Shown here: piece by piece, positions 1 to 64,000 of the stretch | How positions within the stretch are numbered: the first letter of the stretch is position 1 | How the letters are laid out: the number at the start of each line of letters is the position of its first letter | Source of the DNA: a virus | Length of the DNA stretch: 64,000 bases | Strand: one strand, 5' to 3' | Virus record (IMG/VR): IMGVR_UViG_3300046314_000711 | Translations under genes and position numbers: made by a program | Notes under the pieces: generated by a model | Told to the model about the DNA's origin: nothing | Seen by the model: only the letters and a program-made list of their open reading frames with translations | Databases searched by the model: none

Positions 1-621
1 AGTCATAAGGGTATATATTTCTGACCAATTAAAATTCTGAATTTCATCTGCGATGATAATAGAATCATCCAGTGAAATTCCTCGCAGTGCCATTGTTGAT
101 AGAAACCGTGCGTGTCCAGCTTCTTTCAATCTATCCCAAGCATCTGCACGTTTGAATAGCATCTGGCAAATCTCTTTATACGGAAGCTCAAATACCTCCA
201 TCTTTTCTTCCAAGCTACCAGGTAAAAATCCAACATCTCGTCCACTTTGTACTGAACTTCGAACCACTACTACCCGTTCAAAAGAGTTATCTTTGCGGAG
301 TACCTCTTCAATTGCTTTATACATTGGCATAGTTGTTTTTCCGGTTCCTGCAGATCCAAAACACCCTATGAAGTAATCTCCCCTATTATACATTTCGACG
401 AATTTTGCTTGGTTGTCAGTTAGAGGTGTCAGTGTAGTTAAATGATCTAATTTAAGTCTCAGAGCATTGCTAACTACAGGTTGATGCCGATTTCTCCGCT
501 CTTCATTTTCTACCTGCTCTACTCGTCGTTCAAAACCAGATGGTCGAGTATCACTGTGCTCAACTGGGGCAATTTCATGTAAGAGAGCTGAGTGTTTTTG
601 TCGTTTATTGCTTGATGCCAT
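1..621 (-). CDS. phoH: PhoH-family ATPase (runs off window edge; absent from ORF track)
   Basis: Manual translation from ATG at 621: GSAGTGKT Walker A, RDVGFLPG, LRGISLDDSIIIADEIQN. Confidence 0.92.
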   Translation of the reverse strand, partial: MASSNKRQKHSALLHEIAPVEHSDTRPSGFERRVEQVENEERRNRHQPVVSNALRLKLDHLTTLTPLTDNQAKFVEMYNRGDYFIGCFGSAGTGKTTMPMYKAIEEVLRKDNSFERVVVVRSSVQSGRDVGFLPGSLEEKMEVFELPYKEICQMLFKRADAWDRLKEAGHARFLSTMALRGISLDDSIIIADEIQNFNWSEIYTLMT

Positions 622-676
622 GTGCGCGTTTCCAAATTTTGATTAAACAGTCTCTTTTATTATTCGACTGTTGCGT

Positions 677-1132
677 TTATGCTGAGGGTTTACTGAGATT
701 TGGTTGAGGTGGTGGTAGAGTTGGTGGAGCCTCCTGTTGCTGCTGCGCCTGTTGTGTAGGCTTCTGCTGTGTATTCTTATCAATATCTATGGCAAGTTGC
801 TTGACGGTGATCGCCAACTCTCGCTTTGTGGTATCCGATCGAGTAGTCCAGTGGATGAGATTTTGCTCATTTTTTGCAAGCATAGATGGGGAACGTGTAC
901 CAAACTTTGCCACACGGTCTGCAGTTTCTTTTGAGGTTAGGTTCGATTTAATTTTCTCGAAATCACCAGGTTGTAGTTTCAGAACGTCATGATATTTTGG
1001 ATTAGCGAGAATCTGCAACCCAGTGATAATCGCAGCAATGCGTTTGAGTTGTTTTTCTTTGAGTTCTTCAATCCCACCTGACGTCATTGCATTGAGTAGT
1101 CTCGATAGGTATTGAGATGCGTTACTTGCCAT
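677..1132 (-). CDS. hypothetical protein, Q/P-rich tail
   Basis: 151 aa ORF; TATAAATA late promoter upstream on minus strand. Confidence 0.6.
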   Translation of the reverse strand: MASNASQYLSRLLNAMTSGGIEELKEKQLKRIAAIITGLQILANPKYHDVLKLQPGDFEKIKSNLTSKETADRVAKFGTRSPSMLAKNEQNLIHWTTRSDTTKRELAITVKQLAIDIDKNTQQKPTQQAQQQQEAPPTLPPPQPNLSKPSA

Positions 1133-1168
1133 AGTGCCACGGAGTATTTGCAGTATTTATAAACAAAG

Positions 1169-1193
1169 AAAGAGGAGCATTGTGCTCCTCTTG
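1169..1193 (-). terminator. intrinsic terminator after hsp20
   Basis: aagaggagca-t-tgtgctcctctt hairpin followed by a U-rich tract on minus strand. Confidence 0.6.
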
Positions 1194-1196
1194 TGA

Positions 1197-1664
1197 TTAT
1201 GCTGTTAGCAGTTTATCGTGTAGCGATTTGGATGTGAGTTTTCCAATCGGTACTACCTTTGGTTTTTTAGCCTCCGGTACAATTCGACTCACACCAATCG
1301 TTAACATTCCGTTTTCGAATGCTGCACCTACGACCTCCATATCCGCTTCAAGTTGCCAACGCCGCTCGAAGGCGCGTTGGCTGATGCCGCGATGGATGTA
1401 CTGCAAATCCTTTGCATCTGTATCATCAGTCTGCTTTGCAGTTTTTACAATTAGTTGCAAGTCCTCGGTTGAAATTTCCACATCGTCTTGTGAATACCCA
1501 GCAAGAGCGAGTTGAATAACCCAGTTATCGTCCTTACGGATGATGTTTACAGGTGGGTAGTTACCGACAAAACGTCGCACTTCTGTTGAGCGTGCGTGTT
1601 CGATTTGATTTGCAATACGTTGGAAGTCGAGCAGAAATAGCCCAGCGATATCATTAGTAGTCAT
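1197..1664 (-). CDS. small heat-shock protein Hsp20/IbpA family
   Basis: NYPPVNI, LALAGYS, YIHRGISQRAFERRW, AAFENGMLTI alpha-crystallin motifs. Confidence 0.93.
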   Translation of the reverse strand: MTTNDIAGLFLLDFQRIANQIEHARSTEVRRFVGNYPPVNIIRKDDNWVIQLALAGYSQDDVEISTEDLQLIVKTAKQTDDTDAKDLQYIHRGISQRAFERRWQLEADMEVVGAAFENGMLTIGVSRIVPEAKKPKVVPIGKLTSKSLHDKLLTA

Positions 1665-1797
1665 TATTTTCTCCTATAGTAGCAAGTTTTGACTTTGTAC
1701 GGACCCAAATAGGCATCCATACCTGTATATATTAGTACTCATCGAAGGGTGGCGTAAACTTTTCACTAAATACTTAACAATTGCACTGTACACACTG

Positions 1798-4671
1798 ATG
1801 ACATCGCAAACATTTTTTGACGCTCCTGGTGGCATTCGCCGCGAGGGTAATGAACAAACACTCACCTTCACTCGCACTTCCCCAACGACTGGTACAGTAT
1901 GTTGGACACCAGTCCCTCCGACTGGTCCGAGTTGTGGTACCCCAACTGGGCACTACGCTGGTGGTGTACTTGTTGGAAGTACGTCTCCGATCAGTCAGGG
2001 TGAAAAGCCTGCCAACGGCACATGCTGTTACACTGGCGATCCAACGTTATCAGCACAGTTGTTCGCAGGTGATATGCTAGGCAACGCGAAAGTATTGTGG
2101 AGTAGCAACACAGACACGAAGACTGGTTGTATTGACGTCACAGGGCTGGACGGTAATTGTGCTGCATACTACTTTGCATTTTTTGCGATCGACAACACTT
2201 GCCAATATAATCAAGACGGCATTTACAGTTACTCTCAACCGTTGTCTACGTCTGTTATCCAATGTACGCAAGGCAGTCAATGTTTGTTTTCAAACGGTGC
2301 TCGTCCAACAGACCCGCTTGCACTGCAGACTCCAGGTGGTACTACTGATCCTGCTACTCAAACTTTCCCTATCCAAATCAACATTGATGGTGTAACAACA
2401 TCGTTGGTGCTACGTGGATCACAACTTACAACATATCAATCGCTTGTTGATGAACTCAATACAGCTTGGCAGCGTGCTGGGTCAACGCCGATCGAATCTG
2501 CTAATCCACCACACTATGGTGAGTTCGTTACCGTTGGTGGATCGTGGTATCAATTTGATGGCACCACATCTCGTCAAATCTTTCCGTTGGTGCGAGCAAT
2601 AGATCCGCATGCGCCTACTGTAAATGATATCTGGGTCAATCGCGCGACTGGTGAATTGGTTGTGTGGAATGGTTCAATGTGGGTTATACCTTCATCCCCT
2701 GTCATTCATTTTCCTCAAGATCCTACAATTGTAGGCTGCGATCAATTGTGGTATGATGGCAACACAGCACGTCGGTTCGATGGAGTTACTTGGATTGATC
2801 AACTTACACACACGTCCGTCAATGACCCAGCAGCAACCCCTGCACTAACCTGCAATACATTTTGGCATCACGGTAACGTATTCAGTCGCTGGAATGATAA
2901 AGCACTTGCTTGGACTCAAGTGTCAGTATTATCATTCCCAACTGACCCATTGTTGGTACCTAATGGTACGATGTTATTCAATCCGATGACATTAACATTG
3001 CAGCTGTGGAACGGGTTAATTTGGGTTAGTCAGCAGTTTGTGAATAGCACTACTACCCCCGTATCTCCTGTAGCAAATACGTTGTGGTTTAATCCGAGTG
3101 TGAATCTGTTATCTAAGTTTAATGGATTGACGTCTACTTGGGGTAACATTCAAGTCTCTATCGCTACTAAGCCAATCAATAATATATCTGTTGGTGAACT
3201 GTGGTTTAACACTACTACTTCGACCCTGCATGAGTACTCATCAAGTGGTTGGATTGATGTTACAGCAACGACACACACCTCTAGTATTGATCCCTCACTA
3301 CCTGTTGTCATACCTCAGGGAGCGCTATGGAAGACAACATCACAGTGGTTTGTTCGCAGTGGCTCTATTTGGAGTGGGGTCGATGTTATTGAAAGTTCAA
3401 CTGATCCTCGTACATTGTCGTCGGGGTTTTGGTTTAACCCAATTACTGCTACGTGGTATCAACGTAATGGAGCATCTTGGAGCGTTGTGACTCCAACGTT
3501 TACGACCGCATATGATCCGGTAACTCCGCAACTAGGTGCAACATGGTTTAATGGCACTAGTTTATTCCAACAAACTACTCCGACAGCTTGGACGATGGTT
3601 CCATTCAGTACCACGCTAGTAGTTACGGCAACCGGCCAGCGGTGGTTGAATACTACGTCTGGTTCGATGTTTGTGTGGTCTGGTACTACTTGGATGGAAC
3701 AGCATCCTCCGTACATAGCTGCGTTCAATGCGAATAATGATATTGTAGTTACATCTGCAGTGTGCGGTGAACCATCATATATTGAGTTTACTGATGCTCC
3801 GATATTATTCTCATTACTGCGATTTACAGCCGCTCGTCCAACACCTGGGTTGGATGGTAAATCAGGTACACCAATGTATGCGGAACTAGGCGTTGGTACA
3901 GACGGTAGTGTTGATGAGCGCAGAATGATCATTGATAATTTATACACTCGTTTGGGGCATCCTGTTATCAATGTTGAATTAACTCGTGCGCAGATGGATC
4001 TTGCAGTACAAAAGGGCCTCGATTACATTCGTCGCGACTCAGGTGCAGGATACAATCGTGGATACTTCTTCTTGGATCTCAATGCAGGTCAACAGCACTA
4101 CACACTAACTAGCAAGACGGTTGGGTACAACAAGATTGTTGATGTGTTGTTCGTATATCGCCCCCGTGGAGGATTCTTAAATTCAACATTCGGCGGAGAA
4201 ATATACGGCCAACAGATGCTGCAACAATTATATGTCTCGGGTACATTCGACATCTTGACATATCACTTGCTTGCAAGCTATCAAAGTGTTGTTTCGAAGT
4301 TATTCGCATCGGATTTCCAATATGACTGGTCCGAACGCACTCGTGTGTTAGCTATTAAACGCAAAATTGGACGCGGTGAGCGTGTGTTGATAGATGCAGT
4401 TATTGAGCGCACAGAACAGGACTTGCTGACTGATCGCATAACAAAAAACTGGGTCGAGAACTGGGCACTATCAGAAGCTAAAATGATGCTAGCTGAAATG
4501 CGTGGCAAATATCAAAGTCTGCCGGGTGCTGGGGGTGCAATTTCGATGAATGGTGCTGAACTAAAAGGTGATGCACAAACGATGCAAGATAAGTTGAGAC
4601 AAGAGATTTACGATTTTGTCGCATCTGATGTTGAAACTTGGGGCATTGGTGCAAGCATCACTAGGGGATAA
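1798..4671 (+). CDS. neck protein, T4 gp13-like C-terminal domain with long Trp-rich N-terminal extension
   Basis: C-terminal RLGHPVINVELTRAQMDLAV...RGKYQSLPGAGG matches gp13 pattern; synteny with gp14/gp15/gp18; TAAATA at 1767. Confidence 0.8.
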   Translation: MTSQTFFDAPGGIRREGNEQTLTFTRTSPTTGTVCWTPVPPTGPSCGTPTGHYAGGVLVGSTSPISQGEKPANGTCCYTGDPTLSAQLFAGDMLGNAKVLWSSNTDTKTGCIDVTGLDGNCAAYYFAFFAIDNTCQYNQDGIYSYSQPLSTSVIQCTQGSQCLFSNGARPTDPLALQTPGGTTDPATQTFPIQINIDGVTTSLVLRGSQLTTYQSLVDELNTAWQRAGSTPIESANPPHYGEFVTVGGSWYQFDGTTSRQIFPLVRAIDPHAPTVNDIWVNRATGELVVWNGSMWVIPSSPVIHFPQDPTIVGCDQLWYDGNTARRFDGVTWIDQLTHTSVNDPAATPALTCNTFWHHGNVFSRWNDKALAWTQVSVLSFPTDPLLVPNGTMLFNPMTLTLQLWNGLIWVSQQFVNSTTTPVSPVANTLWFNPSVNLLSKFNGLTSTWGNIQVSIATKPINNISVGELWFNTTTSTLHEYSSSGWIDVTATTHTSSIDPSLPVVIPQGALWKTTSQWFVRSGSIWSGVDVIESSTDPRTLSSGFWFNPITATWYQRNGASWSVVTPTFTTAYDPVTPQLGATWFNGTSLFQQTTPTAWTMVPFSTTLVVTATGQRWLNTTSGSMFVWSGTTWMEQHPPYIAAFNANNDIVVTSAVCGEPSYIEFTDAPILFSLLRFTAARPTPGLDGKSGTPMYAELGVGTDGSVDERRMIIDNLYTRLGHPVINVELTRAQMDLAVQKGLDYIRRDSGAGYNRGYFFLDLNAGQQHYTLTSKTVGYNKIVDVLFVYRPRGGFLNSTFGGEIYGQQMLQQLYVSGTFDILTYHLLASYQSVVSKLFASDFQYDWSERTRVLAIKRKIGRGERVLIDAVIERTEQDLLTDRITKNWVENWALSEAKMMLAEMRGKYQSLPGAGGAISMNGAELKGDAQTMQDKLRQEIYDFVASDVETWGIGASITRG

Positions 4672-4673
4672 AA

Positions 4674-6443
4674 ATGAGTATCTTTCTTGATCCATCCATT
4701 GTTCCAACTGCTGCTCCTGCACCGGAACAGCGTCAATTATTCCCAAACACTCCAAAGTTCGTTGAACGCAATGCTTGCCCACCTAGCGATGGTTGTGAGA
4801 CAGGTGACTGTGCTCTGTTACCACACATAGGTGCGGATGTACTGCCTATCCAAGGTCCTGGTTGTATCATTATTCAACCTAATGGAGATGTTTGTTCAAT
4901 CCCTACCTCTCCGAAGACGTCTACAGCTAGTCAATTGACTAATCAGCACACTGATAATAATTACATGAATTCGGTTGCATTGCAACAACTGAACATGGGC
5001 GGAGCGAACGCTTGTGTGTATAAATTGCTCGGTGTTCACCAGCAAGGTACACTAATTGATGCCGCAGGCTTCGGAACAGCGATTGCAAGCGACTTTGTCC
5101 CAGATTTCCCTCCAAGCAACGCATTTGATCGATTTGCATCCCATTGGGTAAGTGACGCGTTGGGTACCAAACTCAAAGATTCGTGGATTGGTTACGATTT
5201 TGGAATGGTTAAACGTGTAAACGGTCTTCAACAGTATTCAAATGAAGCCAATGCTGAGGCTCGTAAACACATCACAAGCATTGCTATCAAGCAAAGTGGT
5301 ACTGTACAAAATATGGTCAATCGTGCGCGCGTGGAGCGCAGCGATGATGGCATTCGTTGGTTCGGTGTTGATGTTGTTAATATTCCTCAAAATACCGAAC
5401 GCAACATTATTGCTGTCAAGCAGAGCGTTGCATCTAGGATGTGGAGATTGAGGCCAGTGGAGGTTAATACCGATCGATGGATTGTGGAAACACTTGAACT
5501 GTTTGAATTCGTCCAAACGGATATTGTCAACATACAGGATAGTCCACTATTCCAAGAAGATCGAGACCGTTCATACTGTATTAATCCAGTAAAAATGAAG
5601 ATATATTATGACTTGATTGATATCAATACTGAACTCGCAAGATTTGGTATCGACTTGCCGTCAGCAACGCTTACGATGACTACACATTTTGGTGAAACTG
5701 TGCGATTACTCGGACGTGGGTTTATCATAGGGGATGTGATTGAGATCCCAAGTGAATTGCAATTTACTCCTGATATGAAAATAGTCCGTAAGTATGTTGA
5801 GATTACGGATGTTAGTTGGTCCACACGTGGTTATACACCTGGTTGGATGCCGTTATTCCAGCGGATTACCACCCGTCCAATGCTCGCAGCTCAGGAAACG
5901 ATGGATATTGTTGGATCACTCGAACCAAATATCGGTGCTATGGGCGACGGCTTTAACTCGCTTGATACAGTATTTTCAACAGGTCCGTTCCAAGCTAATG
6001 AGCAAATCCAAATTGCAGCTGATATGATGACCCCTCAGCTCGGCATTGATGAGCAAGTCGTTGCTAATATAGACGAAGTTCCAGCTCAACACCAACAAGT
6101 AGCAGCTGACCACGGCATTAACATTGCAAAACTAACCTCTAATTATGGTACTCCCAAGAATACGCGCACTGCAATGCCCCCTGCTGGTACTAAACCTGAG
6201 ATGTTCTCGACGAGTGATGATTCCGTTGGCTTCCCACTCAATCCAAAAAATAACCAATATCACCGCGTCACATACGAAAGTCACACTCTGGAACAAATAC
6301 CACCCCGCCTATACCGATACAGTAAAGCGAAGAATCGCTGGGTATATTTGGAAACTGATGAACGCTGGGCACAGCAAGCTAATAAAACACGATTAAAATC
6401 GTACATCGTCGATACTGACAGTACCCCAATAGAGGACTTATAA
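4674..6443 (+). CDS. neck/head-closure protein, T4 gp14-like, with discoidin-like insert
   Basis: LFQEDRDRSY, ARFGIDL, GDVIEIP; position between gp13-like and gp15-like genes; SNAFD...WIGYDFG...SDDGIRW...WRL resembles F5/8 type C. Confidence 0.65.
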   Translation: MSIFLDPSIVPTAAPAPEQRQLFPNTPKFVERNACPPSDGCETGDCALLPHIGADVLPIQGPGCIIIQPNGDVCSIPTSPKTSTASQLTNQHTDNNYMNSVALQQLNMGGANACVYKLLGVHQQGTLIDAAGFGTAIASDFVPDFPPSNAFDRFASHWVSDALGTKLKDSWIGYDFGMVKRVNGLQQYSNEANAEARKHITSIAIKQSGTVQNMVNRARVERSDDGIRWFGVDVVNIPQNTERNIIAVKQSVASRMWRLRPVEVNTDRWIVETLELFEFVQTDIVNIQDSPLFQEDRDRSYCINPVKMKIYYDLIDINTELARFGIDLPSATLTMTTHFGETVRLLGRGFIIGDVIEIPSELQFTPDMKIVRKYVEITDVSWSTRGYTPGWMPLFQRITTRPMLAAQETMDIVGSLEPNIGAMGDGFNSLDTVFSTGPFQANEQIQIAADMMTPQLGIDEQVVANIDEVPAQHQQVAADHGINIAKLTSNYGTPKNTRTAMPPAGTKPEMFSTSDDSVGFPLNPKNNQYHRVTYESHTLEQIPPRLYRYSKAKNRWVYLETDERWAQQANKTRLKSYIVDTDSTPIEDL

Positions 6444-7207
6444 TGAGATCGCAACCATATTTTTATACACACCAAATAGAACGCTATTTAATTCAATTCA
6501 CAAACATCTTTACGGGATTTACTGTGAGAGTTGGGCAAGGCGATCGTGAGCAATCAATTTCTGTTCCAGCAATGTATGGTAGCATTGATAAAGTAGTTGC
6601 ATCTGTGCAAGCTGGTAACACACAGAATAAACCTGTTCGGTTGCCGGTAATATCGACGTTTATGACGGGGATTGAGCTAGCACCAGATTTATACAAAGGT
6701 GTTGGTGGAGAAGAACGATCCACATACCTACCAAGCGGTGGGTTATTGCCGGATGATATTAGAGTTGTTCATCGGTACATGCCGATTCCGTACCGCGTAT
6801 CAACAGACGTGTATGTATTTGTTAGTAATCAACAGCAACAACTAGAATTACTCGAGCAATTGTTAATCTTATTTGACCCAACATTGCTAATCCAGACGAG
6901 TGATAGTAAGTGGGATTGGACAAAACTATCGTACGTCGAACTCAAAGGCGTTGCACTTGAAGAAACAATTCCAGCGGGTGGAGAACCTCGTAATATTTTT
7001 GCTCGTCTATCATTCTCGTTTCCGATTTGGTTAACACCACCAGCAAAACAAAAAACAGACTTTGTTGAGAAAATCTTCATACGAGTGGGTGCATCAGATG
7101 ATATGAATCCTGATGCTATTGTTGATTTCTTTGACGGAATGCCGCTTGGTTATATCAAAGCAGTTGATGCAACTGAACTATTCACCCCACCTCCACCGGT
7201 ATTGTGA
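6443..7207 (+). CDS. tail terminator/sheath stabiliser, T4 gp15-like
   Basis: YFYTHQIERYLIQFTNIF, RLPVIS, PIPYR, LLEQLLILFDP. Confidence 0.85.
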   Translation: MRSQPYFYTHQIERYLIQFTNIFTGFTVRVGQGDREQSISVPAMYGSIDKVVASVQAGNTQNKPVRLPVISTFMTGIELAPDLYKGVGGEERSTYLPSGGLLPDDIRVVHRYMPIPYRVSTDVYVFVSNQQQQLELLEQLLILFDPTLLIQTSDSKWDWTKLSYVELKGVALEETIPAGGEPRNIFARLSFSFPIWLTPPAKQKTDFVEKIFIRVGASDDMNPDAIVDFFDGMPLGYIKAVDATELFTPPPPVL

Positions 7208-7878
7208 ATACATCGTCGTGAGCAGTAGTTGTTGTATTTGTGTCTGTAGTGGTTAAACGTGACAAATCCAGTACAATGCTTGCATCCAACTGGCTCGTCT
7301 ATGTTGTTAAGTAAGCAGTAGATTTGCTCGCGTACCCCACCATCGCACCAATCATATTGATCTCGAAACTGTGCCCACACGTCTCTACGAATCTGCGCAA
7401 ATAACTCCCAGTGTGCATTAAGCACGATGCGCCCATTTTTATTAATTAAAATTTGCGCTTGTACTAACAATTCTAGTATGGACTTGTCACGAAACGATGG
7501 ATCGGCGAGATTTCGGATTAGTACACGATCAGCCGCTGCAATTAATCGTTCGATCTTTTGTCGATTGTGTAACTTTCGTCTGTGTTTATTTAACTCATAC
7601 CCTTCTCGCCCAGTCCCTGATTCTGGCATTAGATTAGCCCACTCATCTGACAAATCCACTTGCCATATTTCACTGTAATGTAGTCCCCATGTACGAATGC
7701 TAGCATAGTCATCACACTCTTTGAGTACTTCGGTAGTAAAATCATAACCGTGTTTTTTTAAGTGTCGTATCCAATATTTCCCACTACCTGGATGCCGATG
7801 TGGATTGGGATTTTTGGTGCTTCCGAGATATTTCAATCCAGTTTTATTGTGGGTTTTTACGTATAGATATATTTTCAT
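7150..7878 (-). mobile_element. free-standing GIY-YIG (Seg-like) homing endonuclease
   Basis: IYLYVKTHNKTGLKYLG...GSGKYW N-terminus; C-terminal CxxC...YCSxxC; inverted insertion between gp15 and gp18, overlapping the gp15 3' end. Confidence 0.8.
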
Positions 7879-7977
7879 TGCAATTGATATGATTGATCTT
7901 GTATTTAGTCAGTGAAAGCGGCTGTCACTACCCCGTATTAATCATAAGTACGGTAGTACACACATGAGGTTCCTCTT

Positions 7978-10092
7978 ATGGCATCATTAGTCTCTCCTGG
8001 CGTAACTACGCAATTAATTGACGACTCACTATTCATTCCAAGCATTGCAGACACTGTGCCGTTATTCTTCATTGCTTCTCAACAAAGCAAGAAACAAACA
8101 AACGGCATTACAACTGCACTTGGCACAATCGAGAGTAATGTTGTCCGTACGATCACTTCGTTAAAACAGAGTCTTGCTACATATGGCGTTCCATCATTCT
8201 TAACATCATCTAATGGTGGTGCAATGCACGGCGATGCTCGCAATGAAGTTGGTTTGTTTACACTAAACCGCTTTCTCGGCTTGGGCAGCTTGGCATATGT
8301 TGTTCGTGCAGATGTTAATTTACGAGATGAGTATACTGATGTAGCAGCTTCGTGGACGACAAAGACTACTGCCGCAGCTGCTGAATTGCGTGCGCTCGTA
8401 GCTGCGTATATTGGTGCATACAACATGCAAAATGGTTACACGTCGACCAACCCGCTGTTTAAAACTACAGTTACGGATGTTGAGTTGAGTACATTTATCC
8501 ATCAAGTGATGGCTCCAATCTTTTCTGAGACCACATTTAGAAAAACTGAATACAATTTCTACGATAATAACTTATCGCCTATACTAACTGCTTCTGGTAG
8601 TCAAACTGTATCGTCTGACGTTGGCATTAGTGCAGCTGATGCAACAGGATTGGCTAACGATGCGACAGTGTATTCCGTTGTCATTGTAGTAGATGGTGTT
8701 TCCAAGAATGTTAGTATTATTGGTTCCAATGCACAGACTGTGTCTGATCTAGTTAGTCAAATTAATGCTGCATTGGCACCTGTAGCATCTATTGCGATTG
8801 TTGGTGGTGACTTGGTTGTTACATCAGCATCTGTTGGTAATAGTTCATCTATCCTAATTATCGACAACAATTTATTTTCATCTATTACTGGTTATACATC
8901 ATTGTATCTACCAGTTCCGGGTACAGCCGTAGATTCTCCTCTCAGTGTATTTGCAAATGGGTTTAACCAACCACCAACAGGTCAATTCTTAGGTGTCGAA
9001 GGTGTTTTGTATAACTGGAAATTAAACAATCTTGGCACTAACCCAACTCCATCTCAATGGACCCCAACGGAAGCATCTGACACTCTGTTGATTGCATCAG
9101 AGGATTTTAAATCTACTGTTGAGTTTGCAAATGATACTAGCCTTGGTGCTACTGATGCTGAAAAACGCCAAACAATCGTTACAGCACTACAAGCTGTCAT
9201 TAACAGTAACACGGAAATCCGTTCAGAGTTGTATGAATATAACCTAATTGTCTGCCCAGGCTTTGCAGAGGTTGTTGATGATATGTTAACGCTGTGTGAA
9301 GATGTTGGTGAAGAAGCGTTTGTTATTGGTGACGTACCTTACCAATTGGATCCTGAAGCAGCAGCCAATTGGGCCGTTGCACCAGCATCTGCATCTTCCA
9401 GCCGCCGTGTAAATCGCAACGTTGCTTACTACTACCCACACGCTATCGCATCTAATGTTGATGGTAATGACGTGTTCGTACCTGCATCTGCGATCGCTTT
9501 GCGTACGTACACATACAGTGATCAGAATAGTGAAGTTTGGTTCGCTCCAGCGGGCGCCCGCCGTGGCACTGTTACAGGTATTAGTCGAATCGGCTACATT
9601 ACTGGCACATTAGGTCAACCAACTACTTTTGTAGACGTTGCACTGAATAAAGGACAGCGTGATGCGTTGTATCAATATTTTAGCAACATTAATCCGATCG
9701 CTAACTTACCAGGGCGCGGCATTGTTGTACTTGGTCAAAAAACTTCCCAAAGCTACGCATCTGCACTTGATCGTGTTAATGTGGCTCGGTTGGTTGCGTA
9801 TATCCGCCGCCAGTCGCGTAAGCTTGGTTTTGGATTCTTGTTCGAACCGAATGATACGATCACTCGTGCAAGTATCAAATCAGCGATCGATGGTATGTTG
9901 CAGAATGTTATGGCGTCTCGCGGTCTCGTTGACTATGTGACGGTTTGTGATACATCTAACAACACCCCAGCTCGTGTTGGTGCGAACGAACTATACGTAG
10001 ACATCGCTATCCGCCCAGTTGTGGCAGCTGAATTTATCATTATTCCAATCACTGTTAAGTCGCAAGGTGCAAGCTTGACAACAGGATCGTAA
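7978..10092 (+). CDS. contractile tail sheath protein (gp18-like)
   Basis: SPGV start, WFAPAGARRG, RDALY...INPI, GQKT...SALDRVNVARL, FEPND, NNTP, AEFIII. Confidence 0.96.
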   Translation: MASLVSPGVTTQLIDDSLFIPSIADTVPLFFIASQQSKKQTNGITTALGTIESNVVRTITSLKQSLATYGVPSFLTSSNGGAMHGDARNEVGLFTLNRFLGLGSLAYVVRADVNLRDEYTDVAASWTTKTTAAAAELRALVAAYIGAYNMQNGYTSTNPLFKTTVTDVELSTFIHQVMAPIFSETTFRKTEYNFYDNNLSPILTASGSQTVSSDVGISAADATGLANDATVYSVVIVVDGVSKNVSIIGSNAQTVSDLVSQINAALAPVASIAIVGGDLVVTSASVGNSSSILIIDNNLFSSITGYTSLYLPVPGTAVDSPLSVFANGFNQPPTGQFLGVEGVLYNWKLNNLGTNPTPSQWTPTEASDTLLIASEDFKSTVEFANDTSLGATDAEKRQTIVTALQAVINSNTEIRSELYEYNLIVCPGFAEVVDDMLTLCEDVGEEAFVIGDVPYQLDPEAAANWAVAPASASSSRRVNRNVAYYYPHAIASNVDGNDVFVPASAIALRTYTYSDQNSEVWFAPAGARRGTVTGISRIGYITGTLGQPTTFVDVALNKGQRDALYQYFSNINPIANLPGRGIVVLGQKTSQSYASALDRVNVARLVAYIRRQSRKLGFGFLFEPNDTITRASIKSAIDGMLQNVMASRGLVDYVTVCDTSNNTPARVGANELYVDIAIRPVVAAEFIIIPITVKSQGASLTTGS

Positions 10093-10113
10093 TCAAATAA
10101 GTCTGGACCCAAT

Positions 10114-10137
10114 AGAGGGCTTCGGCCCTCTTTTTTC
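10114..10137 (+). terminator. intrinsic terminator
   Basis: agagggc-ttcg-gccctct followed by T tract. Confidence 0.85.
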
Positions 10138-10261
10138 GTTCTATATACTTGCACGTGCTTACTGACATCCAAGTGAGTATTAGATACAAACTACATGTTG
10201 CACACAAATGTGTTTTATTGCAGTATTAATTAGCTCTCATTACTTTTAAAGGAAAAACAAA

Positions 10262-10519
10262 ATGGCAAAGAAAGACACCAAAGCAGTTGAAGTTGCAGCA
10301 GCTGAACCTACCATCACTGTAGATGGAGAACAGTTCACAATTAGTGCATTGACTCCACAGATTCAAAATGCAATTGGATTGCTGAACAAGTGGAATGCTG
10401 ACAAAGCAGAAGCTGAGCAAAAAGTTGTACAATTGCAGTACGCAGTAAATGCACTGTCAGTTGAACTTGCAAAAGCAATCAAACCCCCTGCTGAAGAAGC
10501 TGCACCTGCTGCTCAATAA
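10262..10519 (+). CDS. small coiled-coil hypothetical protein
   Basis: AAGGA RBS; terminator aaagtctcc-tacg-ggggacttt downstream. Confidence 0.75.
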   Translation: MAKKDTKAVEVAAAEPTITVDGEQFTISALTPQIQNAIGLLNKWNADKAEAEQKVVQLQYAVNALSVELAKAIKPPAEEAAPAAQ

Positions 10520-10566
10520 TTAGCATTTAAACTATTCTGAAAAGTCTCCTACGGGGGACTTTTTTG

Positions 10567-10595
10567 TTGACCTTTTGCGTAACAATTGGTATAAT
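10567..10595 (+). promoter_or_regulatory. sigma70-type early promoter
   Basis: TTGACC-17-TATAAT. Confidence 0.75.
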
Positions 10596-10623
10596 ACCTT
10601 ATTGTTAATCAAGTGGGTTTGAT

Positions 10624-10878
10624 ATGTCTGCTGGATACCTTGGTGGAGATGCTGGGACTGAACATTCGATGGTGGTTGCGGAGAATGCACTACACGCAGT
10701 TCGACGAGTTATGTATAGTTCCACAATATCTGCTACTGAATGTGTTGATTGTGGTGATACCATCCCGGAAGCTCGTCGTAAAGCTATGCCAGGTGTATAT
10801 CAATGCATTCAATGCCGTTCTCTGTTCGAAAAATTTACTCCCAAGCAAAAAATCAAGATGCTTGATAGAATACTATAA
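10624..10878 (+). CDS. DksA/TraR C4 zinc-finger protein
   Basis: CVDCGDTIPEARRKAMPGVYQCIQC. Confidence 0.9.
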   Translation: MSAGYLGGDAGTEHSMVVAENALHAVRRVMYSSTISATECVDCGDTIPEARRKAMPGVYQCIQCRSLFEKFTPKQKIKMLDRIL

Positions 10879-10907
10879 ATACTTCTGCAACAGAAATACT
10901 TTTAAAA

Positions 10908-11450
10908 ATGACCACATCTACTGAAATCGCCGCTGCATATAAAAAATACGTAGCTAAACAAAAGCAAGGTCGCCAACGTGGTTGGGCTTCGGAAAAACAG
11001 TTCACTACTGATTATGACAAATATTACAAAGCTGACTACGGTCCAACTGGCAAACGAGTTACGAACGAGTCTACACTGAGTGTTGCCGATCGCACTCGCA
11101 TGCTTGAACTCGCTGGCATGTCCCATTTAGTATTGACTGAAGCGAAACGGACCACCGTAAAAGAGGATGCAGCTCAATCACTGGAGCAGCAATATGGCGC
11201 TCTCGGCCAAGCGGTGGCAGATGTGCTTGAAATACACAAATCAACGGCTACTGATCCAGATGTTGCTGGCGAGATGAGTGAGATTGGTGGGTTTGATCCG
11301 CGAGCTATGGAAGGTATGATTAAAGACCATATCAACGATGCGCTACTGGATATTTTCGGCAGTCCAGAATATCGTCAACTATGTGCAGAACTATCTGGTC
11401 AAAATGCACAGGTTGCAGCAGAACCTGATCAACAAACTCTCGACGTTTAA
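10908..11450 (+). CDS. late hypothetical protein, probable internal head protein
   Basis: TATAAATA at 10874; RMLELAG and LTE motifs. Confidence 0.6.
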   Translation: MTTSTEIAAAYKKYVAKQKQGRQRGWASEKQFTTDYDKYYKADYGPTGKRVTNESTLSVADRTRMLELAGMSHLVLTEAKRTTVKEDAAQSLEQQYGALGQAVADVLEIHKSTATDPDVAGEMSEIGGFDPRAMEGMIKDHINDALLDIFGSPEYRQLCAELSGQNAQVAAEPDQQTLDV

Positions 11451-11509
11451 CACATTTTTACTTTCATACATAATAAGAGGACCTCAGTGTCCTCTTTTTC
11501 ATTTTCCAA

Positions 11510-13417
11510 ATGTACATATCTGCAAGCAAACAGTTCGATAAAGTTATTGTGTGGGAGCAACGTACCAATCGCGGTGATCTCAACATCAAAACCTACAATG
11601 CACCTAATGAGTGCTACGTCCGTGTGCTCGATTGGAAATTATGCCGCACCAAATTAAAAGAAGCTGTAGATAGTGGTGATATGGATGAGATAACTGTTCT
11701 CAAGCAGTTTCTCGGCGCAGGTGCTCCTGCAATTGACACGACAGAAACATACCTGTCAATGTACAATGAGCCGCTATACAAGCTCAAATTCTCAAAATCA
11801 AAAGAGTTCCGTAACTTTACTGGCAGTGTCCCACTATTCGTCCGTCTGTATGAGAGTGATATTCCTGCAGAATTGAAAGTCCTATCCAATAATTACTACC
11901 AAGCAGAACTTCCGGTCCTAAATGTTACATTCTACGATATTGAGGTTGAGGCTATCACTCGCTCTCGCAATCCAGACCAGTTAATATCTGTCCGCAGTTT
12001 GTACGATGGTGCAATTACCGATATGCCACTGCGTCTCCTGCGAAAAATCGATTCCCAAGACCACCATGAGTACGAGTACAAGGAGAAACCAACTCAACCA
12101 TTTCGTCCACTGACTAATTCGCCACTGTTGTACGATGAGTTTGACCATTATAGTTCGACGAATGAAGCAGAAGCTCCAATCAACTCTATTGCATTTTATC
12201 ACGCGTGGGAAGATCGTTATGTCTGTTACTGCGTCCCGCCAAAGACCTGGCAGTTTGAAGATTGTGAAAAGAACTTCAACTGGTCTCTATTTGAAGACGT
12301 TCATAGTGAGTACAAAATCGTATTCTGCCGTAATGAAGCTGAACTACTCGCGTACTCCGTCGAGGAGATTCAAAATACTGACGTACTATCAGGTTATAAC
12401 TCGTCTATGTTTGATGACCCATACTTTGCACAACGTGTTCAAATCGTGCTGGGTGAAGAGTGGTTCCAGATGCTGTCGTTTCCAAAAGGTAAGAAGCCGT
12501 ATTACACTGAGCGTGAAATATTCTTCCGTATGCAAAAGCAGGTTCAGTTCGATGGTCGTATCACAATTGACTACTTGGAACTGTTTAAAAAGTTCACCGT
12601 TGAAGATCGTGATAGTTGGAACCTAGAGTCTGTTGCGCAAGACCACCTCGGGGACAAGTTCAAAAAGCTGGACTACGAAGGTACTCTGCATAGTTTGTAT
12701 CACGAGAACTTTTGTAAGTTCATTCGTTACAATTGCAGAGATACGGAGATTTTGTGCGAGCTCGATAAAAAGTACAAGTTTATTGAACTTGGTAATTGGA
12801 TGATGCACTACAGTACTTGCCAAATGAAGCATGTCATGGGTACCGTACGAAAAGCGGAGATGGCTGTAGCTAACTTTTGTTGGCACGAATTGAATGTACG
12901 AGTTCCGGATACTGTGGTACTAGACGAGCAAGGACAAGCTCAGGGAGCGTACGTATTAGTTCCACAAAAAGGTATACATAAAGACCTATTTCTGATTGAC
13001 GTAACAGGATTGTATCCATCTTGCATGAAGGCGATAAACATTTCGCCGGAAAAATACATTGGGCAGTTTATTAATGATAATCGAGATCGGGTAGAGATCA
13101 TTGCTAATACAGATAGTTATTTAACAATCACACTCGCCTCAGGTGAAAAAATTACTAAAATGGCAAAAGATTGGAACACTTGGCTAAGGATGCATAAATA
13201 TGCTATATCCGGATACGGTACGGTCTACAACCAAGATGCACCTGGAATTGTTCCAACTATTTTGGAAACGTGGTTTACACAGCGCAAATCTGCACAAGCT
13301 CGTTCAAAAATTGCGAAGAAGGAACTTGAGGAATTACTAAATGCAGCAAAATTACGAAAAAATAAAACAACAAAGACAACTGTCGGCACACAACAGAGCT
13401 ACAAGAACGCTAGCTGA
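11510..13417 (+). CDS. family B DNA polymerase, N-terminal part (exonuclease + motif A)
   Basis: ExoI FYDIEVE, ExoII GYNSSMFDDPY, ExoIII YNCRD, motif A DVTGLYPS; ends in the fingers after WFTQRK. Confidence 0.93.
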   Translation: MYISASKQFDKVIVWEQRTNRGDLNIKTYNAPNECYVRVLDWKLCRTKLKEAVDSGDMDEITVLKQFLGAGAPAIDTTETYLSMYNEPLYKLKFSKSKEFRNFTGSVPLFVRLYESDIPAELKVLSNNYYQAELPVLNVTFYDIEVEAITRSRNPDQLISVRSLYDGAITDMPLRLLRKIDSQDHHEYEYKEKPTQPFRPLTNSPLLYDEFDHYSSTNEAEAPINSIAFYHAWEDRYVCYCVPPKTWQFEDCEKNFNWSLFEDVHSEYKIVFCRNEAELLAYSVEEIQNTDVLSGYNSSMFDDPYFAQRVQIVLGEEWFQMLSFPKGKKPYYTEREIFFRMQKQVQFDGRITIDYLELFKKFTVEDRDSWNLESVAQDHLGDKFKKLDYEGTLHSLYHENFCKFIRYNCRDTEILCELDKKYKFIELGNWMMHYSTCQMKHVMGTVRKAEMAVANFCWHELNVRVPDTVVLDEQGQAQGAYVLVPQKGIHKDLFLIDVTGLYPSCMKAINISPEKYIGQFINDNRDRVEIIANTDSYLTITLASGEKITKMAKDWNTWLRMHKYAISGYGTVYNQDAPGIVPTILETWFTQRKSAQARSKIAKKELEELLNAAKLRKNKTTKTTVGTQQSYKNAS

Positions 13418-14669
13418 CTATATTGAATTAATAAGAACTAATCAGCGAGTTAACACTACAACGTTGCGAGAAGATATAAGAAATCAAATCGATGTGTTAG
13501 TATCGCCTGTATTTGCTACATATCCGTATCGTGAAAAATTACTTGCGATTGTTGAAAACCGTACTACGCTACCAACTTGTAAAACTTGTGGGAAAATAAC
13601 TACATTTACCAAAGCAGGTTCAGCCAGTGGGCAGATCAATAGGTTTAATGAGTTTTGCAACACTGCTTGTCGCAATAAATATTGTCCCACTGAAGTAGTG
13701 CTATCGGTAAATGAAATTAGGGAAGAAATAAAAGATTGGTCTCCACAACAACTCCGCACTTTACCACTTCGCAATCCACAGTTGTATGGGGCGCTTGTAG
13801 CTGCGACTAATTGTTGTGTGCCAACTAACAAAAGCAATGATAAACTTGGGGTGACGATACTGCAGCGCGTATGGCACGTTATGCACCCTGATGTAGAGCT
13901 GCCATCGTGCGTGGAGTGTGGTAAACCAACAAAGTGGGATCCAAGAACTACACAATACTGTACATACTGTGGTCCAAGTTGCTCCAGTTCGTCGTGGATA
14001 CAAAGTGAGAAAAAATCAAAAACTATGACAAAAGCAATGCGAGATTGTCTGTCTAATAAAGATTGGTTTTACGATCAGCACATCACACAACAAAAATCGT
14101 TCCAACAAATGCGCGCAGAGAATAATATTGCAGTTGCGTATACAATGTCATATTGGGCAAAAAAACACGGTATACAGAACCAACGATATGCGTTGAGTTC
14201 ACAGCAGCGAATATTGGTAGAGTGGTTAGAGCAGCAAGGAGTAGAAGTGCTTGTTAATAATAGGCAAGTAATTAAACCGCGGGAGTTGGACATAGTTCTA
14301 CCCACATATAACATTGCAATTGAGTATGGTAGTTACTACTTTCACAGTGTAGGAGATTTACCACATTTAAGACGAATGACACCTACCTACCATTTAAATA
14401 AGTGGAAAAGTTGTGCAAATAACGGATTCACATTGTTGACACTATTTGACGCAACAGATACACTTGATCAGTGTAAAAAGCAAATTATGATTGCTATTAA
14501 TAAAGAAAATGTTGATACGAACAAGGGGAATTTGCGATACTACCATAGTTCACACTCAACTGTTGCGAAAATACTTCCGCCTAAAATAATACAAACGCGA
14601 GATATTGCTGTAGTGGGTAGAGATGATAGGGTTGTGTTAGAATTATACGATTGTGGGACAGCAATATGA
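13341..14669 (+). mobile_element. homing endonuclease-like ORF (Zn-finger repeats + Vsr/EDxHD-like nuclease) splitting the polymerase
   Basis: Two CxxCGK...F/YC..xC modules; ELDIVLPTYNIAIEYGSYYFH. Confidence 0.8.
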
Positions 14670-15838
14670 CGCATATAGTGAAGGGAGTGGAGTTGACAGA
14701 TGTTGAATATGACAGATATACTGCACTTACAGCAGAGATTGATTATTGTGAATCACAATCATATGCATTTAAAATTTTGCAAAACTCGTTTTACGGAGCT
14801 CAATTAAACCAAAATTTTAAATTCTATGCAAAGGTTGCTGGAGAGAGTACAACTGGTACGGGGAGACACGTATTGCAACATCAAATTCGCAAGTGTTGTG
14901 AAGTATTGGATGGTGACTATAACATTGACCCAATTGTCGATGATGAAGATCCGCGAGCTATCCGCGGGGAAGCGGCAAGCCCATCAATTATTTATGGAGA
15001 TACGGATAGTTCCATACTTACGTTAAAGCATGTTTTAACTGGACGTGAGACGTTGCAAGAAAAAATAAAAATTGCAGACAACATAGCACTGCTTGTTAAT
15101 AAAAGTTTTCCGAAATTTATGATGGAGCAATTTCTGCTACAGCCTGAGTTCTCGGATAAGATCAAAACTGGTAGAGAGTTGTTTGCGTCTGCTGCATTCT
15201 TCGTATCGAAAAAACGATACGCAATGCACGTAGTTGATAAGGAGGGAATTCCCAAAGATGATTTGAAGTTAATGGGTCTTGATGCAAAGAAGACTACTAC
15301 CCCTCGTCCAATCAAAGCTTTTTTAAAGAAGTGTGTAATGGATGTACTCAAAGGTGTACCAGCCAAAGAGCTTGATGAATACATTGTAGCATACCGCGAT
15401 AAGATCATTGATGATGTGCCACTAATGGAGATCGGTCTTCCAAAGGGGATTAAGAAGATTGAATTATACACTGAAGAATTTCGCAATAACCCACGCACCC
15501 GCATTCCTGGACATACTTCAGCAGCATTGCTGTACAATGAGTTTAGAGAACGCTACAAGGATAATCAATCGTTGCAAATCAGCAGTGGTATGAAGATTAA
15601 AGTGTTCAATTTTAAGTATGAGTTTGAGCACGACGGACGAATGTTCAAGTCAATTGCACTCCCAACTGATACGGAAGAGATTCCACAATGGTTTGCTGAT
15701 GACTTTGTACCACTAATTGATCGTATCACCCACTCGAAGAAACTTGTAGATAATATGCTGCACAATATGTTTGATTCGATCCCACGGCACGTACCAACTA
15801 GGCACATGCAAGCGATTGAAGAAGAATTTGAATTTTAA
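14666..15838 (+). CDS. family B DNA polymerase, C-terminal part (motifs B, C, thumb)
   Basis: KILQNSFYG, YGDTDS, KKRYA; ATG overlaps endonuclease stop (ATGA). Confidence 0.93.
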   Translation: MTHIVKGVELTDVEYDRYTALTAEIDYCESQSYAFKILQNSFYGAQLNQNFKFYAKVAGESTTGTGRHVLQHQIRKCCEVLDGDYNIDPIVDDEDPRAIRGEAASPSIIYGDTDSSILTLKHVLTGRETLQEKIKIADNIALLVNKSFPKFMMEQFLLQPEFSDKIKTGRELFASAAFFVSKKRYAMHVVDKEGIPKDDLKLMGLDAKKTTTPRPIKAFLKKCVMDVLKGVPAKELDEYIVAYRDKIIDDVPLMEIGLPKGIKKIELYTEEFRNNPRTRIPGHTSAALLYNEFRERYKDNQSLQISSGMKIKVFNFKYEFEHDGRMFKSIALPTDTEEIPQWFADDFVPLIDRITHSKKLVDNMLHNMFDSIPRHVPTRHMQAIEEEFEF

Positions 15839-15854
15839 CCAAAAGGACTGTACT

Positions 15855-16085
15855 ATGAATATTAACCCCAGCCAGATTAACCTAAATGACGTGACCACGC
15901 CCATTCCAACCGTACACAGCGCTGACGTATCGCAGACTGATGTCGATGTGACCAAGATCGACCGAGCTACACTCAAGCAACTTCGTAAGAATGTTGAAAA
16001 ATTGAAGATGATGAAAAACATCGATGCCATGAAGACAGTTTCCCACTTTGATATTCGCTCGTTTTTCCCAGTTAGTAAAAAATAA
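15855..16085 (+). CDS. hypothetical protein
   Basis: AAGGA RBS before ATG 15855. Confidence 0.55.
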   Translation: MNINPSQINLNDVTTPIPTVHSADVSQTDVDVTKIDRATLKQLRKNVEKLKMMKNIDAMKTVSHFDIRSFFPVSKK

Positions 16086-16118
16086 CATAAATATGCGAAA
16101 CTACTGGCTTTGCATCCC

Positions 16119-16541
16119 ATGGACCCTTGGTCACTCTTACTAAAACCTACTAACCTGATAATCGCAATCCTCGTGATGGTGTCAGCGATTTCAGGCGGTG
16201 CTGCGTACTATTTGTATAACAAAAATATTGGACTCCACGAGCTGTTGGCAATTCAGAAGCGAGACAATGAGTTGTTTGTCTCTATTCACAATCAACAAAT
16301 CACTCACCTGGCTACTGTTATCGAGAAGCAAAATACTGCTGTCGATAGCATTCGTCGTGCTGGTGATCAACAAGTTGTTGTGATGAGTAAGGTGCAGAAC
16401 AATGTCAATGACATGCGAGTAGCTGCTGATCAACATCTTGCAGAGCTTCGCAAGCAGCCTGTTGCTAACTTAACTTGTGAGCAGTCTATTCAGTCGTTGA
16501 TAGATTATGCTACACTACTAAACAAAGGAGTTGCGAAATGA
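16119..16541 (+). CDS. i-spanin (Rz-like)
   Basis: N-terminal TM helix, coiled coil, C-terminal Cys; overlaps downstream lipoprotein gene; TAAATA upstream. Confidence 0.75.
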   Translation: MDPWSLLLKPTNLIIAILVMVSAISGGAAYYLYNKNIGLHELLAIQKRDNELFVSIHNQQITHLATVIEKQNTAVDSIRRAGDQQVVVMSKVQNNVNDMRVAADQHLAELRKQPVANLTCEQSIQSLIDYATLLNKGVAK

Positions 16542-16834
16542 AGTATGTGCTATTAGTGTCCGTGTTTGTATTAGCAGCTTGTTCTTCACCAGCCCCGTTG
16601 GTTAAAATCGAAACAGTTGAGGTGAAAGTTCCAGTGGTACAGCCGTACCCACCAATCGCTTCAATCTCTCGCCCTACTCTTGAACTATCGAAACTTACTG
16701 ATGCTACATCACCTGGTGTTGTTGCACAATCGTATAAAATCGCTGTTCAGCAACTGCTCGAGTATGCTCAGCAGCTTGAAACACTAATCAAAGGAGTTAA
16801 TGATGCGCGTCAAGCAAGTCTTGCAACACCTTGA
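16538..16834 (+). CDS. o-spanin (Rz1-like lipoprotein)
   Basis: Signal II with lipobox LAAC; VEVKVPV and Pro-rich segment. Confidence 0.8.
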   Translation: MKYVLLVSVFVLAACSSPAPLVKIETVEVKVPVVQPYPPIASISRPTLELSKLTDATSPGVVAQSYKIAVQQLLEYAQQLETLIKGVNDARQASLATP

Positions 16835-17120
16835 TGAAGGTTTCTTCGAACTCGCTGCTGGCTTTGTAACCGGATTGATGATGCCAACCACCTCTTTTGG
16901 TAGCGCTCTTGCATTAATCGTCACAGCAGCCAACTATGCAAACCTGGTGAAACTTGCTCCAGCTCATCGTAATAAAGTTGTACTCACAGCTACTACGCAA
17001 GCCGAACTCACCGCTCAACAGAAAAACGTCAAGCACTTGATCGATAAAATGTCGTACAAGCTCGATAAAATGGAGACTGTGGGTACCTATGGTCGCAAGT
17101 GGACACTCTCCGCTAAATAG
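16800..17120 (+). CDS. hypothetical protein
   Basis: 106 aa ORF with GGAG RBS; N-terminus ends in LDE. Confidence 0.55.
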   Translation: MMRVKQVLQHLDEGFFELAAGFVTGLMMPTTSFGSALALIVTAANYANLVKLAPAHRNKVVLTATTQAELTAQQKNVKHLIDKMSYKLDKMETVGTYGRKWTLSAK

Positions 17121-17143
17121 ATATTACTGAAATAGGATTGAAT

Positions 17144-18958
17144 ATGGAAAAACTCAACGCATACATTGTTATGACCAACGGCGCGATTAACATTGTTACT
17201 ACTGACCCTAACGTAGCTGATCAAGCTAAAATGAAGAGCCCTGGTTCTATCGTTAAACGCTTTCCACTAACATCAAAAATGGCTGGCAGCACAGGTCTGG
17301 TTGGTGAGGCGCTTGATGGTGATTTCGAAATGGGTGCAGATGACACCGGTTCGATTGATCGCGATGATGTTGAGTTTGCAACTGATGACCAGCCACAGGA
17401 CGGTGCGTCTATGGATGATGTCGAAGGCGATGATGACACTACTGATGTCATCTGTATGAATACTGAACTTGCTGTTCGTGTGTTTGAATATATTGCTCAA
17501 AATCAAATTGACAGTGACGAGTTGCAGACACTTGCTGATAAAATGGCAGACCTTGGCAACCAATCAGATGACGTATTGACTAGTGAGCACTTTGATGAGA
17601 TCACAGGTGGTGAACAAGACCGAGGTGATGAATTTGATGATAGTGAATTTGGTGATGATGCAGATTCAATGGAAGATGGAATGTCTGACCTATCGGATGA
17701 ACAGGGTAATGATGATATCGCTGCTGATTTAGAGCTCGGTGAAGCGGATGAGTTGATTTCTCGCACCGGCCGCTCGATGGTTAATAGACACCCACGTGCG
17801 GGACAAACAGACTTACGTAATATCCCAGCGGGCAATCGTCCAGACAGTAACCGCCGCTTCTCTGATGAAGACCGTGCCCGCTATCCAGGTGATGTGAAAG
17901 CCTCGATCCGTCGTTCCCTAGGTACTCACACTCGCCCCAATTTGCCAGAAGATGCGTATGACACCATGGATCCACATGGTCGTGGTAGCATAGTTGATGA
18001 TTCTGATGAATTGGAACAAGATTTTGATACTGTGGAATCTCACGTTAGTGATGCGGATGAGCAGCTCATTGCTCAGTTTATTGCTGGACAAATTGGTCGT
18101 GAAGAACTAATTGATGGGCTATCACAAGGTTCGCAAGATGACTATGCGCCTCACTCTGACATTGACCCATACGGTGATGACGTGTCTGGCGCATTTGACG
18201 ATGAGGTTAGCTTTGATGACGATGAGGATCTGGAAGAGGATATGCAACAACCACAAGGTACACAACCGACTCAAGGCACTCAACAACAGCAAGCTCCTAC
18301 GCAGAACCCAGCTCAGTTTGATAGTGCTTATATAAATGGTTACAATACTGCAAAGCGAGGTGGTCAGGCTCAGCAGCAAAACATCAACACCCCACAAGGT
18401 TCTGCATACAATCGTGGATTTATGGATGCGAAGGCAAATAAACCTTCTGTCCCACCAAGCAAACAACAGAACGAATCAGCGGTTGACTCTGATGAATGGT
18501 ACGATAATCGTGGTAATGTAAATCCAACTGGTAATTACGATGCAGGTGGTCACTATCATGTCAGAGAAGGTTACAACGATGGCCGTGAGTACGGTGGCGC
18601 AGGTAAAGGTAGATCAGCTGATGCTACTGAAACAGCAAGGATCACCGCAAAAGCAAAAGCAGCAGCTAAAAAGGCTGGCAAAACTTTCGATACAAGCGCT
18701 CAATATAGATCGTGGTACTCTAAGCAGAAAAAAAGCGCTACAAGCGGATCAGTGTGTGAAGGTGTAGAAACATTTGGTGCATTCTTGGCTGCAATGGAAA
18801 AGAAAGTTGACCGCACTGTTGCTCCGACTATTGCAACTTTATTCAAAGCAAAAAAGCAAAAAGCAGCAGATGCTGAAAAACATTTCAGTATCGAGCAAGA
18901 TGCAAAAACATCTGCTGTGAAAGTTACCAACACTTCAACAGTGGTACCAAAGCGTTAA
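17144..18958 (+). CDS. very acidic low-complexity late protein, probable prohead core/internal protein
   Basis: TAAATA at 17114; D/E-rich blocks separated by xxE motifs. Confidence 0.65.
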   Translation: MEKLNAYIVMTNGAINIVTTDPNVADQAKMKSPGSIVKRFPLTSKMAGSTGLVGEALDGDFEMGADDTGSIDRDDVEFATDDQPQDGASMDDVEGDDDTTDVICMNTELAVRVFEYIAQNQIDSDELQTLADKMADLGNQSDDVLTSEHFDEITGGEQDRGDEFDDSEFGDDADSMEDGMSDLSDEQGNDDIAADLELGEADELISRTGRSMVNRHPRAGQTDLRNIPAGNRPDSNRRFSDEDRARYPGDVKASIRRSLGTHTRPNLPEDAYDTMDPHGRGSIVDDSDELEQDFDTVESHVSDADEQLIAQFIAGQIGREELIDGLSQGSQDDYAPHSDIDPYGDDVSGAFDDEVSFDDDEDLEEDMQQPQGTQPTQGTQQQQAPTQNPAQFDSAYINGYNTAKRGGQAQQQNINTPQGSAYNRGFMDAKANKPSVPPSKQQNESAVDSDEWYDNRGNVNPTGNYDAGGHYHVREGYNDGREYGGAGKGRSADATETARITAKAKAAAKKAGKTFDTSAQYRSWYSKQKKSATSGSVCEGVETFGAFLAAMEKKVDRTVAPTIATLFKAKKQKAADAEKHFSIEQDAKTSAVKVTNTSTVVPKR

Positions 18959-18961
18959 TAT

Positions 18962-19273
18962 ATGATGCTATCGAATGAGCAACAAGTGCTGGTTGCTCAG
19001 CTTGTAAAAAAGCAGCAGCAACCAGCAGAGTGTTTTGGGCTAATTAGCTCGAATGCAAAAACTCGATCGTTTGGACAATTGTTTGAGAAGCACAATTTGG
19101 TGAAATTACGTGATGATACTGTCGACTTGTTGCCAGCATTCTTCGTTGAGGCTTATCGCAATGGTGTGACTGATGATAGTGGAAACCTCACTGACTATGG
19201 TGAGGAGCTATCTAACAGTGTTGTTGAAGAAACTTATCGATTCTTTAGAGCGATGTTACTCGCCTCTTCTTGA
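18962..19273 (+). CDS. hypothetical protein
   Basis: 103 aa ORF directly after previous gene. Confidence 0.6.
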   Translation: MMLSNEQQVLVAQLVKKQQQPAECFGLISSNAKTRSFGQLFEKHNLVKLRDDTVDLLPAFFVEAYRNGVTDDSGNLTDYGEELSNSVVEETYRFFRAMLLASS

Positions 19274-19583
19274 TAATAACCGATTGTTTTGGAACTGTCA
19301 TTCCAATCACTTCAACTTGTGAGGATGGGAGTGACTTGTACATGGAATACACCATCTGGTGAGATTTCATATCTTCAATTTGGATGTTTACATATACACT
19401 GAAATATGAAGTCCTAGCTGTCTTACAGTATGCGTCCCACATCATCTGCATCTCTACTACAATCGGTGATCCAATATCAACCAAGAACCCTTTTGTTAGA
19501 TCATCAACAGTGACGTCTGGAAAAAACCAAAACGTCTTACCGTTGCGGACAATCATTTGACATTTTGCTATATTAACCGTCAT
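19245..19583 (-). CDS. hypothetical protein
   Basis: ORF fills the gap; probable ATG at 19583. Confidence 0.5.
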   Translation of the reverse strand: MTVNIAKCQMIVRNGKTFWFFPDVTVDDLTKGFLVDIGSPIVVEMQMMWDAYCKTARTSYFSVYVNIQIEDMKSHQMVYSMYKSLPSSQVEVIGMTVPKQSVIIKKRRVTSL

Positions 19584-19660
19584 ATTTCCCAGCACCAAGG
19601 TTTGTGTACCCTCATACTTATGACACAAGCGATAAATATAAAAAAGTTAACATATTTCCA

Positions 19661-20095
19661 ATGAAACTCAGCGCCATTTTTGAAGCAGGATTCGTCAACT
19701 ACACTCGCGACACCGACGATCAAACCGTAGCTGCTGACCAACAACTTGGTGACGAGTTTGCTGACCATCGGCCGTCAGATAGAGACCCTGAGTTTGGCGA
19801 CGAAGAGCAGGAACAGGGTGACCCAGACCGTCAAGGGGACATTCGCACTGTGCCAGAAGCACATCTCGTGTACAAGCGTAAAAATGAAAACAATCTGTAT
19901 GATGAGTTGTGGATCTTCAAACTCAACCAGCACGATACTTGGACAATGAAAACATATGATGCAATCTTAGCTGGTACAGACATTCCTAAAGGATCGACTT
20001 CATCAGGTGACGGTTCTCAAACAGTGGAGCGTTGGGAAGTTGGCGACCCCAAGAATACATTAGTGTTTGTCAACATTAAAGGTTTGACGAGCTAA
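19661..20095 (+). CDS. late virion-associated hypothetical protein
   Basis: TAAATA at 19633; MKLSAIFE leader; DPDRQGDIRTV..AHLVYKR. Confidence 0.65.
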   Translation: MKLSAIFEAGFVNYTRDTDDQTVAADQQLGDEFADHRPSDRDPEFGDEEQEQGDPDRQGDIRTVPEAHLVYKRKNENNLYDELWIFKLNQHDTWTMKTYDAILAGTDIPKGSTSSGDGSQTVERWEVGDPKNTLVFVNIKGLTS

Positions 20096-20097
20096 TT

Positions 20098-20319
20098 ATG
20101 TTTTGCTCTGGTGACCAATTTCAGTTAAACTTTCACCTACTTCGTGGTTTAGCAGCTCTTGGTGATAAATTATCTATAGTGAAGCAAGCCCAAAAACAAC
20201 AACTCGCTCGACTCATATTGGCTGATCTGATCGATCCTCGCAATACAGCAATTGACAACATTTCAAAAATTAGATATGTTGCAGAAATCAAGATGTACTG
20301 TCCTGATCTGTTTAATTAA
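20098..20319 (+). CDS. hypothetical protein
   Basis: 73 aa ORF in operon. Confidence 0.5.
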   Translation: MFCSGDQFQLNFHLLRGLAALGDKLSIVKQAQKQQLARLILADLIDPRNTAIDNISKIRYVAEIKMYCPDLFN

Positions 20320-20336
20320 TCTTACAACTGGGAAAT

Positions 20337-20570
20337 ATGCAAACTCGTCGTATCGCGCTCGTAGCGCCTAGTCTCGTCATCACTACATTTGAACTTGCTG
20401 ATATTGATGTTGATATTTACATCCAACACACCAAATCAATGAAGCCGGTAAACTGTGTATTTGTTGACAACATAATAGTGTATCCTGGAATGTTTGATTC
20501 AGAGGCTATTGCCAAAGCTAAAAAGAAGCTGAAAAAACTATACGAAAAGGAACTCACTACCAATGTCTAA
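20337..20570 (+). CDS. hypothetical protein
   Basis: 77 aa ORF in operon. Confidence 0.5.
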   Translation: MQTRRIALVAPSLVITTFELADIDVDIYIQHTKSMKPVNCVFVDNIIVYPGMFDSEAIAKAKKKLKKLYEKELTTNV

Positions 20571-21381
20571 ATTCACATCAACCCCCAGTTTTTGTTATAT
20601 CGCTCCTACAAAATACTTGGATTTCACAAAAGCATCGAACACACATCTTGTACTTGCTCATCTAATCATAGGTCAACATCGAGACCAAGCCTACGTCGAC
20701 TTTTATAAGGCACGATCTGCTGCAGGGGACCTCGTGTTATGTGACAATTCAGCGTTCGAGTTTTCTGGAAGTGTAGACCCATCCACATTAATTGACGCAG
20801 CACTATCGGTTGGAGCAAAATCACTCGTACTACCTGATTATCCTAACCAACCCGCGCAAAAAACAATCAATGCTGCAGTTGAGTGGATTCCTAAATTTAA
20901 GGAGGCTGGATTAGCACCGTTTTTTGTTCCGCAGAGTAAAATTGGTGATTTGGATGACTGGCTCGCAGCCTACGAGTGGGCTGCAAATAATCCTGATATT
21001 GAAATCATCGGACAAAGTATCTTAGGAATGCCAAACGCGATTCCACACATTCCGAAATCGTATGCTCGTGTTGTACTGACGCAAATGCTGATAGATCGAG
21101 GGTTGTTTAATTTCAATAAGCATCATCACTACCTTGGGTTGCAAAACGTGTCTTTGGAAGTTCCTCCGTTGATTGCAATGAAGGCGTTGGATACTTGCGA
21201 CTCAAGTAATCCAATTTGGGCAGGGATCAATGGATTTAGATATGATATTGTGTCTGACAGTTATCTACCAATTGCGAAGCAGTATCTGAGAGATGTTGAA
21301 TTCGATGAACCTATTCACCCTCGTGTAACAAATATCATCAATTATAATGTTGAAGTGGTGTCCAACATGTTTAAACTGTAA
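20563..21381 (+). CDS. TIM-barrel protein resembling TGT/DpdA transglycosylases
   Basis: CDNSAFE, VLPD, HHYLG, DTCDSS resemble DSGAF/HxLG/SxDS motifs. Confidence 0.5.
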   Translation: MSKFTSTPSFCYIAPTKYLDFTKASNTHLVLAHLIIGQHRDQAYVDFYKARSAAGDLVLCDNSAFEFSGSVDPSTLIDAALSVGAKSLVLPDYPNQPAQKTINAAVEWIPKFKEAGLAPFFVPQSKIGDLDDWLAAYEWAANNPDIEIIGQSILGMPNAIPHIPKSYARVVLTQMLIDRGLFNFNKHHHYLGLQNVSLEVPPLIAMKALDTCDSSNPIWAGINGFRYDIVSDSYLPIAKQYLRDVEFDEPIHPRVTNIINYNVEVVSNMFKL

Positions 21382-21422
21382 ACAGTATATTAAACGCATC
21401 TAATCAAAATAGGAATATAACT

Positions 21423-21959
21423 ATGTTAGCTTCACCAAAACAAGCAGTTGATGATAATTGGGTGACTCATCCTGATTGCAAGCAGTATTCAGAATGGGTT
21501 GATCGCAACTTCATCAGTCCGAATGCAATTGACTTTACAATTGACAAATTATTTGCAGTCGATAACACTACAGTAGCGGTACTATCCGAAACTGAGAAAA
21601 AAATGCGCAAGGTTACTGAAGTTGCTGTCGATTCAGATGGATATTGGACGCTGGAACCCAATGTTGTATACGATGGGATGTCTGCATTCTTCGTAAGCGT
21701 TCCGAAGCAACACGCCGCCCAACTCATTATTCGTTCAACATTTAATCGAGTGGGGTGTCGCATGTCTAGTGGATTGTATGATGATTCGTTTAGTGGTAAT
21801 ATTGGATTTACTCTAATTAACCACTCGGGTCAACTTAAAGTTAAACCTGGCACTCGAATCGGGCAAATTATGTTCATCGAATCCAATTCTGTTGGTGCGT
21901 ACAAGGGTGGCTATAACAGCACAGCTGACACTCACTGGACAGAAACTTCGAAATCCTGA
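21423..21959 (+). CDS. trimeric dUTPase/dCTP deaminase family
   Basis: NAIDF, IRSTFNRVG, GLYDDSFSG, GTRIGQI, YKGGY. Confidence 0.85.
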   Translation: MLASPKQAVDDNWVTHPDCKQYSEWVDRNFISPNAIDFTIDKLFAVDNTTVAVLSETEKKMRKVTEVAVDSDGYWTLEPNVVYDGMSAFFVSVPKQHAAQLIIRSTFNRVGCRMSSGLYDDSFSGNIGFTLINHSGQLKVKPGTRIGQIMFIESNSVGAYKGGYNSTADTHWTETSKS

Positions 21960-21961
21960 TT

Positions 21962-22558
21962 ATGACAAATAAAACTAAAATCCTTTTTGTCGATGTAGAG
22001 ACATCTGGTTACGACCAAAATAACATGATGGATCGCTCGGGAAATGGGAAATTTCAAATGACATCGCTTGGTGCGATTGTCGTTAATGCGACTACACTCA
22101 AAGAGCTTGATTCTTTCTATACTGAGTTCAAATATATTGATGGTTGTGCTTGGAGTGACAGTGCCGAGCGCATTCACGGTCTATCAAAAGCTCACTTGGA
22201 TGAACATGGTGTTGAGTATTCCGAGGGTTTCGTCCAATTTACAGAGTTTCTAGTGAAGCACTTTGATCCATCTCGTGCAATTACACTTGGTGGACATAAT
22301 GTATCCACGTTTGATCGCCACTTCTTAATCAAGTTCTTCGAACACAACGAAGCAGCTATTCAATTGTCTGGTCATTGTGTTGATAGCTATACGCTAGGTA
22401 AGGTGCTACTAGATGCAAATAATTCAAATGAGTTGTTTGAACAAGTTGGCATTGATCGCGATACTCACAATGCTTTGGAAGATGCTCGAGCTTCATTGAA
22501 GGCAGTTCGATTGGTCAGAAATCTGTATAAAACTGCGCTAAATACCCAACTAGCATAA
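21962..22558 (+). CDS. DEDDh 3'-5' exonuclease
   Basis: DVETSG, IHGLS, GHNVSTFD, HNALEDA. Confidence 0.9.
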   Translation: MTNKTKILFVDVETSGYDQNNMMDRSGNGKFQMTSLGAIVVNATTLKELDSFYTEFKYIDGCAWSDSAERIHGLSKAHLDEHGVEYSEGFVQFTEFLVKHFDPSRAITLGGHNVSTFDRHFLIKFFEHNEAAIQLSGHCVDSYTLGKVLLDANNSNELFEQVGIDRDTHNALEDARASLKAVRLVRNLYKTALNTQLA

Positions 22559-22566
22559 TGTTTGCA

Positions 22567-23223
22567 ATGTTCAATTTCTTTCGCACACTTCTTGAAAAAA
22601 TCAAAGTAGAAGAAACTAAACTATCACCTTCACACGAGTCGTTATCAATTTTTTTACCTATGGTAGACGCAGCTTTACCAAAAGCAGAACACTGTGGAGA
22701 TATTGAACGGATTGCTGTATATAAATTTGATGCACTTGGCACCACTTTCTTTGTATTGACGCCCGATCGTCAAAAAATATTTGCATATTATCAATTGCGT
22801 GATACAGAAGTAGTTAGTGCGTATGTTAATCCGGTACTTCGTGGACAAAACCTTACTGTAATGTTCTTTATGTTTCTCCTACGCAATCAGGGGATGCAGC
22901 AAGTTATAATCGGAGATGACCATAGTGAAAAAATGAAAGAATTGTTAAAAAAAGTGTATCGGCAATTTAGACGTGTGTATTGGCAGAAAGGTGATCAACA
23001 AGTACTGTACGATCCGTTGAAGGTGATGGATTTCTACGGAGAACACAGCACAGGATGGAAAGTTGTACTAGAAAGTACATCTGATGAGGTCAAGTATTGG
23101 CAAGCACAGCCTAAATATTTCGAATCTCATAATATGAAAACCTGGTACCATAAAGATATTTGGTGTGACCCAACTCCAATTGTATTTGAAGGTAAGATTA
23201 TGTTTTGGTCAGATCCACTCTAA
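22567..23223 (+). CDS. late protein with possible GNAT-like fold
   Basis: AYVNPVLRGQNL resembles GNAT motif A; TAAATA at 22539. Confidence 0.5.
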   Translation: MFNFFRTLLEKIKVEETKLSPSHESLSIFLPMVDAALPKAEHCGDIERIAVYKFDALGTTFFVLTPDRQKIFAYYQLRDTEVVSAYVNPVLRGQNLTVMFFMFLLRNQGMQQVIIGDDHSEKMKELLKKVYRQFRRVYWQKGDQQVLYDPLKVMDFYGEHSTGWKVVLESTSDEVKYWQAQPKYFESHNMKTWYHKDIWCDPTPIVFEGKIMFWSDPL

Positions 23224-23263
23224 CAATATGTTCAATTTCTTTCGCACACTTCTTGAAAAAATC
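22567..23263 (+). repeat. exact 36-bp direct repeat of gene starts (22567-22602, 23228-23263)
   Basis: atgttcaatttctttcgcacacttcttgaaaaaatc occurs twice. Confidence 0.95.
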
Positions 23264-23716
23264 GAAGACACCCGCCACAAGTCGGGTCACTACGTAGCTG
23301 CAAAAGTTTCTAAGGAGACGACTGCTGAGCTCAGGACGTGGTGCAAAGCAAATAAGGTGGCTGTATCAAAAGACTTTTTCGATAACTTGCACATCACCTT
23401 GTGCTACTCATCAAAACTGTTTCCAATCAAACAAGATGATGTGATTGATGATATTTCCGATTGGGTTGTCAAGCCGATAGGGTTTGCGGTATTTGGTCAG
23501 CATAAAGATAAGCGATTCCTTGTACTAAAAGTCAAGAGTACTCAATGCAATAATCGTTGGCAGCATTACATGGACCAAGGTGCGAGTTATGATTTTGACG
23601 ATTACTTGCCACACATCACACTTGCTCAGGACCACGAAGGTGATCTCGATCAACTAGACCTCGATACCTTACCAAAACTGACACTAAGTAGTGAATACTA
23701 CGAACCCCTTCACTAA
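23228..23716 (+). CDS. acb1: anti-CBASS 2H phosphoesterase Acb1 (T4 57B-like)
   Basis: YVAAK, LHITLCYS, GASYDFDDYLPHITL, EYYEPL parallel T4 57B. Confidence 0.88.
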   Translation: MFNFFRTLLEKIEDTRHKSGHYVAAKVSKETTAELRTWCKANKVAVSKDFFDNLHITLCYSSKLFPIKQDDVIDDISDWVVKPIGFAVFGQHKDKRFLVLKVKSTQCNNRWQHYMDQGASYDFDDYLPHITLAQDHEGDLDQLDLDTLPKLTLSSEYYEPLH

Positions 23717-23717
23717 T

Positions 23718-24014
23718 ATGGCAACTAAAAAAACCGTAAAGCAACAAGTACCTGTCGTTGAGGTTGACGACGATGCTGTGGACCGACTCCCGTTTTCTCG
23801 CCTTCGATACAATGTTGAAAAAAAGCGTTCTCAAATCGCCACTCACCAAGTTGAATTAGTTGAGATGGAACGAGAGCTGCAGTTGCGGTGCGATCATTTT
23901 GATACAACACGATTCACTGAATCTCGCTCAGGTGTAGATTTCTATAATAAAGAAGTTATTGTTCAGATGATTTGTTGTAACACGTGTGGACTAACTCGTC
24001 CGATTGTAGGATAA
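23718..24014 (+). CDS. hypothetical protein (Cys/His Zn-binding)
   Basis: CDH...CNTC. Confidence 0.55.
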   Translation: MATKKTVKQQVPVVEVDDDAVDRLPFSRLRYNVEKKRSQIATHQVELVEMERELQLRCDHFDTTRFTESRSGVDFYNKEVIVQMICCNTCGLTRPIVG

Positions 24015-24096
24015 CTAGACCCTTACCCTGCAGACTGCCTGGATTCTACAGGCGTAAATAGTGCGTTAGTTACGCATTTTATAAAGGGACGATCCA

Positions 24097-24777
24097 ATGC
24101 AAAAATTCACAACTGCTACCACGAAAAGTGATTCTGGCGATGACATGCTTGACGATGATTTTAGTGGTCCAAAACGTCCTAAATTCGGGTTTACTCGTGT
24201 TATCCCGGTAAAACAACACAACTTCTACATTTACTCGGATATTGGTCCCCCAGAGAACTACATTGATTTGATTCAAACCATTCGCACCGCTGATGTTCAT
24301 GATCAGATCTATCTACATCTCAATACTGGTGGTGGCCACCTAGATACTGGCATTGCGATTGTATCTGCAATCGCTGAGTGTCAAGGTACTGTTACTACAG
24401 TACTCGATAGTTTAGCCTGTTCCATGGGTGCAATTCTTTTCCTAGCTGGGCATCAGTACATTGTCCATGACTGTGCAATGATGATGTTCCATACATTCAA
24501 TGGTGGATTTATCGGCAAGAGTTCTGACGTAGATAAACAAGTACAAGCATACAAACGCCAGTACGCGATGCTTGTTAAAAAAACATGCTCGAAGTTTTTA
24601 ACTGCTGATGAAATCAAACGGATTGATAATGGTGAAGAATTGTGGTTCGCATCTGATCTAATTGGTAAACGTCTCAGAGTTCTCCACAAAGAGCAAATCG
24701 AGGAGGCTGGTAGCAAGTCTCCTCGTAAACTAAAAAAAGGTGTGACACCGATACCGGACACGCTAATTGCTGAATAA
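24097..24777 (+). CDS. ClpP-like serine protease
   Basis: LHLNTGGG, ACSMGAILF, MMFH. Confidence 0.85.
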   Translation: MQKFTTATTKSDSGDDMLDDDFSGPKRPKFGFTRVIPVKQHNFYIYSDIGPPENYIDLIQTIRTADVHDQIYLHLNTGGGHLDTGIAIVSAIAECQGTVTTVLDSLACSMGAILFLAGHQYIVHDCAMMMFHTFNGGFIGKSSDVDKQVQAYKRQYAMLVKKTCSKFLTADEIKRIDNGEELWFASDLIGKRLRVLHKEQIEEAGSKSPRKLKKGVTPIPDTLIAE

Positions 24778-25782
24778 ATGTTCGAAACTGAAACACTTGA
24801 AAATGTGATTAAACAGAGTGGGATCTTGGGAACAAGGTCTCCCTCTGCTTCTGGATGGTACACAATTAAGTGTAGAATCTGTAACGACTATAAAAATCGT
24901 GGTGGTTTTCTATTTGAAAATAATACTGTTGCATTCCATTGCTTCAATTGTTCTCATGTAGCTGGGCACTCCCAATCTTCACAAAAGTTCTCAAAGGGGA
25001 TGTATCAAGTACTCACTGCGTTTGGTATTGATATCACAGCAGCTCGTAAAACACTGTTCGCTAGTTTTCAGTCGCAGGGATCTGAGGCTTCGGAAACAGA
25101 TGATGAACGCGAGTACCGCTTATCGGTTCAACAACCTGTAGCGCTCGAGTTACCAGATGAGTTTGAGTTTCTGAATACCGCCAACCCAAACCACGCTAAC
25201 GCTATTAAATATGTTAGCGATCGATTTGTGGATTTTGCAAAGTATGGTTTGATGATTTCCACTACAACAAAACCACGTGACATCTGGCACGGCCGTGTGA
25301 TTATTCCGATCTACAACCGTTCTAACCAAGTAATATTTTACCAAGGTCGATCTTTCACTGGTGCGGAGCGTAGGTGGGAGTCTCCATCCGCTCCTAAAAC
25401 AAATGTCCTATTCGGCTATCACAACATAGACGACCACTCTAAGGACTATGTGATTGTGTGCGAAGGAACATTTGATGCGATGTGTATAGACGGTGTGGCA
25501 ATCCTTGGCAGTGAGTTTACATCATTTCACGTTAGAGCACTGAATGGTACACACAAACAAAAGATAGTTGTTCCACAGCGTGATAAGCGCGGCTATGCTA
25601 TGGCAATGCAAGCACTAGAGCACGGGTATTCTCTCAGCTTCCCAGATATAGGTGGAGCACAGGATATAAATGACGCTGTCATTCAGTATGGGCGGTTGTA
25701 CACTGAGCGACAAATTGTATCCAAAGCAACGACATCTAAATACGAAGCACAACTTAAACTCGGATTGTGGTGTTCGAATTAA
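24778..25782 (+). CDS. DNA primase (gp61-like)
   Basis: CRIC...HCFNC Zn finger, GRVIIP, YQGRS, Toprim CEGTFDA, DIND. Confidence 0.9.
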   Translation: MFETETLENVIKQSGILGTRSPSASGWYTIKCRICNDYKNRGGFLFENNTVAFHCFNCSHVAGHSQSSQKFSKGMYQVLTAFGIDITAARKTLFASFQSQGSEASETDDEREYRLSVQQPVALELPDEFEFLNTANPNHANAIKYVSDRFVDFAKYGLMISTTTKPRDIWHGRVIIPIYNRSNQVIFYQGRSFTGAERRWESPSAPKTNVLFGYHNIDDHSKDYVIVCEGTFDAMCIDGVAILGSEFTSFHVRALNGTHKQKIVVPQRDKRGYAMAMQALEHGYSLSFPDIGGAQDINDAVIQYGRLYTERQIVSKATTSKYEAQLKLGLWCSN

Positions 25783-25807
25783 TTTTAACCTTATAGAAAT
25801 AACCCAT

Positions 25808-26404
25808 ATGATTTCCTTTCCAAAATACAAATCTTTAAAGCACGTACTTAAAGCAGTCAAAGCTAGCACAGAAAAAGAAGCAGATAAATTACCAACCATT
25901 CCTTATATTGGGTTTACAGAACCGGCTGGATCAAAAGTTGTTATTGAGCTTGATAACGCAGGTACTGCGATTGGTGTTAGTTCAAAGATTGTGCAAAAGT
26001 GGGTCGATGCAAACGCTGGTGCACTTTCATTGGTTGTGTCAAATCTAATTGCTGCGCACGGTAATGTACCTTCTAGTATTACACTAACACTTGTTGGGTA
26101 TATTAGTGGAGGTGTATTATCGCTGATTGATGCTCAATTGGCTGCTGATGGTAAACATAGTGCTTACTGGTTATCTACATCGGTAGTCAGTCAACTCGTC
26201 GAACGAGTCAGTAATGTTCAGGTTGCATTTAAAGCGGGTGCTGTGTACACTGAGATTGATTTCAACGACGTGGATTTATTTGTCAATGAGGTTGCACGAA
26301 CTGCTGCTGACAGTGGTCAGACTATGCTGTGGCAAGTCAGTCCACATTCTGATGCTTCTGCTGCACTCGTATTGCGTGACCCTTACCGAATCACTACAGA
26401 TTAA
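25808..26404 (+). CDS. hypothetical protein, possibly a degenerate Rnl2-like ligase domain
   Basis: FPKYKSL...LPTIPYIG N-terminus but no KxxG motif. Confidence 0.4.
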   Translation: MISFPKYKSLKHVLKAVKASTEKEADKLPTIPYIGFTEPAGSKVVIELDNAGTAIGVSSKIVQKWVDANAGALSLVVSNLIAAHGNVPSSITLTLVGYISGGVLSLIDAQLAADGKHSAYWLSTSVVSQLVERVSNVQVAFKAGAVYTEIDFNDVDLFVNEVARTAADSGQTMLWQVSPHSDASAALVLRDPYRITTD

Positions 26405-26898
26405 ACCGGACTAGCGTGAGCTAGTGCTACCAATTGGTCACGCCCAGCTGAGAAGTTGGGCGTTGCTGTTACCGAATACTGTTGGTGGATAGTCGTAGTA
26501 GTACCAGTTTCTATATCAGGTATACCTGCATATACATCGATTGTTAAACTAGGTGGGGTTAAGTGTTTTGTGTAATTAAATACAGCCCCATTTGGCGGTG
26601 CAACCCAATTATCGTTCTCGGTAATTATTGTGTTATCATCAATCTTTTTAAATGACAATGTCCACGGGTACACCGAGCTCGTACCAATTATTACCGTCCC
26701 AGTCCCGTTGGTGTTGATAGACGACGTAGCTACTGCTTGAAGCGTTGGAGATAACTCAATATGAGTGATTGGTGGTGCAACTGTACCAATTCCTGTTACA
26801 GAAACACTGAATGTATAAACTGATTCAGAACCTTCTGAATGCCCCAACTCTGTTGTAGTTGGGTTTAGTGTATATGTTGGTGCTGTACTAGTAGCCAT
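26401..26898 (-). CDS. hypothetical virion (baseplate-associated) protein
   Basis: Thr-rich beta protein co-transcribed with PAAR gene. Confidence 0.55.
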   Translation of the reverse strand: MATSTAPTYTLNPTTTELGHSEGSESVYTFSVSVTGIGTVAPPITHIELSPTLQAVATSSINTNGTGTVIIGTSSVYPWTLSFKKIDDNTIITENDNWVAPPNGAVFNYTKHLTPPSLTIDVYAGIPDIETGTTTTIHQQYSVTATPNFSAGRDQLVALAHASPV

Positions 26899-26900
26899 AA

Positions 26901-27188
26901 TTATCCTGCAAACACATTAGAACTACCCTGAGCATCAGCAGCCCCGCAACTAATACTGTCACCGATCCTTGCCACCCCAAGATCGTTAGCAAATACTGTT
27001 CCACTACCAGATGCTTGTACTGCACCTGAGTGGACTGTGTTCCCACAAGAGTGGGTTGCCCAACCATCGGACACTCTGTGGACACCAATACCATTGATGA
27101 ATACATTGGAACTTCCTCCAATATTCGGACGGGGTGGTAAACAACCATCACCTGTGCATTGATCACCGACCCTAACTATTGCTGGCAT
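26901..27188 (-). CDS. PAAR spike-tip protein (T4 gp5.4-like)
   Basis: RVGD, GSSNVFING, H.C...H, ARIGDSISCG, GSSNVFAG. Confidence 0.95.
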   Translation of the reverse strand: MPAIVRVGDQCTGDGCLPPRPNIGGSSNVFINGIGVHRVSDGWATHSCGNTVHSGAVQASGSGTVFANDLGVARIGDSISCGAADAQGSSNVFAG

Positions 27189-27277
27189 CTTACCTCCATC
27201 GCTTAATTGATATTATTTATCGATTGCACGGCACTGCCCACGCCATGTAAATAAACAAAACCTTTGTGGGTTGTAGT

Positions 27278-27886
27278 ATGGTTGCACCTATTGTTGACGA
27301 TTTCACCGCTTTTGATCAATGCGCTCCACAAGATCGCAAGTGGTATGGCAAGCTCTACGTTGCTCGTTATTTTGGATACAACTGCGGGTCTGGTACAATT
27401 CGTGAGGATGGTGAGTGGATTGTTAGACCAATCACGAATCTGGCTGGACAAGGATTGGATGCTACGATTGGTTGGCACAGATCGGGTGATCCAATCCCAC
27501 CAAACTTTTTCTGGTGCGAGGTCTTCACAGGGCGGCACATCACGATTGACTACATTAGGTCTGGTGAAGGTTGGGTACAATCCCATACGTTCCAAGGGTT
27601 CAACACACAGGATGACCTAATCCGATTTAGTCATTGGAAGCGCGTGGATTATCCGTTCCCCTTGCCATCTGCGCTTCGGGGTGTCGAGAGCGATCACATC
27701 AATCTCGAACTAATAGGTGGGAACATAATCGAAGTGCATCTCCGTCCAAATAGCGATCCAGTCCAGTATGACGAGTTTTGGCCAATTTGGCGAGATGATC
27801 AACCGCCACCGTCATCAGGTAAGTGGGTACGCATCCAAGATCAAGTGACTCACATTGGTAGACTTGGTTTCTATGTTCCAGGTTGA
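27278..27886 (+). CDS. hypothetical protein, possibly ATP-grasp-like
   Basis: IVRPITNLAG, FWCEVFTGRHITIDY, INLELIGGNIIEVHLR. Confidence 0.5.
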   Translation: MVAPIVDDFTAFDQCAPQDRKWYGKLYVARYFGYNCGSGTIREDGEWIVRPITNLAGQGLDATIGWHRSGDPIPPNFFWCEVFTGRHITIDYIRSGEGWVQSHTFQGFNTQDDLIRFSHWKRVDYPFPLPSALRGVESDHINLELIGGNIIEVHLRPNSDPVQYDEFWPIWRDDQPPPSSGKWVRIQDQVTHIGRLGFYVPG

Positions 27887-27949
27887 GCACAAACTTGAAA
27901 TCAACTACATTAGACAAATCGGTTCAATAAAAAGTTTTTAAAAAGCCTG

Positions 27950-27978
27950 TTGACCAGATTTGAAAAGTGTGTTACATT
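27950..27978 (+). promoter_or_regulatory. sigma70 promoter of tRNA array 1
   Basis: TTGACC-17-TACATT; near-identical to the promoter at 56784. Confidence 0.75.
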
Positions 27979-28094
27979 AGACAAATCGGTTCACAAAAAG
28001 TTAAAAACTGACTGTTGAGCACAAATAGTTTACCAAATATAGTTAGCCTTTTGGCATTGAGCCATATATACATTAACAAAGAAAGTTTTTCCAA

Positions 28095-28199
28095 ATGTTT
28101 TCCTCTTCCGTGATTATTAGCAAACATACAATGAGCGAACGCTTTAGCGATCGTTCAGATGATATGTGCGCCCTTGTTCACGTCGGAGTAGAATTCTAA
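28095..28199 (+). CDS. attenuator leader peptide of tRNA array 1 (MFSSSVIISKHTMSERFSDRSDDMCALVHVGVEF)
   Basis: 34-codon ORF between promoter and terminator; codons mirror array 1 tRNAs; contains antiterminator strand. Confidence 0.8.
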   Translation: MFSSSVIISKHTMSERFSDRSDDMCALVHVGVEF

Positions 28200-28227
28200 A
28201 CAAAGAACTTCTCCAGAATGTAGAAAC

Positions 28228-28253
28228 AAGGGCTCCAAATAGGAGCCTTTTTT
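28228..28253 (+). terminator. attenuator terminator, array 1
   Basis: aagggctcc-aaata-ggagccttt plus T tract; 5' arm also pairs with 28170-28178. Confidence 0.9.
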
Positions 28254-28283
28254 ATTGCCTAATCGATCGAGGTTGGTGCAAAA

Positions 28284-28295
28284 GATCATTAAAAA
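28284..28295 (+). promoter_or_regulatory. boxA-like antitermination site
   Basis: gatcattaaaaa, similar to gttcattaaaaa/gttctttaaaaa elsewhere and to rrn boxA. Confidence 0.5.
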
Positions 28296-28311
28296 TTTGC
28301 GTGTGTTTTAT

Positions 28312-28386
28312 GGGGCCGTAATTTAGCGGCTAGAATATCCGGTTTTTACCCGGTCCACGAGGGTTCGAGTCCCTCCGGCCCCTCCA
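28312..28386 (+). tRNA. tRNA-Lys(TTT)
   Basis: ggggccg/cggcccc acceptor, loop ttTTTac, TTCGAG T-loop, CCA. Confidence 0.75.
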
Positions 28387-28430
28387 TTTCAAAGCGCATT
28401 CAGTGTGAGTGTGTTTCGACATGGATTTAT

Positions 28431-28504
28431 GGGATCGTAATTTAATAGAAAAATACCGTGCTGATAACGCGGCTTCGACGGAGCGTAACCGTCCGATCCT
28501 ACCA
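28431..28504 (+). tRNA. tRNA-Ile(GAT)
   Basis: ccgtg-ctGATaa-cgcgg; variant T-loop; CCA. Confidence 0.8.
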
Positions 28505-28513
28505 CCATAATAT

Positions 28514-28595
28514 TTGAGTAGTCGACTGTCGGTATCGGTCATTTCCCTTTCACGGAAACGCGTAAGCAGGGGTTCAACTCCCCCTACTCAAACCA
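28514..28595 (+). tRNA. tRNA-Glu(TTC)
   Basis: tttcc-ctTTCac-ggaaa; CCA. Confidence 0.8.
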
Positions 28596-28725
28596 CTTTT
28601 CTCGCTCATCCTGTGAAGGATCGGCTTCCCTCTGCCCTACCCTACTGCAAAGTGGATGGGTAGCACACCTCGCTTACTGACCGAGGTTTACCAAATAGTC
28701 AGTAAGAATTTGTAGGGTTGCCTGC

Positions 28726-28797
28726 AGTCTGTAAGTGTTCATAGACGCACATAGCACTGTCACTGCTAAAGAACGGGAGCATTACCCGTACAGACTG
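28726..28797 (+). tRNA. tRNA-Asp(GTC), no encoded CCA
   Basis: tagca-ctGTCac-tgcta; extended flanking stem. Confidence 0.75.
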
Positions 28798-29710
28798 CAG
28801 GCAACCTTAGTTGATGAGAAAATATGCATTCGTGGTTTGGTACTACTGCCCACCGAATTGGGTCATCACTCCGGTAGTACTTTTTACCTTTAATTTCAAT
28901 CCATGCGTTATATTTCGGAAGATAGAAGTCTGGATAATACTTTCCTGGCTTTCCAGTTGGATAAGTGAAAGTAAAGTATGTTGTAGAATTTTTCAGCCAT
29001 TCAATATTGTGTGAATCCAGTAATTTTGCAAATGCAAGTTCAGCGCCTGAGTCCATTTGTTGGTCTTTATATGTTGAGCGATGCACAATCGTAGAATTTG
29101 GTTGAAATCCTCCACCTCTTCGAGTTAATAGATAACATTCATTCGAGCAAGTATTTCGTGTCGTAGTAGCAAACGTTTTATTGCACACTTGACATTGTCT
29201 TACTTTTGAATATGGTCCTAGTATTGTACGTACCGCTGCTTTACCATTTTTCGGGTTACGAGAGTGACAGACCCAGATACCTTCTAGATGTAGTTTATAT
29301 ATTCCACCTGGATTTTTCATTACTCCTGCGCGAATTTTTTGCTTAGTTTCAACTGAATGAACATAATCCCTTGTAGCATTAGTGGCGATTCCTGCACAGG
29401 TGTGACTGCAAAATGTATTATGCCTATTATTATATGATAGTGGAGTAGAACATTGCTTGCATATTGTAGGATCATTAGTGTACTCACTACGTCGAATGCT
29501 AACATTACGCTTGTGAGTAGCTGTAGACTTATCTCGTCCTCTTGCGCCATTTGTGATATTTTTGAGTTTAACTTCTTCGGACACTAGTGAAACATCCGGA
29601 AAAGCAATTTTGAAAGTATCTGTAGTATGGGAGTGAGTTTTCAAGTGAGAATTTGTAAGCTGGTTAAATTGTCTAGTGCAAATTGGGCAGGTAATCATAC
29701 GTAATATCAA
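28766..29710 (-). mobile_element. free-standing homing endonuclease (Zn fingers + PD-(D/E)XK)
   Basis: CPIC...HLKTH, FCSHTC, YYPDFYLP...IEIKG; inserted antisense in tRNA array. Confidence 0.8.
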
Positions 29711-29760
29711 GAAGTTATAATGTATTTATGGGTTCGTCAACGAACGACCCCGCCAAATTA

Positions 29761-29836
29761 GGATCATTAGCTCAATTAGTAGAGCGCTTGTCTGTCGAAC
29801 AAGAGGTAGCCGGGGCAGAGCCGGTATGGTCCGCCA
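29761..29836 (+). tRNA. tRNA-Asp(GTC)
   Basis: cttgt-ctGTCga-acaag; GCCA end. Confidence 0.8.
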
Positions 29837-29910
29837 AATTAAGGATACTAACAGCAAATCCAAACAATTTGACTTTTCTTCAAACCTAAAGTGTATCCTG
29901 TTTAATTTGT

Positions 29911-29986
29911 GGAGCCAAGGCCAATCAAGTGATGGCGGCTGTTTGAAAAACAGTGCAGGTTGGAGCGTTACCAACTGGCTCTACCA
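29911..29986 (+). tRNA. tRNA-Phe(GAA)
   Basis: gctgt-ttGAAaa-acagt; CCA. Confidence 0.8.
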
Positions 29987-30001
29987 CGTTTTTTAATTTA
30001 A

Positions 30002-30089
30002 GGAAGAATATCTACACAAGGTGTAGCACTGTTTCGAAATCAGTTGGAGTCTGTAAGGGCTTGGGGAGCATTACCTCATTCTTCCGCCA
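30002..30089 (+). tRNA. tRNA-Ser(CGA)
   Basis: ttCGAaa loop, long variable arm, GCCA. Confidence 0.8.
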
Positions 30090-30097
30090 ATAGTCAT

Positions 30098-30171
30098 GTT
30101 GTTCCTAGTGTAGTGTCCGCACACCTGTCTGTGAAACAGGTAGAGAGGGTTAGATTCCCCGGTTCAACCCA
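30098..30171 (+). tRNA. tRNA-His(GTG)
   Basis: cctgt-ctGTGaa-acagg; G-1:C73; acceptor has T-T mismatches. Confidence 0.7.
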
Positions 30172-30221
30172 AATTATTACATTTGTACACAAATGTAAAT
30201 ATCGCTATAATTGATTTCACT

Positions 30222-30857
30222 ATGAAATTTTCTGAAATGTTTCCAGAAGTACAAGAGCTGTTTGAAATGCCGCAAAATGTATATCCAACGGAATTTGATC
30301 TAACAACTCCTACAAAAAATAAACATTTTGTTGATCAGTTTTTTGCGACGAAAAAAGCTGTAGCTATTAAGCAGTATGGCGATTACACACTGTACGAAGC
30401 TCCTCGCGCCTACGCATTGATTGATAATGACACAAAGCAAGTTGTGTACGCTGTACGATTTACACTCCAGAACAATACGTTTATTGGCCACCAGTGTGCT
30501 CAACAAGTGATGGTGTGGCGCAACACCAAAGTGTTTGAAACAGAGGGACTAGCGAAAGAAATCTTTTTCAATAGTTTGTTGCAACACTATAAAGTGATGA
30601 TCACTGATTCGATGCAGACGGAAGATGGTCAGCGATTTTGGGACAAGCGAATTCTCGAAGCACTTCGAATGGGGTTGAATGTGTATTACATTAGTCTCAT
30701 TCCTCCTCGTGAAATTACCAAAATCAATAACGACCGGGAGTATCAAGCGCTTGCATCAAGTAAAGAAATTTGGGGCAATGATAACAAACACCAGGCTCGC
30801 CGTCTCGTGATATCCTCGGTGCCACTATCGATTCGGTACAAACACATGGTCAGTTAG
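30222..30857 (+). CDS. late protein inserted in tRNA array, possible GNAT-like fold
   Basis: TAAATA at 30196; leader ending LFE; GLAKEIF...DSMQTEDGQRFW. Confidence 0.6.
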   Translation: MKFSEMFPEVQELFEMPQNVYPTEFDLTTPTKNKHFVDQFFATKKAVAIKQYGDYTLYEAPRAYALIDNDTKQVVYAVRFTLQNNTFIGHQCAQQVMVWRNTKVFETEGLAKEIFFNSLLQHYKVMITDSMQTEDGQRFWDKRILEALRMGLNVYYISLIPPREITKINNDREYQALASSKEIWGNDNKHQARRLVISSVPLSIRYKHMVS

Positions 30858-30921
30858 TTAAATGGTATAACTGCGGTTTCATACGCCACTGTCGCAAGTT
30901 CGATTCTTGCACTGACCACCA
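30848..30921 (+). tRNA. tRNA-Met/Ile2(CAT)
   Basis: ttCATac loop, ggtcagt/actgacc acceptor, CCA. Confidence 0.75.
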
Positions 30922-30985
30922 AGTATTTGTTGACTTTTGTGAAAAATAGGGTAAAATAACCATATTGACGAACAAAGGACACGAA

Positions 30986-31213
30986 ATGAAAACAACCTTC
31001 ACATCAGTTAATTACATTAAGACTTGTGGTGATCAGTATGCTAAGTGGTCACAAGGTAGTAATGCCGCAATTGATGCTGTGTTGATGGTAGTTACCGATG
31101 ACGCTGGTAATAAAGTGTACAGCGATTGCGTACGAAAAGGTGGAATGTTTATTCGTACGCTTGCTGACTGCAAACGAGCATTGCAAAGTAATTTCCGCAA
31201 TCGCTCTGTATAA
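30986..31213 (+). CDS. early hypothetical protein
   Basis: TTGACT promoter at 30930; AAGGA RBS. Confidence 0.6.
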   Translation: MKTTFTSVNYIKTCGDQYAKWSQGSNAAIDAVLMVVTDDAGNKVYSDCVRKGGMFIRTLADCKRALQSNFRNRSV

Positions 31214-31437
31214 TATAGTTGTTGACTTTTTGTAAAATAGGGTAGATAATAGACGCATATGACAAAAATCACTATTCACACTTGTGCTTACAAAGGTTTC
31301 CGCCACATCACCGTGGGCATATACCGCTAAACTGTTTGGGAAGTGCTGGAGCATTTTCTACAAAGGTCAATTGATCGGTGCTACACCAAAAGTTCGTCGC
31401 ATTGAGTTCATCATCGGGGAAACTCTGATTGCTTAAT

Positions 31438-31614
31438 ATGAACAAATACAAAGCTCTTGTCGCAAAATACGACTTCACACTGTGGTATGACCGCAGCCTA
31501 CGGTTGTGGGCGCTAACTGATAATAACGGTCAAAAAGATGCGTATTACTTCACCAAGCACTTGATTGCTTCAGTAACACTTGAAGAATTTGAAAACTTTC
31601 ACTTTAAAGATTAA
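31438..31614 (+). CDS. hypothetical protein
   Basis: Short ORF downstream of promoter at 31221. Confidence 0.45.
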   Translation: MNKYKALVAKYDFTLWYDRSLRLWALTDNNGQKDAYYFTKHLIASVTLEEFENFHFKD

Positions 31615-31615
31615 C

Positions 31616-31873
31616 ATGAAATACAAACAAACGATAATTGCAATCTCAGTCCACGCAGAGGGGGTTAATCCTATCTTTGGTGAAGGTGTTACACACGTTC
31701 GTTTGAATGACGAAGCTGGTGGGTACTTCATTGAATTGCAACAAAGTGATGATACTTCAGAAAATGGTGTTGTCAAGTTTGATCCAGCTGAATGGGATGA
31801 GCTCAACGCCGCAGTCAAGTCGCTGTTAGATAGTGTATCGATTGAAACTAATTCTACTGGTATAGTAATGTAA
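31616..31873 (+). CDS. hypothetical protein
   Basis: NPIFGEGVTHVRLNDEAGGYFI. Confidence 0.6.
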   Translation: MKYKQTIIAISVHAEGVNPIFGEGVTHVRLNDEAGGYFIELQQSDDTSENGVVKFDPAEWDELNAAVKSLLDSVSIETNSTGIVM

Positions 31874-31930
31874 GAATATTGGAAGTGTGCACCGTAGGTC
31901 TTACATAGATCATTGTAGTTGAGAGTTTGA

Positions 31931-32139
31931 ATGAAACAATGCCCAAAATGTGGAATTGCTGAATGGATGTACCAACCTGTCCCGTTAGTCTGTGACCATA
32001 TCGATGGTGATGGCGCTAACAATCAAATAAGTAACTTTAGACTAGTGTGATGCATTGTTGCCCACTTTTAAGAGTAAGAATAGAGGTAGAGGTCGTAAAT
32101 ACGACCGTGAGTACCAACGCAAGAAGAATTTGGGATAAA
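31931..32139 (+). pseudogene. HNH endonuclease remnant
   Basis: CPKCGIAEW...DHIDGDGANNQISNFRLV then stop; KSKNRGRGR tail continues beyond the break. Confidence 0.75.
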
Positions 32140-32220
32140 TGGCTGAGTGGTCTATAGCACTGCGCTTGAAACGCAGCGAATCGAAAGGTTCCGTGGGTTC
32201 GAATCCTACTTTATCCACCA
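32133..32220 (+). tRNA. tRNA-Ser(TGA)
   Basis: ctgcg-ctTGAaa-cgcag, long variable arm, CCA. Confidence 0.9.
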
Positions 32221-32224
32221 ATTT

Positions 32225-32315
32225 GGAGTGTATAGACCGACAGGGTTCGGCAGCTGTTTGGAAAACAGTTAACTGACGTAAGTTGGTTGTGATTCGATTT
32301 CACTACACTCCTCCA
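32225..32315 (+). tRNA. tRNA-Ser(GGA)
   Basis: gctgt-ttGGAaa-acagt, long variable arm, CCA. Confidence 0.8.
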
Positions 32316-32322
32316 AAAATGT

Positions 32323-32441
32323 AGCTGCTCCTGCTGGGTTGGGAGTCCTGAACAGGGTAGTAGCTGTTCGATTCAGTTGTACGTACTGTACGCGTAAATC
32401 CACACGGGACGGAGAGGTTCGAATCCTCTAGCAGCTTCACA
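32323..32441 (+). ncRNA. tRNA-like RNA with two T-loop hairpins
   Basis: agctgct/agcagct closing stem; T-hairpins at 32362-32378 and 32413-32429. Confidence 0.6.
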
Positions 32442-32447
32442 GTTAAT

Positions 32448-32522
32448 GCCATTGAAGTGTAGAAAGCGACACACTTGTTTCGTAATCAAGAGAGTGGTGG
32501 GCAGGTCACCACAATGGCACCA
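32448..32522 (+). tRNA. tRNA-Thr(CGT)
   Basis: ttCGTaa loop; gccattg/caatggc; CCA. Confidence 0.8.
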
Positions 32523-32595
32523 TCTATAAGAGTTTTCGTCCCCTGCGATAATTCTTTTAAATGGTCTGAAATAGTTTGACTATATAAGATTATAC

Positions 32596-32741
32596 GCCCT
32601 GATAGCAAAGAGGATAATGCACTCGCCTTTTCTGAGAGGATACAGACCTCTCTCCACAGGAGATTCTCACGAGTCTCCTGTCCAGGAGGATAACTCCAAA
32701 AGGTAAGCGAGAGACCGTCCGTTCGAATCGGACTCAGGGCA
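32596..32741 (+). ncRNA. tRNA-Arg-like body with ~70-nt structured insert in anticodon loop
   Basis: gccctga/tcagggc acceptor, GGATA D-loop, ctcgc/gcgag stem, gtccg-ttcgaat-cggac. Confidence 0.75.
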
Positions 32742-32752
32742 CACAAAATTTA

Positions 32753-32825
32753 GCCACCTTAGCTCATCTGGTAGAGTACTGGTTTTGTAATCCAGAGGTG
32801 GCCCGTTCGAGCCGGGCAGGTGGCA
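32753..32825 (+). tRNA. tRNA-Thr(TGT)
   Basis: ttTGTaa loop, canonical arms. Confidence 0.9.
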
Positions 32826-32834
32826 CATCACACT

Positions 32835-32908
32835 AGATCCTTAGTTTAAAAGAAGAACTCCATCCTTACACGGTGGTTGCGGCGGGGCGGTACCGTCAGG
32901 ATCTACCA
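32835..32908 (+). tRNA. tRNA-Val(TAC)
   Basis: ccatc-ctTACac-ggtgg; CCA. Confidence 0.8.
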
Positions 32909-32915
32909 AATTCAA

Positions 32916-32989
32916 GCTCAGTTATTTCAGTGGTAGAATAATTCTTTGGTAAGGAATAGACGGGAGTCCGATTCTCCCACAGAGCACCA
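32916..32989 (+). tRNA. tRNA-Thr(GGT)
   Basis: attct-ttGGTaa-ggaat; CCA. Confidence 0.8.
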
Positions 32990-32998
32990 CACATTTAC

Positions 32999-33075
32999 AC
33001 GACTGTATCATAACTGGATAATGACCAGCATTGCGAGTGCTGAGTATGGAGGTTCAAATCCTCTCGGTCGTACCA
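32999..33075 (+). tRNA. tRNA-Arg(GCG)
   Basis: cagca-ttGCGag-tgctg; GGATA D-loop; CCA. Confidence 0.8.
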
Positions 33076-33106
33076 ATAAATAAACACACGCAAATTTACA
33101 GAATAT

Positions 33107-33198
33107 GGTGGAATGACAGAGTTAGGCTTATTGTGCGTTCCTGCTAAGAACTGCGCTCCGAAGGGGGCACGAGGGTTCGAATCCCTCTTCTACCACCA
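33107..33198 (+). tRNA. tRNA-Ser(GCT)
   Basis: ctGCTaa loop, long variable arm, CCA. Confidence 0.88.
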
Positions 33199-33205
33199 TT
33201 CATAT

Positions 33206-33285
33206 CCGCCGGTACGCCGCCTGTCCTCGAAATAGGAGAAAGCTAACTGGATAACATGCAGGTTCGAATCCTGTCCGGCGGTCCA
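33206..33285 (+). ncRNA. Arg(TCG)-like tRNA with displaced D-loop sequence
   Basis: ccgccgg/ccggcgg-TCCA; cctgt-ccTCGaa-atagg; agctaactggataa lies 3' of anticodon arm. Confidence 0.6.
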
Positions 33286-33364
33286 TTTCGTATCACTTGC
33301 CAACACTATTGGCAGTGGGTATGCTTACTTACTACTAAATAGTCTAAACAACTCTCCCACTAAT

Positions 33365-34492
33365 ATGTCCTCACTACTTCAACGTCTTTCTCTAATGGCT
33401 GGTGTCACTCTCACCGAAGCTCAACTGCTGCCAAAACCCGAGTCGAGTACTTTGGACTCAGCTGATGGTAAATATACAGCTAAAAAGCTTAGTGAAGCTG
33501 CTAATGAAGTTGGTTGGTACGTAACTAATGCAAATGACAAAGAAGTTGCTGGTCCAATGAGTGAACTTAAAGCTAGAGTGAAAGCGAGAGAACTTGGCGG
33601 CGATGCAAACGGATTTGCAGTTAGTTACGTGTCTGATTATGATAATCTCCGGGCGAATGAGAGTACGGAGATTAATGAAGCTGAAGATCACTACTTTTTC
33701 GGAAGAACTTCACACGACAGGTTTAAATCCAAGGCTGAAGAAATCCACGGACCAATCGCCAAGGGTGATCGCAACTCATCTGGCAATACTCCATATTACG
33801 ACAAAGCTGGTAAACAAATCGGTCACCACAGCATTGATGGTGAAGGCGACCACACGTACCGTGTATACGCCAAGCCTTCTGTTAAAGAAGCAACTAACAC
33901 TATGCAACGCTACGGCCAGAAAATCATCCAACGAGCAAAAGAGAAAGCCGCTGCTGAAAAGAAGCTAGAAGCTGCTAAAAAAAGTGTAAAAGAAGCTACT
34001 GGTAGCAACACACCATATGGTGATTTAGCTGACTGGAAAGCTGCAGCAGCTAAAGCAGGTCTCGAAGTTTATTCACAAGGTGCAGCCGATGGTAAATACA
34101 CAGCTAAGAGAGACGGTGAAGTATACGGGCGTTTTAACAAAGAATCTGGTGAAGGTTGGATTCACTCTTCTGCAATCGTGGAGGATGCTAACTATGATGA
34201 CGAAGATGAAGATGTTCCAGAAGGTCCGTTACCACAAGGTCTTGCTGAAATCGCTCGCCATCTTGGCTTCAAAACATTAGACACACGCAATAGTGACAGC
34301 CTCGACTTCAAAGAAGTTTCTGTAGGTGGTGTAAAAAGTGCACTACTAGCTGCGTACAATCTTGGCAAAACACAAGCTACTGCTCAAGCAACGCCTGCTG
34401 AACAGCAGCCGCAGTCTGGCGGTCTTCCAGTACCGCAGGGTCGAACATCTGCTGACCACCAACAGGCAGGCCCTGTTGGCATCGCCCGTTAA
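33365..34492 (+). CDS. late multidomain protein, probable internal head protein
   Basis: TAAATA at 33336; RLSLMAG..LTE leader; repeated VKE/INE/IVE motifs; terminator at 34497. Confidence 0.65.
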   Translation: MSSLLQRLSLMAGVTLTEAQLLPKPESSTLDSADGKYTAKKLSEAANEVGWYVTNANDKEVAGPMSELKARVKARELGGDANGFAVSYVSDYDNLRANESTEINEAEDHYFFGRTSHDRFKSKAEEIHGPIAKGDRNSSGNTPYYDKAGKQIGHHSIDGEGDHTYRVYAKPSVKEATNTMQRYGQKIIQRAKEKAAAEKKLEAAKKSVKEATGSNTPYGDLADWKAAAAKAGLEVYSQGAADGKYTAKRDGEVYGRFNKESGEGWIHSSAIVEDANYDDEDEDVPEGPLPQGLAEIARHLGFKTLDTRNSDSLDFKEVSVGGVKSALLAAYNLGKTQATAQATPAEQQPQSGGLPVPQGRTSADHQQAGPVGIAR

Positions 34493-34579
34493 AATGACCC
34501 GCTTAGGCGGGTTTTTTAATGTATCGACCTTTTAAAAAGAACTATATGGTAATCGTAGTGAATTAAACTTTTGATCGAT

Positions 34580-34774
34580 ATGATTCTAATATCAAGTGTC
34601 TTGTTGTACTGTGCTGTTCAATGTGGGTTGAATACAATATTCCTTTTGCAGCAAATGCGACGAGTACTTCGTAGAGGGCGATTGCTTGCCCGCTTTGGGG
34701 TGGCAACTATTGTGCTAATCAACACAATCCTAATCATCACACTTGCTGCTATTTCAATCGGTATCCTTTGGTAA
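34580..34774 (+). CDS. small two-TM membrane protein
   Basis: Two hydrophobic stretches flanking an Arg-rich loop. Confidence 0.45.
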   Translation: MILISSVLLYCAVQCGLNTIFLLQQMRRVLRRGRLLARFGVATIVLINTILIITLAAISIGILW

Positions 34775-34962
34775 TTTTAGTGACCAAACTTTTCATCGTT
34801 GTTGCAGGGAATATCGTCAGCGATCTCAATGAGGACGCTCCTAACGCAGTTGAAGTATTTTCATCCTATGAGACAGCGGAAGCATTTGGTGCTCTGTATG
34901 ATTACTATGATGTGAAAGAACGTGATTTGGACCCTGTTGTCCACAACCAGGTATTCAACTAA
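34768..34962 (+). CDS. hypothetical protein
   Basis: 64 aa ORF; start uncertain. Confidence 0.45.
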   Translation: MVILVTKLFIVVAGNIVSDLNEDAPNAVEVFSSYETAEAFGALYDYYDVKERDLDPVVHNQVFN

Positions 34963-34989
34963 ACTACTATCCTTACTTAAAAGGATTAT

Positions 34990-37134
34990 ATGACAACCCC
35001 AGTCCAATTTGGTGGTCGTGACGCGCGTGTATATCAGGTACTAGCTCGCAATGAGGTATTGCAAGCACTCAAAGATGGTCACAGTCGAATCTGTGTTGTG
35101 TTACCGACAGGTTGCCATGCAGTTGATACGAAAATTTTAATGTATGACGGGTCAATCAAAGCTGTGCAGGATGTTGTAGTGGGTGATAGATTGATGGGCC
35201 CTGACAATCAGCCTCGTAATGTATTGCAGTTGGCTCGAGGTACTGAGCAGATGTATGATATCGTACCTAAGTCTGGTGACGTGTTTAGAGTCAATGGTGG
35301 TCACGTACTTTCGCTAAAAACCGTTAATGAAGGTACGAGTAAATGGCGACAAAGCCCTTGTTTTTTAACAGGAACTGAAGTTGTTAATGTTACTGTTACT
35401 GATTATTTGAGGTGGTCTACTGACAAAAAACGATTGCATAAAGCATATCTAGCTAACAAATTAGAATTTACTGAACAAAATCATAAAATCCCAGCATATT
35501 TAATGGGAGTATACCTCGGGGATGGAAGTAGTCGCTCGGGTGTTAGCATTACTACCATGGATGCTGAAATTGCAACAGAGTTGACAACATTTAATGATCT
35601 ACACAAACTCCGCACGATAAAACGTGAAATGCATACTCCAAATAAAGCGTCTGTGTATTTCCCTGCTGGTACAGGTCGTGTGGGAGATAATCTTTGGAGG
35701 AATGAGCTTAAACAGTTAAGCTTATTTGGGGTCACTTCTCATCATAAATTCATTCCACCTGTTTACAAAATTGGTAGTGTAGAACAGCGCTTGCAGTTGC
35801 TTGCTGGACTGATTGATACAGACGGTTCTGTCTCAAAAAACACAGTAGAGTATACAACAGTTAGCAAACAACTAGCGCAAGATGTGCAATTTGTGGCTCG
35901 TAGTTTGGGCTTTCGGTGCAATATTAAAGTATATGCTCGTAAGAATAATTACATATGCTACACAATGCATATATCAGGTGCGGGTCAAGAACTCATCCCC
36001 ACTCGATTAGCGAGGAAACAATTAACTGCACGAGCACAGCGTAAGGATGTTCTTAAAACGAGTTTTGAGGTCGTGCCTGTAGGTATTGAACAATATTATG
36101 GGTTTACTGTTGATGGGGATAATCTCTATGTTATGGGAAATTTTTTCGTAACCCACAATAGCGGTAAAACACTTACCGCTGGTATTATCATGGTCGCATC
36201 CGAATTACGTACCATTCTTGGTATTCCAGTTGGTCAACCTCTCCGCGTCCTAATGATTGCTCATAGGCATCGTTTACTGAAGCAAGCTGAAGACTCATAC
36301 AGCGCTGCAGGCATTACCGTGATCAAAGACCACAAAAATACGCCATTTCAAGTGGGGTTCACAGGTACTTGCGACAGTGTTGTCGTGTTTAATACACTAT
36401 CTACGTTCAGTGACGTACCAAAGGATCTCTGTTGGGATATTGCCATTTTGGATGAGTGTCATCACGAGAGTTGCCTGACATTTCAATATAAGCTAGAGCA
36501 AATTAGCGCCAAACCGATCATTGGTCTTACAGCAACTCCGTTGAGAGCGGATGGAGTATTGTGCAAATTCTCGAAATTCGTCGAAACGATCTCTCGTGAA
36601 GACGCTGTCGCAGCTGGTTACCTTGCGGATAGTCACCTATATTCATTCATTGACTCCCCAGCCCGTGAGCACGTTGACATGGTGATGGATATCATCAACC
36701 TCAAACAAAGTGTGCTCGGTCAGACGATGGTATTCGTCCGCACAAAGCAGGAAGCGATTGACGTCACCTCTCGTCTCGAAAAGCTGGGACTGACAGCAGT
36801 TGCTCTTGTCAATATCAAGGAAAAAACACTGAACGAAGAACTGGCTAATTTCGAAAAAGGTGCAGTGCAGTTTGTAGTGTCATGCAATAAAATTGGTGAA
36901 GGTACAGATGTCAAGGGTTGTGAGAGTGTGATTATTGGGCGTACTACACAAAGCTTGCCACTGCTATCGCAAGTTATTGGACGCTCGGCACGGAATGATT
37001 GCGAATCTCACATCTATGAGATTATTAACCCACTATCCAACAGCAACATTACAGCTAGTGATATACTGAAGCCGCAGCTGCATGAAATCTGGTACAAAGT
37101 TCGCCAACAGTGGCGTCACCACACTGTTGTTTGA
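34990..37134 (+). CDS. SF2 DExH helicase with intein
   Basis: LPTG|SGKT Walker A, DECHH, GLTATP, EGTD, QVIGRSAR. Confidence 0.9.
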   Translation: MTTPVQFGGRDARVYQVLARNEVLQALKDGHSRICVVLPTGCHAVDTKILMYDGSIKAVQDVVVGDRLMGPDNQPRNVLQLARGTEQMYDIVPKSGDVFRVNGGHVLSLKTVNEGTSKWRQSPCFLTGTEVVNVTVTDYLRWSTDKKRLHKAYLANKLEFTEQNHKIPAYLMGVYLGDGSSRSGVSITTMDAEIATELTTFNDLHKLRTIKREMHTPNKASVYFPAGTGRVGDNLWRNELKQLSLFGVTSHHKFIPPVYKIGSVEQRLQLLAGLIDTDGSVSKNTVEYTTVSKQLAQDVQFVARSLGFRCNIKVYARKNNYICYTMHISGAGQELIPTRLARKQLTARAQRKDVLKTSFEVVPVGIEQYYGFTVDGDNLYVMGNFFVTHNSGKTLTAGIIMVASELRTILGIPVGQPLRVLMIAHRHRLLKQAEDSYSAAGITVIKDHKNTPFQVGFTGTCDSVVVFNTLSTFSDVPKDLCWDIAILDECHHESCLTFQYKLEQISAKPIIGLTATPLRADGVLCKFSKFVETISREDAVAAGYLADSHLYSFIDSPAREHVDMVMDIINLKQSVLGQTMVFVRTKQEAIDVTSRLEKLGLTAVALVNIKEKTLNEELANFEKGAVQFVVSCNKIGEGTDVKGCESVIIGRTTQSLPLLSQVIGRSARNDCESHIYEIINPLSNSNITASDILKPQLHEIWYKVRQQWRHHTVV
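35113..36159 (+). mobile_element. intein with LAGLIDADG endonuclease (349 aa)
   Basis: CHAVDTKILMYDG start, YLGDG and LAGLIDTDG, ends VTHN/S. Confidence 0.95.
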
Positions 37135-37165
37135 CCCCAACCAACATTTCTAATATAGTACTCGC

Positions 37166-38197
37166 ATGATTTCAAACAAACACTTCCCTATCCTCGACTT
37201 AGTTAAATTTGAGTACGCCCATGTAACTCACATTTCACAGGCTAACATAGACTGTACTATTACTTTGGTTCGTGATGGTGAAGCAGTGAAGTACCCACTA
37301 CCATCTAGCATTTCGTATCGTCTGCGTAAATCAATCGGCAAAGTGGCGAGGTTTGCCACTCCTCACCCAATCTGCGTAGCTTGGGTGGGTGCTCGCATTG
37401 TATGTGCTGAGTGTCCTGATAAAAACGCTCTACTATCTGCTCGCAAGAACCAGTGGAAGAGTCTGATCGAAATTAATGTCACAGCATTTAAACCCCCAAC
37501 AGATGCTTACTTCGATGGTCAATACGTCTACGCGCTAGATGCTGGGCCAGAAGTATTTGATCGTAACTACGGTGTGGTTAAGTTAAGCGCTTGTTTTGAT
37601 TTGTACCACTTAAATGATATCGCATGGACAAATCCAGCACGTGCTTGCTTTGCTTACAAGAACGGACACAATTGGGTCGCTACTGCCCCTTGTACATCAG
37701 CTGCTGGTAGTTTTTTGCAGTTAGTGGTAGATGATGTCAGTGCTAGTACAGCTGCTGTATTTGACTCAATGGCTATGATTGATGCAATTCGCTTTGTCAA
37801 TCTACGCTTTGTTAATTACGCAGCAGGTCGATTAGCTGATGCGTTCGACTTTGAGGCAATTGAGCCGCTAGGTCTGCCGTTACTGATGATTGAGCACGGT
37901 ACATTCAATCTCGGGGAATTAACTCCAACAGTGCAGATGACTTGTCCTGCGCCATTGACATTCTCACAAACACTGGCTTGGTTAATTGGATTGCACCAAC
38001 GTGTGACTACGCTCGATCAGTTCATTACATTGAAAGAAGCAATTAGAATGCTATTGTCTAAAGGTTGCACCCGCAGCGCTGCGGTAATTGGGGAGGGTGA
38101 GGAACTAGCTGACGGTGCTGTAGATCTATCGAAGAATGAGGTTGTGTATTCTGCTCGCAAACAGTTCAACGGTATGGCGGTAGTTCAGTTCGTATAA
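37166..38197 (+). CDS. hypothetical protein
   Basis: 343 aa ORF. Confidence 0.7.
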   Translation: MISNKHFPILDLVKFEYAHVTHISQANIDCTITLVRDGEAVKYPLPSSISYRLRKSIGKVARFATPHPICVAWVGARIVCAECPDKNALLSARKNQWKSLIEINVTAFKPPTDAYFDGQYVYALDAGPEVFDRNYGVVKLSACFDLYHLNDIAWTNPARACFAYKNGHNWVATAPCTSAAGSFLQLVVDDVSASTAAVFDSMAMIDAIRFVNLRFVNYAAGRLADAFDFEAIEPLGLPLLMIEHGTFNLGELTPTVQMTCPAPLTFSQTLAWLIGLHQRVTTLDQFITLKEAIRMLLSKGCTRSAAVIGEGEELADGAVDLSKNEVVYSARKQFNGMAVVQFV

Positions 38198-38260
38198 CTA
38201 CGTGTGTTGCCCCCTTTTTCAAAATCCATATAATTGATCAATCTTTTAGGAGTTCTCAAA

Positions 38261-39289
38261 ATGATCGTTCGTACCCCTCACCTGGTTTCTGCTCCTGTTA
38301 GCGAATCTCGTATCGTCCGCAGCAAGTTAATTTCTCCCATCATGAACGATAAGGGATTGATCGGAATGAAAGTTGATAAGTCTTTCGATGTACCATTCGC
38401 TTCCTCGTCAAGTGAAGCTCGTCAGGTAGCAATTGGAGTTGATCCAGTTCAAGTACTAAAGCAGTATGAGAATGGTCTCTTTCACATGGCTGATGATCAA
38501 GTAGTTGACTACCGTCCCAACTCGTATGTGGGATTTGTCCACAACCCAGCCGCCCTAGCTGAGTTAACAGCTCGTATTGGTTTTTTGAAACAAGGTAATG
38601 TCCTTGTTCCACGTAACCGCACTGCCCAATTTGAACACGAAGCATTTGCGAAGGGTGGAGTATTTGATGTTGACGTCGGTTTCCGTTGGAGTGCCTTCTC
38701 ACCAGAGATTGATTCTCATTTCGAGATGATGCGAGCACTGTGCGCTAATCAGATGATTTTTGGTAAAGGTACAGTAATGTCCCGTAGCATTCCGTTGATT
38801 TCAGATTGGCAAGCCAATATGGCTATCAGCAACGACGTTCTGAAACACATCTTCCGCACTACAGTAACAGGTCGGTTGAATGATATGCCAGAAGAACGCG
38901 CATCGCTAGCAGATGCTCGCTTTTTGGAAGCAGAAATTTCTCGACGTCTTACAGATGATGAAAAACTGACAGCAGCCAGTGCCAAGTTCTTGTCAAACTT
39001 GATGGATAAAATGTCGTTTATCAAAGAAGTTCAATTGCCCAAATCACTCACTACTAATGATGTGAAACGTATTCCAGTACCTATGTCGGTATATGATGCA
39101 ATGAACATTGCAACCGAACTATCCACCCACCACAGTGATAACACACCATCGAATAAATTGAAAGCATTTGCCGTGTCGTGTATTTTTGATAAAAAGCGGC
39201 AGTCGAACATTTCTAGTGAAGAAATCTTCACTACAACTAATACATTCAACGATCCGGATCGTGCGTTCTGGGGTGAAACGGTTCACTGA
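38261..39289 (+). CDS. DUF932-like protein
   Basis: RALCANQM resembles RxxCxNG; AGGAG RBS. Confidence 0.5.
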   Translation: MIVRTPHLVSAPVSESRIVRSKLISPIMNDKGLIGMKVDKSFDVPFASSSSEARQVAIGVDPVQVLKQYENGLFHMADDQVVDYRPNSYVGFVHNPAALAELTARIGFLKQGNVLVPRNRTAQFEHEAFAKGGVFDVDVGFRWSAFSPEIDSHFEMMRALCANQMIFGKGTVMSRSIPLISDWQANMAISNDVLKHIFRTTVTGRLNDMPEERASLADARFLEAEISRRLTDDEKLTAASAKFLSNLMDKMSFIKEVQLPKSLTTNDVKRIPVPMSVYDAMNIATELSTHHSDNTPSNKLKAFAVSCIFDKKRQSNISSEEIFTTTNTFNDPDRAFWGETVH

Positions 39290-39290
39290 A

Positions 39291-39722
39291 ATGCAATTTC
39301 GCAAACGAGACCTAAAGTACTTCAATCGTGCGTTGGGCCTTGCTCATACTAGCACATATGGTGTCAAAAACATCAAGATTGGGGCTACTGTTGTTGACAA
39401 ACGTGGAAATACTTACGATGGGTGTAACAGTAAAAAATCCAACCCACTCCAATATCACCACAACAAGCGGCGATTTGACATGCACATCCATGACGGAATC
39501 ACCCACACTCTACACGCAGAAATGGCAGCAATTAAGTTAGCCATAAATAAGCGTATTGACCTAACAGGTGCATCGTTGTATGTTGCACGAGTGGGTGGCA
39601 AAGAGTCTTCTTACGGAATGTGTAGACCTTGTGCAGCGTGCATGGGTGCTGCTGTTGCTGTTGGAATCACTGATATTTTTTACACAACAGAATGTGGGTA
39701 CGCCCACGAGCGAATACAGTAG
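39291..39722 (+). CDS. cytidine/dCMP deaminase-fold protein
   Basis: HAE...CRPCAAC. Confidence 0.85.
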
Positions 39723-39792
39723 CACCTGGTGCTGTATAGTTTCAAGCGAATACGCAATACTACAGGGTGCCAAAAGCACCCTTTACTTTTAT

Positions 39793-40374
39793 ATGATGAA
39801 CATTAATACAAAAATCCTGACCCTGGATATGGCTGGGGTACCTCGACGATGGGAAGACCTTGAAAAGGTAGTTGAATACTATGCGAAAGATAAGATTGCG
39901 TGGGACATTGGTGACTTTACTTACACCATGCGTGGTGGAATTCAACGAACCTCTGGTCTGCAGAGTGAGATTACTGTTCGTAGCATTGTCGCAATCAAAG
40001 GTACGGAGCACTTAGTTGGCAAGGAGCGCACCCCGGTACTCTCTCGTCGTATGTTGTTTTCCCGTGATCAATGCACGTGTGCGTACTGTGGAGTAAAATA
40101 TGACGAACGTCAGTTGGAGCAAGAACACGTCATCCCACGTGCACAAGGTGGCAAGTCTACCTGGACTAACTTGGTGACTGCTTGCTACCACTGTAACGAC
40201 GTTAAAGGCAACCGCACCCCAGAACAGGCAGACATGCCTCTACGATACTTACCTTTTGTGCCTTCAAGATGGGAAATGTTGCTACTGTCCAATCGCAACA
40301 TCTTGTCAGACCAGATGGAGTTATTGATGAGTAAATCAAAACATTTAAGAACACACCCGCGAGGAGGGGTATAA
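39793..40374 (+). CDS. HNH endonuclease (McrA-like)
   Basis: [32 protein letters not shown]. Confidence 0.9.
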
Positions 40375-40376
40375 CA

Positions 40377-40919
40377 ATGACGGTAAATCAAAATTTCGCA
40401 AACGTATTTCAAAATATGCAGAAAATCGTCGAAGATCGGCAAAATGGGATCCGTATGACTGATAGTGTGATTGTATTTGACGACCACCTCAACCCATTAA
40501 GTATTGGATACTCATGTTGTGTTGAGTTGGAAGGAATTACATTCTCGTCTGCTGATCATGCACTTCAGTATCTGCGCGCAATGGCCTTTCAAGATCGTGG
40601 AGCAATGGCACAAATTGCTCATGCACCATCTGCAAAGTCTGCTCGCGCGGTGCAGATTGCTCGATTTAATAACAATGCGTGGCGCAGATATGAACACCAA
40701 TCGATGCAACTCGTTACTAGTGTGAAAATCAAACAAAATAAGGTTGTCAGAGAAGCACTGAAGATGACAGGCTCTAAACGATTAGTATACGCCTCTAAAC
40801 ACGACATTTATTTCGGCTGTGGTCTTAATATGCTTGATGATAATATTCTATACCCACAGTTCTGGTTGGGTCAGAATAAATTAGGACAGATCCTCGAGCA
40901 GTGTCGTAAGTCTGTGTAA
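40377..40919 (+). CDS. NADAR (YbiA/DUF1768) family protein
   Basis: FSSADHALQ, KMTGSKRLVYAS..DIYFGCG, GQNKLGQIL. Confidence 0.8.
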   Translation: MTVNQNFANVFQNMQKIVEDRQNGIRMTDSVIVFDDHLNPLSIGYSCCVELEGITFSSADHALQYLRAMAFQDRGAMAQIAHAPSAKSARAVQIARFNNNAWRRYEHQSMQLVTSVKIKQNKVVREALKMTGSKRLVYASKHDIYFGCGLNMLDDNILYPQFWLGQNKLGQILEQCRKSV

Positions 40920-40946
40920 ATACGCATAACATCAATATGCACTGAC

Positions 40947-41822
40947 ATGATAATACAAGAGGGTGGCCACGCAACCGAACAATGGGGTACTACACGTGCT
41001 AATCAAGCGGATATGCAAGCTGCCTTGCAGTTTATGTCTAAAGCATCTGGTATTCCTGTTGAGGAACTGCGCGCTGGGTTGCTTGGTAGTACAGAGCTAA
41101 CTTTGCTTGGATTCCGTCCCGACAGTGGTGATGTCGATATCGCTATTGACCTCAACGAGTATGACATGGCTGAGATACATAATAAAGTTCTTGCTGCTGT
41201 GAGTGGCGAAGGTACACTCGCATCAGGCCTCCGTACTGGCTCGTACGCGTGTCCTGTCGGCAACAATAAAAAGATTCAAGTCGACTTTATGTATTTCGAT
41301 AGTGTTACATGGGCAAAATTCATGTACCATAGCGACGAAGGACGCAACAGCAAGTTTAAAGGTGTTGTCCGCAATCAATTATTGATGGCGTGCGTGCGTC
41401 ACATGATTCACCCAGGTGATATGATCATCAAAAACGAGGCAGGAGACATTGTGGCCCGTGCTAGCCGCTCCATCGATCCCAACAAGGGAATGCGCCGTAT
41501 TTTCAAGATGGTATCAATCAATAAACGCACAGGCGCGCCAAATAAGTCACTGGGTACTGCAACTCCAGCTGAAATCCGCGCTCGTTATCCTGACGCTAAG
41601 TTTATCGATCGTGAAGATTTGGTTAACGATCCCACAACACTTGTTAAAACACTATTTGGTGAAAATATCACACCAACAGATGTTATGACAGTCGAAGATT
41701 TGATCGCAGTTGTTCGTACAAAAATAGCAGACCCTAAGTTACGTGAGGTTATTGGACTCGATGCAGCAGCTCAATTGGATCAGTCTAATATTCCGTATCC
41801 ACTCGCACTTAAAAATCTGTAA
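40947..41822 (+). CDS. Pol-beta-superfamily nucleotidyltransferase, late
   Basis: LLGS...SGDVDIA...IQVDFM; TAAATA at 40917. Confidence 0.7.
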   Translation: MIIQEGGHATEQWGTTRANQADMQAALQFMSKASGIPVEELRAGLLGSTELTLLGFRPDSGDVDIAIDLNEYDMAEIHNKVLAAVSGEGTLASGLRTGSYACPVGNNKKIQVDFMYFDSVTWAKFMYHSDEGRNSKFKGVVRNQLLMACVRHMIHPGDMIIKNEAGDIVARASRSIDPNKGMRRIFKMVSINKRTGAPNKSLGTATPAEIRARYPDAKFIDREDLVNDPTTLVKTLFGENITPTDVMTVEDLIAVVRTKIADPKLREVIGLDAAAQLDQSNIPYPLALKNL

Positions 41823-41891
41823 AAATTAATAGTTGCCTACACGATCCAAATCAGGGATACTTGACCCAAGTTTAACTATTTGGAAACATCA

Positions 41892-42137
41892 ATGACAGCT
41901 ATTTCTACGATGCCGAGCCGAGTTATCGCAGCGTATGTGGACTCTCGTTCTCCTCGTACATCGTTTACTCCATCTCAAGTTTCGCACCGCGCTGCATACC
42001 AAGCATTCCTTAAAACTGGTAAGTGGACCACTGGTTGTCCTTTCAAGTTGGAGTGGCCGTTTGTATCGGTGCCAGCACTGTGTCAAACGCGTCTATTGGA
42101 CTATTATTTAACCCAGGACACTGACCTACATAAATAA
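41892..42137 (+). CDS. hypothetical protein
   Basis: Short ORF with WTTGCPFKLEWPF. Confidence 0.6.
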   Translation: MTAISTMPSRVIAAYVDSRSPRTSFTPSQVSHRAAYQAFLKTGKWTTGCPFKLEWPFVSVPALCQTRLLDYYLTQDTDLHK

Positions 42138-42298
42138 GTACGCAATCCACCGCCGTTGATAGACTACTTGGAGCACATGATGAGTGTGAATTGTGAGTGC
42201 AATGCTCAGTTAACAATTCAAAACACCAGCTCCATATTCACCCTGTCTATCACATATAGTTGATCCAATTTGGTATCAACGTTTTAACAGGAGAAACT

Positions 42299-43003
42299 AT
42301 GCTAACACTCACGCGACTACCGTCGGTATCATCGTTCGTCATTTCGAGAAATGTGTTTAACGCATCACCAATTAATCGTCGAGGCTTTTTGCTTCGGTAT
42401 TGGTGGTTAACACTTGCCGCACTTGTGATTTCACTAGCTGGTGTTGGTTATGCGTATCAACAAGCGATTGTGTGGTGGAACACTGAAATCTATCTCAAAA
42501 AGCAAGTTGCAGATATTGATACTACTGATCCAGTTCTCACAAACGCGCTCGTTAAATGGATTAAAACTCGTGCATCAGGCGTGCCAAATGTTAATCCAGA
42601 GATGATTCAACAAATTGTGGTTACTGCTTTTCAGGAGAGTGGCGATCGCCAAGTGGATCCGTTATTGACACTTGCTGTTATTACTGCAGAGAGTCGATTC
42701 AACTACATGGCCACTAGTCCAGCAGGAGCAAAGGGATTGATGCAAGTTATCCCATTTTGGCACAAGGATAAAATCAGTGCAGTTGAGGTGTATAACCCAA
42801 CAGCTAACATTAAAGCTGGTACCAAAATCTTGCGTGAATACTTAAATGCGTCAAACGGAGATGTGAACAAAGCTCTACTGATGTACAATGGGTCTGTTGG
42901 TATCCCTGGTGCAAATTACGATAAAAAAGTATTGCAGCACCGTGCTGAACTTTCTAAATTTATAGAGGACCAGATTCGGTTAAGTTATGGAAAAAAAGCC
43001 TAA
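42299..43003 (+). CDS. membrane-anchored lytic transglycosylase (SLT)
   Basis: TM helix; AESRFN, GAKGLMQV, ALLMYNG. Confidence 0.9.
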   Translation: MLTLTRLPSVSSFVISRNVFNASPINRRGFLLRYWWLTLAALVISLAGVGYAYQQAIVWWNTEIYLKKQVADIDTTDPVLTNALVKWIKTRASGVPNVNPEMIQQIVVTAFQESGDRQVDPLLTLAVITAESRFNYMATSPAGAKGLMQVIPFWHKDKISAVEVYNPTANIKAGTKILREYLNASNGDVNKALLMYNGSVGIPGANYDKKVLQHRAELSKFIEDQIRLSYGKKA

Positions 43004-43409
43004 AAAATACTCATACCATCGGGATGCGACGCTGCCAAGAAACGGAGAGATATGGGTTTTTGGTAGTAACGCTGCTGGCCGGCACGGTGCAGGTGCTGCA
43101 AAAGCTGCGTTGCAGTATGGTGCAGTGTATGGAGTGGGGGTTGGATTAGTGGGGCAGTCTTATGCACTGCCTACGAAAGACAAATCCATACAGACACTGC
43201 CACTTAATGTAATCAAATCTCACGTCGATGATTTTTTGAAATTTGCAACTAACCACCCCGACCTTATATTTTTTGTTACCAGGATCGCCTGTGGACTTGC
43301 TAATTACGTAGATTCGCAGATCGCTCCTATGTTCGTCAACGCTCCCATCAACTGCAACTTTGCAGAGCAGTGGCAACCATACCTTGAAAATGACACAACT
43401 TCGTTCTAA
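42987..43409 (+). CDS. conserved phage protein (VFGSN..GRHGAGAA, macro-like)
   Basis: VFGSNAAGRHGAGAAK, YALPTK, VTRIACGLA. Confidence 0.65.
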   Translation: MEKKPKKYSYHRDATLPRNGEIWVFGSNAAGRHGAGAAKAALQYGAVYGVGVGLVGQSYALPTKDKSIQTLPLNVIKSHVDDFLKFATNHPDLIFFVTRIACGLANYVDSQIAPMFVNAPINCNFAEQWQPYLENDTTSF

Positions 43410-43812
43410 CCCAATCGGGCTTGATTTCGAGATTCTCGAGCGAATTACAGCTGGTCTAAAACTCACTGGTGAACAGACTAAAGCGATTGCAGAAAATGAA
43501 TACGATATCCGTGGTGCTCGTGCTGGTAATACGCCTGACGGCTTCTGTGTACTTGGTTTACAGTTTCGTAGCACTACCGAATCTGTCAAGGCACTGTTGC
43601 ATAAAAAAGAAATTGATCGGCTATCTGGGTTGATAACACAACGTGGATTGACGGTAATGGTAGAATCAGTTGCTCACATTCGTGGAAAATTCAAAGTTGT
43701 ACTCGCTGCTTGTAAAGGTAAAACGAAGTTTGATAAACGTGAAGATTCTAAGAATGTGGATATTGATAAACGGTTGCGTAGGGTTGTAAAATCCCAGCAA
43801 ATTTTCGAATAA
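43390..43812 (+). CDS. smpB: SsrA-binding protein SmpB homologue
   Basis: AGLKLTG, LLHKKEIDRL, GLTV, KGKTKFDKRE. Confidence 0.82.
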   Translation: MTQLRSNPIGLDFEILERITAGLKLTGEQTKAIAENEYDIRGARAGNTPDGFCVLGLQFRSTTESVKALLHKKEIDRLSGLITQRGLTVMVESVAHIRGKFKVVLAACKGKTKFDKREDSKNVDIDKRLRRVVKSQQIFE

Positions 43813-43838
43813 ATACAGCGAACTAATCTCATTAGGTA

Positions 43839-44084
43839 ATGACAGTAAACCCCAAATCTTCTCGCCCTCACGAAGTTGCAAAACTAGTTGAAGAAGTATC
43901 CCTCCTGACGGACGACGAAGCTTTCTCGTTGCACGGTATTGAGTATTACACCGACGGTACTCTATATGATGATATTGAAGGTATTGAATACGAGTCGCTC
44001 GCAGCTTGGGCTGAGGTTCAGATCTCGATGGCATACGACGCAAAATTTCAAAAGCGTCAAGCTCATCACGCTTACGAAGATTAA
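43839..44084 (+). CDS. hypothetical acidic protein
   Basis: 81 aa ORF; TAAATA upstream. Confidence 0.55.
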   Translation: MTVNPKSSRPHEVAKLVEEVSLLTDDEAFSLHGIEYYTDGTLYDDIEGIEYESLAAWAEVQISMAYDAKFQKRQAHHAYED

Positions 44085-44159
44085 ATCTGTTGTATACACA
44101 ACAGCATCTACTAGACGATTCCTAATCTCTTTTAAATATCGTGTTGCAATACACGCACT

Positions 44160-44867
44160 ATGTCAATCCAACTAACTCCCCCATCCATTGCAACTGTTAC
44201 AGCGGTTGTTAAGTTTTGCAAACAGTTTTCTGTAGATGTTATAAAACTTACATCTACATCAGCTGCTGCCATTGATGATGTACCGTCTCTGTTCATCATG
44301 TTCGATGGTGTGTCGTATGCTGGCCCTGATTTGCTGATTAATAGGATCCGTGATTTATCTCAACGCCTTACACTTGATGGAGCGACGGTGACTGTTGTAA
44401 CTGGCGGTGCTGAGGACAAACCGAAATCCCTTCAAATTAAATCTGGTAAATCTACATTCGATTTCCGTCTTGCAAACGACCGGTCGAATGATCGGATTCC
44501 AGCAAAGTTCACTGGTTCATTTGCTCAAGAGCTTGAGCTAACTCGAGATGACTTAACTGCAGCAATTAATGCAGCTAGTTCAATTGGTGCTAAACTAATT
44601 ACATTCTCGGGTGACAAACATCTATCACTCTCAGCACTAAGTGAGAGTGAGACGTATACTGCAGTGCTTAGTGACGTTAAAACGAACTCCAAATTCCAAT
44701 ATAACTATACAACAGAATATTTGGCTGCTGTTGATAAAGTGCTACCAAAAACCATCAATACAGTCCTGTTTGATATTACAGCTAAAGGCCACATGCGGGT
44801 CCAATTGCCAACAGAGTTGAAGCAGGTTGCTGCTTCGGTATTTTTACTTGACGTGAAGAATCGCTAA
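44160..44867 (+). CDS. putative sliding clamp (gp45-like)
   Basis: Size, two-domain alpha/beta pattern and replication context only. Confidence 0.4.
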   Translation: MSIQLTPPSIATVTAVVKFCKQFSVDVIKLTSTSAAAIDDVPSLFIMFDGVSYAGPDLLINRIRDLSQRLTLDGATVTVVTGGAEDKPKSLQIKSGKSTFDFRLANDRSNDRIPAKFTGSFAQELELTRDDLTAAINAASSIGAKLITFSGDKHLSLSALSESETYTAVLSDVKTNSKFQYNYTTEYLAAVDKVLPKTINTVLFDITAKGHMRVQLPTELKQVAASVFLLDVKNR

Positions 44868-44868
44868 T

Positions 44869-45258
44869 ATGTTCTATACAACGAAAATTGCTGATGACCT
44901 CAATGAGAGGTTGCTGACCATTGTTCATAATCTCAATGTCCGCATTGACGAGCTGGAGGCAACAATTCCAACTGCAATCAAGCAAGCTATTGAGGCGCAT
45001 GAACTCAGCAAGGAAGTTCGTGTTCAACGAGCAGCAGATGAACGACATGCCAGTGATGCGCCTTTTGTTGAGGTGATATCGTCTGGATATGATCCAGAAC
45101 TTGGGGTGCAGATGCAGCTTGATTGGAATGCGGCGTTCATCAAGGAACTCAAAGGCAAAGGGTATCGTGGTCGCTCCGAGCGTGACATCGTCAACAAGTG
45201 GTTGGTAGCAACTCATAAACAACTCGCAGAACAGTTTGAACAGGGTGACAAAGTATGA
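44869..45258 (+). CDS. conserved phage hypothetical protein
   Basis: LDWNAAFI...GYRG..E.DIV..W. Confidence 0.65.
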   Translation: MFYTTKIADDLNERLLTIVHNLNVRIDELEATIPTAIKQAIEAHELSKEVRVQRAADERHASDAPFVEVISSGYDPELGVQMQLDWNAAFIKELKGKGYRGRSERDIVNKWLVATHKQLAEQFEQGDKV

Positions 45259-46289
45259 AGGTTGATAACTTATTGTTTGACGTTTCAGGTATGCTGTACC
45301 GCACGTACAATGCACTACAAGCTACACAAGGTCGTACAAACGTGCGTAAGCAGATTTTGGATGATGACGATGATGGTGGTGAAGAACTACCAGATATTGG
45401 TGGAATGGCTCTACACTCCGCTCTACAGTCGATGAATAAATCGTACAAGCAGTTTCAACCAAAACGTGTAGTTGCTTGTTTCGATACGCCTGGTAACTGG
45501 CGCAAGAAATACATGGAGAGTGGTCTATCAGTCTCCCGCTTGAAATACAAGGGACAGCGCCGTAAGGATTTCACTCCTACGCAACTAGCTGCTTATTATA
45601 AATTTCTTGATCACATTAATGAATTTCAAGAAATACTAACGACAATGACTGGGATCATTGTATTGGCGGCTCCACTATTGGAAGCAGATGACTGCATCGC
45701 AGGTTGGGTGCAACAATATCCTGATGAGGTGAATGTCATTCTCACCGGGGATAGTGATATGCACCAATTGATTACTAATACTACTCACGTGTGTGATTAC
45801 AAAACCGCTGAGCTGGTCAAAATGGATGATCCAGAGTTTTATATTTTCGAGAAGTGTTTCCGTGGTGATATGGCCTCCGACAACGTCGCAAGTGCGTACC
45901 CTGGCATTCGCTCTACGAGGTTGAAAAAAGCGTACACAGACAAAATCGAACTCGTCAACATTCTTGAAGAGCAGTGGCACAATCCAGTTGCATACCCTCT
46001 TCCAGATACAGAAGACGATCAACCACGAGTAGTCAAGGTCAAAGAAATCCTCGAAGAAAATCAAATGTTGATCGATTTGAGTAAGCAACCTCCCGCGATT
46101 CGCACACTAATGGAGAAGGTTGTTACTACCAACCGTGATGCAATCAAGAAGTTTGACTTTTGGAAGTTCTCTGCGTTCTGCACAAGAACAAAATTAAAGA
46201 AGATCTCCCAGGACCTTCAAACATTCAGACCACTCTTAATAGGCGGACATGGAATTAAACAGCGACCACTCACTACAACAATTGAATAA
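45255..46289 (+). CDS. RNase H/5'-3' exonuclease (T4 rnh-like)
   Basis: YKGQR, LEADD, TGDSDMHQL, RGD..DNV. Confidence 0.9.
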   Translation: MKVDNLLFDVSGMLYRTYNALQATQGRTNVRKQILDDDDDGGEELPDIGGMALHSALQSMNKSYKQFQPKRVVACFDTPGNWRKKYMESGLSVSRLKYKGQRRKDFTPTQLAAYYKFLDHINEFQEILTTMTGIIVLAAPLLEADDCIAGWVQQYPDEVNVILTGDSDMHQLITNTTHVCDYKTAELVKMDDPEFYIFEKCFRGDMASDNVASAYPGIRSTRLKKAYTDKIELVNILEEQWHNPVAYPLPDTEDDQPRVVKVKEILEENQMLIDLSKQPPAIRTLMEKVVTTNRDAIKKFDFWKFSAFCTRTKLKKISQDLQTFRPLLIGGHGIKQRPLTTTIE

Positions 46290-46458
46290 AGCAGTTGAGC
46301 AGATGCCAGCATTGTGGGCTGCGTGCCGTGACGATCCAGCAAATCTAAATCACTTGTACACACTACTGGGAAGTGTTATAGTGTCTCTGGTTTCGATCAA
46401 CGACCGACTTTCATCAACTACTAATAAGTAAACTAATCTTTTACCAAAATAATCACAA

Positions 46459-46815
46459 ATGACATACGATAACCGCGACCCGATTGAAATTCCAATTGAA
46501 ACAGAAGAGCAAGCTCAATTACTTGAGATGATGTTTCGAGAAAAAGCAGTAGCAAAAGTAAACGCAAACCTAATTGCTCTTGATGGGATTTCTAAACCTG
46601 AAGACGTTCCAGTAGACGGGATTGAGTGCCAGCAGTGTGGGGATGATGTGCCCGCTGATCGAGTTAAAGCATTGATGTGCACAGTCCAAGTCGGTGAGAA
46701 ACAAATCTGGAAAGCAAATCCAAACGCATTGATTTGTGTACACTGTGCTACAAAAAATGAAAAAACAGGGAAGCAATTCTGGCATGGCGCAAAAGAAGAA
46801 TCCAATCCTTTCTAA
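46459..46815 (+). CDS. second DksA/TraR-like C4 Zn-finger protein
   Basis: CQQCGDDVPADRV...ICVHC. Confidence 0.6.
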   Translation: MTYDNRDPIEIPIETEEQAQLLEMMFREKAVAKVNANLIALDGISKPEDVPVDGIECQQCGDDVPADRVKALMCTVQVGEKQIWKANPNALICVHCATKNEKTGKQFWHGAKEESNPF

Positions 46816-47200
46816 GCTGCAAAAAGAGCTTGCGAAGCCCGCACGCCCTTCTAAATTAATTGCACTAAAGCGCACATTAACGAAGAAAGCGAATAAGACG
46901 CAGTTGAAGCCAAACATGCACAACATGAGTGATTTCAAAGATGCTACGGCAATGGCACTATCAGACAAGTTTCCATTTGGAAAGTATAAGGACAAGACCC
47001 TCCGACACATTATCAAGACAGACCCAATGTGGTTATCGTGGATAATGAATAACTCAGACGGACGTATTCGATTGTGTAGTGAAGCACAAAAGCAGATGGT
47101 AATGTTTGCTGTGGCAGAGTCTGCGGATATCCCAGATGGTGATGAGACGGATATTGAAGTTGGTGAATGGGGTGGTGTAGCATATGAAGACACATTTTAA
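46784..47200 (+). CDS. hypothetical protein with FPFGKYK domain
   Basis: FPFGKYKDKTL...DPMWLSW. Confidence 0.6.
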   Translation: MAQKKNPILSKLQKELAKPARPSKLIALKRTLTKKANKTQLKPNMHNMSDFKDATAMALSDKFPFGKYKDKTLRHIIKTDPMWLSWIMNNSDGRIRLCSEAQKQMVMFAVAESADIPDGDETDIEVGEWGGVAYEDTF

Positions 47201-47208
47201 GGAAAACT

Positions 47209-47571
47209 ATGACAGTAGCAAAAACATATATTAAAGTTCGTACAGAGTTCGAAGGATTTCACTTTTATCCTGGTGCTGGTAAAATTGACCCTCGAATCAC
47301 ATTTCTCGAAAAAGAGCATAGACACATGTTCAAGGTAGAGGTCAAAATCTCCGTCACCCACCAAGATCGTGAGTTGGAATTTTTTTTAACTAAATGGGCA
47401 TTGCAGGAGTTTATCCAAGCAGGTAACCAAAACCATATGTCTTGTGAAATGATAGCGACTAACATTTTGCAAAATCACCTGATTCCAACGTATGGTGACC
47501 ACCGTTACTACGAAATTGTCGTATCGGAAGACGGCGAATCGGATGGAATCGTCGAATGGGTGGGTACATGA
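47209..47571 (+). CDS. QueD/PTPS-like T-fold protein
   Basis: EGFH, HRHMF, SCEMIA, VSEDGE. Confidence 0.7.
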   Translation: MTVAKTYIKVRTEFEGFHFYPGAGKIDPRITFLEKEHRHMFKVEVKISVTHQDRELEFFLTKWALQEFIQAGNQNHMSCEMIATNILQNHLIPTYGDHRYYEIVVSEDGESDGIVEWVGT

Positions 47572-48023
47572 GTTACGATCGTCCTCAAGTATGGCGAGCA
47601 GGCGCTGTTCCGTACGCAGTTGACCCTGACACAGGTGAAATTGAGATGTTGTTCATGGTACCAGCTAGTACTGACTACAACAAAGATATTCCTGAATTGA
47701 CAATGCCGCAGATCGCAAAAGGTCGCATCGAGCGGTTTGAAAATCCACTCCCAGCAGCTATCAGGGAGTGCATTGAAGAATTAGGTTTGGTCGAAGCAAA
47801 CATTGAAACGATCATTGAAGGCGGGGTGGTATTAGGTCGCACCCACATCTATGCATTTAAGGTAAGGGATAAATCAAACTTTATCGATTTCTCCAGCGAA
47901 ACTGCATCCACACTGTGGTTGACCCACGATCAATTTATGGATACTGGTCGCGAGTTGCATAGGTCTGTGGTAGATAGTTTACACAATCAAATGGTAGAGA
48001 AATACTTCACCGAGCTCGCGTAG
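47568..48023 (+). CDS. Nudix hydrolase
   Basis: KGRIERFENPLPAAIRECIEELG Nudix box. Confidence 0.9.
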   Translation: MSYDRPQVWRAGAVPYAVDPDTGEIEMLFMVPASTDYNKDIPELTMPQIAKGRIERFENPLPAAIRECIEELGLVEANIETIIEGGVVLGRTHIYAFKVRDKSNFIDFSSETASTLWLTHDQFMDTGRELHRSVVDSLHNQMVEKYFTELA

Positions 48024-48062
48024 TCATAAATATCGAAATACCTCGTATTTTAAAGGACTTTT

Positions 48063-49427
48063 ATGAAATTATTACAAACACTTGTTGAGGCTGTTGCTTC
48101 AAAATCGAAAATGGCTGCACAAGCCATTTTGCGTGATCAGGAGAAACTGGACTTTATCTCTAGTATGGCTGCACAACACCTTAAGAAAACATTTGGCGAC
48201 GATTTGCTCGATACTCCAATGGCGATGATCACTCAGCAAGCTCGTTCGTATCTTGATGCTACTCTCGAGACTCGGTTGAATAGGGGCGATCTCGAGCAAG
48301 TTACAATGGCAGTTGTTGGTCAACTTCGTTCTCATTTAGGTGAAAGCGCAGATGTCGAGCTGACTGAAGGTAAATTGGCTGAACTTGATCTTGATTTTGA
48401 CGAGTTGAGTGGTTCAGAGTTTAAGAAAAAGTACAAGTGTACCAAAGCTGAAATGCGCAAGAAGGTTTCGGAGAGTGACGGTGTGACGGAAGATGGTGGT
48501 GAAGAACTCGAAGAGGCCATCGGCGATCAATCTGTACTTGGTACTCCTGGCCAAGAGCAATCTGTTGAGACGGTGTTTCACCTAATCCTTGCAGATGATA
48601 TTGATGCGTATGACGTGATGACTCGTCCGCAAGGTCCAATGCAACGTCAAGCTGCAAAGATTATTCAACGCATGTACGACAGCCATGCAGAAGGCACTGG
48701 CTTACATGGTGACGACGACGTAGAGCAAATCATGCTCAATGTCTATGAGGATATTGAAATGACCTACGGTGAAGGTGCTGGTCAATCTCCATTTGAATCT
48801 GTCCAGGAAAGTGCTTCAGATCAATATGACGTGACAGACGAGAATGCTCCTCGTAGTGATACCTATTTCACTGGTACTCGCAGTGAGTGCAACGCATGGA
48901 TTAAACAAAATCGCAATAACGACGCATATGCAGATTGTGAATTTAGTGCGATTCCTAGTGACGACAGTGAGGAGTTGGAAGAAGCAACTCGTGGCCGTCC
49001 TCGTAAAAATCCTCCGAAGGAAGAAAAAGTTCCTGGTAAGCGCGGCCGTCCAGCAAAAACTACAGCTATTTCTAAACCTGCTGCTAAAAAAGTTGATGAT
49101 AGTGACGAAGATGACGATAAGAAAAAAGTATCTTCCAAAGCACTTGCTAAATCAATGGAAAATGATGATGGCGAAGATGACGCTGATGCAAAAAAAGCTG
49201 ACTCTGCTGCGAAAGATGCTCCAAAGAAAATTGTCGATACGTCTATCAAGCCAGATCAATTAAACAACGCCAATAAAAAGCTATCCAAGCAAATCCAACA
49301 TGCTGTCCACACATCAAGTGCGACATCGGCATTTGAATTAAGTAAGGAATTACGCTCTACATTTAAAAACATATCCTCAGAAGAGGTTAAACAAGCGTGT
49401 GTGATTTGGAAATCTGAAAATAACTAA
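48063..49427 (+). CDS. late acidic protein with AT-hooks, probable internal head protein
   Basis: TAAATA at 48027; MKLLQTLVE leader; RGRPRK and KRGRPAK. Confidence 0.65.
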   Translation: MKLLQTLVEAVASKSKMAAQAILRDQEKLDFISSMAAQHLKKTFGDDLLDTPMAMITQQARSYLDATLETRLNRGDLEQVTMAVVGQLRSHLGESADVELTEGKLAELDLDFDELSGSEFKKKYKCTKAEMRKKVSESDGVTEDGGEELEEAIGDQSVLGTPGQEQSVETVFHLILADDIDAYDVMTRPQGPMQRQAAKIIQRMYDSHAEGTGLHGDDDVEQIMLNVYEDIEMTYGEGAGQSPFESVQESASDQYDVTDENAPRSDTYFTGTRSECNAWIKQNRNNDAYADCEFSAIPSDDSEELEEATRGRPRKNPPKEEKVPGKRGRPAKTTAISKPAAKKVDDSDEDDDKKKVSSKALAKSMENDDGEDDADAKKADSAAKDAPKKIVDTSIKPDQLNNANKKLSKQIQHAVHTSSATSAFELSKELRSTFKNISSEEVKQACVIWKSENN

Positions 49428-49450
49428 CAGAAAAGTTAGATATTGTTACA

Positions 49451-49482
49451 AGTACAGGCTCATTGATGAGCCTGTACTTTTT
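49451..49482 (+). terminator. intrinsic terminator
   Basis: agtacaggctca-ttga-tgagcctgtact plus T tract. Confidence 0.85.
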
Positions 49483-49544
49483 GCTGATGTTGGTTGTACC
49501 CATATAAATAGAATTGCCCCTAAAATAGTCATAGGAGATATCGA

Positions 49545-49661
49545 ATGGCGCTTTTATTCCGCATCGCAAAATATGCATTCCACCAGGTTATCGTTACAAT
49601 CAATGGTATTGATACAGATGTTGTAACTGCCGAAGGTCACACAATCATCATCAGCAATTAG
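49545..49661 (+). CDS. 38-aa late peptide (not in ORF track)
   Basis: TAAATA upstream, AGGAG RBS, own terminator near 49680. Confidence 0.5.
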   Translation: MALLFRIAKYAFHQVIVTINGIDTDVVTAEGHTIIISN

Positions 49662-49776
49662 CAAATTGCGACTCTTGATAAAGCACCTATACTGGGTGCT
49701 TTTCCCGTTGCAGATTTACAATCCACTATAGCCCCCTATTGTGATAAAGTGTACTATTTGAGATGAGTAAATACTG

Positions 49777-50160
49777 ATGACTACAGCAAACTTTTACACT
49801 TCTATGGATTATACATATAAAATTTTACGGTCTAGTAAGGAATTCAACGTCATGGAGGTTGAGTTTAGTGCAGTTGATTGTGAAACAGTTGTTGCAGGAA
49901 TGCCACTTCCAGTTGAGGGACAAAACTACGTAGATATCATTAAAGCTTACGCTCCTACTCATCACTGGACCCGAGCGAAGCAGGTGACTGTTGATGTGCC
50001 TGTTGGTGAGGTTGGTACCCTGAATGCATCACCTCAGCAACTACCAACTACTCAGCAATCAGTCATCTCACCAGTAATAACACCAGATGAGCGTGCTGTT
50101 GTGGAATTGCGTGCACAAATTCAGCATGTGCTAGCTGATATGGCAGGGAGTGTTGTATGA
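49777..50160 (+). CDS. hypothetical protein
   Basis: First gene of accessory operon. Confidence 0.6.
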   Translation: MTTANFYTSMDYTYKILRSSKEFNVMEVEFSAVDCETVVAGMPLPVEGQNYVDIIKAYAPTHHWTRAKQVTVDVPVGEVGTLNASPQQLPTTQQSVISPVITPDERAVVELRAQIQHVLADMAGSVV

Positions 50161-50654
50161 TATGTAAACCAGTAGCAGCATTTGGCTATGTTGTATTCTT
50201 AGCATCACTAGTGGATGGTGAGGTACATACGGTTAATATCACATCACAAGATGGTGCGTATACTAATGGGTATTACTACTACTATGAAGGTCTCGCGAAG
50301 TTTCATTCAGTTGATACTAATACTGACTTGCCAGATCGAACGATAGGTTGGTTGAATAAAGAACATTCTGATGCAGGTACAACAGCTCCTGGTACCGTCT
50401 CGATTACTGCTGTGGGTGATACGTCTTGGGTGTGCATCCCACTAACACACAACGTATCGCTTCCCCCTAGTCTAACCAGCCTCACTCTATCTTCTAGCGA
50501 CACCGGAACATTCGCACAAGGTTCGGACTTGTTTTTGGTGAAAGGCAGCGTAACTGTTGCCGGTAGGGTGTTTGTTGGTCCTGCTCAAATTCGTGTTCGA
50601 TCGGGAGATGTGCAGTACACTCCCACTGAACCATCACATTTACTGAAGTTCTGA
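50157..50654 (+). CDS. hypothetical beta-rich (cupin-like) protein
   Basis: ATGA overlap with upstream gene. Confidence 0.55.
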   Translation: MICKPVAAFGYVVFLASLVDGEVHTVNITSQDGAYTNGYYYYYEGLAKFHSVDTNTDLPDRTIGWLNKEHSDAGTTAPGTVSITAVGDTSWVCIPLTHNVSLPPSLTSLTLSSSDTGTFAQGSDLFLVKGSVTVAGRVFVGPAQIRVRSGDVQYTPTEPSHLLKF

Positions 50655-50655
50655 C

Positions 50656-51396
50656 ATGCAAACGCACACTTGGCACCGCACTGTAGTATCACTGGTCGGT
50701 ACTGCAGTGTGCATACAACAGTTGTGGGTTAGTGCACCCTGGTATCTATTCGCAGTTTCGTACTTGATATATTATGCAATCGCAATTGCCTCTACAGTCG
50801 GGTACCACCGTCTCTTCAACCACAACACATTTAAATGCAAGCAACGGTGGCACTGGTTATTTGGTATAATCGGATGCATTGGACTTAATTCAAGTCCATT
50901 TCACTGGTCTGTGGTACACTCAGGTCACCACAAGTACTCGGATACGGTAAGCGACCCATACGACTCGTCTTGGAGGTTTTTCTTCCGTCTGAAAGACAGG
51001 TCACTCAAAGTTTTCAGAAATGATATTAGGTTAGCACGACAACCACTCCATGTGTTTTTCGTTGATCACTCTTTCACGATCAGCTTACTATATGCAACAA
51101 GCGCGTATTTTTTATTTGGTTGGATGGGATTGGCATTTCTATACTTCATTCCTGTCGGACTGTATATAATGGGCGTAGGTGTGCACACACTAAATGCTCA
51201 TAAGGACAGTGGTCCGCGTAACATATGGTGGATGGAGTTCATTGTCCCGATGGGTGGAGAATGGTTGCATCAAACTCATCACCAGAAGCCTTGGTTAGAA
51301 AACTTTAAGACGGAACAATTTCACTATGACATCGGATACACCATCATCAACCTCATTAGAACCGATAAACGACATTCCGGAACTTCACGCACTTGA
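50656..51396 (+). CDS. membrane fatty-acid desaturase (delta9-like)
   Basis: His boxes HRLFNH, HSGHH, HQTHH; TM segments. Confidence 0.9.
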   Translation: MQTHTWHRTVVSLVGTAVCIQQLWVSAPWYLFAVSYLIYYAIAIASTVGYHRLFNHNTFKCKQRWHWLFGIIGCIGLNSSPFHWSVVHSGHHKYSDTVSDPYDSSWRFFFRLKDRSLKVFRNDIRLARQPLHVFFVDHSFTISLLYATSAYFLFGWMGLAFLYFIPVGLYIMGVGVHTLNAHKDSGPRNIWWMEFIVPMGGEWLHQTHHQKPWLENFKTEQFHYDIGYTIINLIRTDKRHSGTSRT

Positions 51397-51568
51397 TGTG
51401 CAATATAAAACATCAATGATTGCCAAGCGTCCAACAACCTGGGACTTATCGTTTACTACACCACCATTGCTGTACTCTGCTGATAATATAGCAGCATTGT
51501 TAACGAAATTGCAGCCGTAAACTACTGCCGAATCTTTAGTTCGGCAGTTTCACGCCGCTCACACATAT

Positions 51569-52516
51569 ATGAAATACTATTACCACAGAGGTGGGTTATG
51601 TCCCACTATGACATCTCCAGACCATGCTGTCAACATAATCGATCGAACGCAGACGATACTACCTAACAGCTCAATAGCAGTATACACACCTATTGGCAAG
51701 TTAATAACGCCAAAATCAGTTGCTGAGTTATTTCACACTCGTGCATCGGAGATTATCACAATAGCAGCTGGCCGTAAAATTGCTGTAGCTTGGAGTGGAG
51801 GAATTGACTCTACATCTATTCTTGTTGAATTTTTAAAACTCGTACCGAATGATCAGCTGATGGTATTGTTGAACGACTTTTCCATTCGCGAGTATCCGGA
51901 CTTCTACACTCGATACATCGATGGTAAAATAGAACAGCGCTTGTTTGATTTATACTCCGACAATTTTATGGATACGTACATTGACGATTGTGTTATTGTC
52001 ACTGGTATTTTGTTCGATAGGGTAATGGGGGATTCCTTGTTCCATGCGCTAACAGAAGAAGATTTAAAAATGTCCACAGCATCTTTTCTAAATTCTGTCA
52101 ATGCGACAAGCAGAGAGATGTATTCCACCCTGTTTGCTGCGTGTCCTCGTCCGTTAGAGACTCTCAAAGATATAAGTTGGTGGCAGAGCTATGCGCTCAA
52201 CTGGCAAAGTGGAGAAATGGTTTGGTTGCTATTGAGTGAAAAGTTGCGTCTCGAATCTAATATGTTTAATTTTTGCACCAGCCCGGATTGGAATGATTAT
52301 GCTGTATCAGCTCCCATGGAGGAGAAGTGGCCAGGATACCAGCAAAAACACTACAAATGGCCTTTGAAACAACACATATTTGAGTTTACACACGATAGTC
52401 AATATCGTGATAATAAATGTAAAGTTTTTTCATGGCGGCGGTATCGAACACCAGAGCAATGGAAAAAAATTCCAATTTATATTACAACTGACTGGAAACG
52501 AGGATATGCAGCATGA
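51569..52516 (+). CDS. PP-loop/asparagine-synthetase-like ATP pyrophosphatase
   Basis: AWSGGIDST; YKWPLKQHI. Confidence 0.7.
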   Translation: MKYYYHRGGLCPTMTSPDHAVNIIDRTQTILPNSSIAVYTPIGKLITPKSVAELFHTRASEIITIAAGRKIAVAWSGGIDSTSILVEFLKLVPNDQLMVLLNDFSIREYPDFYTRYIDGKIEQRLFDLYSDNFMDTYIDDCVIVTGILFDRVMGDSLFHALTEEDLKMSTASFLNSVNATSREMYSTLFAACPRPLETLKDISWWQSYALNWQSGEMVWLLLSEKLRLESNMFNFCTSPDWNDYAVSAPMEEKWPGYQQKHYKWPLKQHIFEFTHDSQYRDNKCKVFSWRRYRTPEQWKKIPIYITTDWKRGYAA

Positions 52517-52971
52517 ATACAAATATTGAGTTCAAGCGAGAAAGATTGAATGCGATCCGGCCACATATCGACGGATTGTTAGACTTTAACTACGATGAGC
52601 TCACGCTCAACAAGCACGTTATTAAACTCAATCCTGACTGGGTTAAGTATGATCAATTAGAACAAGAAAACAAGTTGATTATTTTCACAGTTCGCCACTC
52701 GGGTGTGTTAGTTGGGTACAGTTTTTTTATAGTTGATACACACCTACACTATAAAGATTTGGTCGTTGCTAATAATGATGTGTTGTTCATTCGTAAGGAC
52801 TATCGGCAGGGGATGCTTGGGATTAAATTTCTGAAGTTTTGTGACGCTGAATTACATCATGTCGATAAGATTGTGTGGCACGTGAAAGACGCTAATGATT
52901 TTAAACCTATTCTACATAGAATGGGGTATAAAAACGAAGATACTCTAGTGGGAAAGTTGCGCGTAGGGTAA
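52513..52971 (+). CDS. GNAT acetyltransferase
   Basis: LVGY, FIRKDYRQG, LHRMGY. Confidence 0.8.
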   Translation: MNTNIEFKRERLNAIRPHIDGLLDFNYDELTLNKHVIKLNPDWVKYDQLEQENKLIIFTVRHSGVLVGYSFFIVDTHLHYKDLVVANNDVLFIRKDYRQGMLGIKFLKFCDAELHHVDKIVWHVKDANDFKPILHRMGYKNEDTLVGKLRVG

Positions 52972-53008
52972 TGTTAGTGCCGGCCCAGTAAATATTGTTA
53001 TATTTGCT

Positions 53009-53599
53009 TTGATTGGGCATTGTGTGACCTGGCTATACCAACGAGTAACGATTCCAAACTATGAAGCACTAGCTGCGGAACTCAAATCAACCTTTGATGT
53101 ATTGACACGCAGTTACACTAGTGTCCAGCGCACCCAATTGTATATTACCTTATATGCTCATGAGATGTTGCCACTGTCTCCATTGTTGTACTCGTTCTTG
53201 AAATCTATTGGGCTACTCAACCGCTTTATGAAGAGTATCAATAGTACTCCAAATATCACTGTATCAAATATACTTCACATCGATTCCCCAAATAATTCAA
53301 TAAAGTATTCGTTCAACCTTCCCCTAAGTGATTGTAATGGTACCTACACAGCTTTTTATGCAGCTGATTCACCGCTTGTACTATCACCTTCAGGTAGAAA
53401 TTTAATTGCTCCACCTGGAATGGTTGAGCACGAGATAGATAGGGTGGAGTGTTCTACACCTATGTTCATTAATGCTAACACGCCCCACATGGGGGTATCA
53501 ACTAGACCTGGGCGGCTACTAATGTGTATTCGGTTTACTCCTGAATTAACTCGCCTGGAAGTCCAGCATATATGTAGCATCTTGAAATTCGCAGAATGA
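53009..53599 (+). CDS. 2OG-Fe(II) oxygenase/cupin-like protein
   Basis: LHID...FNLP...PHMG...R; start uncertain. Confidence 0.6.
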   Translation: MIGHCVTWLYQRVTIPNYEALAAELKSTFDVLTRSYTSVQRTQLYITLYAHEMLPLSPLLYSFLKSIGLLNRFMKSINSTPNITVSNILHIDSPNNSIKYSFNLPLSDCNGTYTAFYAADSPLVLSPSGRNLIAPPGMVEHEIDRVECSTPMFINANTPHMGVSTRPGRLLMCIRFTPELTRLEVQHICSILKFAE

Positions 53600-53712
53600 G
53601 AAGCATAACTTTGATCTGAGTTGATAGTAAAATACATGCAAGCGCACAAAATTGACATGACGTGGACCTAATTGCTACTAAATACAGTGGTAACAATAAA
53701 GGGTATTTTAAT

Positions 53713-56277
53713 ATGGCAACTTTTCAACACAGTTCGATAACGGGCGCAGACGTTCATAGCGTAGTAGCGTTTACAGCAACATCTACGTCAGCTCGTGACG
53801 CGCTATCGGTGGCAGCAGGTGATATCGGTAAGGTTTGCCGGGTCACCGCCGATAACACATTTTACATTTTAACAAGCACTTCTCCAGCCGTCTGGTCCCC
53901 GTTCAGCCCAACACCGTCTCTAGCTACTGTAGCAACATCTGGTGCATATGCTGATTTAACTGGTGCACCGTCTCTAGCTACTGTAGCAACATCTGGTGCA
54001 TATGCTGATTTAACTGGTGCGCCAACGATTCCTGATGTGTACACTCTACCAACTTCTTCCACATTGGTGCTAGGTGGTGTGAAAGTAGACGGTTCGACTA
54101 TCGACATTAATGGTAGTGGGGTTATTAGCGTAATAGGTGGTAGTGCTGCAACTCCTACAGCACGCGGTGCTGTGTACGGATCTGTAGACAACTTGGAAAA
54201 TACTGGAATCGGCAAATTCGCTCAAGCTACTGTTTCTACCACACTAACAGGCGATCGCAACACATCTGTTGGTGTATATTCACTGTATTCAATAACATCC
54301 GGTAATGATAATGCTGGTCTTGGTCACAATAGCTTACGTGGTTTGATATCGGGCAATCAAAACTCCGGTTTTGGCGCGTACTCGCTAAAAGCATTGACCA
54401 CTGGAAATCGAAACGTCGGTTTTGGTGCTCAATCTGGTGCAAATATTACAGGAGGCTATGGTAACATCGCGGTTGGCGTATTAGCACTCGATCAGTTGCG
54501 CGACGGCAGCCAAAACATCGCTATTGGTCAAGATTCACTAAAAGCACTGCGTAATGATGGTAGTACATACAATCAGCATTTCAATATTGCAATCGGTGCA
54601 TGGAGTGGTACAACCTTGACTTCAGGATACGATAACATTATTATCGGTACTAATGCAGAACCTTCCAGCGCCACTGTAAGTGGTGAAGTAACACTAGGTA
54701 CTACTACCTCCGTCAATAGATTCAGAATACCTGGCATTGGCTTGGATATTTCCAAAGCTGACGCCCAGGCAAACCACGACGGAAAAGTACTAGCATGGAG
54801 CACTGCTGCAAATTCCAGTGCTGGTGGATTTGTGTGGACTACCCCATCTACTTCGTACACCCTGCCAACAGCTTCTACGACAATATCAGGTGGTGTTAAA
54901 GTTGATGGTACCACAATTGCAATTGACGGCAGTGGCGTTATTAGTAGTATTGCTAGTGCTGCAGCTACTCCTACTGCATACTCGAAGCGCTTGATGCTTA
55001 CTGGCTCATCCACGATAGCTGGTACTGGTGCATCATCGTACGCCAACTCTTACGCCGGTAAACTAACAACTGCAATGACTGCACGTGGTTGGACTGTTGC
55101 GAATACAGGCATTTCAGGAAATGCGTCGCAAAATGTGATCGATAGATTCTATACTGATATTGCTCCTTTCAAACCTGATGTTGTAATGATCGGATTGACA
55201 ATTGCAAACGAAGGTATTTCGGGTAACGTCAACTTCAATAATGGTAAATTTGTTGGAGTGCAAACATACCTTAAAAACATATACAAGTTGGTTGATATGT
55301 GCAGGCAGATTGGTGCAAAAGCAATAATTGCAGGTCAATTTTCTCGTAACGAATATAACGGTAACGACTACGCATTTGCAAAATTTGTTGACAAAGAGCT
55401 ACAAACATCAAATATCCCTTATATCTTGTTGATGGGAACTGTTGATGACGGCACAGGTAATTACAAAACATTCATGACACCTGACGGCGTCCACCCAAAT
55501 AATCTTGGTCACGAAGCAATGTATCGTGCAATACCGCTATCGATGTTTGATAGAATACCAAACGGATTCCAGTACTGGGATGTTGACTATCCAAGCAGTG
55601 GCGTATATTTGAGTACTAATGACAACGTTGCATCCCCTATCAATATTCCACTAGATAACGTCAATAACGGTTATACAATTAGTTCATTGTCTGTTGAGCC
55701 AATTGGATGCTATTCAGTTGCGTTCTGGATTAAGAAGCGTAGTGGAGCTGCGAATGGACTCGCCTTTTTTGCTGCAAACAACAACGGTACCACTGGTGCT
55801 CCATTGCGCCTCCGTCAAGCAACTGGTAGTGAGTTGTATGAACTAGCAACTGGTGGCACAATCGTAGCTTCCGCAGTTAGTGCAGCAGATTTGCTTCCTC
55901 ACCACGTTGTTATAACTTACGAATACCAAGCAGGTCAATCTGTTGACGTAGCTAGTTTATACATTGACGGCGTGCTAATCGGTTCCGCTAATACTAACTT
56001 CGTAGGACAAAATCCATACTCATTCTCTCTGTTGGGTCGTCCAGACAATGCTGGTGTCAACGCTGTTGGTTATGAGATCTCTAAATTTGGTGCATGGAAG
56101 TCTGCACTAACACCTGATCAAGTTAAAGAAGCATACAGAGGTCGTTACCCTAAAGGTGGTTGCATTGCGTACTTGCCATTGTCAGATGCTAATACTGTAC
56201 AAGGTATTACATTGACACAAGTTGCAGCGTCTGATCGACTAGCAATTGTCAACAGTGCTAACATCGTATCGGTGTAA
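53713..56277 (+). CDS. tail fibre/spike with adhesin-like repeats, SGNH hydrolase and LamG-like domains
   Basis: LATVATSG repeats, LGGVKVDG, NxxxG repeats, GSS...DGVHPN, LYIDG; TAAATA at 53679. Confidence 0.75.
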   Translation: MATFQHSSITGADVHSVVAFTATSTSARDALSVAAGDIGKVCRVTADNTFYILTSTSPAVWSPFSPTPSLATVATSGAYADLTGAPSLATVATSGAYADLTGAPTIPDVYTLPTSSTLVLGGVKVDGSTIDINGSGVISVIGGSAATPTARGAVYGSVDNLENTGIGKFAQATVSTTLTGDRNTSVGVYSLYSITSGNDNAGLGHNSLRGLISGNQNSGFGAYSLKALTTGNRNVGFGAQSGANITGGYGNIAVGVLALDQLRDGSQNIAIGQDSLKALRNDGSTYNQHFNIAIGAWSGTTLTSGYDNIIIGTNAEPSSATVSGEVTLGTTTSVNRFRIPGIGLDISKADAQANHDGKVLAWSTAANSSAGGFVWTTPSTSYTLPTASTTISGGVKVDGTTIAIDGSGVISSIASAAATPTAYSKRLMLTGSSTIAGTGASSYANSYAGKLTTAMTARGWTVANTGISGNASQNVIDRFYTDIAPFKPDVVMIGLTIANEGISGNVNFNNGKFVGVQTYLKNIYKLVDMCRQIGAKAIIAGQFSRNEYNGNDYAFAKFVDKELQTSNIPYILLMGTVDDGTGNYKTFMTPDGVHPNNLGHEAMYRAIPLSMFDRIPNGFQYWDVDYPSSGVYLSTNDNVASPINIPLDNVNNGYTISSLSVEPIGCYSVAFWIKKRSGAANGLAFFAANNNGTTGAPLRLRQATGSELYELATGGTIVASAVSAADLLPHHVVITYEYQAGQSVDVASLYIDGVLIGSANTNFVGQNPYSFSLLGRPDNAGVNAVGYEISKFGAWKSALTPDQVKEAYRGRYPKGGCIAYLPLSDANTVQGITLTQVAASDRLAIVNSANIVSV
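53912..54020 (+). repeat. 54-bp tandem duplication in fibre gene
   Basis: PSLATVATSGAYADLTGA encoded twice identically. Confidence 0.9.
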
Positions 56278-56310
56278 ACTATAAGGAGTGTAAAAATCAA
56301 TACCTCTGGC

Positions 56311-56703
56311 TTGAAAACAATCATAGCAGGCTCACGTGGAATTACTGACTATAATATAGTCCACAAGGCGATATACGAATCGCCTTGGGTAATTACTGAA
56401 GTGGTGTCTGGTGGTGCTAGAGGTGTTGATACACTTGGCGAACAAGCGGCTGCCGCATTCGCCATCCCTGTGAAAGTATTTCCAGCTGCTTGGGCCACAC
56501 ACGGTCGAGCAGCTGGTCCTATTCGCAACCAAGAAATGGCTGAGTACAGTGATGGACTCATCGCAATATGGGACGGAGTAAGTACTGGAACTGCGGATAT
56601 GATCAGACGAGCGGAACGTATGAAGTTACGCGTTCACGTGATCAATCTGTCAACCGTGCCTGTGAAACCGTGGTACGATGATATGGATGAGTTTGGGTTT
56701 TGA
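56311..56703 (+). CDS. SLOG/YspA (DUF2493) family protein
   Basis: IAGSR, VSGGARGVD, AGPIRNQEMA, WDG.S.GT..MI. Confidence 0.88.
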   Translation: MKTIIAGSRGITDYNIVHKAIYESPWVITEVVSGGARGVDTLGEQAAAAFAIPVKVFPAAWATHGRAAGPIRNQEMAEYSDGLIAIWDGVSTGTADMIRRAERMKLRVHVINLSTVPVKPWYDDMDEFGF

Positions 56704-56713
56704 AAAATAACTG

Positions 56714-56892
56714 TTGACCCACTTTTCAAAATGTGTTACATTTAACTTATCGGTTCGCAAGAATGAAAGTTTGAACTAACCTGTTGACCAGATTTCGAAA
56801 ATGTGTTACATTAGACAAATCGGTTGATAAAAAAGATTTTTCTCCTAAACCATGAAAAATCGTTGACCACAAGAAGAGTTTGCATATATACT
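56714..56892 (+). promoter_or_regulatory. tandem sigma70 promoters of tRNA array 2
   Basis: TTGACC-17-TACATT at 56714 and 56784; TTGACC..TATACT at 56863. Confidence 0.75.
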
Positions 56893-56929
56893 TAAAAGAC
56901 TGATTAATTTAACTTAAAGAGAAACTAAA

Positions 56930-57037
56930 ATGAACGCCGTATTACTGAATCAACAACCGCTCTGTGCGCAACCGAATTATTGGTTGCAGCAAGCCTTTGT
57001 GCATTCGTTTTCCGCTAGTTCTGTAGAGACTCTCTAA
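56930..57037 (+). CDS. attenuator leader peptide of tRNA array 2 (MNAVLLNQQPLCAQPNYWLQQAFVHSFSASSVETL)
   Basis: 35-codon ORF with AAAGAG RBS; codons mirror array 2 tRNAs; contains antiterminator strand. Confidence 0.8.
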   Translation: MNAVLLNQQPLCAQPNYWLQQAFVHSFSASSVETL

Positions 57038-57065
57038 TAGAATAAAAAGCAAAAACAAATTTCAC

Positions 57066-57093
57066 AAGGGCTCCCTACAAGGAGCCCTTTTTT
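57066..57093 (+). terminator. attenuator terminator, array 2
   Basis: aagggctcc-ctacaa-ggagccctt plus T tract; 5' arm also pairs with 56992-57001. Confidence 0.9.
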
Positions 57094-57120
57094 ATTGAGC
57101 GATCGTGCACAATAAAGTGA

Positions 57121-57133
57121 TGTTCATTAAAAA
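57121..57133 (+). promoter_or_regulatory. boxA-like site
   Basis: tgttcattaaaaa. Confidence 0.6.
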
Positions 57134-57152
57134 TTAAAGAATATTGTAGTGC

Positions 57153-57225
57153 AGAGTGTTGGTGTAATTGGCAACATACAGAATTCCAAATTCTGCTGAT
57201 TTCAGTTCGAATCTGAAGCGCTCTG
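57153..57225 (+). tRNA. tRNA-Trp(CCA)
   Basis: cagaa-ttCCAaa-ttctg; canonical T arm. Confidence 0.85.
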
Positions 57226-57260
57226 CACTGCAATATTTGCGAAGAAATAGTTTTCTTTGT

Positions 57261-57344
57261 CCGTGTATAGGCTAGCCTGGTCAAGTCACTCGTTTTGGGG
57301 GCGAGAGTAGTAATACATCGCTGGTTCGAATCCAGCTACACGGA
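57261..57344 (+). tRNA. tRNA-Pro(TGG), long variable region
   Basis: ctcgt-ttTGGgg-gcgag; C1-G72, A73. Confidence 0.8.
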
Positions 57345-57360
57345 CAAAGAAAATTAATAT

Positions 57361-57445
57361 GGGGTGTTATACCGTTAAAGAGACGGTCCGGATTGTAAAC
57401 CCGGCGCTTTAAGCTCAGATGGAGCATTACCATCACACCCCACCA
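57361..57445 (+). tRNA. tRNA-Tyr(GTA)
   Basis: ttGTAaa loop, variable arm, CCA. Confidence 0.82.
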
Positions 57446-57463
57446 AAAATTAGTAATCTGTGC

Positions 57464-57538
57464 TGTGGTAGAGGCGTCTTGGTGACAACCGCGGAACTGT
57501 TAATTCCGATTAGCGTGTATCGTTCACACGTACCACAG
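57464..57538 (+). tRNA. tRNA-Asn(GTT)
   Basis: cggaa-ctGTTaa-ttccg; G73. Confidence 0.75.
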
Positions 57539-57563
57539 CACAGATTACTTAATAAAGCATTGC

Positions 57564-57645
57564 TGGCATATAGCTCGGTTGGTAGAGCGCTCAGTCTGGA
57601 CCTGAGAGACGCACATAAGTCGTATACATAGGTTTGAATGCTACT
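57564..57645 (+). pseudogene. degenerate tRNA (possibly Gln CTG)
   Basis: Good D arm and ctcag/ctgag stem around tCTGgac; T arm and acceptor 3' strand decayed. Confidence 0.5.
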
Positions 57646-57663
57646 AACGAAGTCAGTATTTTT

Positions 57664-57738
57664 CTCGGTAAAGCGTTGATGGCGTCGCACGTGTTTTGGG
57701 AACATGAGGGGAAGTTTCGAGCACTTCTACCGAGACCA
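57664..57738 (+). tRNA. tRNA-Pro(TGG)
   Basis: cgtgt-ttTGGga-acatg; CCA. Confidence 0.8.
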
Positions 57739-57746
57739 AGTTTTAT

Positions 57747-57818
57747 GGGGGCAGCAGTGGGCTGCGGTTCTGCCTTGCAAGTAGAATGTCTAGTGGGATT
57801 CGATTTCCCCGGCCTCCA
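57747..57818 (+). tRNA. tRNA-Ala(TGC)
   Basis: tctgc-ctTGCaa-gtaga; G3:U70. Confidence 0.7.
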
Positions 57819-57871
57819 CACATTTTCGGATAGCACCTTGCTATCTCTCAATCCACTGAATAGGTCGGTGG

Positions 57872-58150
57872 CGTGTTAATCGACTCTGCACACGCAGGGT
57901 TTTCAGTATCTACGATAAAGGTACGGCTAAGTTGTAATGCTAAAGAATTTATGCGCGATATGTCGAAAAGTGAGACAACTGCCTTTGACGCAGTACCAAA
58001 GAAGGGGCAGTACCTTCATCGCGTTCCAACTTATAGGAGATACTGTGAAAGCATTTGGTTCTAAACGAGCATACCACGACTGCCGAGTTTATCGTGCAGG
58101 ACGTGGTAAAAAGATCCTCTTCACCACTGGTGTCAAGAGTCGCAAACACG
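57872..58150 (+). ncRNA. unknown ~280-nt structured RNA
   Basis: Nested helices cgtgtt/aacacg, cgactct/agagtcg, cagtatct/agatactg, aaggtac/gtacctt. Confidence 0.55.
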
Positions 58151-58198
58151 GTCGCAAGACTGTAATATTGCAAGATGGTGAGAATTGATAGAGATTGC

Positions 58199-58278
58199 GC
58201 CCCTGTTGACAAATTGGAAAAGTCGTCTTTTTTAGAAAAAGAAATATTTTGCAGGTTCGAAGCCTGTCGGGGGCACCA
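58199..58278 (+). tRNA. tRNA-Leu(TAG)
   Basis: tcttt-ttTAGaa-aaaga; CCA. Confidence 0.8.
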
Positions 58279-58299
58279 AGTTTACAAGGAGATCGCAAT

Positions 58300-58470
58300 A
58301 TGAGCAAAAACGCAAAAAAGATCGCAGTACTAGAATCACGTATTGCAGAGTTGGAAGCAGAAATGAAGATGTCACTTCAAAGGAAGTTGTCTGGTAAGGT
58401 GGCATTTGATGTACCTGGCTGTCTTCGCAAGATTGCCGATCTGCGTAAAGATGTCAGCAACCTGAAGTGA
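58300..58470 (+). CDS. small coiled-coil protein in tRNA array
   Basis: AAGGAG RBS, 56 aa. Confidence 0.65.
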   Translation: MSKNAKKIAVLESRIAELEAEMKMSLQRKLSGKVAFDVPGCLRKIADLRKDVSNLK

Positions 58471-58500
58471 GAGTGCGATGCCATCATAATGATGGCACTA

Positions 58501-58684
58501 TTTTATGTCGTAGATTAGTGGAACCTGGAAAGCATCCGTACAAATGTGGACTGGAGGGCGCAACGAGTTGTTTGAAGCTAGTGGAGTGGCCACAAAGCCA
58601 GCAGAATCAATCTTCGTATGCTTAAATCGCTGTTCTTGGGTGAACGGAGACACTGTGTTGTGTAATGGTGCAGTCGACATAAAA
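58501..58684 (+). ncRNA. unknown ~185-nt RNA
   Basis: ttttatgtcg/cgacataaaa closing stem; no credible ORF. Confidence 0.45.
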
Positions 58685-58697
58685 TAGTTATAATTTT

Positions 58698-58780
58698 GCG
58701 AGTGTGGTGGAACGGGATACACTACTGTCTTAAACGCAGTCGCCCGTAAGGGATTGAGGGTTCGAGTCCCTCCACTCGCA
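58698..58780 (+). tRNA. tRNA-Leu(TAA)
   Basis: actgt-ctTAAac-gcagt, long variable arm. Confidence 0.9.
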
Positions 58781-58801
58781 CACATTTTTAGACTTTATTG
58801 A

Positions 58802-58885
58802 GTAGGCGTGGCAGAGCGGTCGAATGCGCGGGATTGCAATCCCCGATCCTTAAAGGACACGTCAGTTCAAATCTGACCGCCTACT
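58802..58885 (+). tRNA. tRNA-Cys(GCA), long variable arm
   Basis: ttGCAat loop; U73. Confidence 0.82.
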
Positions 58886-58902
58886 CAATAAAGTTTTTAT
58901 AT

Positions 58903-58979
58903 GCCCCCGTACGCTAAGAGGTAGTGCGACTGGACTTAAAATTTAGTGGCTGGGAGTTCGAATCTCCACTTCTTCACCA
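58903..58979 (+). pseudogene. chimeric tRNA-Leu(TAA)
   Basis: ctTAAaa loop and T arm present, but acceptor strands do not pair. Confidence 0.6.
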
Positions 58980-59010
58980 TTTATAAATAACAAACTGTTA
59001 ATAAAGTACG

Positions 59011-59628
59011 ATGAAACTCCAACATATTCTTGATGAAATGGCGTACAAAACCACTACACAACATCCTGAGTTTCCTCAGGAGCAAGTGGATGGATTTGCA
59101 AAATGGATACAAGATGGTAGCGTTGCTCATCCTGTCGAAGGCGGTAAATTCAAAGTCCTGCAAAAAGAATTCGCTTTCGCATTGTTTCGTGCTAGAGATG
59201 AAGCATTGTTGGGGTGGGTTTTGCTTGATGCTGAGAAAACTGAATATGGAATATCTGCATATCCTCTAAAAAACATCCAGATTCTACCAAAGTATCGTAA
59301 CACTGCAGCAATTGTTGTGCTGATAAACGCGATGCGGCTGATACTCAATCGCCCCGTGTTGATAGATAATCCAATATTTTCCGGTGGACAATCACTACTA
59401 AAAGCAATTATCGCTCGACCAGACACGATGCCTCGAGTTAAAACGATTAATAAACGCACAGGTGAAGTTAAACAATATACTGATATGGATTTAGTATATG
59501 ACGATACGATAGCAGTATTACTAGAACAACTCCATTGGAAACTAACTCATTGTGATATTCTCCCAGGAGGATATAGTCGAGACATTGTGCTTGAGTTTTT
59601 CTCAACCTACACTACTGACTTGATATAG
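59011..59628 (+). CDS. late protein, possible GNAT-like fold
   Basis: TATAAATA at 58982; MKLQHILDE leader; IQILPKYRN. Confidence 0.6.
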   Translation: MKLQHILDEMAYKTTTQHPEFPQEQVDGFAKWIQDGSVAHPVEGGKFKVLQKEFAFALFRARDEALLGWVLLDAEKTEYGISAYPLKNIQILPKYRNTAAIVVLINAMRLILNRPVLIDNPIFSGGQSLLKAIIARPDTMPRVKTINKRTGEVKQYTDMDLVYDDTIAVLLEQLHWKLTHCDILPGGYSRDIVLEFFSTYTTDLI

Positions 59629-60021
59629 GACTTGACGACACATCAGTTTTCACTATATACTTGATATTAATGCACCTCTCAAGCTTCAACCGGTTACCCG
59701 AATTGCCGGTATTGCTCAAACTGAGAAGATGTGTTTAGGGCTTTACCCTATTCATATCAACCACATCTACTTCTGATCGCGGGTAGACATTCAATGCGGC
59801 AGGTATTCAAGCGACACGGACCGTCGTCCGACTACATCACTGACTTCCTATCTGGTGGAAACTACTTGGGATTAAGGTCTGTGAGGACATAAGATTGAAT
59901 GTCTCTGTTGCGGGACAGAGAACATTCAGCAGGGCACTAGGTGATATACCAAGTTGTGTAAGCACTACCCTGCTGAATGTTAAAGTGCGGTATACGCAAT
60001 ATACTTTCATAACCTACTCAT

Positions 60022-60498
60022 ATGTCATTTATTGCCACAGATTATATCAACCATACTGCAGTGCAGCAATTTACTGTCGTTAGCTCTGCGGCTGCAGAAG
60101 CACGTCCCCACTTATCATTTATGGCATGGTTGAAAGAGTACCGCACATTTTCAATTGGACTACCTCGACAAGTTGGAAAAACAACAGCACTGCTGGCGGT
60201 GTCAAATGAGTCTACTGCTATCATCTTCCCGACACCCTTGATGTTGGCTTATGTTAAACGTAGCCGCCTCTCTGTATCAGTTGGTCTCTACGATCCTGGT
60301 AGTTTTGTAGAGTATGCATCGTCGTATCACACGTCGAGTAATTCACCCAAACTAACTCAGATCTTTATGGATGAATTTGATTACATACCTACTCACCAAG
60401 CGGAACAGGTAATGAATGCTATAGAGATGCTACAGCATCGTGGCGGATTGGCGGACGATGTGTTCATTCTGAAGGTTGGCACTCCACCTTTTTGCTAA
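60022..60498 (+). CDS. small P-loop protein (terminase-like Walker A)
   Basis: LPRQVGKTT; IFMDE. Confidence 0.6.
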   Translation: MSFIATDYINHTAVQQFTVVSSAAAEARPHLSFMAWLKEYRTFSIGLPRQVGKTTALLAVSNESTAIIFPTPLMLAYVKRSRLSVSVGLYDPGSFVEYASSYHTSSNSPKLTQIFMDEFDYIPTHQAEQVMNAIEMLQHRGGLADDVFILKVGTPPFC

Positions 60499-60526
60499 AT
60501 ACTTAATATTCGTACAACTGTTTTAT

Positions 60527-61861
60527 ATGATGAGATTTATTGACTATTTAATTGAAGCGTCTTCCGGCGTGGATATGTGGGACAAGTACTACAAGGGTCG
60601 TCGGGTAATGACGACTATCAAACCGAAGGGGGCACAGTTATATGACGCTAATACCAATAAAGCAATCCCAGGAAAAAAACTGAGCGGTGGACACGAAGTG
60701 CTAGTTATTGGTGAGTATCCATTGCTACCAACACCGTCTCCAGCAGATATGGCACCTGGTTCGCGGTATGATTTGCGTGTTGGAGCTACTGATCCAGCAA
60801 ATGCTGCGTCAAAAGCATACCAACAGCGCAGCACTCCAGGTAATGACCCAAGTTTCGTTGACGTTGAATACAGTACTCGCACTAAAATTGCAGTGTACGA
60901 TGATGGTCACCAAAGCGTGTATCTTGTAAGCGTTAGTGATATTGCTAAGCCACTTCAAAAGAAGTTGTTTGTGTCACTAAAGCCTCAGAAAGTTTTAGCA
61001 GGCCGAGGTAAAGTTGAAAACGGATTCGCTGTGTTCCCTACATTGACTGCGTATAAGACAGAGTTGATCGCTGGAATTGAACAGTGTTCTGATCTGTCTA
61101 AGGAAGTTAAAGCATATTTAACGACATTGGTGATCGATGGAAGGAATGCAAGTGCTGTTCAACCAACGTATGACCAAACAGGAATTTCGAATAGCGTGCC
61201 ATCATACAATGCGCTAAACAATGATTTCTTGGAGATGATTGGCCCATTTGTAGTTGGAAAGAGTGGAAAGGTAGAAATTCCATTACGCGACAATGAGGCT
61301 ATGATTGATTTTAAAGTTGGTGGGGTAGGTTTTTCTTCAAAGCGTGCAGCCACAGTAGCAAATACACTAAAGTGTGGTGATGTGATTAAAGCACTTGGAG
61401 GACAAAAACTCAATCAGATGGAATTTTCATATCAACTCATGTCAACTCTTGCAACTGCTACTGTAAAGCAAGCACCAGCCGAACTGACAAACTTATTTAA
61501 TAGTAGTAAGTTCGCTTCGGAAATTGCTCAATTTGCTAGCGAACGAGTGTTCAAAAACAAGCGATCCACATGGCTTCCAGCAAAATCTGACTGGTCAATT
61601 GAAGATAACTACAACATGCAGATGACTACTATTGAGAAGTTCGTTAACCAGTGTGTCGCTCAAGGTTCTATAAATTTTGACAAATACGTCAATGAAGCAT
61701 TAATGGATGTGGGCGTAGTAAAAATGCAAATTAATCCACGCACTGGTGCATTGGATAAAATCGCGGTAACCCAACCTGGTTCAATGACTGCTTCTAAAGT
61801 TGGAATCCGGCACAAGGGTCGTGGATTCAAAGGCGGTGAACGTATGGGGTTTGTTCTGTAG
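60527..61861 (+). CDS. late protein with possible PD-(D/E)XK nuclease domain
   Basis: TAAATA at 60496; MMRFIDYLIE leader; FLEMIGP...NEAMIDF...SSK. Confidence 0.55.
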   Translation: MMRFIDYLIEASSGVDMWDKYYKGRRVMTTIKPKGAQLYDANTNKAIPGKKLSGGHEVLVIGEYPLLPTPSPADMAPGSRYDLRVGATDPANAASKAYQQRSTPGNDPSFVDVEYSTRTKIAVYDDGHQSVYLVSVSDIAKPLQKKLFVSLKPQKVLAGRGKVENGFAVFPTLTAYKTELIAGIEQCSDLSKEVKAYLTTLVIDGRNASAVQPTYDQTGISNSVPSYNALNNDFLEMIGPFVVGKSGKVEIPLRDNEAMIDFKVGGVGFSSKRAATVANTLKCGDVIKALGGQKLNQMEFSYQLMSTLATATVKQAPAELTNLFNSSKFASEIAQFASERVFKNKRSTWLPAKSDWSIEDNYNMQMTTIEKFVNQCVAQGSINFDKYVNEALMDVGVVKMQINPRTGALDKIAVTQPGSMTASKVGIRHKGRGFKGGERMGFVL

Positions 61862-62064
61862 TGCTAACTTATCCTGAACTTGCTGCACTAGGCTTTTGTC
61901 CAGTGAAGAACTACGGGTGGATGAAAGCTTTCCCTCGGGGCTTCCGTCTTCCGCTATCCTGCCCAGCAGATCTATACAAAAGGCTCCCGCTGCAGATCCA
62001 GATTTTCTACGACTCTCCTATCGTTGATGGTAAGCGAGCATTAAAACGCCAACTAACCTGTTGA
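61861..62064 (+). CDS. hypothetical protein
   Basis: 67 aa ORF, GTG start. Confidence 0.35.
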   Translation: MLTYPELAALGFCPVKNYGWMKAFPRGFRLPLSCPADLYKRLPLQIQIFYDSPIVDGKRALKRQLTC

Positions 62065-62236
62065 CCTAAACTCAAACTGGCGATATAATGCTCCCTGTGT
62101 CTGGGAAATATCGCTGGTAAATAAAAGACTTGTAAATATTTTCAAATATCTGTTGACTTTAATAGAAAACGGTATATAATAGACCCTAATGCAGTGATCG
62201 AGCTGCTAAACAGAGTTCTTTAAAAAGTTGCTTGTT

Positions 62237-62330
62237 AGCGTCGTAATCTGGGATACCATGCTCGCCTGGTAAGAGTGTGAGGTAGTGGTCGCCAGCCACA
62301 ATAGATGAGGTTCGACTCCTCCACGACGCT
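62237..62330 (+). ncRNA. tRNA-like RNA (cassette 1)
   Basis: gcgtcgt/acgacgc stem, gagg-ttcgact-cctc T arm, D-like hairpin. Confidence 0.6.
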
Positions 62331-62825
62331 AATAAGCAACTTTTTAAAAGATTCTGTTGACCTTAAAAGATTTTAGGGGATAATAGACGTACAGATAGTG
62401 ATCGCACTACTAATAATAGAGTTCTTTAAAAAGTTAGTTTGTTGTGCTGAAAGGTCCACCCACTGTCTTGTGGGGAGAAGGTAATAAGAAAGTTATCAGA
62501 TCCGTTTGATAGCAGAAATAACTTTAACAAACGAAACTTTTTAAAAGATTCTGTTGACCCTAGCCAAAATTGGGGTATAATGGAGACTAAGCAGTGATCG
62601 AGCTGCTTGATAGAGTTCTTTAAAAAGTTAGTGAAACCGCTGTTCATAGTGACGCCAGCTGAGATGCTGGGTAGCGCCAAAAAAGAACGAACAGTGGGAT
62701 GACTTGGATCATACCAAGCGTATCACAAAACTTTTTAAAAGATTCTGTTGACACATACTGAAAAGTGTGTGATAATAGACCCTAAGGCAGTTAAGACTGA
62801 TCACAGTAAACTGCAAAGTTCATTA

Positions 62826-63079
62826 AAAATCTAAAGTTACGAAACAGTAGGATTAGTAGTGTCCATCTGATAATGAGTGGCAAATGGTTCGAAGTGCACC
62901 ACCCGCGCAGTAATTGCCAGGGGAAGTGAATACGGGAAGCCATACGGGAAGTGTAAGTCAGTCCAGATACTTGTAAATGCAGGAGGTCTAAAGACCTGAG
63001 CGACCGCAGCAATGTGGGAGAGATACTGGGACCGTTTGAAGCCTTTAGTGTAATAACACATTCGTAACTAATAGATTTT
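62826..63079 (+). ncRNA. unknown ~250-nt RNA (cassette 4)
   Basis: aaaatcta..gttacgaa / ttcgtaac..tagatttt closing stem. Confidence 0.55.
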
Positions 63080-63174
63080 GTTCTTTAATAATTTACCGAG
63101 TGATATTCCTCTACATCGACTTCACAGTCCAATGTCGGGAGACAGCTGGTGGTTTAACCGCCCGGTTGGAGGAG

Positions 63175-63408
63175 TCATATTCAAATATCGAGTAAGCGAG
63201 GAGTGCAACCCAACTGAAGACGGCCACTGCATAGCCGAGCCGGACGCGGTATTTGAATATGATTATCTATGCGACGATAGTGACTAGGGCGCTTCGGGGT
63301 CTTCGACAATAGCATAGAATCATATTCAAATATCGAGTAAGCGAGGAGTGCAACCCAACTGAAGACGGCCACTGCATAGCCGAGCCGGACGCGGTATTTG
63401 AATATGAT
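63175..63408 (+). repeat. exact 89-bp direct repeat (63175-63263, 63320-63408), each a hairpin RNA
   Basis: Identical copies closed by tcatattcaaatatcg/cggtatttgaatatga. Confidence 0.95.
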
Positions 63409-63528
63409 AAAGGTGAATGGGTTAGGTATGTCACTGCCATAAGAACGCGGCATGCTGAGTTGGTTCAATTCCAACAACTTTTGTTCAATATGAATCCATG
63501 TGACAATAGCGCGCAACGATAGCATGGA

Positions 63529-63632
63529 ATCATATCAAAGGATAATCGCAGGTAATGGCAAGTTGGTAGGCCATCCAGTTAATTCTGGCGCTGTAGTCGG
63601 AGGTTCGAATCCTTCTTATTCTTTGATATGAT
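63529..63632 (+). ncRNA. tRNA-like RNA in 17-bp closing stem
   Basis: ggagg-ttcgaat-ccttc T arm; tggc-aagttggtag-gcca D-like hairpin. Confidence 0.6.
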
Positions 63633-64000
63633 CGATGAGTGTTCGAGTAGCCGTGATGTTACTCACAGGGCAAGTAATCATCGTATGACATCTCGGAAAG
63701 ACGGGCTTCATATTTAAGTACTCCTTATAGGATCGTGCATTGGTAGTTCAAGCAGGGGAAGTTTGTAGTACTTAAATATGGTAAGTCGGTTGTTTGTGGG
63801 TCATAGAGAATTGCAGTAAGTTGGTTTAGCGACCTTCTGAAGATTCTCAACCGGGGCTGCTACTCCAAAGGTAGATACTGGGACTCGGAATCTCAGATAC
63901 AAACAACAATTCATAGCAAAGGATGTTGCAACATTCTAGCGAGGTCGCAGGCAGTAATACAGCCCCTTCCGTTCGATTCGGAGTTATGGATGACTTGGCA

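Follow-up and report, generated by a model that had tools for sequence, protein, structure and literature searches.

Predicted leader-peptide attenuators ahead of two phage tRNA arrays carry codons that match the tRNAs downstream

The window analysed here, a stretch of 64,000 nucleotides of an uncultured giant phage from the IMG/VR virus record IMGVR_UViG_3300046314_000711, carries two tRNA arrays with no amino acid in common, and each array is preceded by a short ORF whose first residues are drawn from the amino acids that the array itself serves. We propose, with a probability of about 0.7, that each tRNA array is under the control of a leader-peptide attenuator that senses the decoding of exactly its codons. 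An earlier note on this DNA had put forward an attenuation architecture of the trp/his/ilv type ahead of the first array; we find this architecture (promoter, short ORF, region 2 hairpin, antiterminator and terminator) twice, with complementary codon sets in the two leaders.

Cassettes, arrays and the composition of the leaders

The components of the two cassettes and of the arrays are collected in Table 1. For cassette 1, upstream of array 1, the earlier description was recovered part by part: the promoter placed at 27950 is present as one of three tandem sites; the 34-codon ORF is found both in the sequence and in the ORF list; the hairpin proposed at 28132-28157 is recovered by folding; the segment gcccttgtt is the exact 9-base complement of region 3, which overlaps the 5' arm of the terminator; the strong terminator after the ORF is predicted, with a G+C-rich stem of 9 pairs followed by six T; and a boxA-like motif lies ahead of the array, in the gap between the terminator and the first tRNA. 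The motifs of both cassettes are degenerate against the boxA consensus.

Array 1 contains 15 tRNAs for exactly eleven amino acids (K, I, E, D, F, H, M, S, T, V and R). ARAGORN at its default setting gives just 10 tRNAs for this array; Ile-GAT, Asp-GTC, Phe-GAA, Thr-CGT and Val-TAC were added by relaxed ARAGORN together with Rfam. The earlier claims that the amino acids of the leader 1 head are those of the array, and that an array anticodon exists for every head codon, both hold against this 15-tRNA inventory: the 24 residues of the head include all eleven amino acids and none besides (11/11), and 24/24 head codons are readable by array 1 anticodons under standard wobble rules.

A cassette of the same build (56714-57135) precedes array 2. 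In its leader, residues 2-22 consist of N, A, L, Q, P, C, Y and W, that is, all eight amino acids of array 2, and one Val, the sole codon of which is served by array 1; three Ala/Leu codons of leader 2 end in C and need four-way wobble by a U34 tRNA. The Gln-TTG tRNA of array 2 (57953-58027) was missed by the tRNA callers and gives a complete cloverleaf on folding. Gly has no tRNA in either array of the window and is absent from both leader heads.

The antiterminator strand and the terminator are common to both cassettes, the two terminators being nearly identical; the tails of the leaders are alike and the heads unlike, because the conserved antiterminator strand begins at the boundary between head and tail. 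Comparison of the antiterminator pairs by eye (MAFFT misaligned region 2 of cassette 2) showed that the last pair between regions 2 and 3 is U-A in cassette 1 and G-C in cassette 2, a compensatory change, and that one C-G pair of cassette 1 is U-G in cassette 2. A 19-base unit repeated at 27906, 27973 and 56807 ties the first promoter of cassette 1 to the others.

Table 1. Coordinates of predicted features in the window and in related contigs (contig handle before the colon)
Feature	Coordinates	Strand	Basis or detail
Three tandem sigma-70-like promoters, predicted (cassette 1)	27883-27911, 27950-27978, 28015-28043	+	Promoter prediction and repeat
Leader ORF 1, 34 codons, ATG start	28095-28199	+	ORF list
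Sensing head of leader ORF 1, codons 1-24	28095-28166	+	
Region 1-region 2 hairpin within ORF 1, core 28132-28157	28109-28185	+	Minimum-free-energy fold, -26.9 kcal/mol
Region 2, antiterminator strand (cassette 1)	28170-28178	+	Exact complement of 28225-28233 (9 bases)
Region 3 (28225-28233), overlapping predicted intrinsic terminator (cassette 1)	28225-28256	+	Stem 28228-28250, T run to 28256
boxA-like motif between terminator and first tRNA (cassette 1)	28284-28297	+	Degenerate vs. consensus
tRNA array 1: Lys, Ile, Glu, Asp, Phe, His, Met, Ser x3, Thr x3, Val, Arg, with interspersed ORFs	28312-33198	+	
Three tandem promoters, predicted (cassette 2)	56714-56890	+	-35 hexamers at 56714, 56784, 56863
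Leader ORF 2, 35 codons, internal hairpin	56930-57037	+	
Region 2 (cassette 2)	56993-57001	+	Pairs with 57063-57071; antiterminator hairpin -26.9 kcal/mol
Region 3 and predicted terminator (cassette 2)	57063-57093	+	9-pair stem 57066-57089, T run 57088-57093
boxA-like motif (cassette 2)	57124-57135	+	Degenerate vs. consensus
tRNA array 2: Trp, Pro x2, Tyr, Asn, Ala, Gln, Leu x2, Cys, Leu-like without D arm	57153-58976	+	
Leader 1 orthologues	L001:6270-6374, L110:6819-6923		34 codons, stop position as in leader 1
Extra strong promoter-like sites in single-array relatives	L113:10780-11000, L202:10690-10900, L208:2420-2600		

The phage's own amino-acid frequencies give set 1, the amino acids of array 1, a share of 0.58 and set 2, those of array 2, a share of 0.36. 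With these frequencies, the binomial probability is 3.5e-6 for the leader 1 head (23/23 in set) and 1.6e-8 for the leader 2 head (at least 20/21 in set), and coverage of every member of the set adds a factor of 0.11 for set 1 and 0.20 for set 2. The two heads tabulated against the two sets (23 in and 0 out vs. 1 and 20) give a Fisher p=1.2e-11; the whole ORFs, for which no boundary is chosen, give p=3.1e-6. Of the 127,864 windows obtained from the six frames of the 64 kb, the leader 1 head is the only 23-residue window that lies entirely in set 1, and the leader 2 head is the top window for set 2, with a runner-up at 19/21. Taken singly, leader 1 is just moderately extreme, because four other places in the same six-frame windows reach 22/23; given the second cassette and the relatives described below, chance is untenable. 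The caveat of a post hoc boundary that the earlier note attached to its estimate of about 1e-6 can be dropped, because the boundary of the sensing head is structural, being set by the start of the conserved antiterminator strand.

The arrays have several further features. Many of the phage tRNAs have good cloverleaves, encoded CCA ends and T loops without the usual T-psi-C (28431-28504, 29761-29836, 29911-29986, 32448-32522, 32835-32908, 57361-57445 and 57953-58027); these escape either the ARAGORN default or the Rfam gathering threshold, and the Gln tRNA escapes both. A long variable arm is normally the body type of Leu, Ser and Tyr tRNAs; in array 2, it is found in the Pro-TGG (57261-57345) and Cys-GCA (58802-58886) tRNAs, which are 84-85 bases long. 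The Leu-TAA-like tRNA without a D arm lies at 58918-58976. The ORFs within array 1 at 28766-29710 (minus strand) and 30183-30857 may be genes of mobile elements, and a helicase gene at 34990-37134 (ResIII, Helicase_C) is split by an intein, in which Hint and LAGLIDADG homing-endonuclease domains are recognised. A perfect 16-base inverted match (28293-28308 and 33082-33097; blastn-short E=5e-4) has one arm just before the first tRNA of array 1 and the other between the last two tRNAs; by comparison with rRNA operons, it may form a long-range processing stem that brackets the array transcript.

Leaders and arrays in related phages

Two close relatives were available: L001, an 82-kb IMG/VR contig estimated to cover 23% of its genome, which implies a phage of ~350 kb, and a second phage from a metagenome (L109 and L110). 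In both, a cassette 1 orthologue stands before an array with the same eleven amino acids. Five positions vary between the heads of L001 and L110 and that of leader 1, and 6/6 of the replaced residues stay within the set of eleven; among these in-set changes, Phe and Ser exchange places. The tails of the same leaders keep only the four codons of the antiterminator strand and otherwise drift, with residues such as Gln and Trp among the changes. The length of the ORF is exact, codons are replaced as a whole, and no stop or frameshift has appeared at a divergence of ~20%. A cassette 2 orthologue was not found in either relative, the contigs of both of which stop short of that region. L110 also has a weak, oddly folded tRNA-like gene (Gly-ACC, called at a relaxed threshold), a possible member from outside the set.

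Three distant relatives (L113, L202 and L208) have one array only, whose 26-28 tRNAs cover nearly every amino acid; a neighbouring protein in L113 and L202 is 56-58% identical to that of the window. Their leaders are homologous, 33 codons long, and share Lys-His at codons 10-11 with leader 1, and they contain 19, 19 and 20 different amino acids (L113, L202 and L208, respectively). At least 19 different amino acids occur in a fraction of 0.005 of the 33-residue protein windows of this phage and 20 in 0/16,081, and random draws of this composition give 20 with a frequency of 0.001. Between the single-array leaders, residues are swapped or relocated rather than lost (Leu-Gln to Gln-Leu; Trp from codon 27 to codon 23), through many whole-codon changes and with no indel or stop. 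Gly is present in these leaders, and a tRNA-Gly was called in one of the phages, L202.

These comparisons suggest that leader composition follows array content: split arrays go with split leaders that lack Gly, and a full array goes with a near-complete leader that includes Gly. The proposal in the earlier note that homologous leaders should track the downstream tRNA content is supported in the relatives with such leaders (L001, L110, L113, L202 and L208). The same comparisons weigh on another reading, in which the ORFs are chance frames or encode small peptides with no part in regulation, and the leader is non-coding, its hairpins serving as ordinary terminators or as signals for RNA processing. 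The weak ribosome-binding site, the predicted status of leader translation, and the four other places at 22/23 for set 1 all fit this reading; the joint statistics of the two cassettes, the preservation of exact ORF length with whole-codon replacement and no stop or frameshift at ~20% divergence, and the covariation of composition with array content in the relatives do not, and we regard it as very improbable.

The surroundings of the leaders vary more widely. L196 and L206, which are more distant still, have a promoter and a near-consensus boxA before the array and no attenuator module; the module appears to be a discrete add-on, because these distant phages have promoter, boxA and array without it. 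In the corresponding position, the motifs of relatives come nearer to the rrn boxA consensus than that of the window. The single-array relatives have two more promoter-like sites after the attenuator terminator and before boxA, so that 1/3 of their promoters lie under attenuator control vs. 3/3 in the window; judged from their position, the extra promoters would bypass the switch.

Cassette 1, cassette 2 and the single-array leader have no blastn match in 50,697 phage records; a pattern scan for the cassette found one relative in IMG/VR and one more in JGI metagenomes, neither of which, as scanned, contained the window itself, and the pattern of the single-array leader has no match in IMG/VR. 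A looser pattern gave ~100 chance matches, of which only the one already known adjoined tRNAs. Searches that started from two neighbouring proteins, the SLOG protein encoded upstream of cassette 2 and the DUF6900 protein encoded downstream of array 1, brought up no arrays, and the 206-residue upstream protein is widespread, with no nearby array at 80 IMG/VR loci. The nearest cultured relatives by tail sheath (~41% identity) are the Xanthomonas phages Xoo-sp13 and XacN1 and the Stenotrophomonas phage CM1, in none of which a crude scan that recovered all known cassettes found one.

Other genes of translation accompany the arrays of the relatives. Ribosomal protein L33, SmpB and a tmRNA with its tag peptide (ARAGORN) lie beside arrays (L110:13045-13215, L110:15167-15589 and L200:1785-2170), and a tRNA with a CTA anticodon (an amber suppressor, labelled Pyl by ARAGORN) lies inside a relative's single array (L202:12189 and L203:12438).

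Folding and the geometry of the predicted switch

The minimum-free-energy folds of both window leaders contain the in-ORF hairpin and the terminator (z-scores of -5.2 and -3.4). The alternative antiterminator hairpin of cassette 1 has a predicted energy of -24.6 kcal/mol; across the leaders, antiterminator hairpins range from -16 to -29 kcal/mol and terminators from -10 to -24 kcal/mol. Equilibrium folds with the full terminator do not discriminate between stall positions, the terminator winning at most of them, which holds for trp as well. Because the terminator wins at equilibrium for most stall positions, the modelled switch must be kinetic, as in trp.

The alternative folds were therefore computed for the transcript before region 4 exists, with a 30-base ribosome footprint masked codon by codon, for six leaders (all except that of L208). 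With a ribosome at codons 1 to ~17 in the window type, or 1 to ~26 in the single-array type, regions 2 and 3 are predicted to stay paired. Further along, at about codons 22-33, the ribosome covers region 2. The in-set head overshoots the modelled effective sensing zone by 3-6 codons. The leaders have a weak Shine-Dalgarno match, and most genes of this phage are also without one.

The two types differ in where translation ends. The single-array relatives have the trp geometry, with a stop codon that falls within region 2, and a finishing ribosome masks the antiterminator. In the window type, 19-33 bases separate region 2 from the stop codon, which is found in the apical part of the antiterminator hairpin; a ribosome at the stop leaves region 2 uncovered, and a simple fold again allows regions 2 and 3 to pair. 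On steric grounds, a finishing ribosome that sits inside the antiterminator hairpin should hold its strands apart.

The same folds allow a reversed, feed-forward logic to be considered, in which efficient translation of the leader opens the in-ORF hairpin, releases region 2 and favours readthrough, so that the tRNA genes would be transcribed only as long as decoding succeeds. Cassette 1 without a ribosome would suit it, with region 2 sequestered in the internal hairpin and the terminator free to form, as would the renewed pairing of regions 2 and 3 when a ribosome stands at the stop codon of the window type. However, in cassette 2 and in the single-array relatives the footprint folds form the antiterminator even without a ribosome, the stop codon of the single-array relatives lets a finishing ribosome mask the antiterminator, and positive feedback gives no reason for the match between codons and array. 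We therefore consider the reversed logic quite unlikely, and favour a switch that opens when decoding of the leader fails.

Such an attenuator would act as follows. Transcripts from the tandem promoters would start with the 34- or 35-codon ORF; when all head codons are read promptly, the ribosome would run into the antiterminator hairpin, region 3 would be available to pair with region 4 as the terminator, and transcription would stop before boxA and the tRNA genes. When any tRNA used in the head is scarce, the ribosome would stall upstream, regions 2 and 3 would pair, no terminator would form, and the polymerase would read through into the array. The new tRNAs would restore decoding and close the switch, which amounts to product feedback for each array, and the boxA-like site past the terminator would act only on polymerases already through the switch. 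We infer that the leaders are translated, and likewise infer the kinetics of the switch, its direction of response in vivo and its natural trigger. As the trigger we favour a loss of host tRNAs, by shut-off or by cleavage through defence nucleases, or a passage through hosts with different tRNA pools; a role against amino-acid starvation is unlikely, because additional tRNA would do nothing for a lack of amino acids.

On a more generic reading, the leaders might sense overall ribosome or elongation capacity through the coupling of translation to termination, or might serve purely for product shut-off by the phage tRNAs, with the codon match merely letting those tRNAs read the leader. Each amino acid occurs just a few times in a leader (1-6 times), which by analogy would give weaker leverage than the codon runs of his or phe leaders; any slowdown upstream of region 2 leads to the same predicted fold; and the promoters past the terminator in the relatives imply that the switch only trims expression. 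A generic sensor, however, needs neither two complementary codon sets for two arrays nor the retention of 19-20 different amino acids in 33 codons through substitutions, and we consider it unlikely. Within the sensing of specific codons, we lean towards a homeostatic circuit in giant phages, in which the leader of each array works as a roster that detects which part of decoding has failed and turns on the matching set only, and in which the partition of the arrays and the composition of the leaders co-evolve.

Known attenuators and the regulation of phage tRNA genes

The closest likeness is to the leaders of amino-acid operons. Those of ilvGMEDA (Ile/Leu/Val), thr (Thr/Ile), trp, his, leu, pheA and pheST likewise have a short ORF with product-matched codons between the promoter and the regulated genes, and mutually exclusive hairpins (1-2, 2-3 and 3-4) followed by an intrinsic terminator with a U run; there, as predicted here, a stall upstream leads to the antiterminator. 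The differences are as follows: operon leaders regulate biosynthetic enzymes or synthetases, whereas the phage cassettes would regulate tRNAs; operon leaders contain runs of one to three amino acids, whereas the phage leaders sample 8, 11 or up to 20 amino acids once to a few times; and, unlike operon leaders, the cassettes are phage-encoded, have a boxA-like site past the terminator and, in the window type, a stop codon well past region 2. None of the Rfam leader families (Trp, His, Leu, Thr and Phe) matches at its gathering threshold; the only match to them, Phe_leader on cassette 2 (56976-57095), scores 32.9 bits vs. a cut-off of 55, mostly from the terminator. By analogy, the cassettes would work like the multivalent ilv and thr attenuators, yet they stand outside the Rfam leader families and would control stable-RNA genes.

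Two other systems share single features. T-box riboswitches likewise sense the state of tRNA and switch between a terminator and an antiterminator upstream of translation-related genes; however, their ligand is uncharged tRNA itself, which they recognise by a specifier codon and the T-box sequence and with no translation, whereas the phage cassettes have an ORF, and Rfam gives no T-box match in the cassettes. The rrn-type boxA (NusB/NusE) likewise places a boxA-like motif ahead of stable-RNA genes; it makes polymerase resistant to termination and senses nothing, whereas in the phage cassettes it is located after the attenuator.

The reasons for which phages carry tRNA genes have been a matter of debate for decades and, to our knowledge, the regulation of these genes is essentially unknown. 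A search of the full-text literature, with most subscription journals outside its scope, found no description of an attenuator or leader peptide that controls phage tRNA genes. In their available text, recent papers on phage tRNAs concern the function of the tRNAs (eLife 2023, PMC10264068; Nature 2024, PMC11464382; Nat Commun 2024, PMC11555353). The codon-supply and counter-defence devices treated there, to the extent of that text, have the same cargo, namely tRNA sets that replace depleted or cleaved host tRNAs, and would provide a plausible purpose for the cassettes.

In conclusion, our analysis points to the control of phage tRNA arrays by leader peptides whose codons are those of the arrays. 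If this is true, phage tRNAs would be made on demand, the phage would monitor the decoding of specific codons, and the grouping of tRNA genes into arrays would be a regulatory partition. Leader-peptide attenuation would then reach beyond metabolic and synthetase genes to include stable-RNA genes, and the number of amino acids sensed would rise from between one and three to as many as twenty. Both cassettes are compact and self-contained, have promoters of the sigma-70 type, and may serve as reporters of the tRNA depletion caused by anticodon-nuclease defences.

Follow-up and report, generated by a model that had tools for sequence, protein, structure and literature searches.

Why should a giant freshwater phage keep its tRNA genes in two arrays that have no amino acid in common? 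The question arises from one 64,000-nt stretch of the IMG/VR record IMGVR_UViG_3300046314_000711, hereafter the window. All the evidence was obtained by computation: the gene sets, the composition and codon match of the leaders, the alternative pairings, the conservation in a relative and the co-variation of leaders and clusters elsewhere. tRNA genes were called with ARAGORN (default and 90% threshold) and with the Rfam tRNA model; at 90% ARAGORN gave no match across 51 kb of coding DNA, and at 80% it was noisy. Both loci are phage tRNA gene arrays in the usual sense: their tRNA genes are clustered and share one orientation. Array 1 (28312-33285, plus strand) has 17 assignable genes: Lys(ttt) at 28312, Ile(gat) at 28431, Glu(ttc) at 28514, an Asp(gtc)-like unit at 28726, Asp(gtc) at 29761, Phe(gaa) at 29911, Ser(cga) at 30002-30089, His(gtg) at 30098, Met(cat) at 30848, Ser(tga) at 32133, Ser(gga) at 32225, Thr(cgt) at 32448, Thr(tgt) at 32753, Val(tac) at 32835, Thr(ggt) at 32916, Arg(gcg) at 32999 and Ser(gct) at 33107. 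Beside these, array 1 contains three tRNA-like units whose anticodon has no clear reading, small ORFs and, on the minus strand, an HNH-like ORF (28766-29710). The odd unit at 33206-33285 reads as TCG (Arg) or CGA (Ser) and belongs to set 1 under either reading. Array 2 (57153-58979, plus strand) comprises Trp(cca) at 57153, Pro(tgg) at 57261 and 57664, Tyr(gta) at 57361, Asn(gtt) at 57464, Ala(tgc) at 57747, Leu(tag) at 58199, Leu(taa) at 58698 and Cys(gca) at 58802, together with a D-armless unit with anticodon taa (58915-58979) and an odd unit (57561-57658). Isoacceptors are about 66% identical and are therefore not recent tandem duplicates.

Reannotation upheld most of what an earlier note had read from the letters. 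All 11 amino acids that it gave for array 1 (K, I, E, D, F, S, H, M, T, V, R) were recovered, no amino acid is common to the two arrays, and neither contains a tRNA for Gly. The list for array 2 stood for seven of its eight entries (W, P, Y, N, A, L, C); the exception is the queried Gln, for which neither ARAGORN nor the Rfam model confirmed a gene in this array. The unit behind that query, 57561-57658, has a 7-nt loop that reads TGG (Pro) with C33; a CTG (Gln) reading requires an irregular loop, the T arm is defective, and the unit falls in set 2 whether it is Pro or Gln.

How much does the lack of overlap mean? When genes are dealt at random into two arrays of the observed sizes, no amino acid is shared with P = 0.002 in the window and 1e-5 in a relative lineage described below. 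When the observed gene order is instead cut at random, the cut is clean at 9 of 26 positions (window) and 10 of 34 (relative). Non-overlap alone is thus weak evidence, because about a third of the possible cuts are equally clean; disjointness by itself is not remarkable and can arise from gene order alone. As rationales for set membership we reasoned through codon box, synthetase class, biosynthetic family, type II tRNAs, tRNAs with queuosine and the known targets of anticodon nucleases, and none of them fits. The strength of the case lies elsewhere, in the match between each array and the leader in front of it, which at the family level amounts to 1 in 75,582.

As in an attenuator, each array is preceded by a short ORF enriched in codons cognate to the tRNAs that follow. 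In leader ORF 1 (28095-28199, plus strand, 34 codons), codons 2-24 specify all 11 amino acids of array 1 and no others; this sensing segment has 23 of 23 residues in set 1 against a background fraction of 0.575 (p = 3e-6). Array-1 anticodons read all 23 codons and array 2 reads none, in the window as in the relative, and 13 of 16 anticodons (window) or 15 of 18 (relative) are represented. The agreement reaches down to single codons: three Ser codon classes are each matched to a different Ser tRNA, and Arg CGC/CGT fits the unusual GCG anticodon of array 1. Leader ORF 2 (56930-57037, plus strand, 35 codons) encodes W, P, Y, N, Q, A, L and C in codons 2-22, plus one Val from the other set, which places 20 of 21 residues in set 2 (background fraction 0.359; p = 1.7e-8). 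Its codon fit is poorer: strict wobble reads 12 of 21 codons in the window, five Gln codons have no sure tRNA-Gln, and GCC and CTC require four-way wobble. Gly, as the earlier note had it, is the sole amino acid missing from both sensing segments. The order of leader codons is not colinear with that of the tRNA genes, the leader ORFs have no homologs in Pfam, and their Shine-Dalgarno matches are weak; a weak match to the Rfam Phe_leader family covers 56976-57095. It is from their pattern of conservation that we infer that the leaders are translated.

The two leaders sit on a shared chassis. A sigma-70-like promoter at 27950-27978 (plus strand), a member of a tandem set, precedes leader 1, and the same core recurs before array 2, where a pattern search and alignment place tandem promoters at 56714-56812 (plus strand). 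The pattern search gave 3 matches versus 0.35 expected, and the aligned core is invariant in both arrays of both the window and the relative. Between each leader and its tRNA genes lies an intrinsic terminator, a hairpin followed by a T-run, as an attenuator would have it: terminator 1 (28228-28253, plus strand) stands 58 nt upstream of the first tRNA and terminator 2 (57066-57093, plus strand) 59 nt upstream. With the 3' arm of the terminator left out, RNAfold predicts a pairing between 28168-28178 (plus strand), which is codons 25-28 of leader 1, and the terminator's 5' arm at 28225-28233. The corresponding predicted strand in leader 2, 56993-57001 (plus strand), pairs with 57063-57071. A terminator and an antiterminator are predicted in all four leaders of the window and the relative. 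Moreover, in six leaders (window, relative, Ralstonia phage RsoM2USA and Agrobacterium phage Atu_ph07) the predicted antiterminator pairing involves the 3' part of the leader ORF, where it overlaps conserved codons directly after the sensing segment.

Alignment of both arrays from both genomes shows an invariant chassis around a variable sensing segment, and a conserved A/T-rich element lies 3' of the terminator in both arrays. A generic search for a short ORF, a terminator and a tRNA returned exactly the two leader sites in 37 kb. The terminator motif by itself had 53 matches in IMG/VR and more than 120 in genomes; none of them has a tRNA within 400 nt, and they are generic terminators. A contig from an RNA library covers 27930-28309, across terminator 1, which is a weak hint. 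Such contigs may derive from carried-over DNA or from variant strains; the comparison used contigs only, and stretches that they leave uncovered carry no meaning.

We then asked whether the arrangement is conserved. The relative lineage (L005, L007) has the same sets, gene order and leaders. Its array 1 has 23 genes, which serve the 11 amino acids of set 1 in unchanged order, and its array 2 serves Y, N, P, Q, L, W and C. The orthologs of leader 1 (L007:6270-6374) and leader 2 (L005:670-774) differ from those of the window by synonymous or in-set changes, at a distance at which orthologous tRNAs are just about 65-88% identical. Lineage-specific extra tRNAs follow the same division: Lys ctt, Val gac and Arg tcg belong to array 1, Leu caa and Leu gag to array 2. 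Ala departs from the scheme in the relative: it is present in the leader, but tRNA-Ala sits in a third block. This block begins in the window at 62060-64000 (plus strand), where it runs off the end, with rrn-like promoter cassettes, tRNA-like payloads and no leader ORF. Its leaderless syntenic counterpart, L005:6300-12800, carries Gly(tcc), Leu(tag) and Ala(tgc). From 62060 onward and in L005 alike, the layout would fit an rrn-type antitermination leader, in which tandem promoters precede boxA-like elements and there is no leader ORF.

The third block bears on two further suggestions of the earlier note. It had supposed that a third sensor or a Gly tRNA may lie outside the window: no leader ORF, and hence no third sensor, was found in the third block of the window or of L005, and a Gly tRNA beyond the window is the part that gains ground. 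Indeed, Gly(tcc) of L005 lies 3.5 kb past the homologue of window gene 60524-61861, and by synteny a Gly tRNA is likely about 1.3 kb beyond the window end. The idea that the entire tRNA set is partitioned does not hold genome-wide, as the relative's third block has Leu(tag) again and Ala(tgc).

Closer kin were sought without success. Neither megablast nor blastn matched the two arrays or the leader region to any cultured phage, tblastn of the flanking proteins gave no match, and scans of IMG/VR with flanking proteins, with an exact 48-mer and with a degenerate pattern for leader 2 returned nothing. At a tail sheath identity of about 41-54%, the window phage and the tRNA-rich jumbo phages fall in the same broad group. 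Conservation of the partition, kept in the relative lineage, does not extend to XacN1, Xoo-sp13, RsoM2USA or Atu_ph07. In XacN1 and Xoo-sp13 the two sets are interleaved at random (10 and 14 label changes versus 12 expected). RsoM2USA has two unannotated leaders, A and B, with complementary sets and the same switch design; its grouping differs from that of the window and still matches the downstream tRNAs, since the own cluster can read 21 of 22 codons in leader A and 28 of 30 in leader B. The leader B region has no DNA homolog among other cultured phages. Atu_ph07 has a single unannotated leader that holds all 11 amino acids of its cluster and is followed by a terminator. In XacN1, L014:17605-17730 is a candidate leader: 34 of its 36 residues are among the amino acids served by the eight tRNAs downstream (p = 1.4e-10). 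It lacks a T-run terminator, and its Xoo-sp13 homolog is of ordinary composition. A composition scan revealed no convincing leader in RAS14 or Xoo-sp13. When five leader-cluster pairs were pooled, 48 of 53 leader amino acids had a downstream tRNA, and just 2 of 50 cluster amino acids were absent from the leader (Fisher p = 3e-20, over three distant genomes with different groupings). Gly is absent from both leaders in all three genomes that have two.

According to these results, we think it probable that the arrays are two paralogous operons, each gated separately by a leader-peptide attenuator that would sense its own amino acids. In each, tandem promoters would lead into a short translated leader, an antiterminator/terminator switch and the tRNA genes. 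Only the sensing codons would differ between operons, each leader sampling the amino acids, and largely the exact codons, decoded by its own array. When the sensing codons are read fast, the ribosome would cover the antiterminator strand, the terminator would form and the array would stay off. When any one of them is read slowly, the stalled ribosome would free the antiterminator and RNA polymerase would enter the array. Decoding might slow through a shortage of the matching host tRNAs, their cleavage by a defence nuclease, their breakdown in the course of infection or a failure to charge them, and each array would shut itself off once supply is restored. We infer both the read-through on stalling and this physiological trigger. 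One counterpoint is that amino-acid starvation would fire the sensor though extra tRNA would be no help. Because the leaders have almost no amino acid in common, the phage would possess two independently triggered tRNA supplies. The third, leaderless block would provide Gly from its rRNA-style promoters and, in the relative, Ala and a second Leu as well. The earlier note had spoken of genes sorted into two separately inducible regulons. Separate gating is well supported by the anatomy, in which near-identical promoters and terminators flank leaders that differ in codon content and mirror their arrays. Sorting is plausible, given random interleaving in XacN1 and Xoo-sp13 and other groupings, with leaders following, in RsoM2USA and Atu_ph07.

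Could the two sets have a simpler origin? A near non-redundant, family-ordered tRNA set might have been split once by an insertion of about 24 kb of genes, without design, the leaders having adapted later or being unrelated. The clean cuts counted above speak for such a historical accident, as does the gene order conserved in the relative, which shared ancestry would explain. However, it leaves unexplained why each leader uses the amino acids of its own array and why all isoacceptors, lineage-specific extra tRNAs included, lie in the matching array. Moreover, XacN1 and Xoo-sp13 interleave the sets randomly, so that no single cut of that order yields them. We therefore consider an accident unlikely. 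Slightly less credit still goes to autoregulation as the sole function, in which the leaders would gauge the phage's own tRNA output after destruction of host tRNAs and hold a steady level per block rather than respond to host or defence. It shares the same architecture, termination would resume as array products accumulate, and the codons match phage anticodons, including the unusual Arg GCG; however, it is inseparable by sequence from stalling-gated supply, of which it is one version rather than a rival mechanism. That the short ORFs encode unremarkable small proteins or go untranslated, with plain terminators or processing sites as hairpins and a coincidental composition match, is very improbable: the ORFs are indeed short, without strong ribosome-binding sites or Pfam homologs, and the XacN1 candidate has that ordinary Xoo-sp13 homolog, but composition (p = 3e-6 to 1.7e-8), the pooled test across differently grouped genomes, ortholog changes confined to synonymous or in-set ones and the antiterminator overlap in six leaders all stand against it.

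Large tRNA sets that serve nearly all amino acids and are accompanied by small ORFs and homing endonucleases, like those of the window, occur in XacN1, which carries 56 tRNA genes (PMC5852040), and in RsoM2USA (PMC8504454). These two papers treat gene content and codon usage and do not mention leaders, terminators or attenuation; the leader-matched partition is not described there, and our literature search found no paper describing these tRNA-array attenuators. Phage tRNAs have been proposed to counter tRNA-targeting defences (PMC10264068). With somewhat less confidence than for the window itself, we favour the view that leader peptides serve across this jumbo-phage clade as multiplexed meters of decoding capacity. 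The leader would co-evolve with its cluster, the clusters could be divided anew into complementary regulons, be it one, two or more, and Gly would systematically be left unsensed. Such control would add an undescribed layer to the contest between phage and bacterial defence over tRNAs.

Phage tRNA genes have been attributed to codon compensation or to the evasion of defences that cleave tRNAs, and to our knowledge their regulation is essentially unknown. A supply-on-demand switch in two complementary channels, if true, would mean that these phages keep track of the codons at which decoding fails and respond with the tRNA set that serves them. RsoM2USA and Atu_ph07, both in culture, carry this design without annotation, and the idea is therefore directly testable; such a natural multi-input sensor of decoding capacity may also be of use to synthetic biology.

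The closest known systems are the classical attenuators of amino-acid operons, among them trpL, hisL, pheL and the multivalent leaders of ilvGMEDA (Ile, Leu, Val) and thr (Thr, Ile). The phage switches resemble them in combining a short leader enriched in regulatory codons with an intrinsic terminator and a predicted exclusive antiterminator that overlaps the leader end, and resemble the ilvGMEDA and thr leaders in that several amino acids would be sensed together. They differ in that 8-11 amino acids are represented per leader, each by 1-7 scattered codons rather than a run, and in that two complementary leaders cover 19 amino acids. Their targets are tRNAs, not biosynthetic enzymes, whereas the classical scope is biosynthesis and synthetase genes; judged by its anatomy, the switch would thus work like an attenuator yet lies outside the classical target class. 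In the T-box riboswitches of aminoacyl-tRNA synthetase genes, uncharged tRNA is bound directly and no ribosome is needed; unlike these, the phage arrays gave no Rfam match to a T-box (specifier loop, T-box motif) at gathering or E-value thresholds. The pheM leader senses one amino acid and controls the synthetase genes pheST. With pheST attenuation and with T-boxes, the phage arrays would share a common logic: genes of the translation apparatus are turned on when the decoding of a given amino acid falters.

We reannotated the tRNA genes with ARAGORN, run at its default threshold and at 90%, together with the Rfam tRNA model. Array 1 (28312-33285) holds 17 assignable genes, covering K, I, E, D, F, S, H, M, T, V and R, with four anticodons for Ser and three for Thr. 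Array 2 (57153-58979) covers W, P (two genes), Y, N, A, L (tag and taa) and C, and also carries a D-armless taa unit. These calls are specific, since ARAGORN at 90% gave zero matches across 51 kb of coding sequence. In the combined annotation no amino acid is common to the two arrays and neither contains a Gly tRNA, so that these two claims of the earlier note are borne out, Gln being unconfirmed. The unit previously read with doubt as Gln (57561-57658) has a defective T arm and a loop that fits either Pro (with C33) or Gln, both within the amino acids of array 2 (set 2). Unit 33206-33285 may be read as Arg or Ser, either one within those of array 1 (set 1), and three more tRNA-like units have no assignable anticodon.

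Could such a partition arise by chance? When the genes were dealt at random to arrays of the observed sizes, disjoint sets were obtained with P = 0.002; when the gene order was kept and the cut placed at random, the division was equally clean at 9/26 positions. Taken alone, the non-overlap of the arrays is weak evidence. The leaders, for their part, assign every one of the 19 amino-acid families to its array correctly, for which the odds are 1 in 75,582.

Each array is preceded by tandem promoters, an ORF of 34-35 codons (leader 1, 28095-28199; leader 2, 56930-57037) and an intrinsic terminator (28228-28253 and 57066-57093), separated from the first tRNA by 58-59 nt in both cases. Codons 2-24 of leader 1, its sensing segment, use only array-1 amino acids and represent 11/11 of them (p = 3e-6), and codons 2-22 of leader 2 comprise the eight set-2 amino acids plus one Val (p = 1.7e-8). 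Under strict wobble, the anticodons of array 1 can read 23/23 sensing codons of leader 1 and those of array 2 can read 0/23; its Ser codons form three classes that correspond to three different Ser tRNAs, and its Arg CGC and CGT codons match the unusual GCG anticodon. The codon fit of leader 2 is poorer (12/21 readable by the same rule), with five Gln codons lacking a sure tRNA and four-way wobble required for GCC and CTC. In folds of each leader RNA that omit the terminator's 3' arm, the post-sensing codons are predicted to pair with the terminator 5' arm; in the predicted full-sequence fold the terminator is formed and these codons fold back onto the sensing segment. This predicted three-way arrangement is the one known from classical trp-type attenuators. 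A contig from an RNA library covers 27930-28309, across terminator 1, which is compatible with read-through transcripts and is no proof of them.

The same organization is found in a close relative lineage. The metagenome contig L005, anchored by a homolog (49% identity) of window gene 60524-61861, shares the window's promoters and has an ortholog of leader 2, the terminator and the array Y, Y, N, N, P, Q, L, W, L, C, L, L. The IMG/VR contig L007/L008 has a promoter core identical to that of the window, an orthologous leader 1 and the array K, K, I, I, E, E, D, D, F, F, V, S, H, M, S, S, T, V, V, T, R, S, R, in which the eleven amino acids and their order are those of array 1. Orthologous tRNAs are only ~65-88% identical between the two lineages, the isoacceptors do not stem from recent duplication, and the extra lineage-specific tRNAs all lie in the "right" array. 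Orthologous leaders differ solely by synonymous or in-set changes. In an alignment of the four regulatory regions, the promoter core, the terminator and a post-terminator element are invariant, and the sensing segment is conserved between genomes and different between arrays. In essence, then, the one difference between the two operons is what the leader senses.

The window derives from an uncultured freshwater myovirus, and among its genes are those for the tail sheath, DNA polymerase and head-tail adaptor. Its helicase gene (34990-37134) is interrupted by an intein, with Hint and LAGLIDADG domains lying within ResIII/Helicase_C. Sheath identity is ~41% to Xanthomonas phages XacN1 and Xoo-sp13 as well as to Stenotrophomonas phage RAS14; for Ralstonia phage RsoM2USA it is 54%, in an alignment that covers part of the protein. 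The tRNA order common to XacN1 and Xoo-sp13 mixes sets 1 and 2 as if randomly (10 and 14 changes of set label, versus 12 expected and 1 in the window phage), and in both phages a Gly(tcc)-Leu(tag) pair stands apart. Set membership is therefore not ancient. A 41-codon XacN1 ORF (L014:17605-17730, L014 being XacN1) draws 34/36 residues from the eight amino acids of its downstream tRNAs (F, D, I, A, V, H, S, R); no T-run terminator is present there, and the Xoo-sp13 homolog has an ordinary composition.

In the cultured phage RsoM2USA, a generic scan for short ORFs with residues drawn from the amino acids of downstream tRNAs yielded two ORFs absent from the annotation, each heading a large tRNA cluster and followed by a predicted terminator with overlapping antiterminator. 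Leader A uses S, H, W, Y, L, P, V, E and C, exactly the nine encoded by its own cluster, which can read 21/22 of its codons. Leader B uses F, N, A, Q, R, M, D, V, I and K, ahead of a cluster for M, I, N, Q, K, R, F, A, V, P, D and T that can read 28/30 codons. Val is the sole amino acid common to both leaders and Gly the sole one missing from both, as it is from the leaders of the window. The annotated CDS RsoM2USA_176 (MG752970.1 111742-112104), which overlaps tRNA genes and leader A on the opposite strand, is probably spurious; ARAGORN also finds an Ile(gat) at about 87067 of MG752970.1, a tRNA isotype missing according to the genome paper. In Agrobacterium phage Atu_ph07 there is a single leader of this type, containing 11/11 amino acids of the clusters behind it, with a strong predicted terminator and antiterminator. 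Pooling five leader-cluster pairs from three distant genomes, a downstream tRNA exists for 48/53 leader amino acids, and the leaders lack only 2/50 cluster amino acids (Fisher p = 3e-20). The grouping varies among phages: W, P, Y, L, C stay together in every case, K, I, D, F, M, R likewise form a fixed group, E, S, H and N, Q, A switch sides, and the leaders follow. This co-variation of leader and cluster is the strongest evidence for a functional partition.

The earlier note had suggested that a third sensor or a Gly tRNA may lie beyond the window. Downstream of its anchor gene, L005 carries a long RNA block with rrn-like promoter cassettes, in which Gly(tcc), Leu(tag) and Ala(tgc) are all found and no leader ORF is present. 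In the window a block with the same cassettes starts at ~62060 and continues past the end, and by synteny the Gly tRNA is likely to lie ~1.3 kb further on; no third sensor was found in these blocks. Because the L005 block holds Gly, Leu(tag) and Ala, the partition applies only between the leader-gated arrays and not to the whole tRNA complement. Thus, of the proposed sorting into regulons, what stands as likely from sequence comparison is a pair of complementary tRNA regulons, each gated separately; the genome-wide partition does not hold.

Several tRNA genes are unusual in themselves. Good cloverleaves, mostly with encoded CCA, have non-canonical T-loops of two recurring kinds, one with the 54/58 pair apparently swapped and the other G-rich; they lie at 28431-28504, 28726-28798, 29911-29986, 30002-30089 and 57361-57445, and at 29761-29836, 32448-32522 and 32835-32908, and several are missed or under-scored by the Rfam model. 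Asp-like, Pro, Asn and Cys bodies (~28713-28809, 57252-57353, 57452-57549, 58793-58893) are without CCA and sit in acceptor stems extended by 15-19 bp; long variable arms, unusual for these isotypes, are present in the Pro and Cys units. Units 57561-57658 and 33206-33285 carry C in place of the near-universal U33, the latter in the slot of the relative's Arg(tcg) (L008:7998-8075). The D-armless gene (58915-58979; 64 nt, anticodon taa, canonical T arm, CCA) scores 28.7 bits, slightly below the Rfam threshold. A zinc-finger, HNH-like ORF (28766-29710, minus strand) lies between two Asp(gtc) units and is apparently absent in some strains, as a contig of run X18 connects 28711 to 29879; similar endonuclease ORFs occur elsewhere in the relatives' arrays (L005:1064-1467 and ~2100-2770). 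A conserved structured RNA of ~190 nt, without Rfam match, lies between array-2 tRNA genes (58490-58690; L005:3200-3390). Hairpin-bearing inserts sharing a loop motif occupy the anticodon loop of tRNA bodies in array 1 (32596-32742) and at the head of the relative's array 2 (L005:894-997).

In full-text literature searches, no account of leader peptides or of attenuation upstream of phage tRNA genes came up, and the RsoM2USA and XacN1 papers mention neither. The predicted attenuation is directly testable in cultured phages. Leader-peptide attenuation acting on tRNA genes is a computationally predicted, new application of a known mechanism.

Follow-up and report, generated by a model that had tools for sequence, protein, structure and literature searches.

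The intergenic stretch that follows the YAcAr/SLOG gene of an uncultured jumbo myovirus (positions 56704-57152) holds an element, here termed leader 2, that is probably a ribosome-mediated transcription attenuator of the leader-peptide type, with control codons matched to the tRNA genes of the array that it gates (array 2). All positions refer to the window, i.e., the whole stretch of 64,000 nucleotides of viral DNA that was analyzed. Leader 2 couples a very short ORF, whose codons call for the amino acids carried by the array tRNAs, to a transcriptional stop that can be switched, so the tRNA block is probably transcribed only when these codons are read slowly. An attenuator had been proposed for this locus in an earlier sequence-only reading, and our analysis supports this interpretation; the step from ribosome stalling to readthrough is inferred from structure and by analogy with known leaders, in the absence of expression data. 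Attenuation by leader peptides has been textbook knowledge for fifty years and is known for amino acid biosynthesis and for a synthetase operon; to our knowledge, it is not known for tRNA genes, which are regarded as promoter-controlled. In full-text searches of the published literature, neither tRNA genes nor phage tRNA arrays were found to be described as controlled by a leader peptide.

The tail sheath of the window phage shares about 41% identity with its counterparts in Xanthomonas phage XacN1 and in Stenotrophomonas phage CM1, and megablast searches found no nucleotide match to the locus among GenBank phages. Homologs of leader 2 are present, ahead of an array of the same kind, in five other metagenomic phages (L016, L018, L020, L023, and L024; L020 is identical to L021 and L024 to L025, and each pair was counted once), and those of a second element, leader 1, in three (G001, L012, and L014). 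With the window included, the comparison rests on six distinct sequences of leader 2 and four of leader 1, which come from different metagenomes. The leader 2 relatives were found through neighboring proteins; a 205-amino-acid protein encoded downstream of the locus led to L016 via a protein database search and had no match in viral contigs. Exact-pattern scans of the viral contigs for leader 2 motifs gave no match and recovered one leader 1 relative only, a pattern scan of metagenomes returned leader 1 loci and no leader 2, and the viral-contig relatives of the upstream YAcAr/SLOG protein (L009-L011) contain no tRNAs. The leader 2 relatives are vertical kin and not independent replicates; they demonstrate purifying selection, not independent origin. 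Since the distant jumbo relatives XacN1 and CM1 have no short ORF with a terminator ahead of their tRNA clusters (the single terminator of XacN1 is located within one tRNA cluster), the device is not general to that wider jumbo group.

The anatomy of leader 2 is as follows; the numbered regions form three mutually exclusive helices (1:2, 2:3, and 3:4) between positions 56714 and 57135.

56714-56742, plus strand, promoter P1 (TTGACC, 17 nt, TACATT, TG-extended -10); leader 1 is headed by the same promoter type (27950-27978)
56784-56812, plus strand, promoter P2 (TTGACC-17-TACATT, extended -10), near-identical to the leader 1 promoter
56863-56892, plus strand, promoter P3 (TTGACC, 18 nt, TATACT), with a predicted transcript start about 30 nt before the ATG
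56917-56922, plus strand, weak Shine-Dalgarno-like motif AAGAGA, 8-11 nt before the ATG
56930-57037, plus strand, leader ORF 2, ATG start, 35 codons, closed by tandem in-frame stops (TAA followed by TAG), with codons 2-22 as the sensing segment
56947-56961, plus strand, region 1 (codons 6-11), 5' strand of the anti-antiterminator stem
56965-56991, plus strand, apical hairpin of 1:2, which includes the previously reported hairpin 56968-56987; one pair varies between A-U, G-U, and G-C
56992-57006, plus strand, region 2, alternative partner of region 1 or, through 56992-57001, of region 3
57063-57072, plus strand, region 3, 3' strand of the antiterminator, with a 7-nt overlap with the 5' arm of the terminator
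57066-57093, plus strand, intrinsic terminator with a 9-bp stem (57066-57089) containing six G-C pairs, a 6-nt loop, and a U-tract
57100-57135, plus strand, CGATCG motif and boxA-like GTTCATTAAAAATT, the boxA-like site lying at 57122-57135

The tandem promoters, the 35-codon ORF, the hairpin, the terminator, and the boxA-like site of the sequence-only reading were thus all recovered at, or within a few bases of, the positions it gave. All three promoters are of the sigma70 type. Translation of the leader ORF is inferred: the 35-codon ATG ORF is kept in six phages, the upstream AAGAG/GAGA is only a weak Shine-Dalgarno-like motif, its GAGA is kept in six of the six leader 2 homologs, and there are no translation data. 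The spacer between stop codon and terminator is A-rich and 29 nt long in both leaders (57038-57062 and 28200-28227).

The antiterminator consists of AGCCTTTGTG (56992-57001) paired with CACAAGGGCT (57063-57072) over 10 bp, including one G-U, and intrudes into the 5' arm of the terminator, as had been noticed previously. The anti-antiterminator 1:2 pairs 56947-56961 with 56992-57006 and shares region 2 with 2:3. Three features expected of an attenuator are in place: an intrinsic terminator before the first gene (about 60 nt upstream of the tRNA-Trp gene), an antiterminator that is incompatible with this terminator, and an anti-antiterminator in overlap with the control codons. Folding of the competing states, which had been suggested as a check, gave alternative pairings and energies in the classical order. 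Once region 2 has been made, the 1:2 hairpin is the minimum free energy structure (-21.7 kcal/mol); with region 3 out, the 2:3 conformer is more stable than 1:2 by 7.6 kcal/mol; and in the full RNA the conformer that combines 1:2 with the 3:4 terminator wins, with -49.6 kcal/mol versus -44.2 kcal/mol when region 1 is masked. Leader 1 folds in the same energy order and has a longer antiterminator. When a ribosome mask of 30 nt was moved along the leader, 2:3 could form with the A site at codons 2-18 and was lost only with the A site at codons 19-29 or so, where the ribosome lies over region 2. Before the 3' arm of the terminator is made, 2:3 is favored at equilibrium even without a ribosome; default termination, which we infer, must therefore rest on kinetic trapping of 1:2. 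Default termination in the trp attenuator likewise depends on kinetic trapping of 1:2. A further hairpin in the middle of the element (57007-57056) is given no role because it is not conserved in the alignment.

Array 2 follows the boxA-like site and consists of the following elements.

57153-58976, plus strand, tRNA array 2, beginning with the Trp gene at 57153
57153, plus strand, tRNA-Trp, default ARAGORN and Rfam
57261, plus strand, tRNA with UGG (Pro) anticodon and a long variable arm, default ARAGORN and Rfam
57361, plus strand, tRNA-Tyr, ARAGORN at 85% thresholds only
57464, plus strand, tRNA-Asn, ARAGORN at 85% thresholds only
57564-57623, plus strand, degenerate element with a UGG loop (TCTGGAC)
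57664, plus strand, tRNA-Pro, one of the two UGG genes, default ARAGORN and Rfam
57747, plus strand, tRNA-Ala, ARAGORN at 85% thresholds only
57953-58028, plus strand, tRNA-Gln(UUG), intact cloverleaf
58199, plus strand, tRNA-Leu(UAG), default ARAGORN and Rfam
58698, plus strand, tRNA-Leu(UAA), default ARAGORN and Rfam
58802, plus strand, tRNA-Cys, default ARAGORN and Rfam
58918-58976, plus strand, tRNA-like element that lacks a D arm and has an anticodon-type loop with UAA; its Rfam tRNA score of 28.7 bits is just below threshold

The genes of the previously described order W, P, Y, N, A, L, C were all found. Default ARAGORN and Rfam detect Trp, the two UGG (Pro) genes, both Leu genes, and Cys; they miss Tyr, Asn, and Ala because the T-loops of these genes are non-canonical. 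In L016, L020, and L024, default settings suffice for W, Y, N, P, C, and L, so that Tyr and Asn are default calls in relatives and relaxed-threshold calls in the window; Ala is called at the relaxed threshold only, both in the window and in L016. As a caveat, the Tyr, Asn, Ala, and Gln genes of the window all have non-canonical T-loops and were detected only with relaxed settings. The sequence-only reading had cautioned that the Gln gene looks degenerate. A degenerate element indeed exists at 57564-57623; its assignment to Gln was rejected, as its loop TCTGGAC carries a UGG anticodon and the intact counterparts of the element in L016 and L024 were assigned to Pro. An intact tRNA-Gln, for which a search in relatives had been advised, is present in the window itself (57953-58028) as well as in L016, L018, and L024, where it is supported by relaxed calls and by an alignment in which 8 of the 20 cloverleaf pairs are compensatory. 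The caveat on Gln accordingly falls away, and the called genes together with this tRNA-Gln(UUG) indicate that array 2 serves W, P, Y, N, Q, A, L, and C. From the terminator to where array 2 ends, near 58976, no promoter-like site was seen on the plus strand.

Several peculiarities of these genes deserve mention. Many tRNAs of both arrays have the T-loops AGCATTA, AGCGTTA, or GGCAGTA in place of TTCGAAT and escape ARAGORN and Rfam at default settings, and their cloverleaves still covary (e.g., window positions 57361-57445, 57953-58028, 29911-29987, and about 30003-30090, and the arrays of L016 and L024). Bodies of type II with a long variable arm carry a Pro (UGG) anticodon at 57261-57345 and a Cys (GCA) anticodon at 58802-58886, their charging not being established; the Cys homolog of L016 (5414-5491) has no long variable arm. 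The Asn tRNA is enclosed by a perfect inverted repeat of 17 bp (TAATCTGTGCTGTGGTA; 57454-57549) that lengthens the acceptor stem, and no CCA is encoded.

A second array, array 1, is preceded by a leader of the same architecture.

28095-28199, plus strand, leader 1 ORF, in front of array 1, a paralog of leader ORF 2
28228-28253, plus strand, terminator of leader 1

The window calls assign K, I, E, D, F, V, S, H, M, T, and R to array 1. Array 1 of G001 serves exactly the same set of 11 amino acids, and most of its genes are canonical calls; the cloverleaf of the Phe(GAA) gene of array 1 is supported by compensatory changes in 12 of 21 pairs. Taken together, the two arrays serve 19 amino acids, and Gly is found in neither. 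Unlike array 2, array 1 has internal promoter-like sites. The near-identity of the two terminators that had been pointed out holds, their 5' arms being identical. The two leaders had also been considered unrelated and hence an independent replication within one genome, a view that cannot be maintained: the promoter, region 2, the terminator arm, and the boxA-like site align, and region 2 of both peptides is encoded by A-L/F-V-H codons, which identifies the leaders as duplicates rather than as independent inventions. Judged from their sequences, leaders 1 and 2 are paralogs that arose by duplication, and since their flanks align but their sensing codons do not, the sensing segment was re-coded to suit each array.

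The two amino acid sets were determined independently. It had been claimed that residues 2-22 of leader 2 use the eight amino acids of array 2 apart from one Val and include all eight, and this is the case for 20 of the 21 residues. The match of leader 1 to array 1 is complete, with 23 of 23 residues (positions 2-24) in the set of 11 and all 11 members represented. The control codons of both leaders hence correspond to the regulated tRNAs, as required of such a device. With background frequencies taken from the 32 long frames of the window (which sum to 0.359 for the set of array 2 and 0.576 for that of array 1), binomial tests against the window's own proteome gave P values of 1.7e-8 for leader 2 and 3e-6 for leader 1. 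Fisher's test on the cross table of the sensing segments ([23, 0], [1, 20]) gave P = 1.2e-11, and P = 3e-6 for the whole peptides. Among 52,570 stop-free frames of 21 residues on both strands of the window, leader 2 alone reaches 20 residues of its set. Nearly all sensing codons of both leaders are readable by the anticodons of the array behind them. The exceptions in leader 2 are the Val codon GTA, which the array cannot read, and CTC, which needs a Leu tRNA with a GAG anticodon; this tRNA was not found in the window and occurs in relatives.

Most of the sensed amino acids are represented by one to three codons each, some by a single one, and there are no codon runs; the response to partial depletion is therefore uncertain. 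The absence of runs also fits an explanation in which the leader, as a switch coupled to translation, reports on the overall capacity for elongation or on the stage of infection (slowed ribosomes, (p)ppGpp, or host shut-off) rather than on the supply of particular tRNAs, or in which the response has the opposite sign and efficient translation leads to readthrough, the roster being no more than an average decoding sample. Since 2:3 is thermodynamically favored whenever region 2 is uncovered, the result of such a switch could depend on timing instead of on one particular stall. An average sample, however, would not divide 19 amino acids between two leaders in the way in which they are divided between the two arrays (Fisher P 1e-11), nor would it preserve this split through whole-codon replacements. 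In both leaders, moreover, 29 nt separate the stop codon from the terminator stem, a distance at which a ribosome that terminates there could not occlude the terminator. We therefore regard this alternative as unlikely and retain the codon-matched attenuator as the preferred reading; the sign of its response remains an inference.

The sequences of the relatives reveal what is kept in the attenuator. All of them retain the length of the ORF, the stop 29 nt before the terminator, the terminator itself, and the boxA-like site. The terminator is invariant across the six phages except for one change from C-G to U-G, and 2:3 keeps 10 pairs in five of the six phages and nine in L023, through wobble-compatible C-G/U-G swaps; one of these changes, from GCC-TTT to GCT-CTT, replaces Phe by Leu and leaves the 2:3 pairing intact. 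Within codons 2-22 of leader 2, the variable columns number 6, 7, and 13 at codon positions 1, 2, and 3, respectively, and codons 7-18 encode nearly invariant amino acids with changes mostly at third positions. Residue changes in the center mostly remain within the set, as at codon 5 (L/N/Q/Y), codon 8 (Q/L/P), and codon 13 (A/L), those at codons 5 and 8 being whole-codon swaps. Out-of-set residues in the leader 2 relatives are found mainly at the edges (T2, V4, F19 in one relative, and R20/R21), in addition to M6 in one relative, and in total 8 of the 14 variant states of codons 2-22 fall into the set, which is a weak enrichment only. For leader 1, all eight of the eight variant states belong to its set, among them F/S/T and swaps of two or three bases such as D/T and T/E.

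These data also bear on a simpler explanation, in which an ordinary leaky terminator or insulator follows strong early promoters and the small ORF is fortuitous or encodes a protein with a function of its own. Short ORFs are common in this DNA (95 of at least 20 amino acids in 5.5 kb), the Shine-Dalgarno motif is weak, and other terminator-like hairpins occur in the region, all of which would suit it. Such an arrangement would not account for an extreme match in composition that is found twice, for an ORF segment of 10 bp that is complementary to the 5' arm of the terminator and is kept in six phages, or for the conservation of ORF length, frame, and stop-to-terminator spacing; neither would it account for sensing segments that differ between paralogs with conserved flanks. 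We consider it very unlikely.

Among known systems, the ilvGMEDA (Ile/Leu/Val) and thr (Thr/Ile) leaders resemble the phage leaders most in design: they possess a short leader ORF with scattered control codons for several amino acids, 1:2, 2:3, and 3:4 hairpins, an intrinsic terminator, and a host sigma70 promoter. Their targets are biosynthetic enzymes and not tRNA genes, and they sense two or three amino acids, whereas leader 2 would sense eight and leader 1 would sense 11, without codon runs. The phage leaders differ from them furthermore in being phage-borne, in a leader ORF that extends across region 2 and stops 29 nt short of the terminator, in the boxA-like site that follows, and in their paired, complementary rosters. 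The single-amino-acid leaders trpL, hisL, leuL, and pheL belong to the same mechanism class; leader 2 lacks the run of one codon, shares no sequence kinship with them, and has a different target. A weak match to the Rfam family Phe_leader (RF01859), covering the middle hairpin and the terminator (56976-57095), reached 32.9 bits (E = 0.005); this is below the gathering score of 55, and the match indicates a resemblance in architecture, not membership. The pheST attenuator with its pheM leader is akin to the phage leaders in that it controls a component of the translation apparatus and responds to charged tRNA, but it senses one amino acid and controls a synthetase, whereas the tRNAs produced by the phage arrays are themselves the sensed quantity.

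T-box riboswitches likewise report tRNA status through a choice between terminator and antiterminator; unlike the proposed phage leader, a T-box RNA binds one uncharged tRNA directly and without translation. Given that the controlled genes are tRNAs and that T-box leaders are established as direct sensors of tRNA, leader 2 could in principle act as an RNA that recognizes tRNA or a protein directly, by T-box-like or protein-mediated attenuation, with its ORF left untranslated. A search of 56700-59100 at E values up to 10 gave no match to the T-box family (RF00230) and, save for the weak Phe leader, none to any other cis-regulatory family. One RNA cannot offer specifiers for eight tRNAs, and the third-position bias together with the in-set codon swaps point to decoding. 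This possibility is the least credible of those considered, and the codon-matched attenuator remains the explanation that we favor.

In the mechanism that we propose, host RNA polymerase would start at the three strong tandem promoters and transcribe the 35-codon leader, whose codons 2-22 would serve as a roster of the amino acids carried by the downstream tRNAs (W, P, Y, N, Q, A, L, and C). If decoding is fast, the ribosome would cover region 2, or 1:2 would re-form behind it; the 3:4 terminator would then fold and transcription would stop about 60 nt before the first tRNA gene. If any of the charged tRNAs is scarce, the ribosome would be expected to stall with its A site at about codons 4-18, leaving region 1 masked and region 2 free, so that the 10-bp 2:3 antiterminator could form and the polymerase would read on. 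Having passed the boxA-like site, where it would probably undergo a Nus-type anti-Rho modification, the polymerase would enter the untranslated array, and the newly made tRNAs would speed up translation of the leader and thereby close a negative feedback loop. Leader 1 may act on array 1 in the same way, with the remaining 11 amino acids as its roster.

The boxA-like site is conserved after both terminators as GTTCATTAAAAATT or GATCATTAAAAATT, and as GTTCTTTAACAC in L016; binding data are not available. E. coli boxA, which we take to be GCTCTTTAACAA, is resembled by GTTCATTAAAAA and by the L016 variant, and the match amounts to 9-10 of 12 positions of this presumed consensus, again without Nus binding data. 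The site would fit a Nus-type anti-Rho modification of untranslated operons, which is probably its role, a function that we infer. In the boxB-boxA elements of rrn operons (NusB/S10), a boxA similarly precedes an operon of untranslated RNA; the phage site differs from them in lying downstream of an attenuator. The module of GATC and a boxA-like site that comes after the terminators of both leaders is also found after the promoters of ncRNA cassettes at 62.1-62.8 kb. These repeated cassettes (62060-62830) consist of a promoter, a hairpin with GATC, boxA-like GTTCTTTAAAAA, and, as cargo, an unrelated structured RNA.

What triggers the switch physiologically is inferred, and we hold it with less confidence than the codon-matched attenuator itself. 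The two attenuators might constitute a tRNA-supply homeostat that audits the charged tRNAs of the host for 19 amino acids by means of two rosters and turns on the matching block of the phage's own, structurally unusual tRNAs only when a species is missing, e.g., after an anticodon-nuclease defense of the host or phage-induced decay of host tRNAs. We put this forward as a tentative proposal that may well prove wrong; if true, the arrays would be an inducible counter-defense and the first tRNA genes regulated by the decoding that they provide. The sensed quantity (the decoding of codons) would coincide with the regulated product (the decoding tRNAs), resulting in the shortest possible feedback loop. 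Such control would explain how tRNA-rich jumbo phages dose a near-complete set of tRNAs, and it ties in with current work on tRNA-targeting immunity and on the tRNA counter-measures of phages. The leaders would further represent compact natural sensors for the availability of eight or 11 tRNA species, and the division of 19 amino acids over two paralogous, re-coded leaders offers a rare natural experiment on the evolution of attenuator specificity.

No third leader matched to Gly was seen when the region around the tRNA-Gly(UCC) gene of L016 (11700-13280) was looked at; this gene is located some 9.7 kb downstream of leader 2 and is preceded by ncRNA cassettes and by a small ORF that looks membrane-like. 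The tRNA-Thr(UGU) gene of the window (32596-32742) has an insert of 73 nt in its anticodon loop that is conserved in L006 (6280-6427) and was detected with the intron mode of ARAGORN. By inspection, without a family library, the minus strand of array 1 (28766-29710) contains an HNH-like ORF of 314 amino acids rich in Cys and His, and array 2 of a relative (L016, 4034-4709) contains a GIY-YIG-like ORF. Suppressor-type tRNAs are found in relatives, with a UUA anticodon in L024 (9737-9828) and CM1 (L030) and with a CUA anticodon in XacN1 (L029) and CM1.

Follow-up and report, generated by a model that had tools for sequence, protein, structure and literature searches.

The segment at positions 62061-63094 of the window (the whole 64-kb stretch of DNA that was analysed) is probably the launch region of the third untranslated RNA-gene array of this phage, made of tandem modules of rrn type that are each followed by a swappable small RNA enclosed in a stalk. 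Five near-consensus sigma70 promoters are found there, four of which head a constant module with the order A/T-rich upstream tract, promoter, GATC hairpin and boxA-like GTTCWTTAAAAA. After each module comes an unrelated RNA of 80-220 nt, closed by a stem of 27-36 bp whose outer arms are the boxA leader (5') and the upstream tract of the next promoter (3'). In the output of a repeat finder the constant unit corresponds to families D1-D6 and the long stems to I1 and I4-I16, in agreement with the four repeated units of promoter, hairpin, boxA, cargo and stem that a first-pass annotation of the sequence had described. All the elements of the stack share one orientation, and plus-strand terminator-like sites are absent from 62061-63094.

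A multi-kb untranslated array of tRNA and ncRNA genes begins with this stack, a point that the first-pass annotation had missed, so that the modules would also act as the promoters and the antitermination leader of this array. The stack is preceded by a conserved ORF of 67 aa with no assigned function (61861..62064, plus strand), whose stop codon overlaps the -35 of the first promoter and which has a homologous ORF at the same place in seven related phages (L040, L042, L044, L045, L046, L047 and L048). No match to this ORF was found in Pfam, and Pfam and PHROGs searches with the flanking ORFs gave nothing informative. The window comes from an uncultured freshwater giant phage.

Promoters and upstream tracts

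The five promoters that had been proposed for 62061-63094 were recovered as pairs of TTGAC[C/T/A] and [T/G]ATAAT hexamers scoring 10-11/12. The plus strand of the 64 kb has only 28 sites that score this high, and five of them are packed here into 716 bp. The first one, P1 (TTGACC-17-TATAAT, 62061..62089, plus strand), is conserved together with its leader in L040, L045, L046, L047 and L048, and this leader of around 60 nt (62090-62150) carries neither hairpin nor boxA. The other four belong to launch modules 2 to 5, all on the plus strand. Module 2 (62134..62232) is composed of an A/T-rich tract, the promoter TTGACT-16-TATAAT at 62153-62180, a hairpin at 62191-62206 and the boxA-like GTTCTTTAAAAA at 62215-62226. 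In module 3 (62338..62438) the UP-like tract is the 3' arm of stalk 1, and it is followed by TTGACC-16-GATAAT at 62357-62384, a hairpin at 62395-62410 and boxA at 62421-62432. Module 4 (62535..62632) is built in the same way with the 3' arm of stalk 2, TTGACC-16-TATAAT at 62554-62581, a hairpin at 62591-62606 and boxA at 62615-62626. Module 5, of terminal type (62729..62835), uses the 3' arm of stalk 3 and has a TG-extended promoter (TTGACA-17-GATAAT, 62748-62776), a longer GATC hairpin (62787-62814) and the boxA GTTCATTAAAAA at 62818-62829. The spacers of 16 bp at 62153, 62357 and 62554 are the three that had been noticed before, while the double use of the 3' stem arm, which is also the UP-like tract of the next promoter, had passed unseen.

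The upstream tract AAACTTTTTAAAA lies in register with AAAGTTTTTATAT of the E. coli rrnG P1 promoter (14/22 identical positions), and it presumably matches the published UP-element consensus. Further features of rrn P1 type are the near-consensus hexamers, the 16-bp spacer of three promoters and an A/T-rich tract from -40 to -60. The GC-rich discriminator, a stringent-control feature of rrn P1 promoters, is absent, the sequence after the -10 being AGACCCTAA, AGACGTACA or GGAGACTAA in the phage versus GCGCCACC in rrnG P1. Concerning other strong plus-strand promoters within the array, none was detected in L040 and three further 10/12 sites were detected in L044.

The boxA-like motif and the leader hairpin

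The exact boxA-like GTTCWTTAAWAA occurs 6 times in the 64-kb window, always on the plus strand, against 0.06 copies expected; the forms found are GTTCTTTAAAAA, present three times, GTTCATTAAAAA and GTTCTTTAATAA. A seventh copy, GATCATTAAAAA at 28284..28295 (plus strand), was found by a looser pattern only, and lies 19 nt after a CGATCG word, with a terminator on one side and the first tRNA of array 1 (28312) on the other. The copy at 57122..57133 (plus strand, GTTCATTAAAAA) is located 21 nt after CGATCG, between an attenuator terminator and tRNA array 2, and a second boxA copy of the stack (GTTCTTTAATAA, 63080..63091, plus strand) leads into the downstream RNA array. In this way, all seven copies are on the plus strand and at the heads of untranslated tRNA/ncRNA arrays, and those at 28284, 57122 and 63080 have no stalk partner. 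Among the relatives, boxA is duplicated wherever slot 4 is filled (L040 at 7183, L047 at 2444) and single where it is empty (L042 at 12063, L044 at 11974).

The first 11 nt of the phage boxA are identical (11/11) to the CRISPR boxA of Legionella pneumophila Lens, GTTCTTTAAAA, whose addition to an array leader increased pre-crRNA about 10-fold (PMC7862264). The match to the rrnG boxA of E. coli, GCTCTTTAACAA, is 10-11/12. Also the position is similar, as boxA starts 35 nt after the -10 in the phage and 37 nt after the -10 of P2 in rrnG, where it follows the boxB hairpin. In the relatives the boxA variants shift toward the rrn consensus (AACAA), the C of which is unpaired in the stalk, and GTTCTTTAACAA, an 11/12 match to the rrn boxA, is present. 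In XacN1, a cultured relative, a promoter and GTTCTTTAACAA (at 36631) head an unannotated RNA array. The motif by itself is not diagnostic, since 12-mers resembling boxA were also detected in Xoo-sp13 and RsoM2USA, where they lie within protein genes or ahead of them. A GU-rich boxC after boxA is absent from the cassettes, where the cargo-specific stalk arm is found instead; a GU-rich run follows boxA only at array 1 (GCGTGTGTTTT).

The leader hairpin is an inverted repeat with an invariant GATCG in all the modules and a double change in only 1 pair, and arrays 1 and 2 keep only its CGATCG word. As its sequence is conserved with almost no covariation, the small GATC hairpin of the earlier annotation stands as a conserved inverted repeat, and its pairing is left as a prediction. 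A scan of genome contigs with the hairpin-boxA pattern gave 0 matches, thus no host rrn leader or prophage copy. Taken at the level of sequence, the rrn resemblance that had been claimed is real, and it rests on the match of boxA, on hairpin and boxA coming in the rrn order and at the rrn spacing, on the three 16-bp spacers and on the upstream A/T tract.

Leader-trailer helices

The ends of the stems agreed with the earlier description, as the first three begin inside boxA or slightly ahead of it and extend to a CTGTT that abuts the next -35, and the fourth, formed by 62825-62843 with 63061-63079, ends at the second boxA copy with no promoter. Stem I1 has arms of 36 nt with 89% complementarity. 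When whole units were folded and compared with shuffled sequences, z values from -4.8 to -9.1 were obtained, and -3.2 for unit 4. Helices of 27-36 bp were found in 12 cassettes, and the pairing of cognate arms averages -25.9 kcal/mol versus -12.3 kcal/mol for non-cognate arms. The outer part of the helix, of around 20 bp, is made of the boxA leader and the next UP-like tract, and the inner 8-15 bp are specific to the cargo, each cargo having its own perfectly matched inner stalk.

Covariation was detected at the RNA level in these stalks. Between the window and L044, 5/23 stalk pairs are compensated, and 9/11 in a five-phage alignment of the third cargo, W3. Compensatory changes extend into boxA itself (AAAAA/UUUUU to AAUAA/UUAUU). 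The cognate pairing and the covariation support that the stems enclosing the cargo, as they had been proposed, are true cargo-specific leader-trailer helices. Some of the complementarity between boxA and the UP-like tract could be incidental, given that both are A/T-rich and near-palindromic. Binding of single-stranded boxA by NusB/NusE would exclude its simultaneous pairing in the stalk, and one role would have to follow the other.

Cargo RNAs

Cassette 1 (62209..62358, plus strand; fold z -9.1) has a stalk of 36 bp with arms at 62209-62244 and 62323-62358, and contains the cargo W1 (62237-62331). W1 is tRNA-shaped: its T arm is canonical, its variable arm is long, and its D-like hairpin has 3 bp and a GAUA loop. 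As seen by eye, it also has an anticodon-like stem of 6 bp with a loop of 9 nt, a region that the RNAalifold model pairs differently. It was not called by ARAGORN at default settings or with -ps, being found only at a relaxed threshold, and had no match to Rfam RF00005 at E<=1. W1 therefore fails as a tRNA by the standard detectors, by the 7-nt anticodon loop and by the GG of the D loop. In its L048 homolog, compensatory changes were found in the D-like stem and in the stalk, and the anticodon-like stem stays paired through its changes (A-U to G-C, C-G to U-A; by eye).

Cassette 2 (62415..62555, plus strand; fold z -4.8) carries within its stalk the cargo W2 (about 62444-62525), formed by the hairpins CCCAC/GUGGG and UAUCAGAUCCGUUUGAUA and a purine-rich linker, with homologs in L040 and L046. 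Cassette 3 (62609..62749, plus strand), also with its stalk, carries W3 (about 62637-62722), with homologs in L044, L059, L060 and L061. Its core is UAGUGACGCC-hairpin-GGGUAGCGCCAAAAAAGAACG within a 9-bp stem, followed after one nucleotide by a second hairpin. Across the five phages, which otherwise share little DNA, 28/36 pairs are compensatory, 94% of the cells of the alignment are paired versus 35-40% in slid controls, and a core of 21 nt is invariant. Judged from these alignments, W3 is a conserved, real RNA family. It is promoter-proximal in all five phages and missing from some close strains; with a looser W3 pattern, 2/5 matches were chance ones in coding DNA. Cassette 4 (62825..63079, plus strand; fold z -3.2), with the 62825-62843/63061-63079 stalk, contains a cargo of around 217 nt, W4, a variant of which with a compensated hairpin is present in L046. 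In total, homologs with compensated stems were found for W1, W2, W4 and a further cargo, X.

None of the nine cargo families identified in the window and its relatives matched Rfam. Over 56000-64000 at E<=1, and over five relatives at E<=0.1, Rfam searches gave tRNAs and, outside the cassettes, weak matches to YrlA, tmRNA and leaders. The idea of cargoes as rRNA mimics was rejected, as local alignment of the nine cargoes with E. coli 16S, 23S and 5S rRNA gave the scores of shuffled sequences (z -1.0 to +0.6). A blastn search against all E. coli genomes found nothing, and no cargo duplicates were detected elsewhere in the arrays.

Relatives and cargo turnover

The seven related metagenomic phages retain the modules and differ in their sets of cargoes. 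Modules are 78-90% identical across phages and the flanking gene 64-68%; for example, launch module 4 and its L042 counterpart are 87% identical, with 67.5% for the flanking gene, and the orthologs of the terminal module in L040, L042, L044, L046 and L047 show 78-90% identity. The module types are orthologous between genomes, without homogenisation inside one genome. Eight independent loci contain the nine cargo families, seven of which are present in only one or two lineages. The modular and recombinable character proposed for the array was checked through this cargo variation, and it holds to the point that, within the same modules, cargo sets differ between strains whose flanking proteins are 93-97% identical. 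Slot 4 is a good example, being empty in L042 and L044 and occupied in L040 and L047 by an unrelated cargo whose arms differ yet remain complementary to each other. This rapid exchange between close strains suggests roles of the cargoes in the conflict between host and phage.

L061, an independent phage, has three modules in tandem that differ in sequence; boxA is present in two, and the cargoes are W3 and a tRNA-like RNA. The downstream arrays of L040 and L044 contain bona fide tRNAs. A zinc-ribbon ORF of the relatives has no homolog in the window.

Neither megablast nor blastn gave a hit for 61900-63200 in 50,697 phage records, and tblastn with the flanking protein gave none either. In IMG/VR, a scan with the 18-nt boxA arm returned single chance matches only, and scans with the flanking protein, the array-head word, a W2 word and the hairpin-boxA pattern found nothing related. 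A metagenome scan gave mostly chance matches and a single true relative, L033, which shares its contig with L040.

Discussion

The closest known system is the bacterial rrn leader, with the order boxB-boxA-boxC, in which boxA alone is sufficient for the antitermination complex and the GU-rich boxC, of unsettled role, lies 18-19 nt downstream of boxA; boxA is repeated in the 16S-23S spacer, the leader-trailer helix over 17 bp is essential, and in the current model the antitermination complex retains the leader until the trailer emerges (PMC10250234). Like the rrn leader with its tandem P1/P2 promoters and UP element, the phage stack has several strong sigma70 promoters in a row, of which three use 16-bp spacers, a predicted hairpin followed by a boxA (10-11/12) at 35-37 nt after the -10, and a position ahead of a long untranslated structured RNA, with boxA recurring before later RNAs. 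Unlike the rrn leader, the module is phage-borne and repeated four or five times, each copy heading a small RNA of its own; the 5' strand of the helix begins inside boxA and not 18-19 nt downstream at boxC; GU-rich boxC and GC-rich discriminator are lacking; and the hairpin has an invariant GATCG. Compared with pre-rRNA leader-trailer helices and RNase III stalks (also those of T7 early-RNA sites), the 27-36-bp flanking helices have likewise covarying arms around independently folding RNAs in a predicted polycistron, but the outer half is constant and doubles as boxA (5') and next upstream tract (3'), and cleavage is here a prediction.

CRISPR arrays led by boxA, as in Legionella Lens (GTTCTTTAAAA), place the same boxA word in the leader of an extended, repetitive and untranslated array whose small RNAs are cut out afterwards, as would happen in the phage. 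They differ from the phage stack in having a single leader and boxA, Cas-processed repeats, and spacers as cargo rather than structured RNAs. In the account of Stringer et al. (2020) given in PMC7862264, the role proposed for boxA in CRISPR leaders is to prevent polarity or Rho termination. Literature searches on boxA with phage tRNA, and on tRNA-like RNA with jumbo phage and decoy, found no paper, and a broader search gave only rrn and CRISPR background. The put RNAs of HK022 consist of two stem-loop domains with one nucleotide between them. W3 is like them in fold, with its two stem-loops one nucleotide apart, and in being promoter-proximal in five phages; unlike them, it is missing in some close strains, and its stalk suggests excision and not action in cis.

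Three other explanations were considered. The boxA-like word might be no Nus site, and be kept just as one strand of an A/T-rich stalk that mirrors the next UP-like tract, the units being then tandem strong promoters with processing stems. The almost perfect pairing of the 5' arm that holds boxA with the 3' arm, the compensation in the 3' arm of the A-to-U change in boxA, the absence of boxC and the isolated boxA-like 12-mers within coding DNA of related phages would agree with this. However, the motif persists where no complementary sequence partners it (28284, 57122 and 63080, XacN1, L061), it is strictly strand-specific, its spacing from the -10 fits that of E. coli rrn P2, it equals a boxA functional in Legionella, and the stalk accommodates the consensus C of the AACAA variants as a mismatch. 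On this evidence we regard a boxA kept only for the stem as rather unlikely.

It is still less probable that the cargoes are junk, that is, decayed tRNA genes or spacer DNA caught between duplicated promoters and without function. The 28 compensated pairs and the invariant 21-nt core of W3 in five phages with little other DNA in common argue against it, as do the homologs of W1, W2, W4 and X with compensated stems and the perfectly matched inner stalk of every cargo. What speaks for it is that W1 is tRNA-shaped yet fails tRNA models, that seven of the nine families are limited to one or two lineages, and that cargo sets vary even between near-identical strains, which implies that no cargo is essential. 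Finally, we consider highly improbable that the stack is an element acting as DNA, such as a replication origin, a packaging site or an operator array, whose repeats, GATC and A/T tracts would bind protein. Repeated A/T-rich units, an invariant GATC and strong promoters do recall origin regions, and metagenome assemblies break at the stack, but repeats and strain heterogeneity would produce such breaks anyway. Moreover, the compensatory changes are of RNA type, G-U pairs included, and strand-specific, a single orientation is kept throughout, and the cumulative GC skew has no turn here.

If the segment is the launch region of an RNA array, as we favour, host RNA polymerase would initiate at every module, each composed of UP-like tract, near-consensus sigma70 promoter, 5' hairpin with GATCG and boxA at about 35 nt after the -10. 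The nascent boxA would recruit the host antitermination complex centred on NusB/NusE, and transcription would then become processive and resist Rho through several kb of structured RNA that is not translated. This model assumes a need for antitermination, as RNA with much structure is in any case a poor substrate of Rho. By analogy with pre-rRNA, the leader-trailer helix would allow independent folding of the cargo, and its cleavage by an RNase III-type enzyme would free a discrete small RNA. As the modules are long direct repeats, recombination could gain, lose and exchange whole units of cargo plus module, leading to the strain-specific cargo sets. More tentatively, and as a possibility that we hold with low confidence, the stack could be the RNA counterpart of an integron, a conserved platform on which structured RNAs are captured and shuffled as early weapons or tools, for instance tRNA-shaped decoys against anticodon nucleases or other RNA-targeting defences, with W3 alternatively as a put-like modifier of RNA polymerase acting in cis or in trans, and the turnover as an arms race. 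The first-pass annotation had suggested mass production early in infection, with decoys or antitoxin mimics as possible roles.

Should the launch-region reading be true, phages would have taken over the whole logic of rRNA production (UP element, promoter, boxA antitermination and leader-trailer helices) to mass-produce their own ncRNAs, and one compacted A/T-rich word would serve as antitermination signal, promoter enhancer and processing stem. It would also give a testable reason for the escape of very long untranslated phage RNA arrays from Rho. The modules would represent a natural, ready-made expression cassette for structured RNAs, and the cargoes add at least nine undescribed phage RNA families, among them W3, well supported by covariation. 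For the boxA part, XacN1 on Xanthomonas citri constitutes a suitable cultured system.

Anatomy of the cassette stack

The window comes from a jumbo myophage that has not been cultured. Among its proteins, a tail sheath, a large head-tail adaptor and a DNA polymerase were named by PHROGs, the sheath being around 41% identical to those of the Xanthomonas phages XacN1 and Xoo-sp13 and of Stenotrophomonas phages, and ARAGORN located 16 tRNA genes in two arrays (28312-33198 and 57153-58886). Neither the window's own DNA nor that of near relatives was found in the phage, IMG/VR or genome collections.

The first-pass annotation had described the segment at 62061-63094 as a series of rrn-style cassettes, with five sigma70 promoters, boxA-like motifs and stem-enclosed small RNAs (cargoes W1 to W4), and every element that it listed was found in its place with a consensus scan and a repeat finder, the latter recovering both the constant unit and the long inverted repeats. 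In the consensus scan the promoters start at 62061, 62153, 62357, 62554 and 62748, with scores of 10-11/12 and spacers of 17, 16, 16, 16 and 17 bp, respectively; the stack holds 5 of the 28 plus-strand sites of this quality in 64 kb. The aligned units run from an A/T tract (AACTTTTTAAAAGATTCTG) through the -35 box (TTGACC), the spacer and a -10 box of the KATAAT type to AGACCCTAA, followed by a hairpin (GCAGTGATCGAGCTGC) and, around 8 nt later, by GTTCTTTAAAAA. A scan of 62061-63094 detected no terminator-like sites on the plus strand, and the fold z-scores of whole units ranged from -4.8 to -9.1, with -3.2 for unit 4.

The E. coli rrnG leader, taken from a RefSeq genome, was used for comparison. 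There, the P2 -10 box is followed by the boxB hairpin and by boxA (GCTCTTTAACAA) 37 nt past the -10, this distance being 35 nt in the phage. The 16-bp spacer is common to rrnG P1 and three phage modules, and the 22 nt before the phage -35 (CGAAACTTTTTAAAAGATTCTG), when read by eye, line up in the same register with the sequence preceding rrnG P1 (ATAAAGTTTTTATATTTTTCGC), with 14/22 identical positions. The phage upstream tract presumably also agrees with the published UP-element consensus.

A helix of 27-36 bp, the stalk, encloses each cargo. Its outer 20 bp or so pair a constant leader (AGAGUUCUUUAAAAAGUU) with a constant trailer (AACUUUUUAAAAGAUUCU) that also forms the tract upstream of the following promoter, and its inner 8-15 bp are specific to the cargo. 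Over 12 cassettes from five loci, the mean energy of arm pairs was -25.9 kcal/mol for cognate versus -12.3 kcal/mol for non-cognate arms. The helix of unit 4 begins within the terminal A's of boxA and stops just short of a second boxA copy. At one related locus (L044), an AAUAA variant in boxA has a UUAUU counterpart in the trailer, and in AACAA variants of boxA the consensus C stays mismatched in the stalk, as expected from selection on the sequence of boxA as well as on its pairing.

The genuine tRNAs Trp and Pro of array 2 (57141-57238 and 57250-57356) also lie between complementary flanks of 10-13 bp that prolong the acceptor stem (AATATTGTAGTGC...CACTGCAATATT and TTTTCTTTGT...ACAAAGAAAA), and it therefore seems to be a general trait of this phage to surround every RNA gene with a leader-trailer stem. 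Within the same array, an RNA of around 60 nt is surrounded by a long stem that pairs perfectly (AATTAGTAATCTGTGCTGTGGT...ACCACAGCACAGATTACT; 57453-57555).

A boxA-like word ahead of each RNA array

The window contains six copies of the pattern GTTCWTTAAWAA versus 0.06 expected, always on the plus strand, and a slightly looser pattern adds one more copy, GATCATTAAAAA at 28284. In this motif scan, four of the seven sites, all on the plus strand, fall in the four cassettes, one is the second copy after cargo 4 (63080), and two (28284 and 57122) lie before tRNA arrays 1 and 2, between the attenuator terminator and the first tRNA of each; the motif stands ahead of each untranslated RNA array in the window. 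As a complementary partner is absent at three of the seven sites, the word appears to be conserved for itself and not merely as half of a stem.

At six of the seven sites a (C/T)GATC(G/A) word is found 19-21 nt upstream of boxA. The resulting bipartite signal (this word, 14-16 nt, boxA) occupies 28265-28295, 57101-57133 and the four cassettes, on the plus strand only. The GATCG word is invariant across 11 aligned modules, with no covariation in the surrounding hairpin, and may serve as a Dam site or be bound by a factor of phage or host origin.

The phage boxA matches that of rrnG at 10/12 positions, or 11/12 in relatives with GTTCTTTAACAA, and its nt 1-11 are identical to the boxA (GTTCTTTAAAA) of the CRISPR array in Legionella pneumophila Lens. 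Placing the Lens boxA in a synthetic array leader increased pre-crRNA about 10-fold (PMC7862264).

Turnover of the cargo in conserved modules

Eight independent loci were reached through the flanking 444-aa protein (window 60527-61861) and a conserved 67-aa ORF. The window carries a first promoter (P1), three modules with W1, W2 and W3, a terminal module with W4, and boxA. The locus with 97% flank identity (L046) has P1, W2 and a terminal module with a W4 variant; L048 has P1 and a W1 homolog; and L045 (93%) has P1 and cargo X. Among the more distant ones, L042 (49%) has X, a cargo-less terminal module and a single boxA, L044 (45%) a W3 homolog and an empty terminal module, and L040 (49%; identical to L041) P1, A1, W2, a terminal module with A4, and boxA. 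L047 has P1, Y, a terminal module with Z, and boxA. As the first-pass annotation had anticipated for a modular system, these slot maps show cargo sets that differ from locus to locus in the same modules. The cargoes form nine families, none with an Rfam match, and no cargo copies were found elsewhere within the loci.

Module identity between phages was 78-90% versus 64-68% for the DNA of flanking genes, and orthologous terminal modules from different phages are more alike than a terminal module and the other modules beside it, which marks the modules as old and selected, not as recent duplicates. Several metagenome contigs stop within or just ahead of the stack, as expected from repeats and strain heterogeneity.

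Some relatives have a further ORF between the 67-aa ORF and the stack, which codes for a zinc ribbon (CxxC...CxxC) of 58-60 aa and is preceded by a consensus promoter of its own (L040 6344-6523, L042 11597-11772, L044 11526-11702). It is missing from the strains close to the window and from the window, where no homolog was found at any other place either.

The cargo RNAs W1 and W3

W1 has the shape of a tRNA. Its acceptor-like stem runs on from the stalk, the T arm is canonical (GGUUCGACUCC) and the variable arm is long; the D-like hairpin measures 3 bp, and a 6-bp stem carries a loop of 9 nt. W1 was rejected by ARAGORN at normal thresholds and by the Rfam tRNA model. In the L048 homolog the D-like stem and the stalk carry compensatory changes, and the 6-bp anticodon-like stem, judged by eye, is also preserved despite changes.

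A scan with the invariant word of W3 retrieved three IMG/VR phage contigs; two further matches of a looser pattern were discarded as chance. In the five-sequence alignment, 28 of the 36 pairs show compensatory changes and 94% of cells are paired, versus 35-40% in slid controls, values attained by none of 500 shuffles. The core (UAGUGACGCC-hairpin-GGGUAGCGCCAAAAAAGAACG) hardly varies. W3 lies directly between two sigma70-like promoters in each of the five phages, and the module after it has a boxA in four (none was seen in contig L060). These data give good support to W3 as a conserved, new RNA family. A resemblance of the cargoes to E. coli rRNA was also considered, and it was no better than chance for any of them.

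A proposed mechanism

In rrn operons, boxA is necessary and sufficient for assembly of the NusB/NusE/NusA/NusG/SuhB/S4 antitermination complex, which is thought to keep the leader by the RNA exit channel until the trailer appears, and correct biogenesis requires a leader-trailer helix of >17 bp, which overlaps with the RNase III site (PMC10250234). Since the cassettes fit this scheme closely, we propose a model of loading, looping out, pairing and cutting. Each module would load the host antitermination complex, the cargo would loop out, and the trailer would then pair with the leader, displacing boxA; the boxA of the next module would reload the polymerase, and cutting of the helix would free the cargo. 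The anatomy, the conservation, the RNA-level covariation of stalks and cargo and the cargo turnover are direct observations; that the promoters are active, and early, that Nus factors load and that the helices are cut is inferred. Regarding the decoy role suggested in the first-pass annotation, the tRNA-shaped W1 is a possible decoy, and it is conceivable that the promoter-proximal W3 is directed at the polymerase.

All the phage parts belong to known kinds, namely rrn promoters and leaders, boxA-led CRISPR arrays and RNase III stalks. We found no description in the literature of such parts arranged as a repeating cassette whose small RNAs can be swapped, of one A/T word serving as boxA, promoter upstream tract and stem, or of such a system in phages, launching tRNA/ncRNA arrays.

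The downstream array and other phages with the design

In L040 and L044 the stack is followed by 5-7 kb of almost ORF-free DNA with bona fide tRNAs, and the stack is therefore the head of a third RNA array. The consensus scan detected no further strong plus-strand promoter in this stretch of L040, and three more 10/12 sites in that of L044. The first element past the last boxA, TTAACCGAGTGATATTCCTC...GAGGA (window 63092-63173, L040 7195-7290, L042 12075-12195, L047 2456-2550), is kept in all relatives and folds into a closed RNA with multiple hairpins; unlike the swappable cargoes, this opening member of the array is constant. Two 92-nt direct repeats (63172-63263 and 63317-63408; 99% identical), each a hairpin closed by TCATATTCAAATAT/ATATTTGAATATGA, belong to a downstream array of constant-stem hairpins.

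One of the W3 contigs (L061, IMGVR_UViG_3300047476_000577; 104 kb, 39 tRNAs in the fetched locus) comes from an unrelated tRNA-rich phage. At 8620-8100, on the minus strand, it has three tandem promoter modules with their own constant sequence (GACAAGAAATTCATTGTTTGCTAYAAT), two of them with boxA; module 1 holds a stalked tRNA-like RNA after GTTCTTTAAAAA, module 2 holds W3, and module 3 opens into the array after GTTCTTTAACAA. Thus, the design is not confined to a single clade. In the cultured relative XacN1, a single promoter with GTTCTTTAACAA heads an unannotated RNA stretch leading into tRNA genes. Behind this promoter and boxA, about 2.4 kb annotated as empty (AP018399.1, around 36560-39050) carry several tRNA-like T arms and a segment whose translation would give a tmRNA-type tag with YALAA at its end, before a stop codon.
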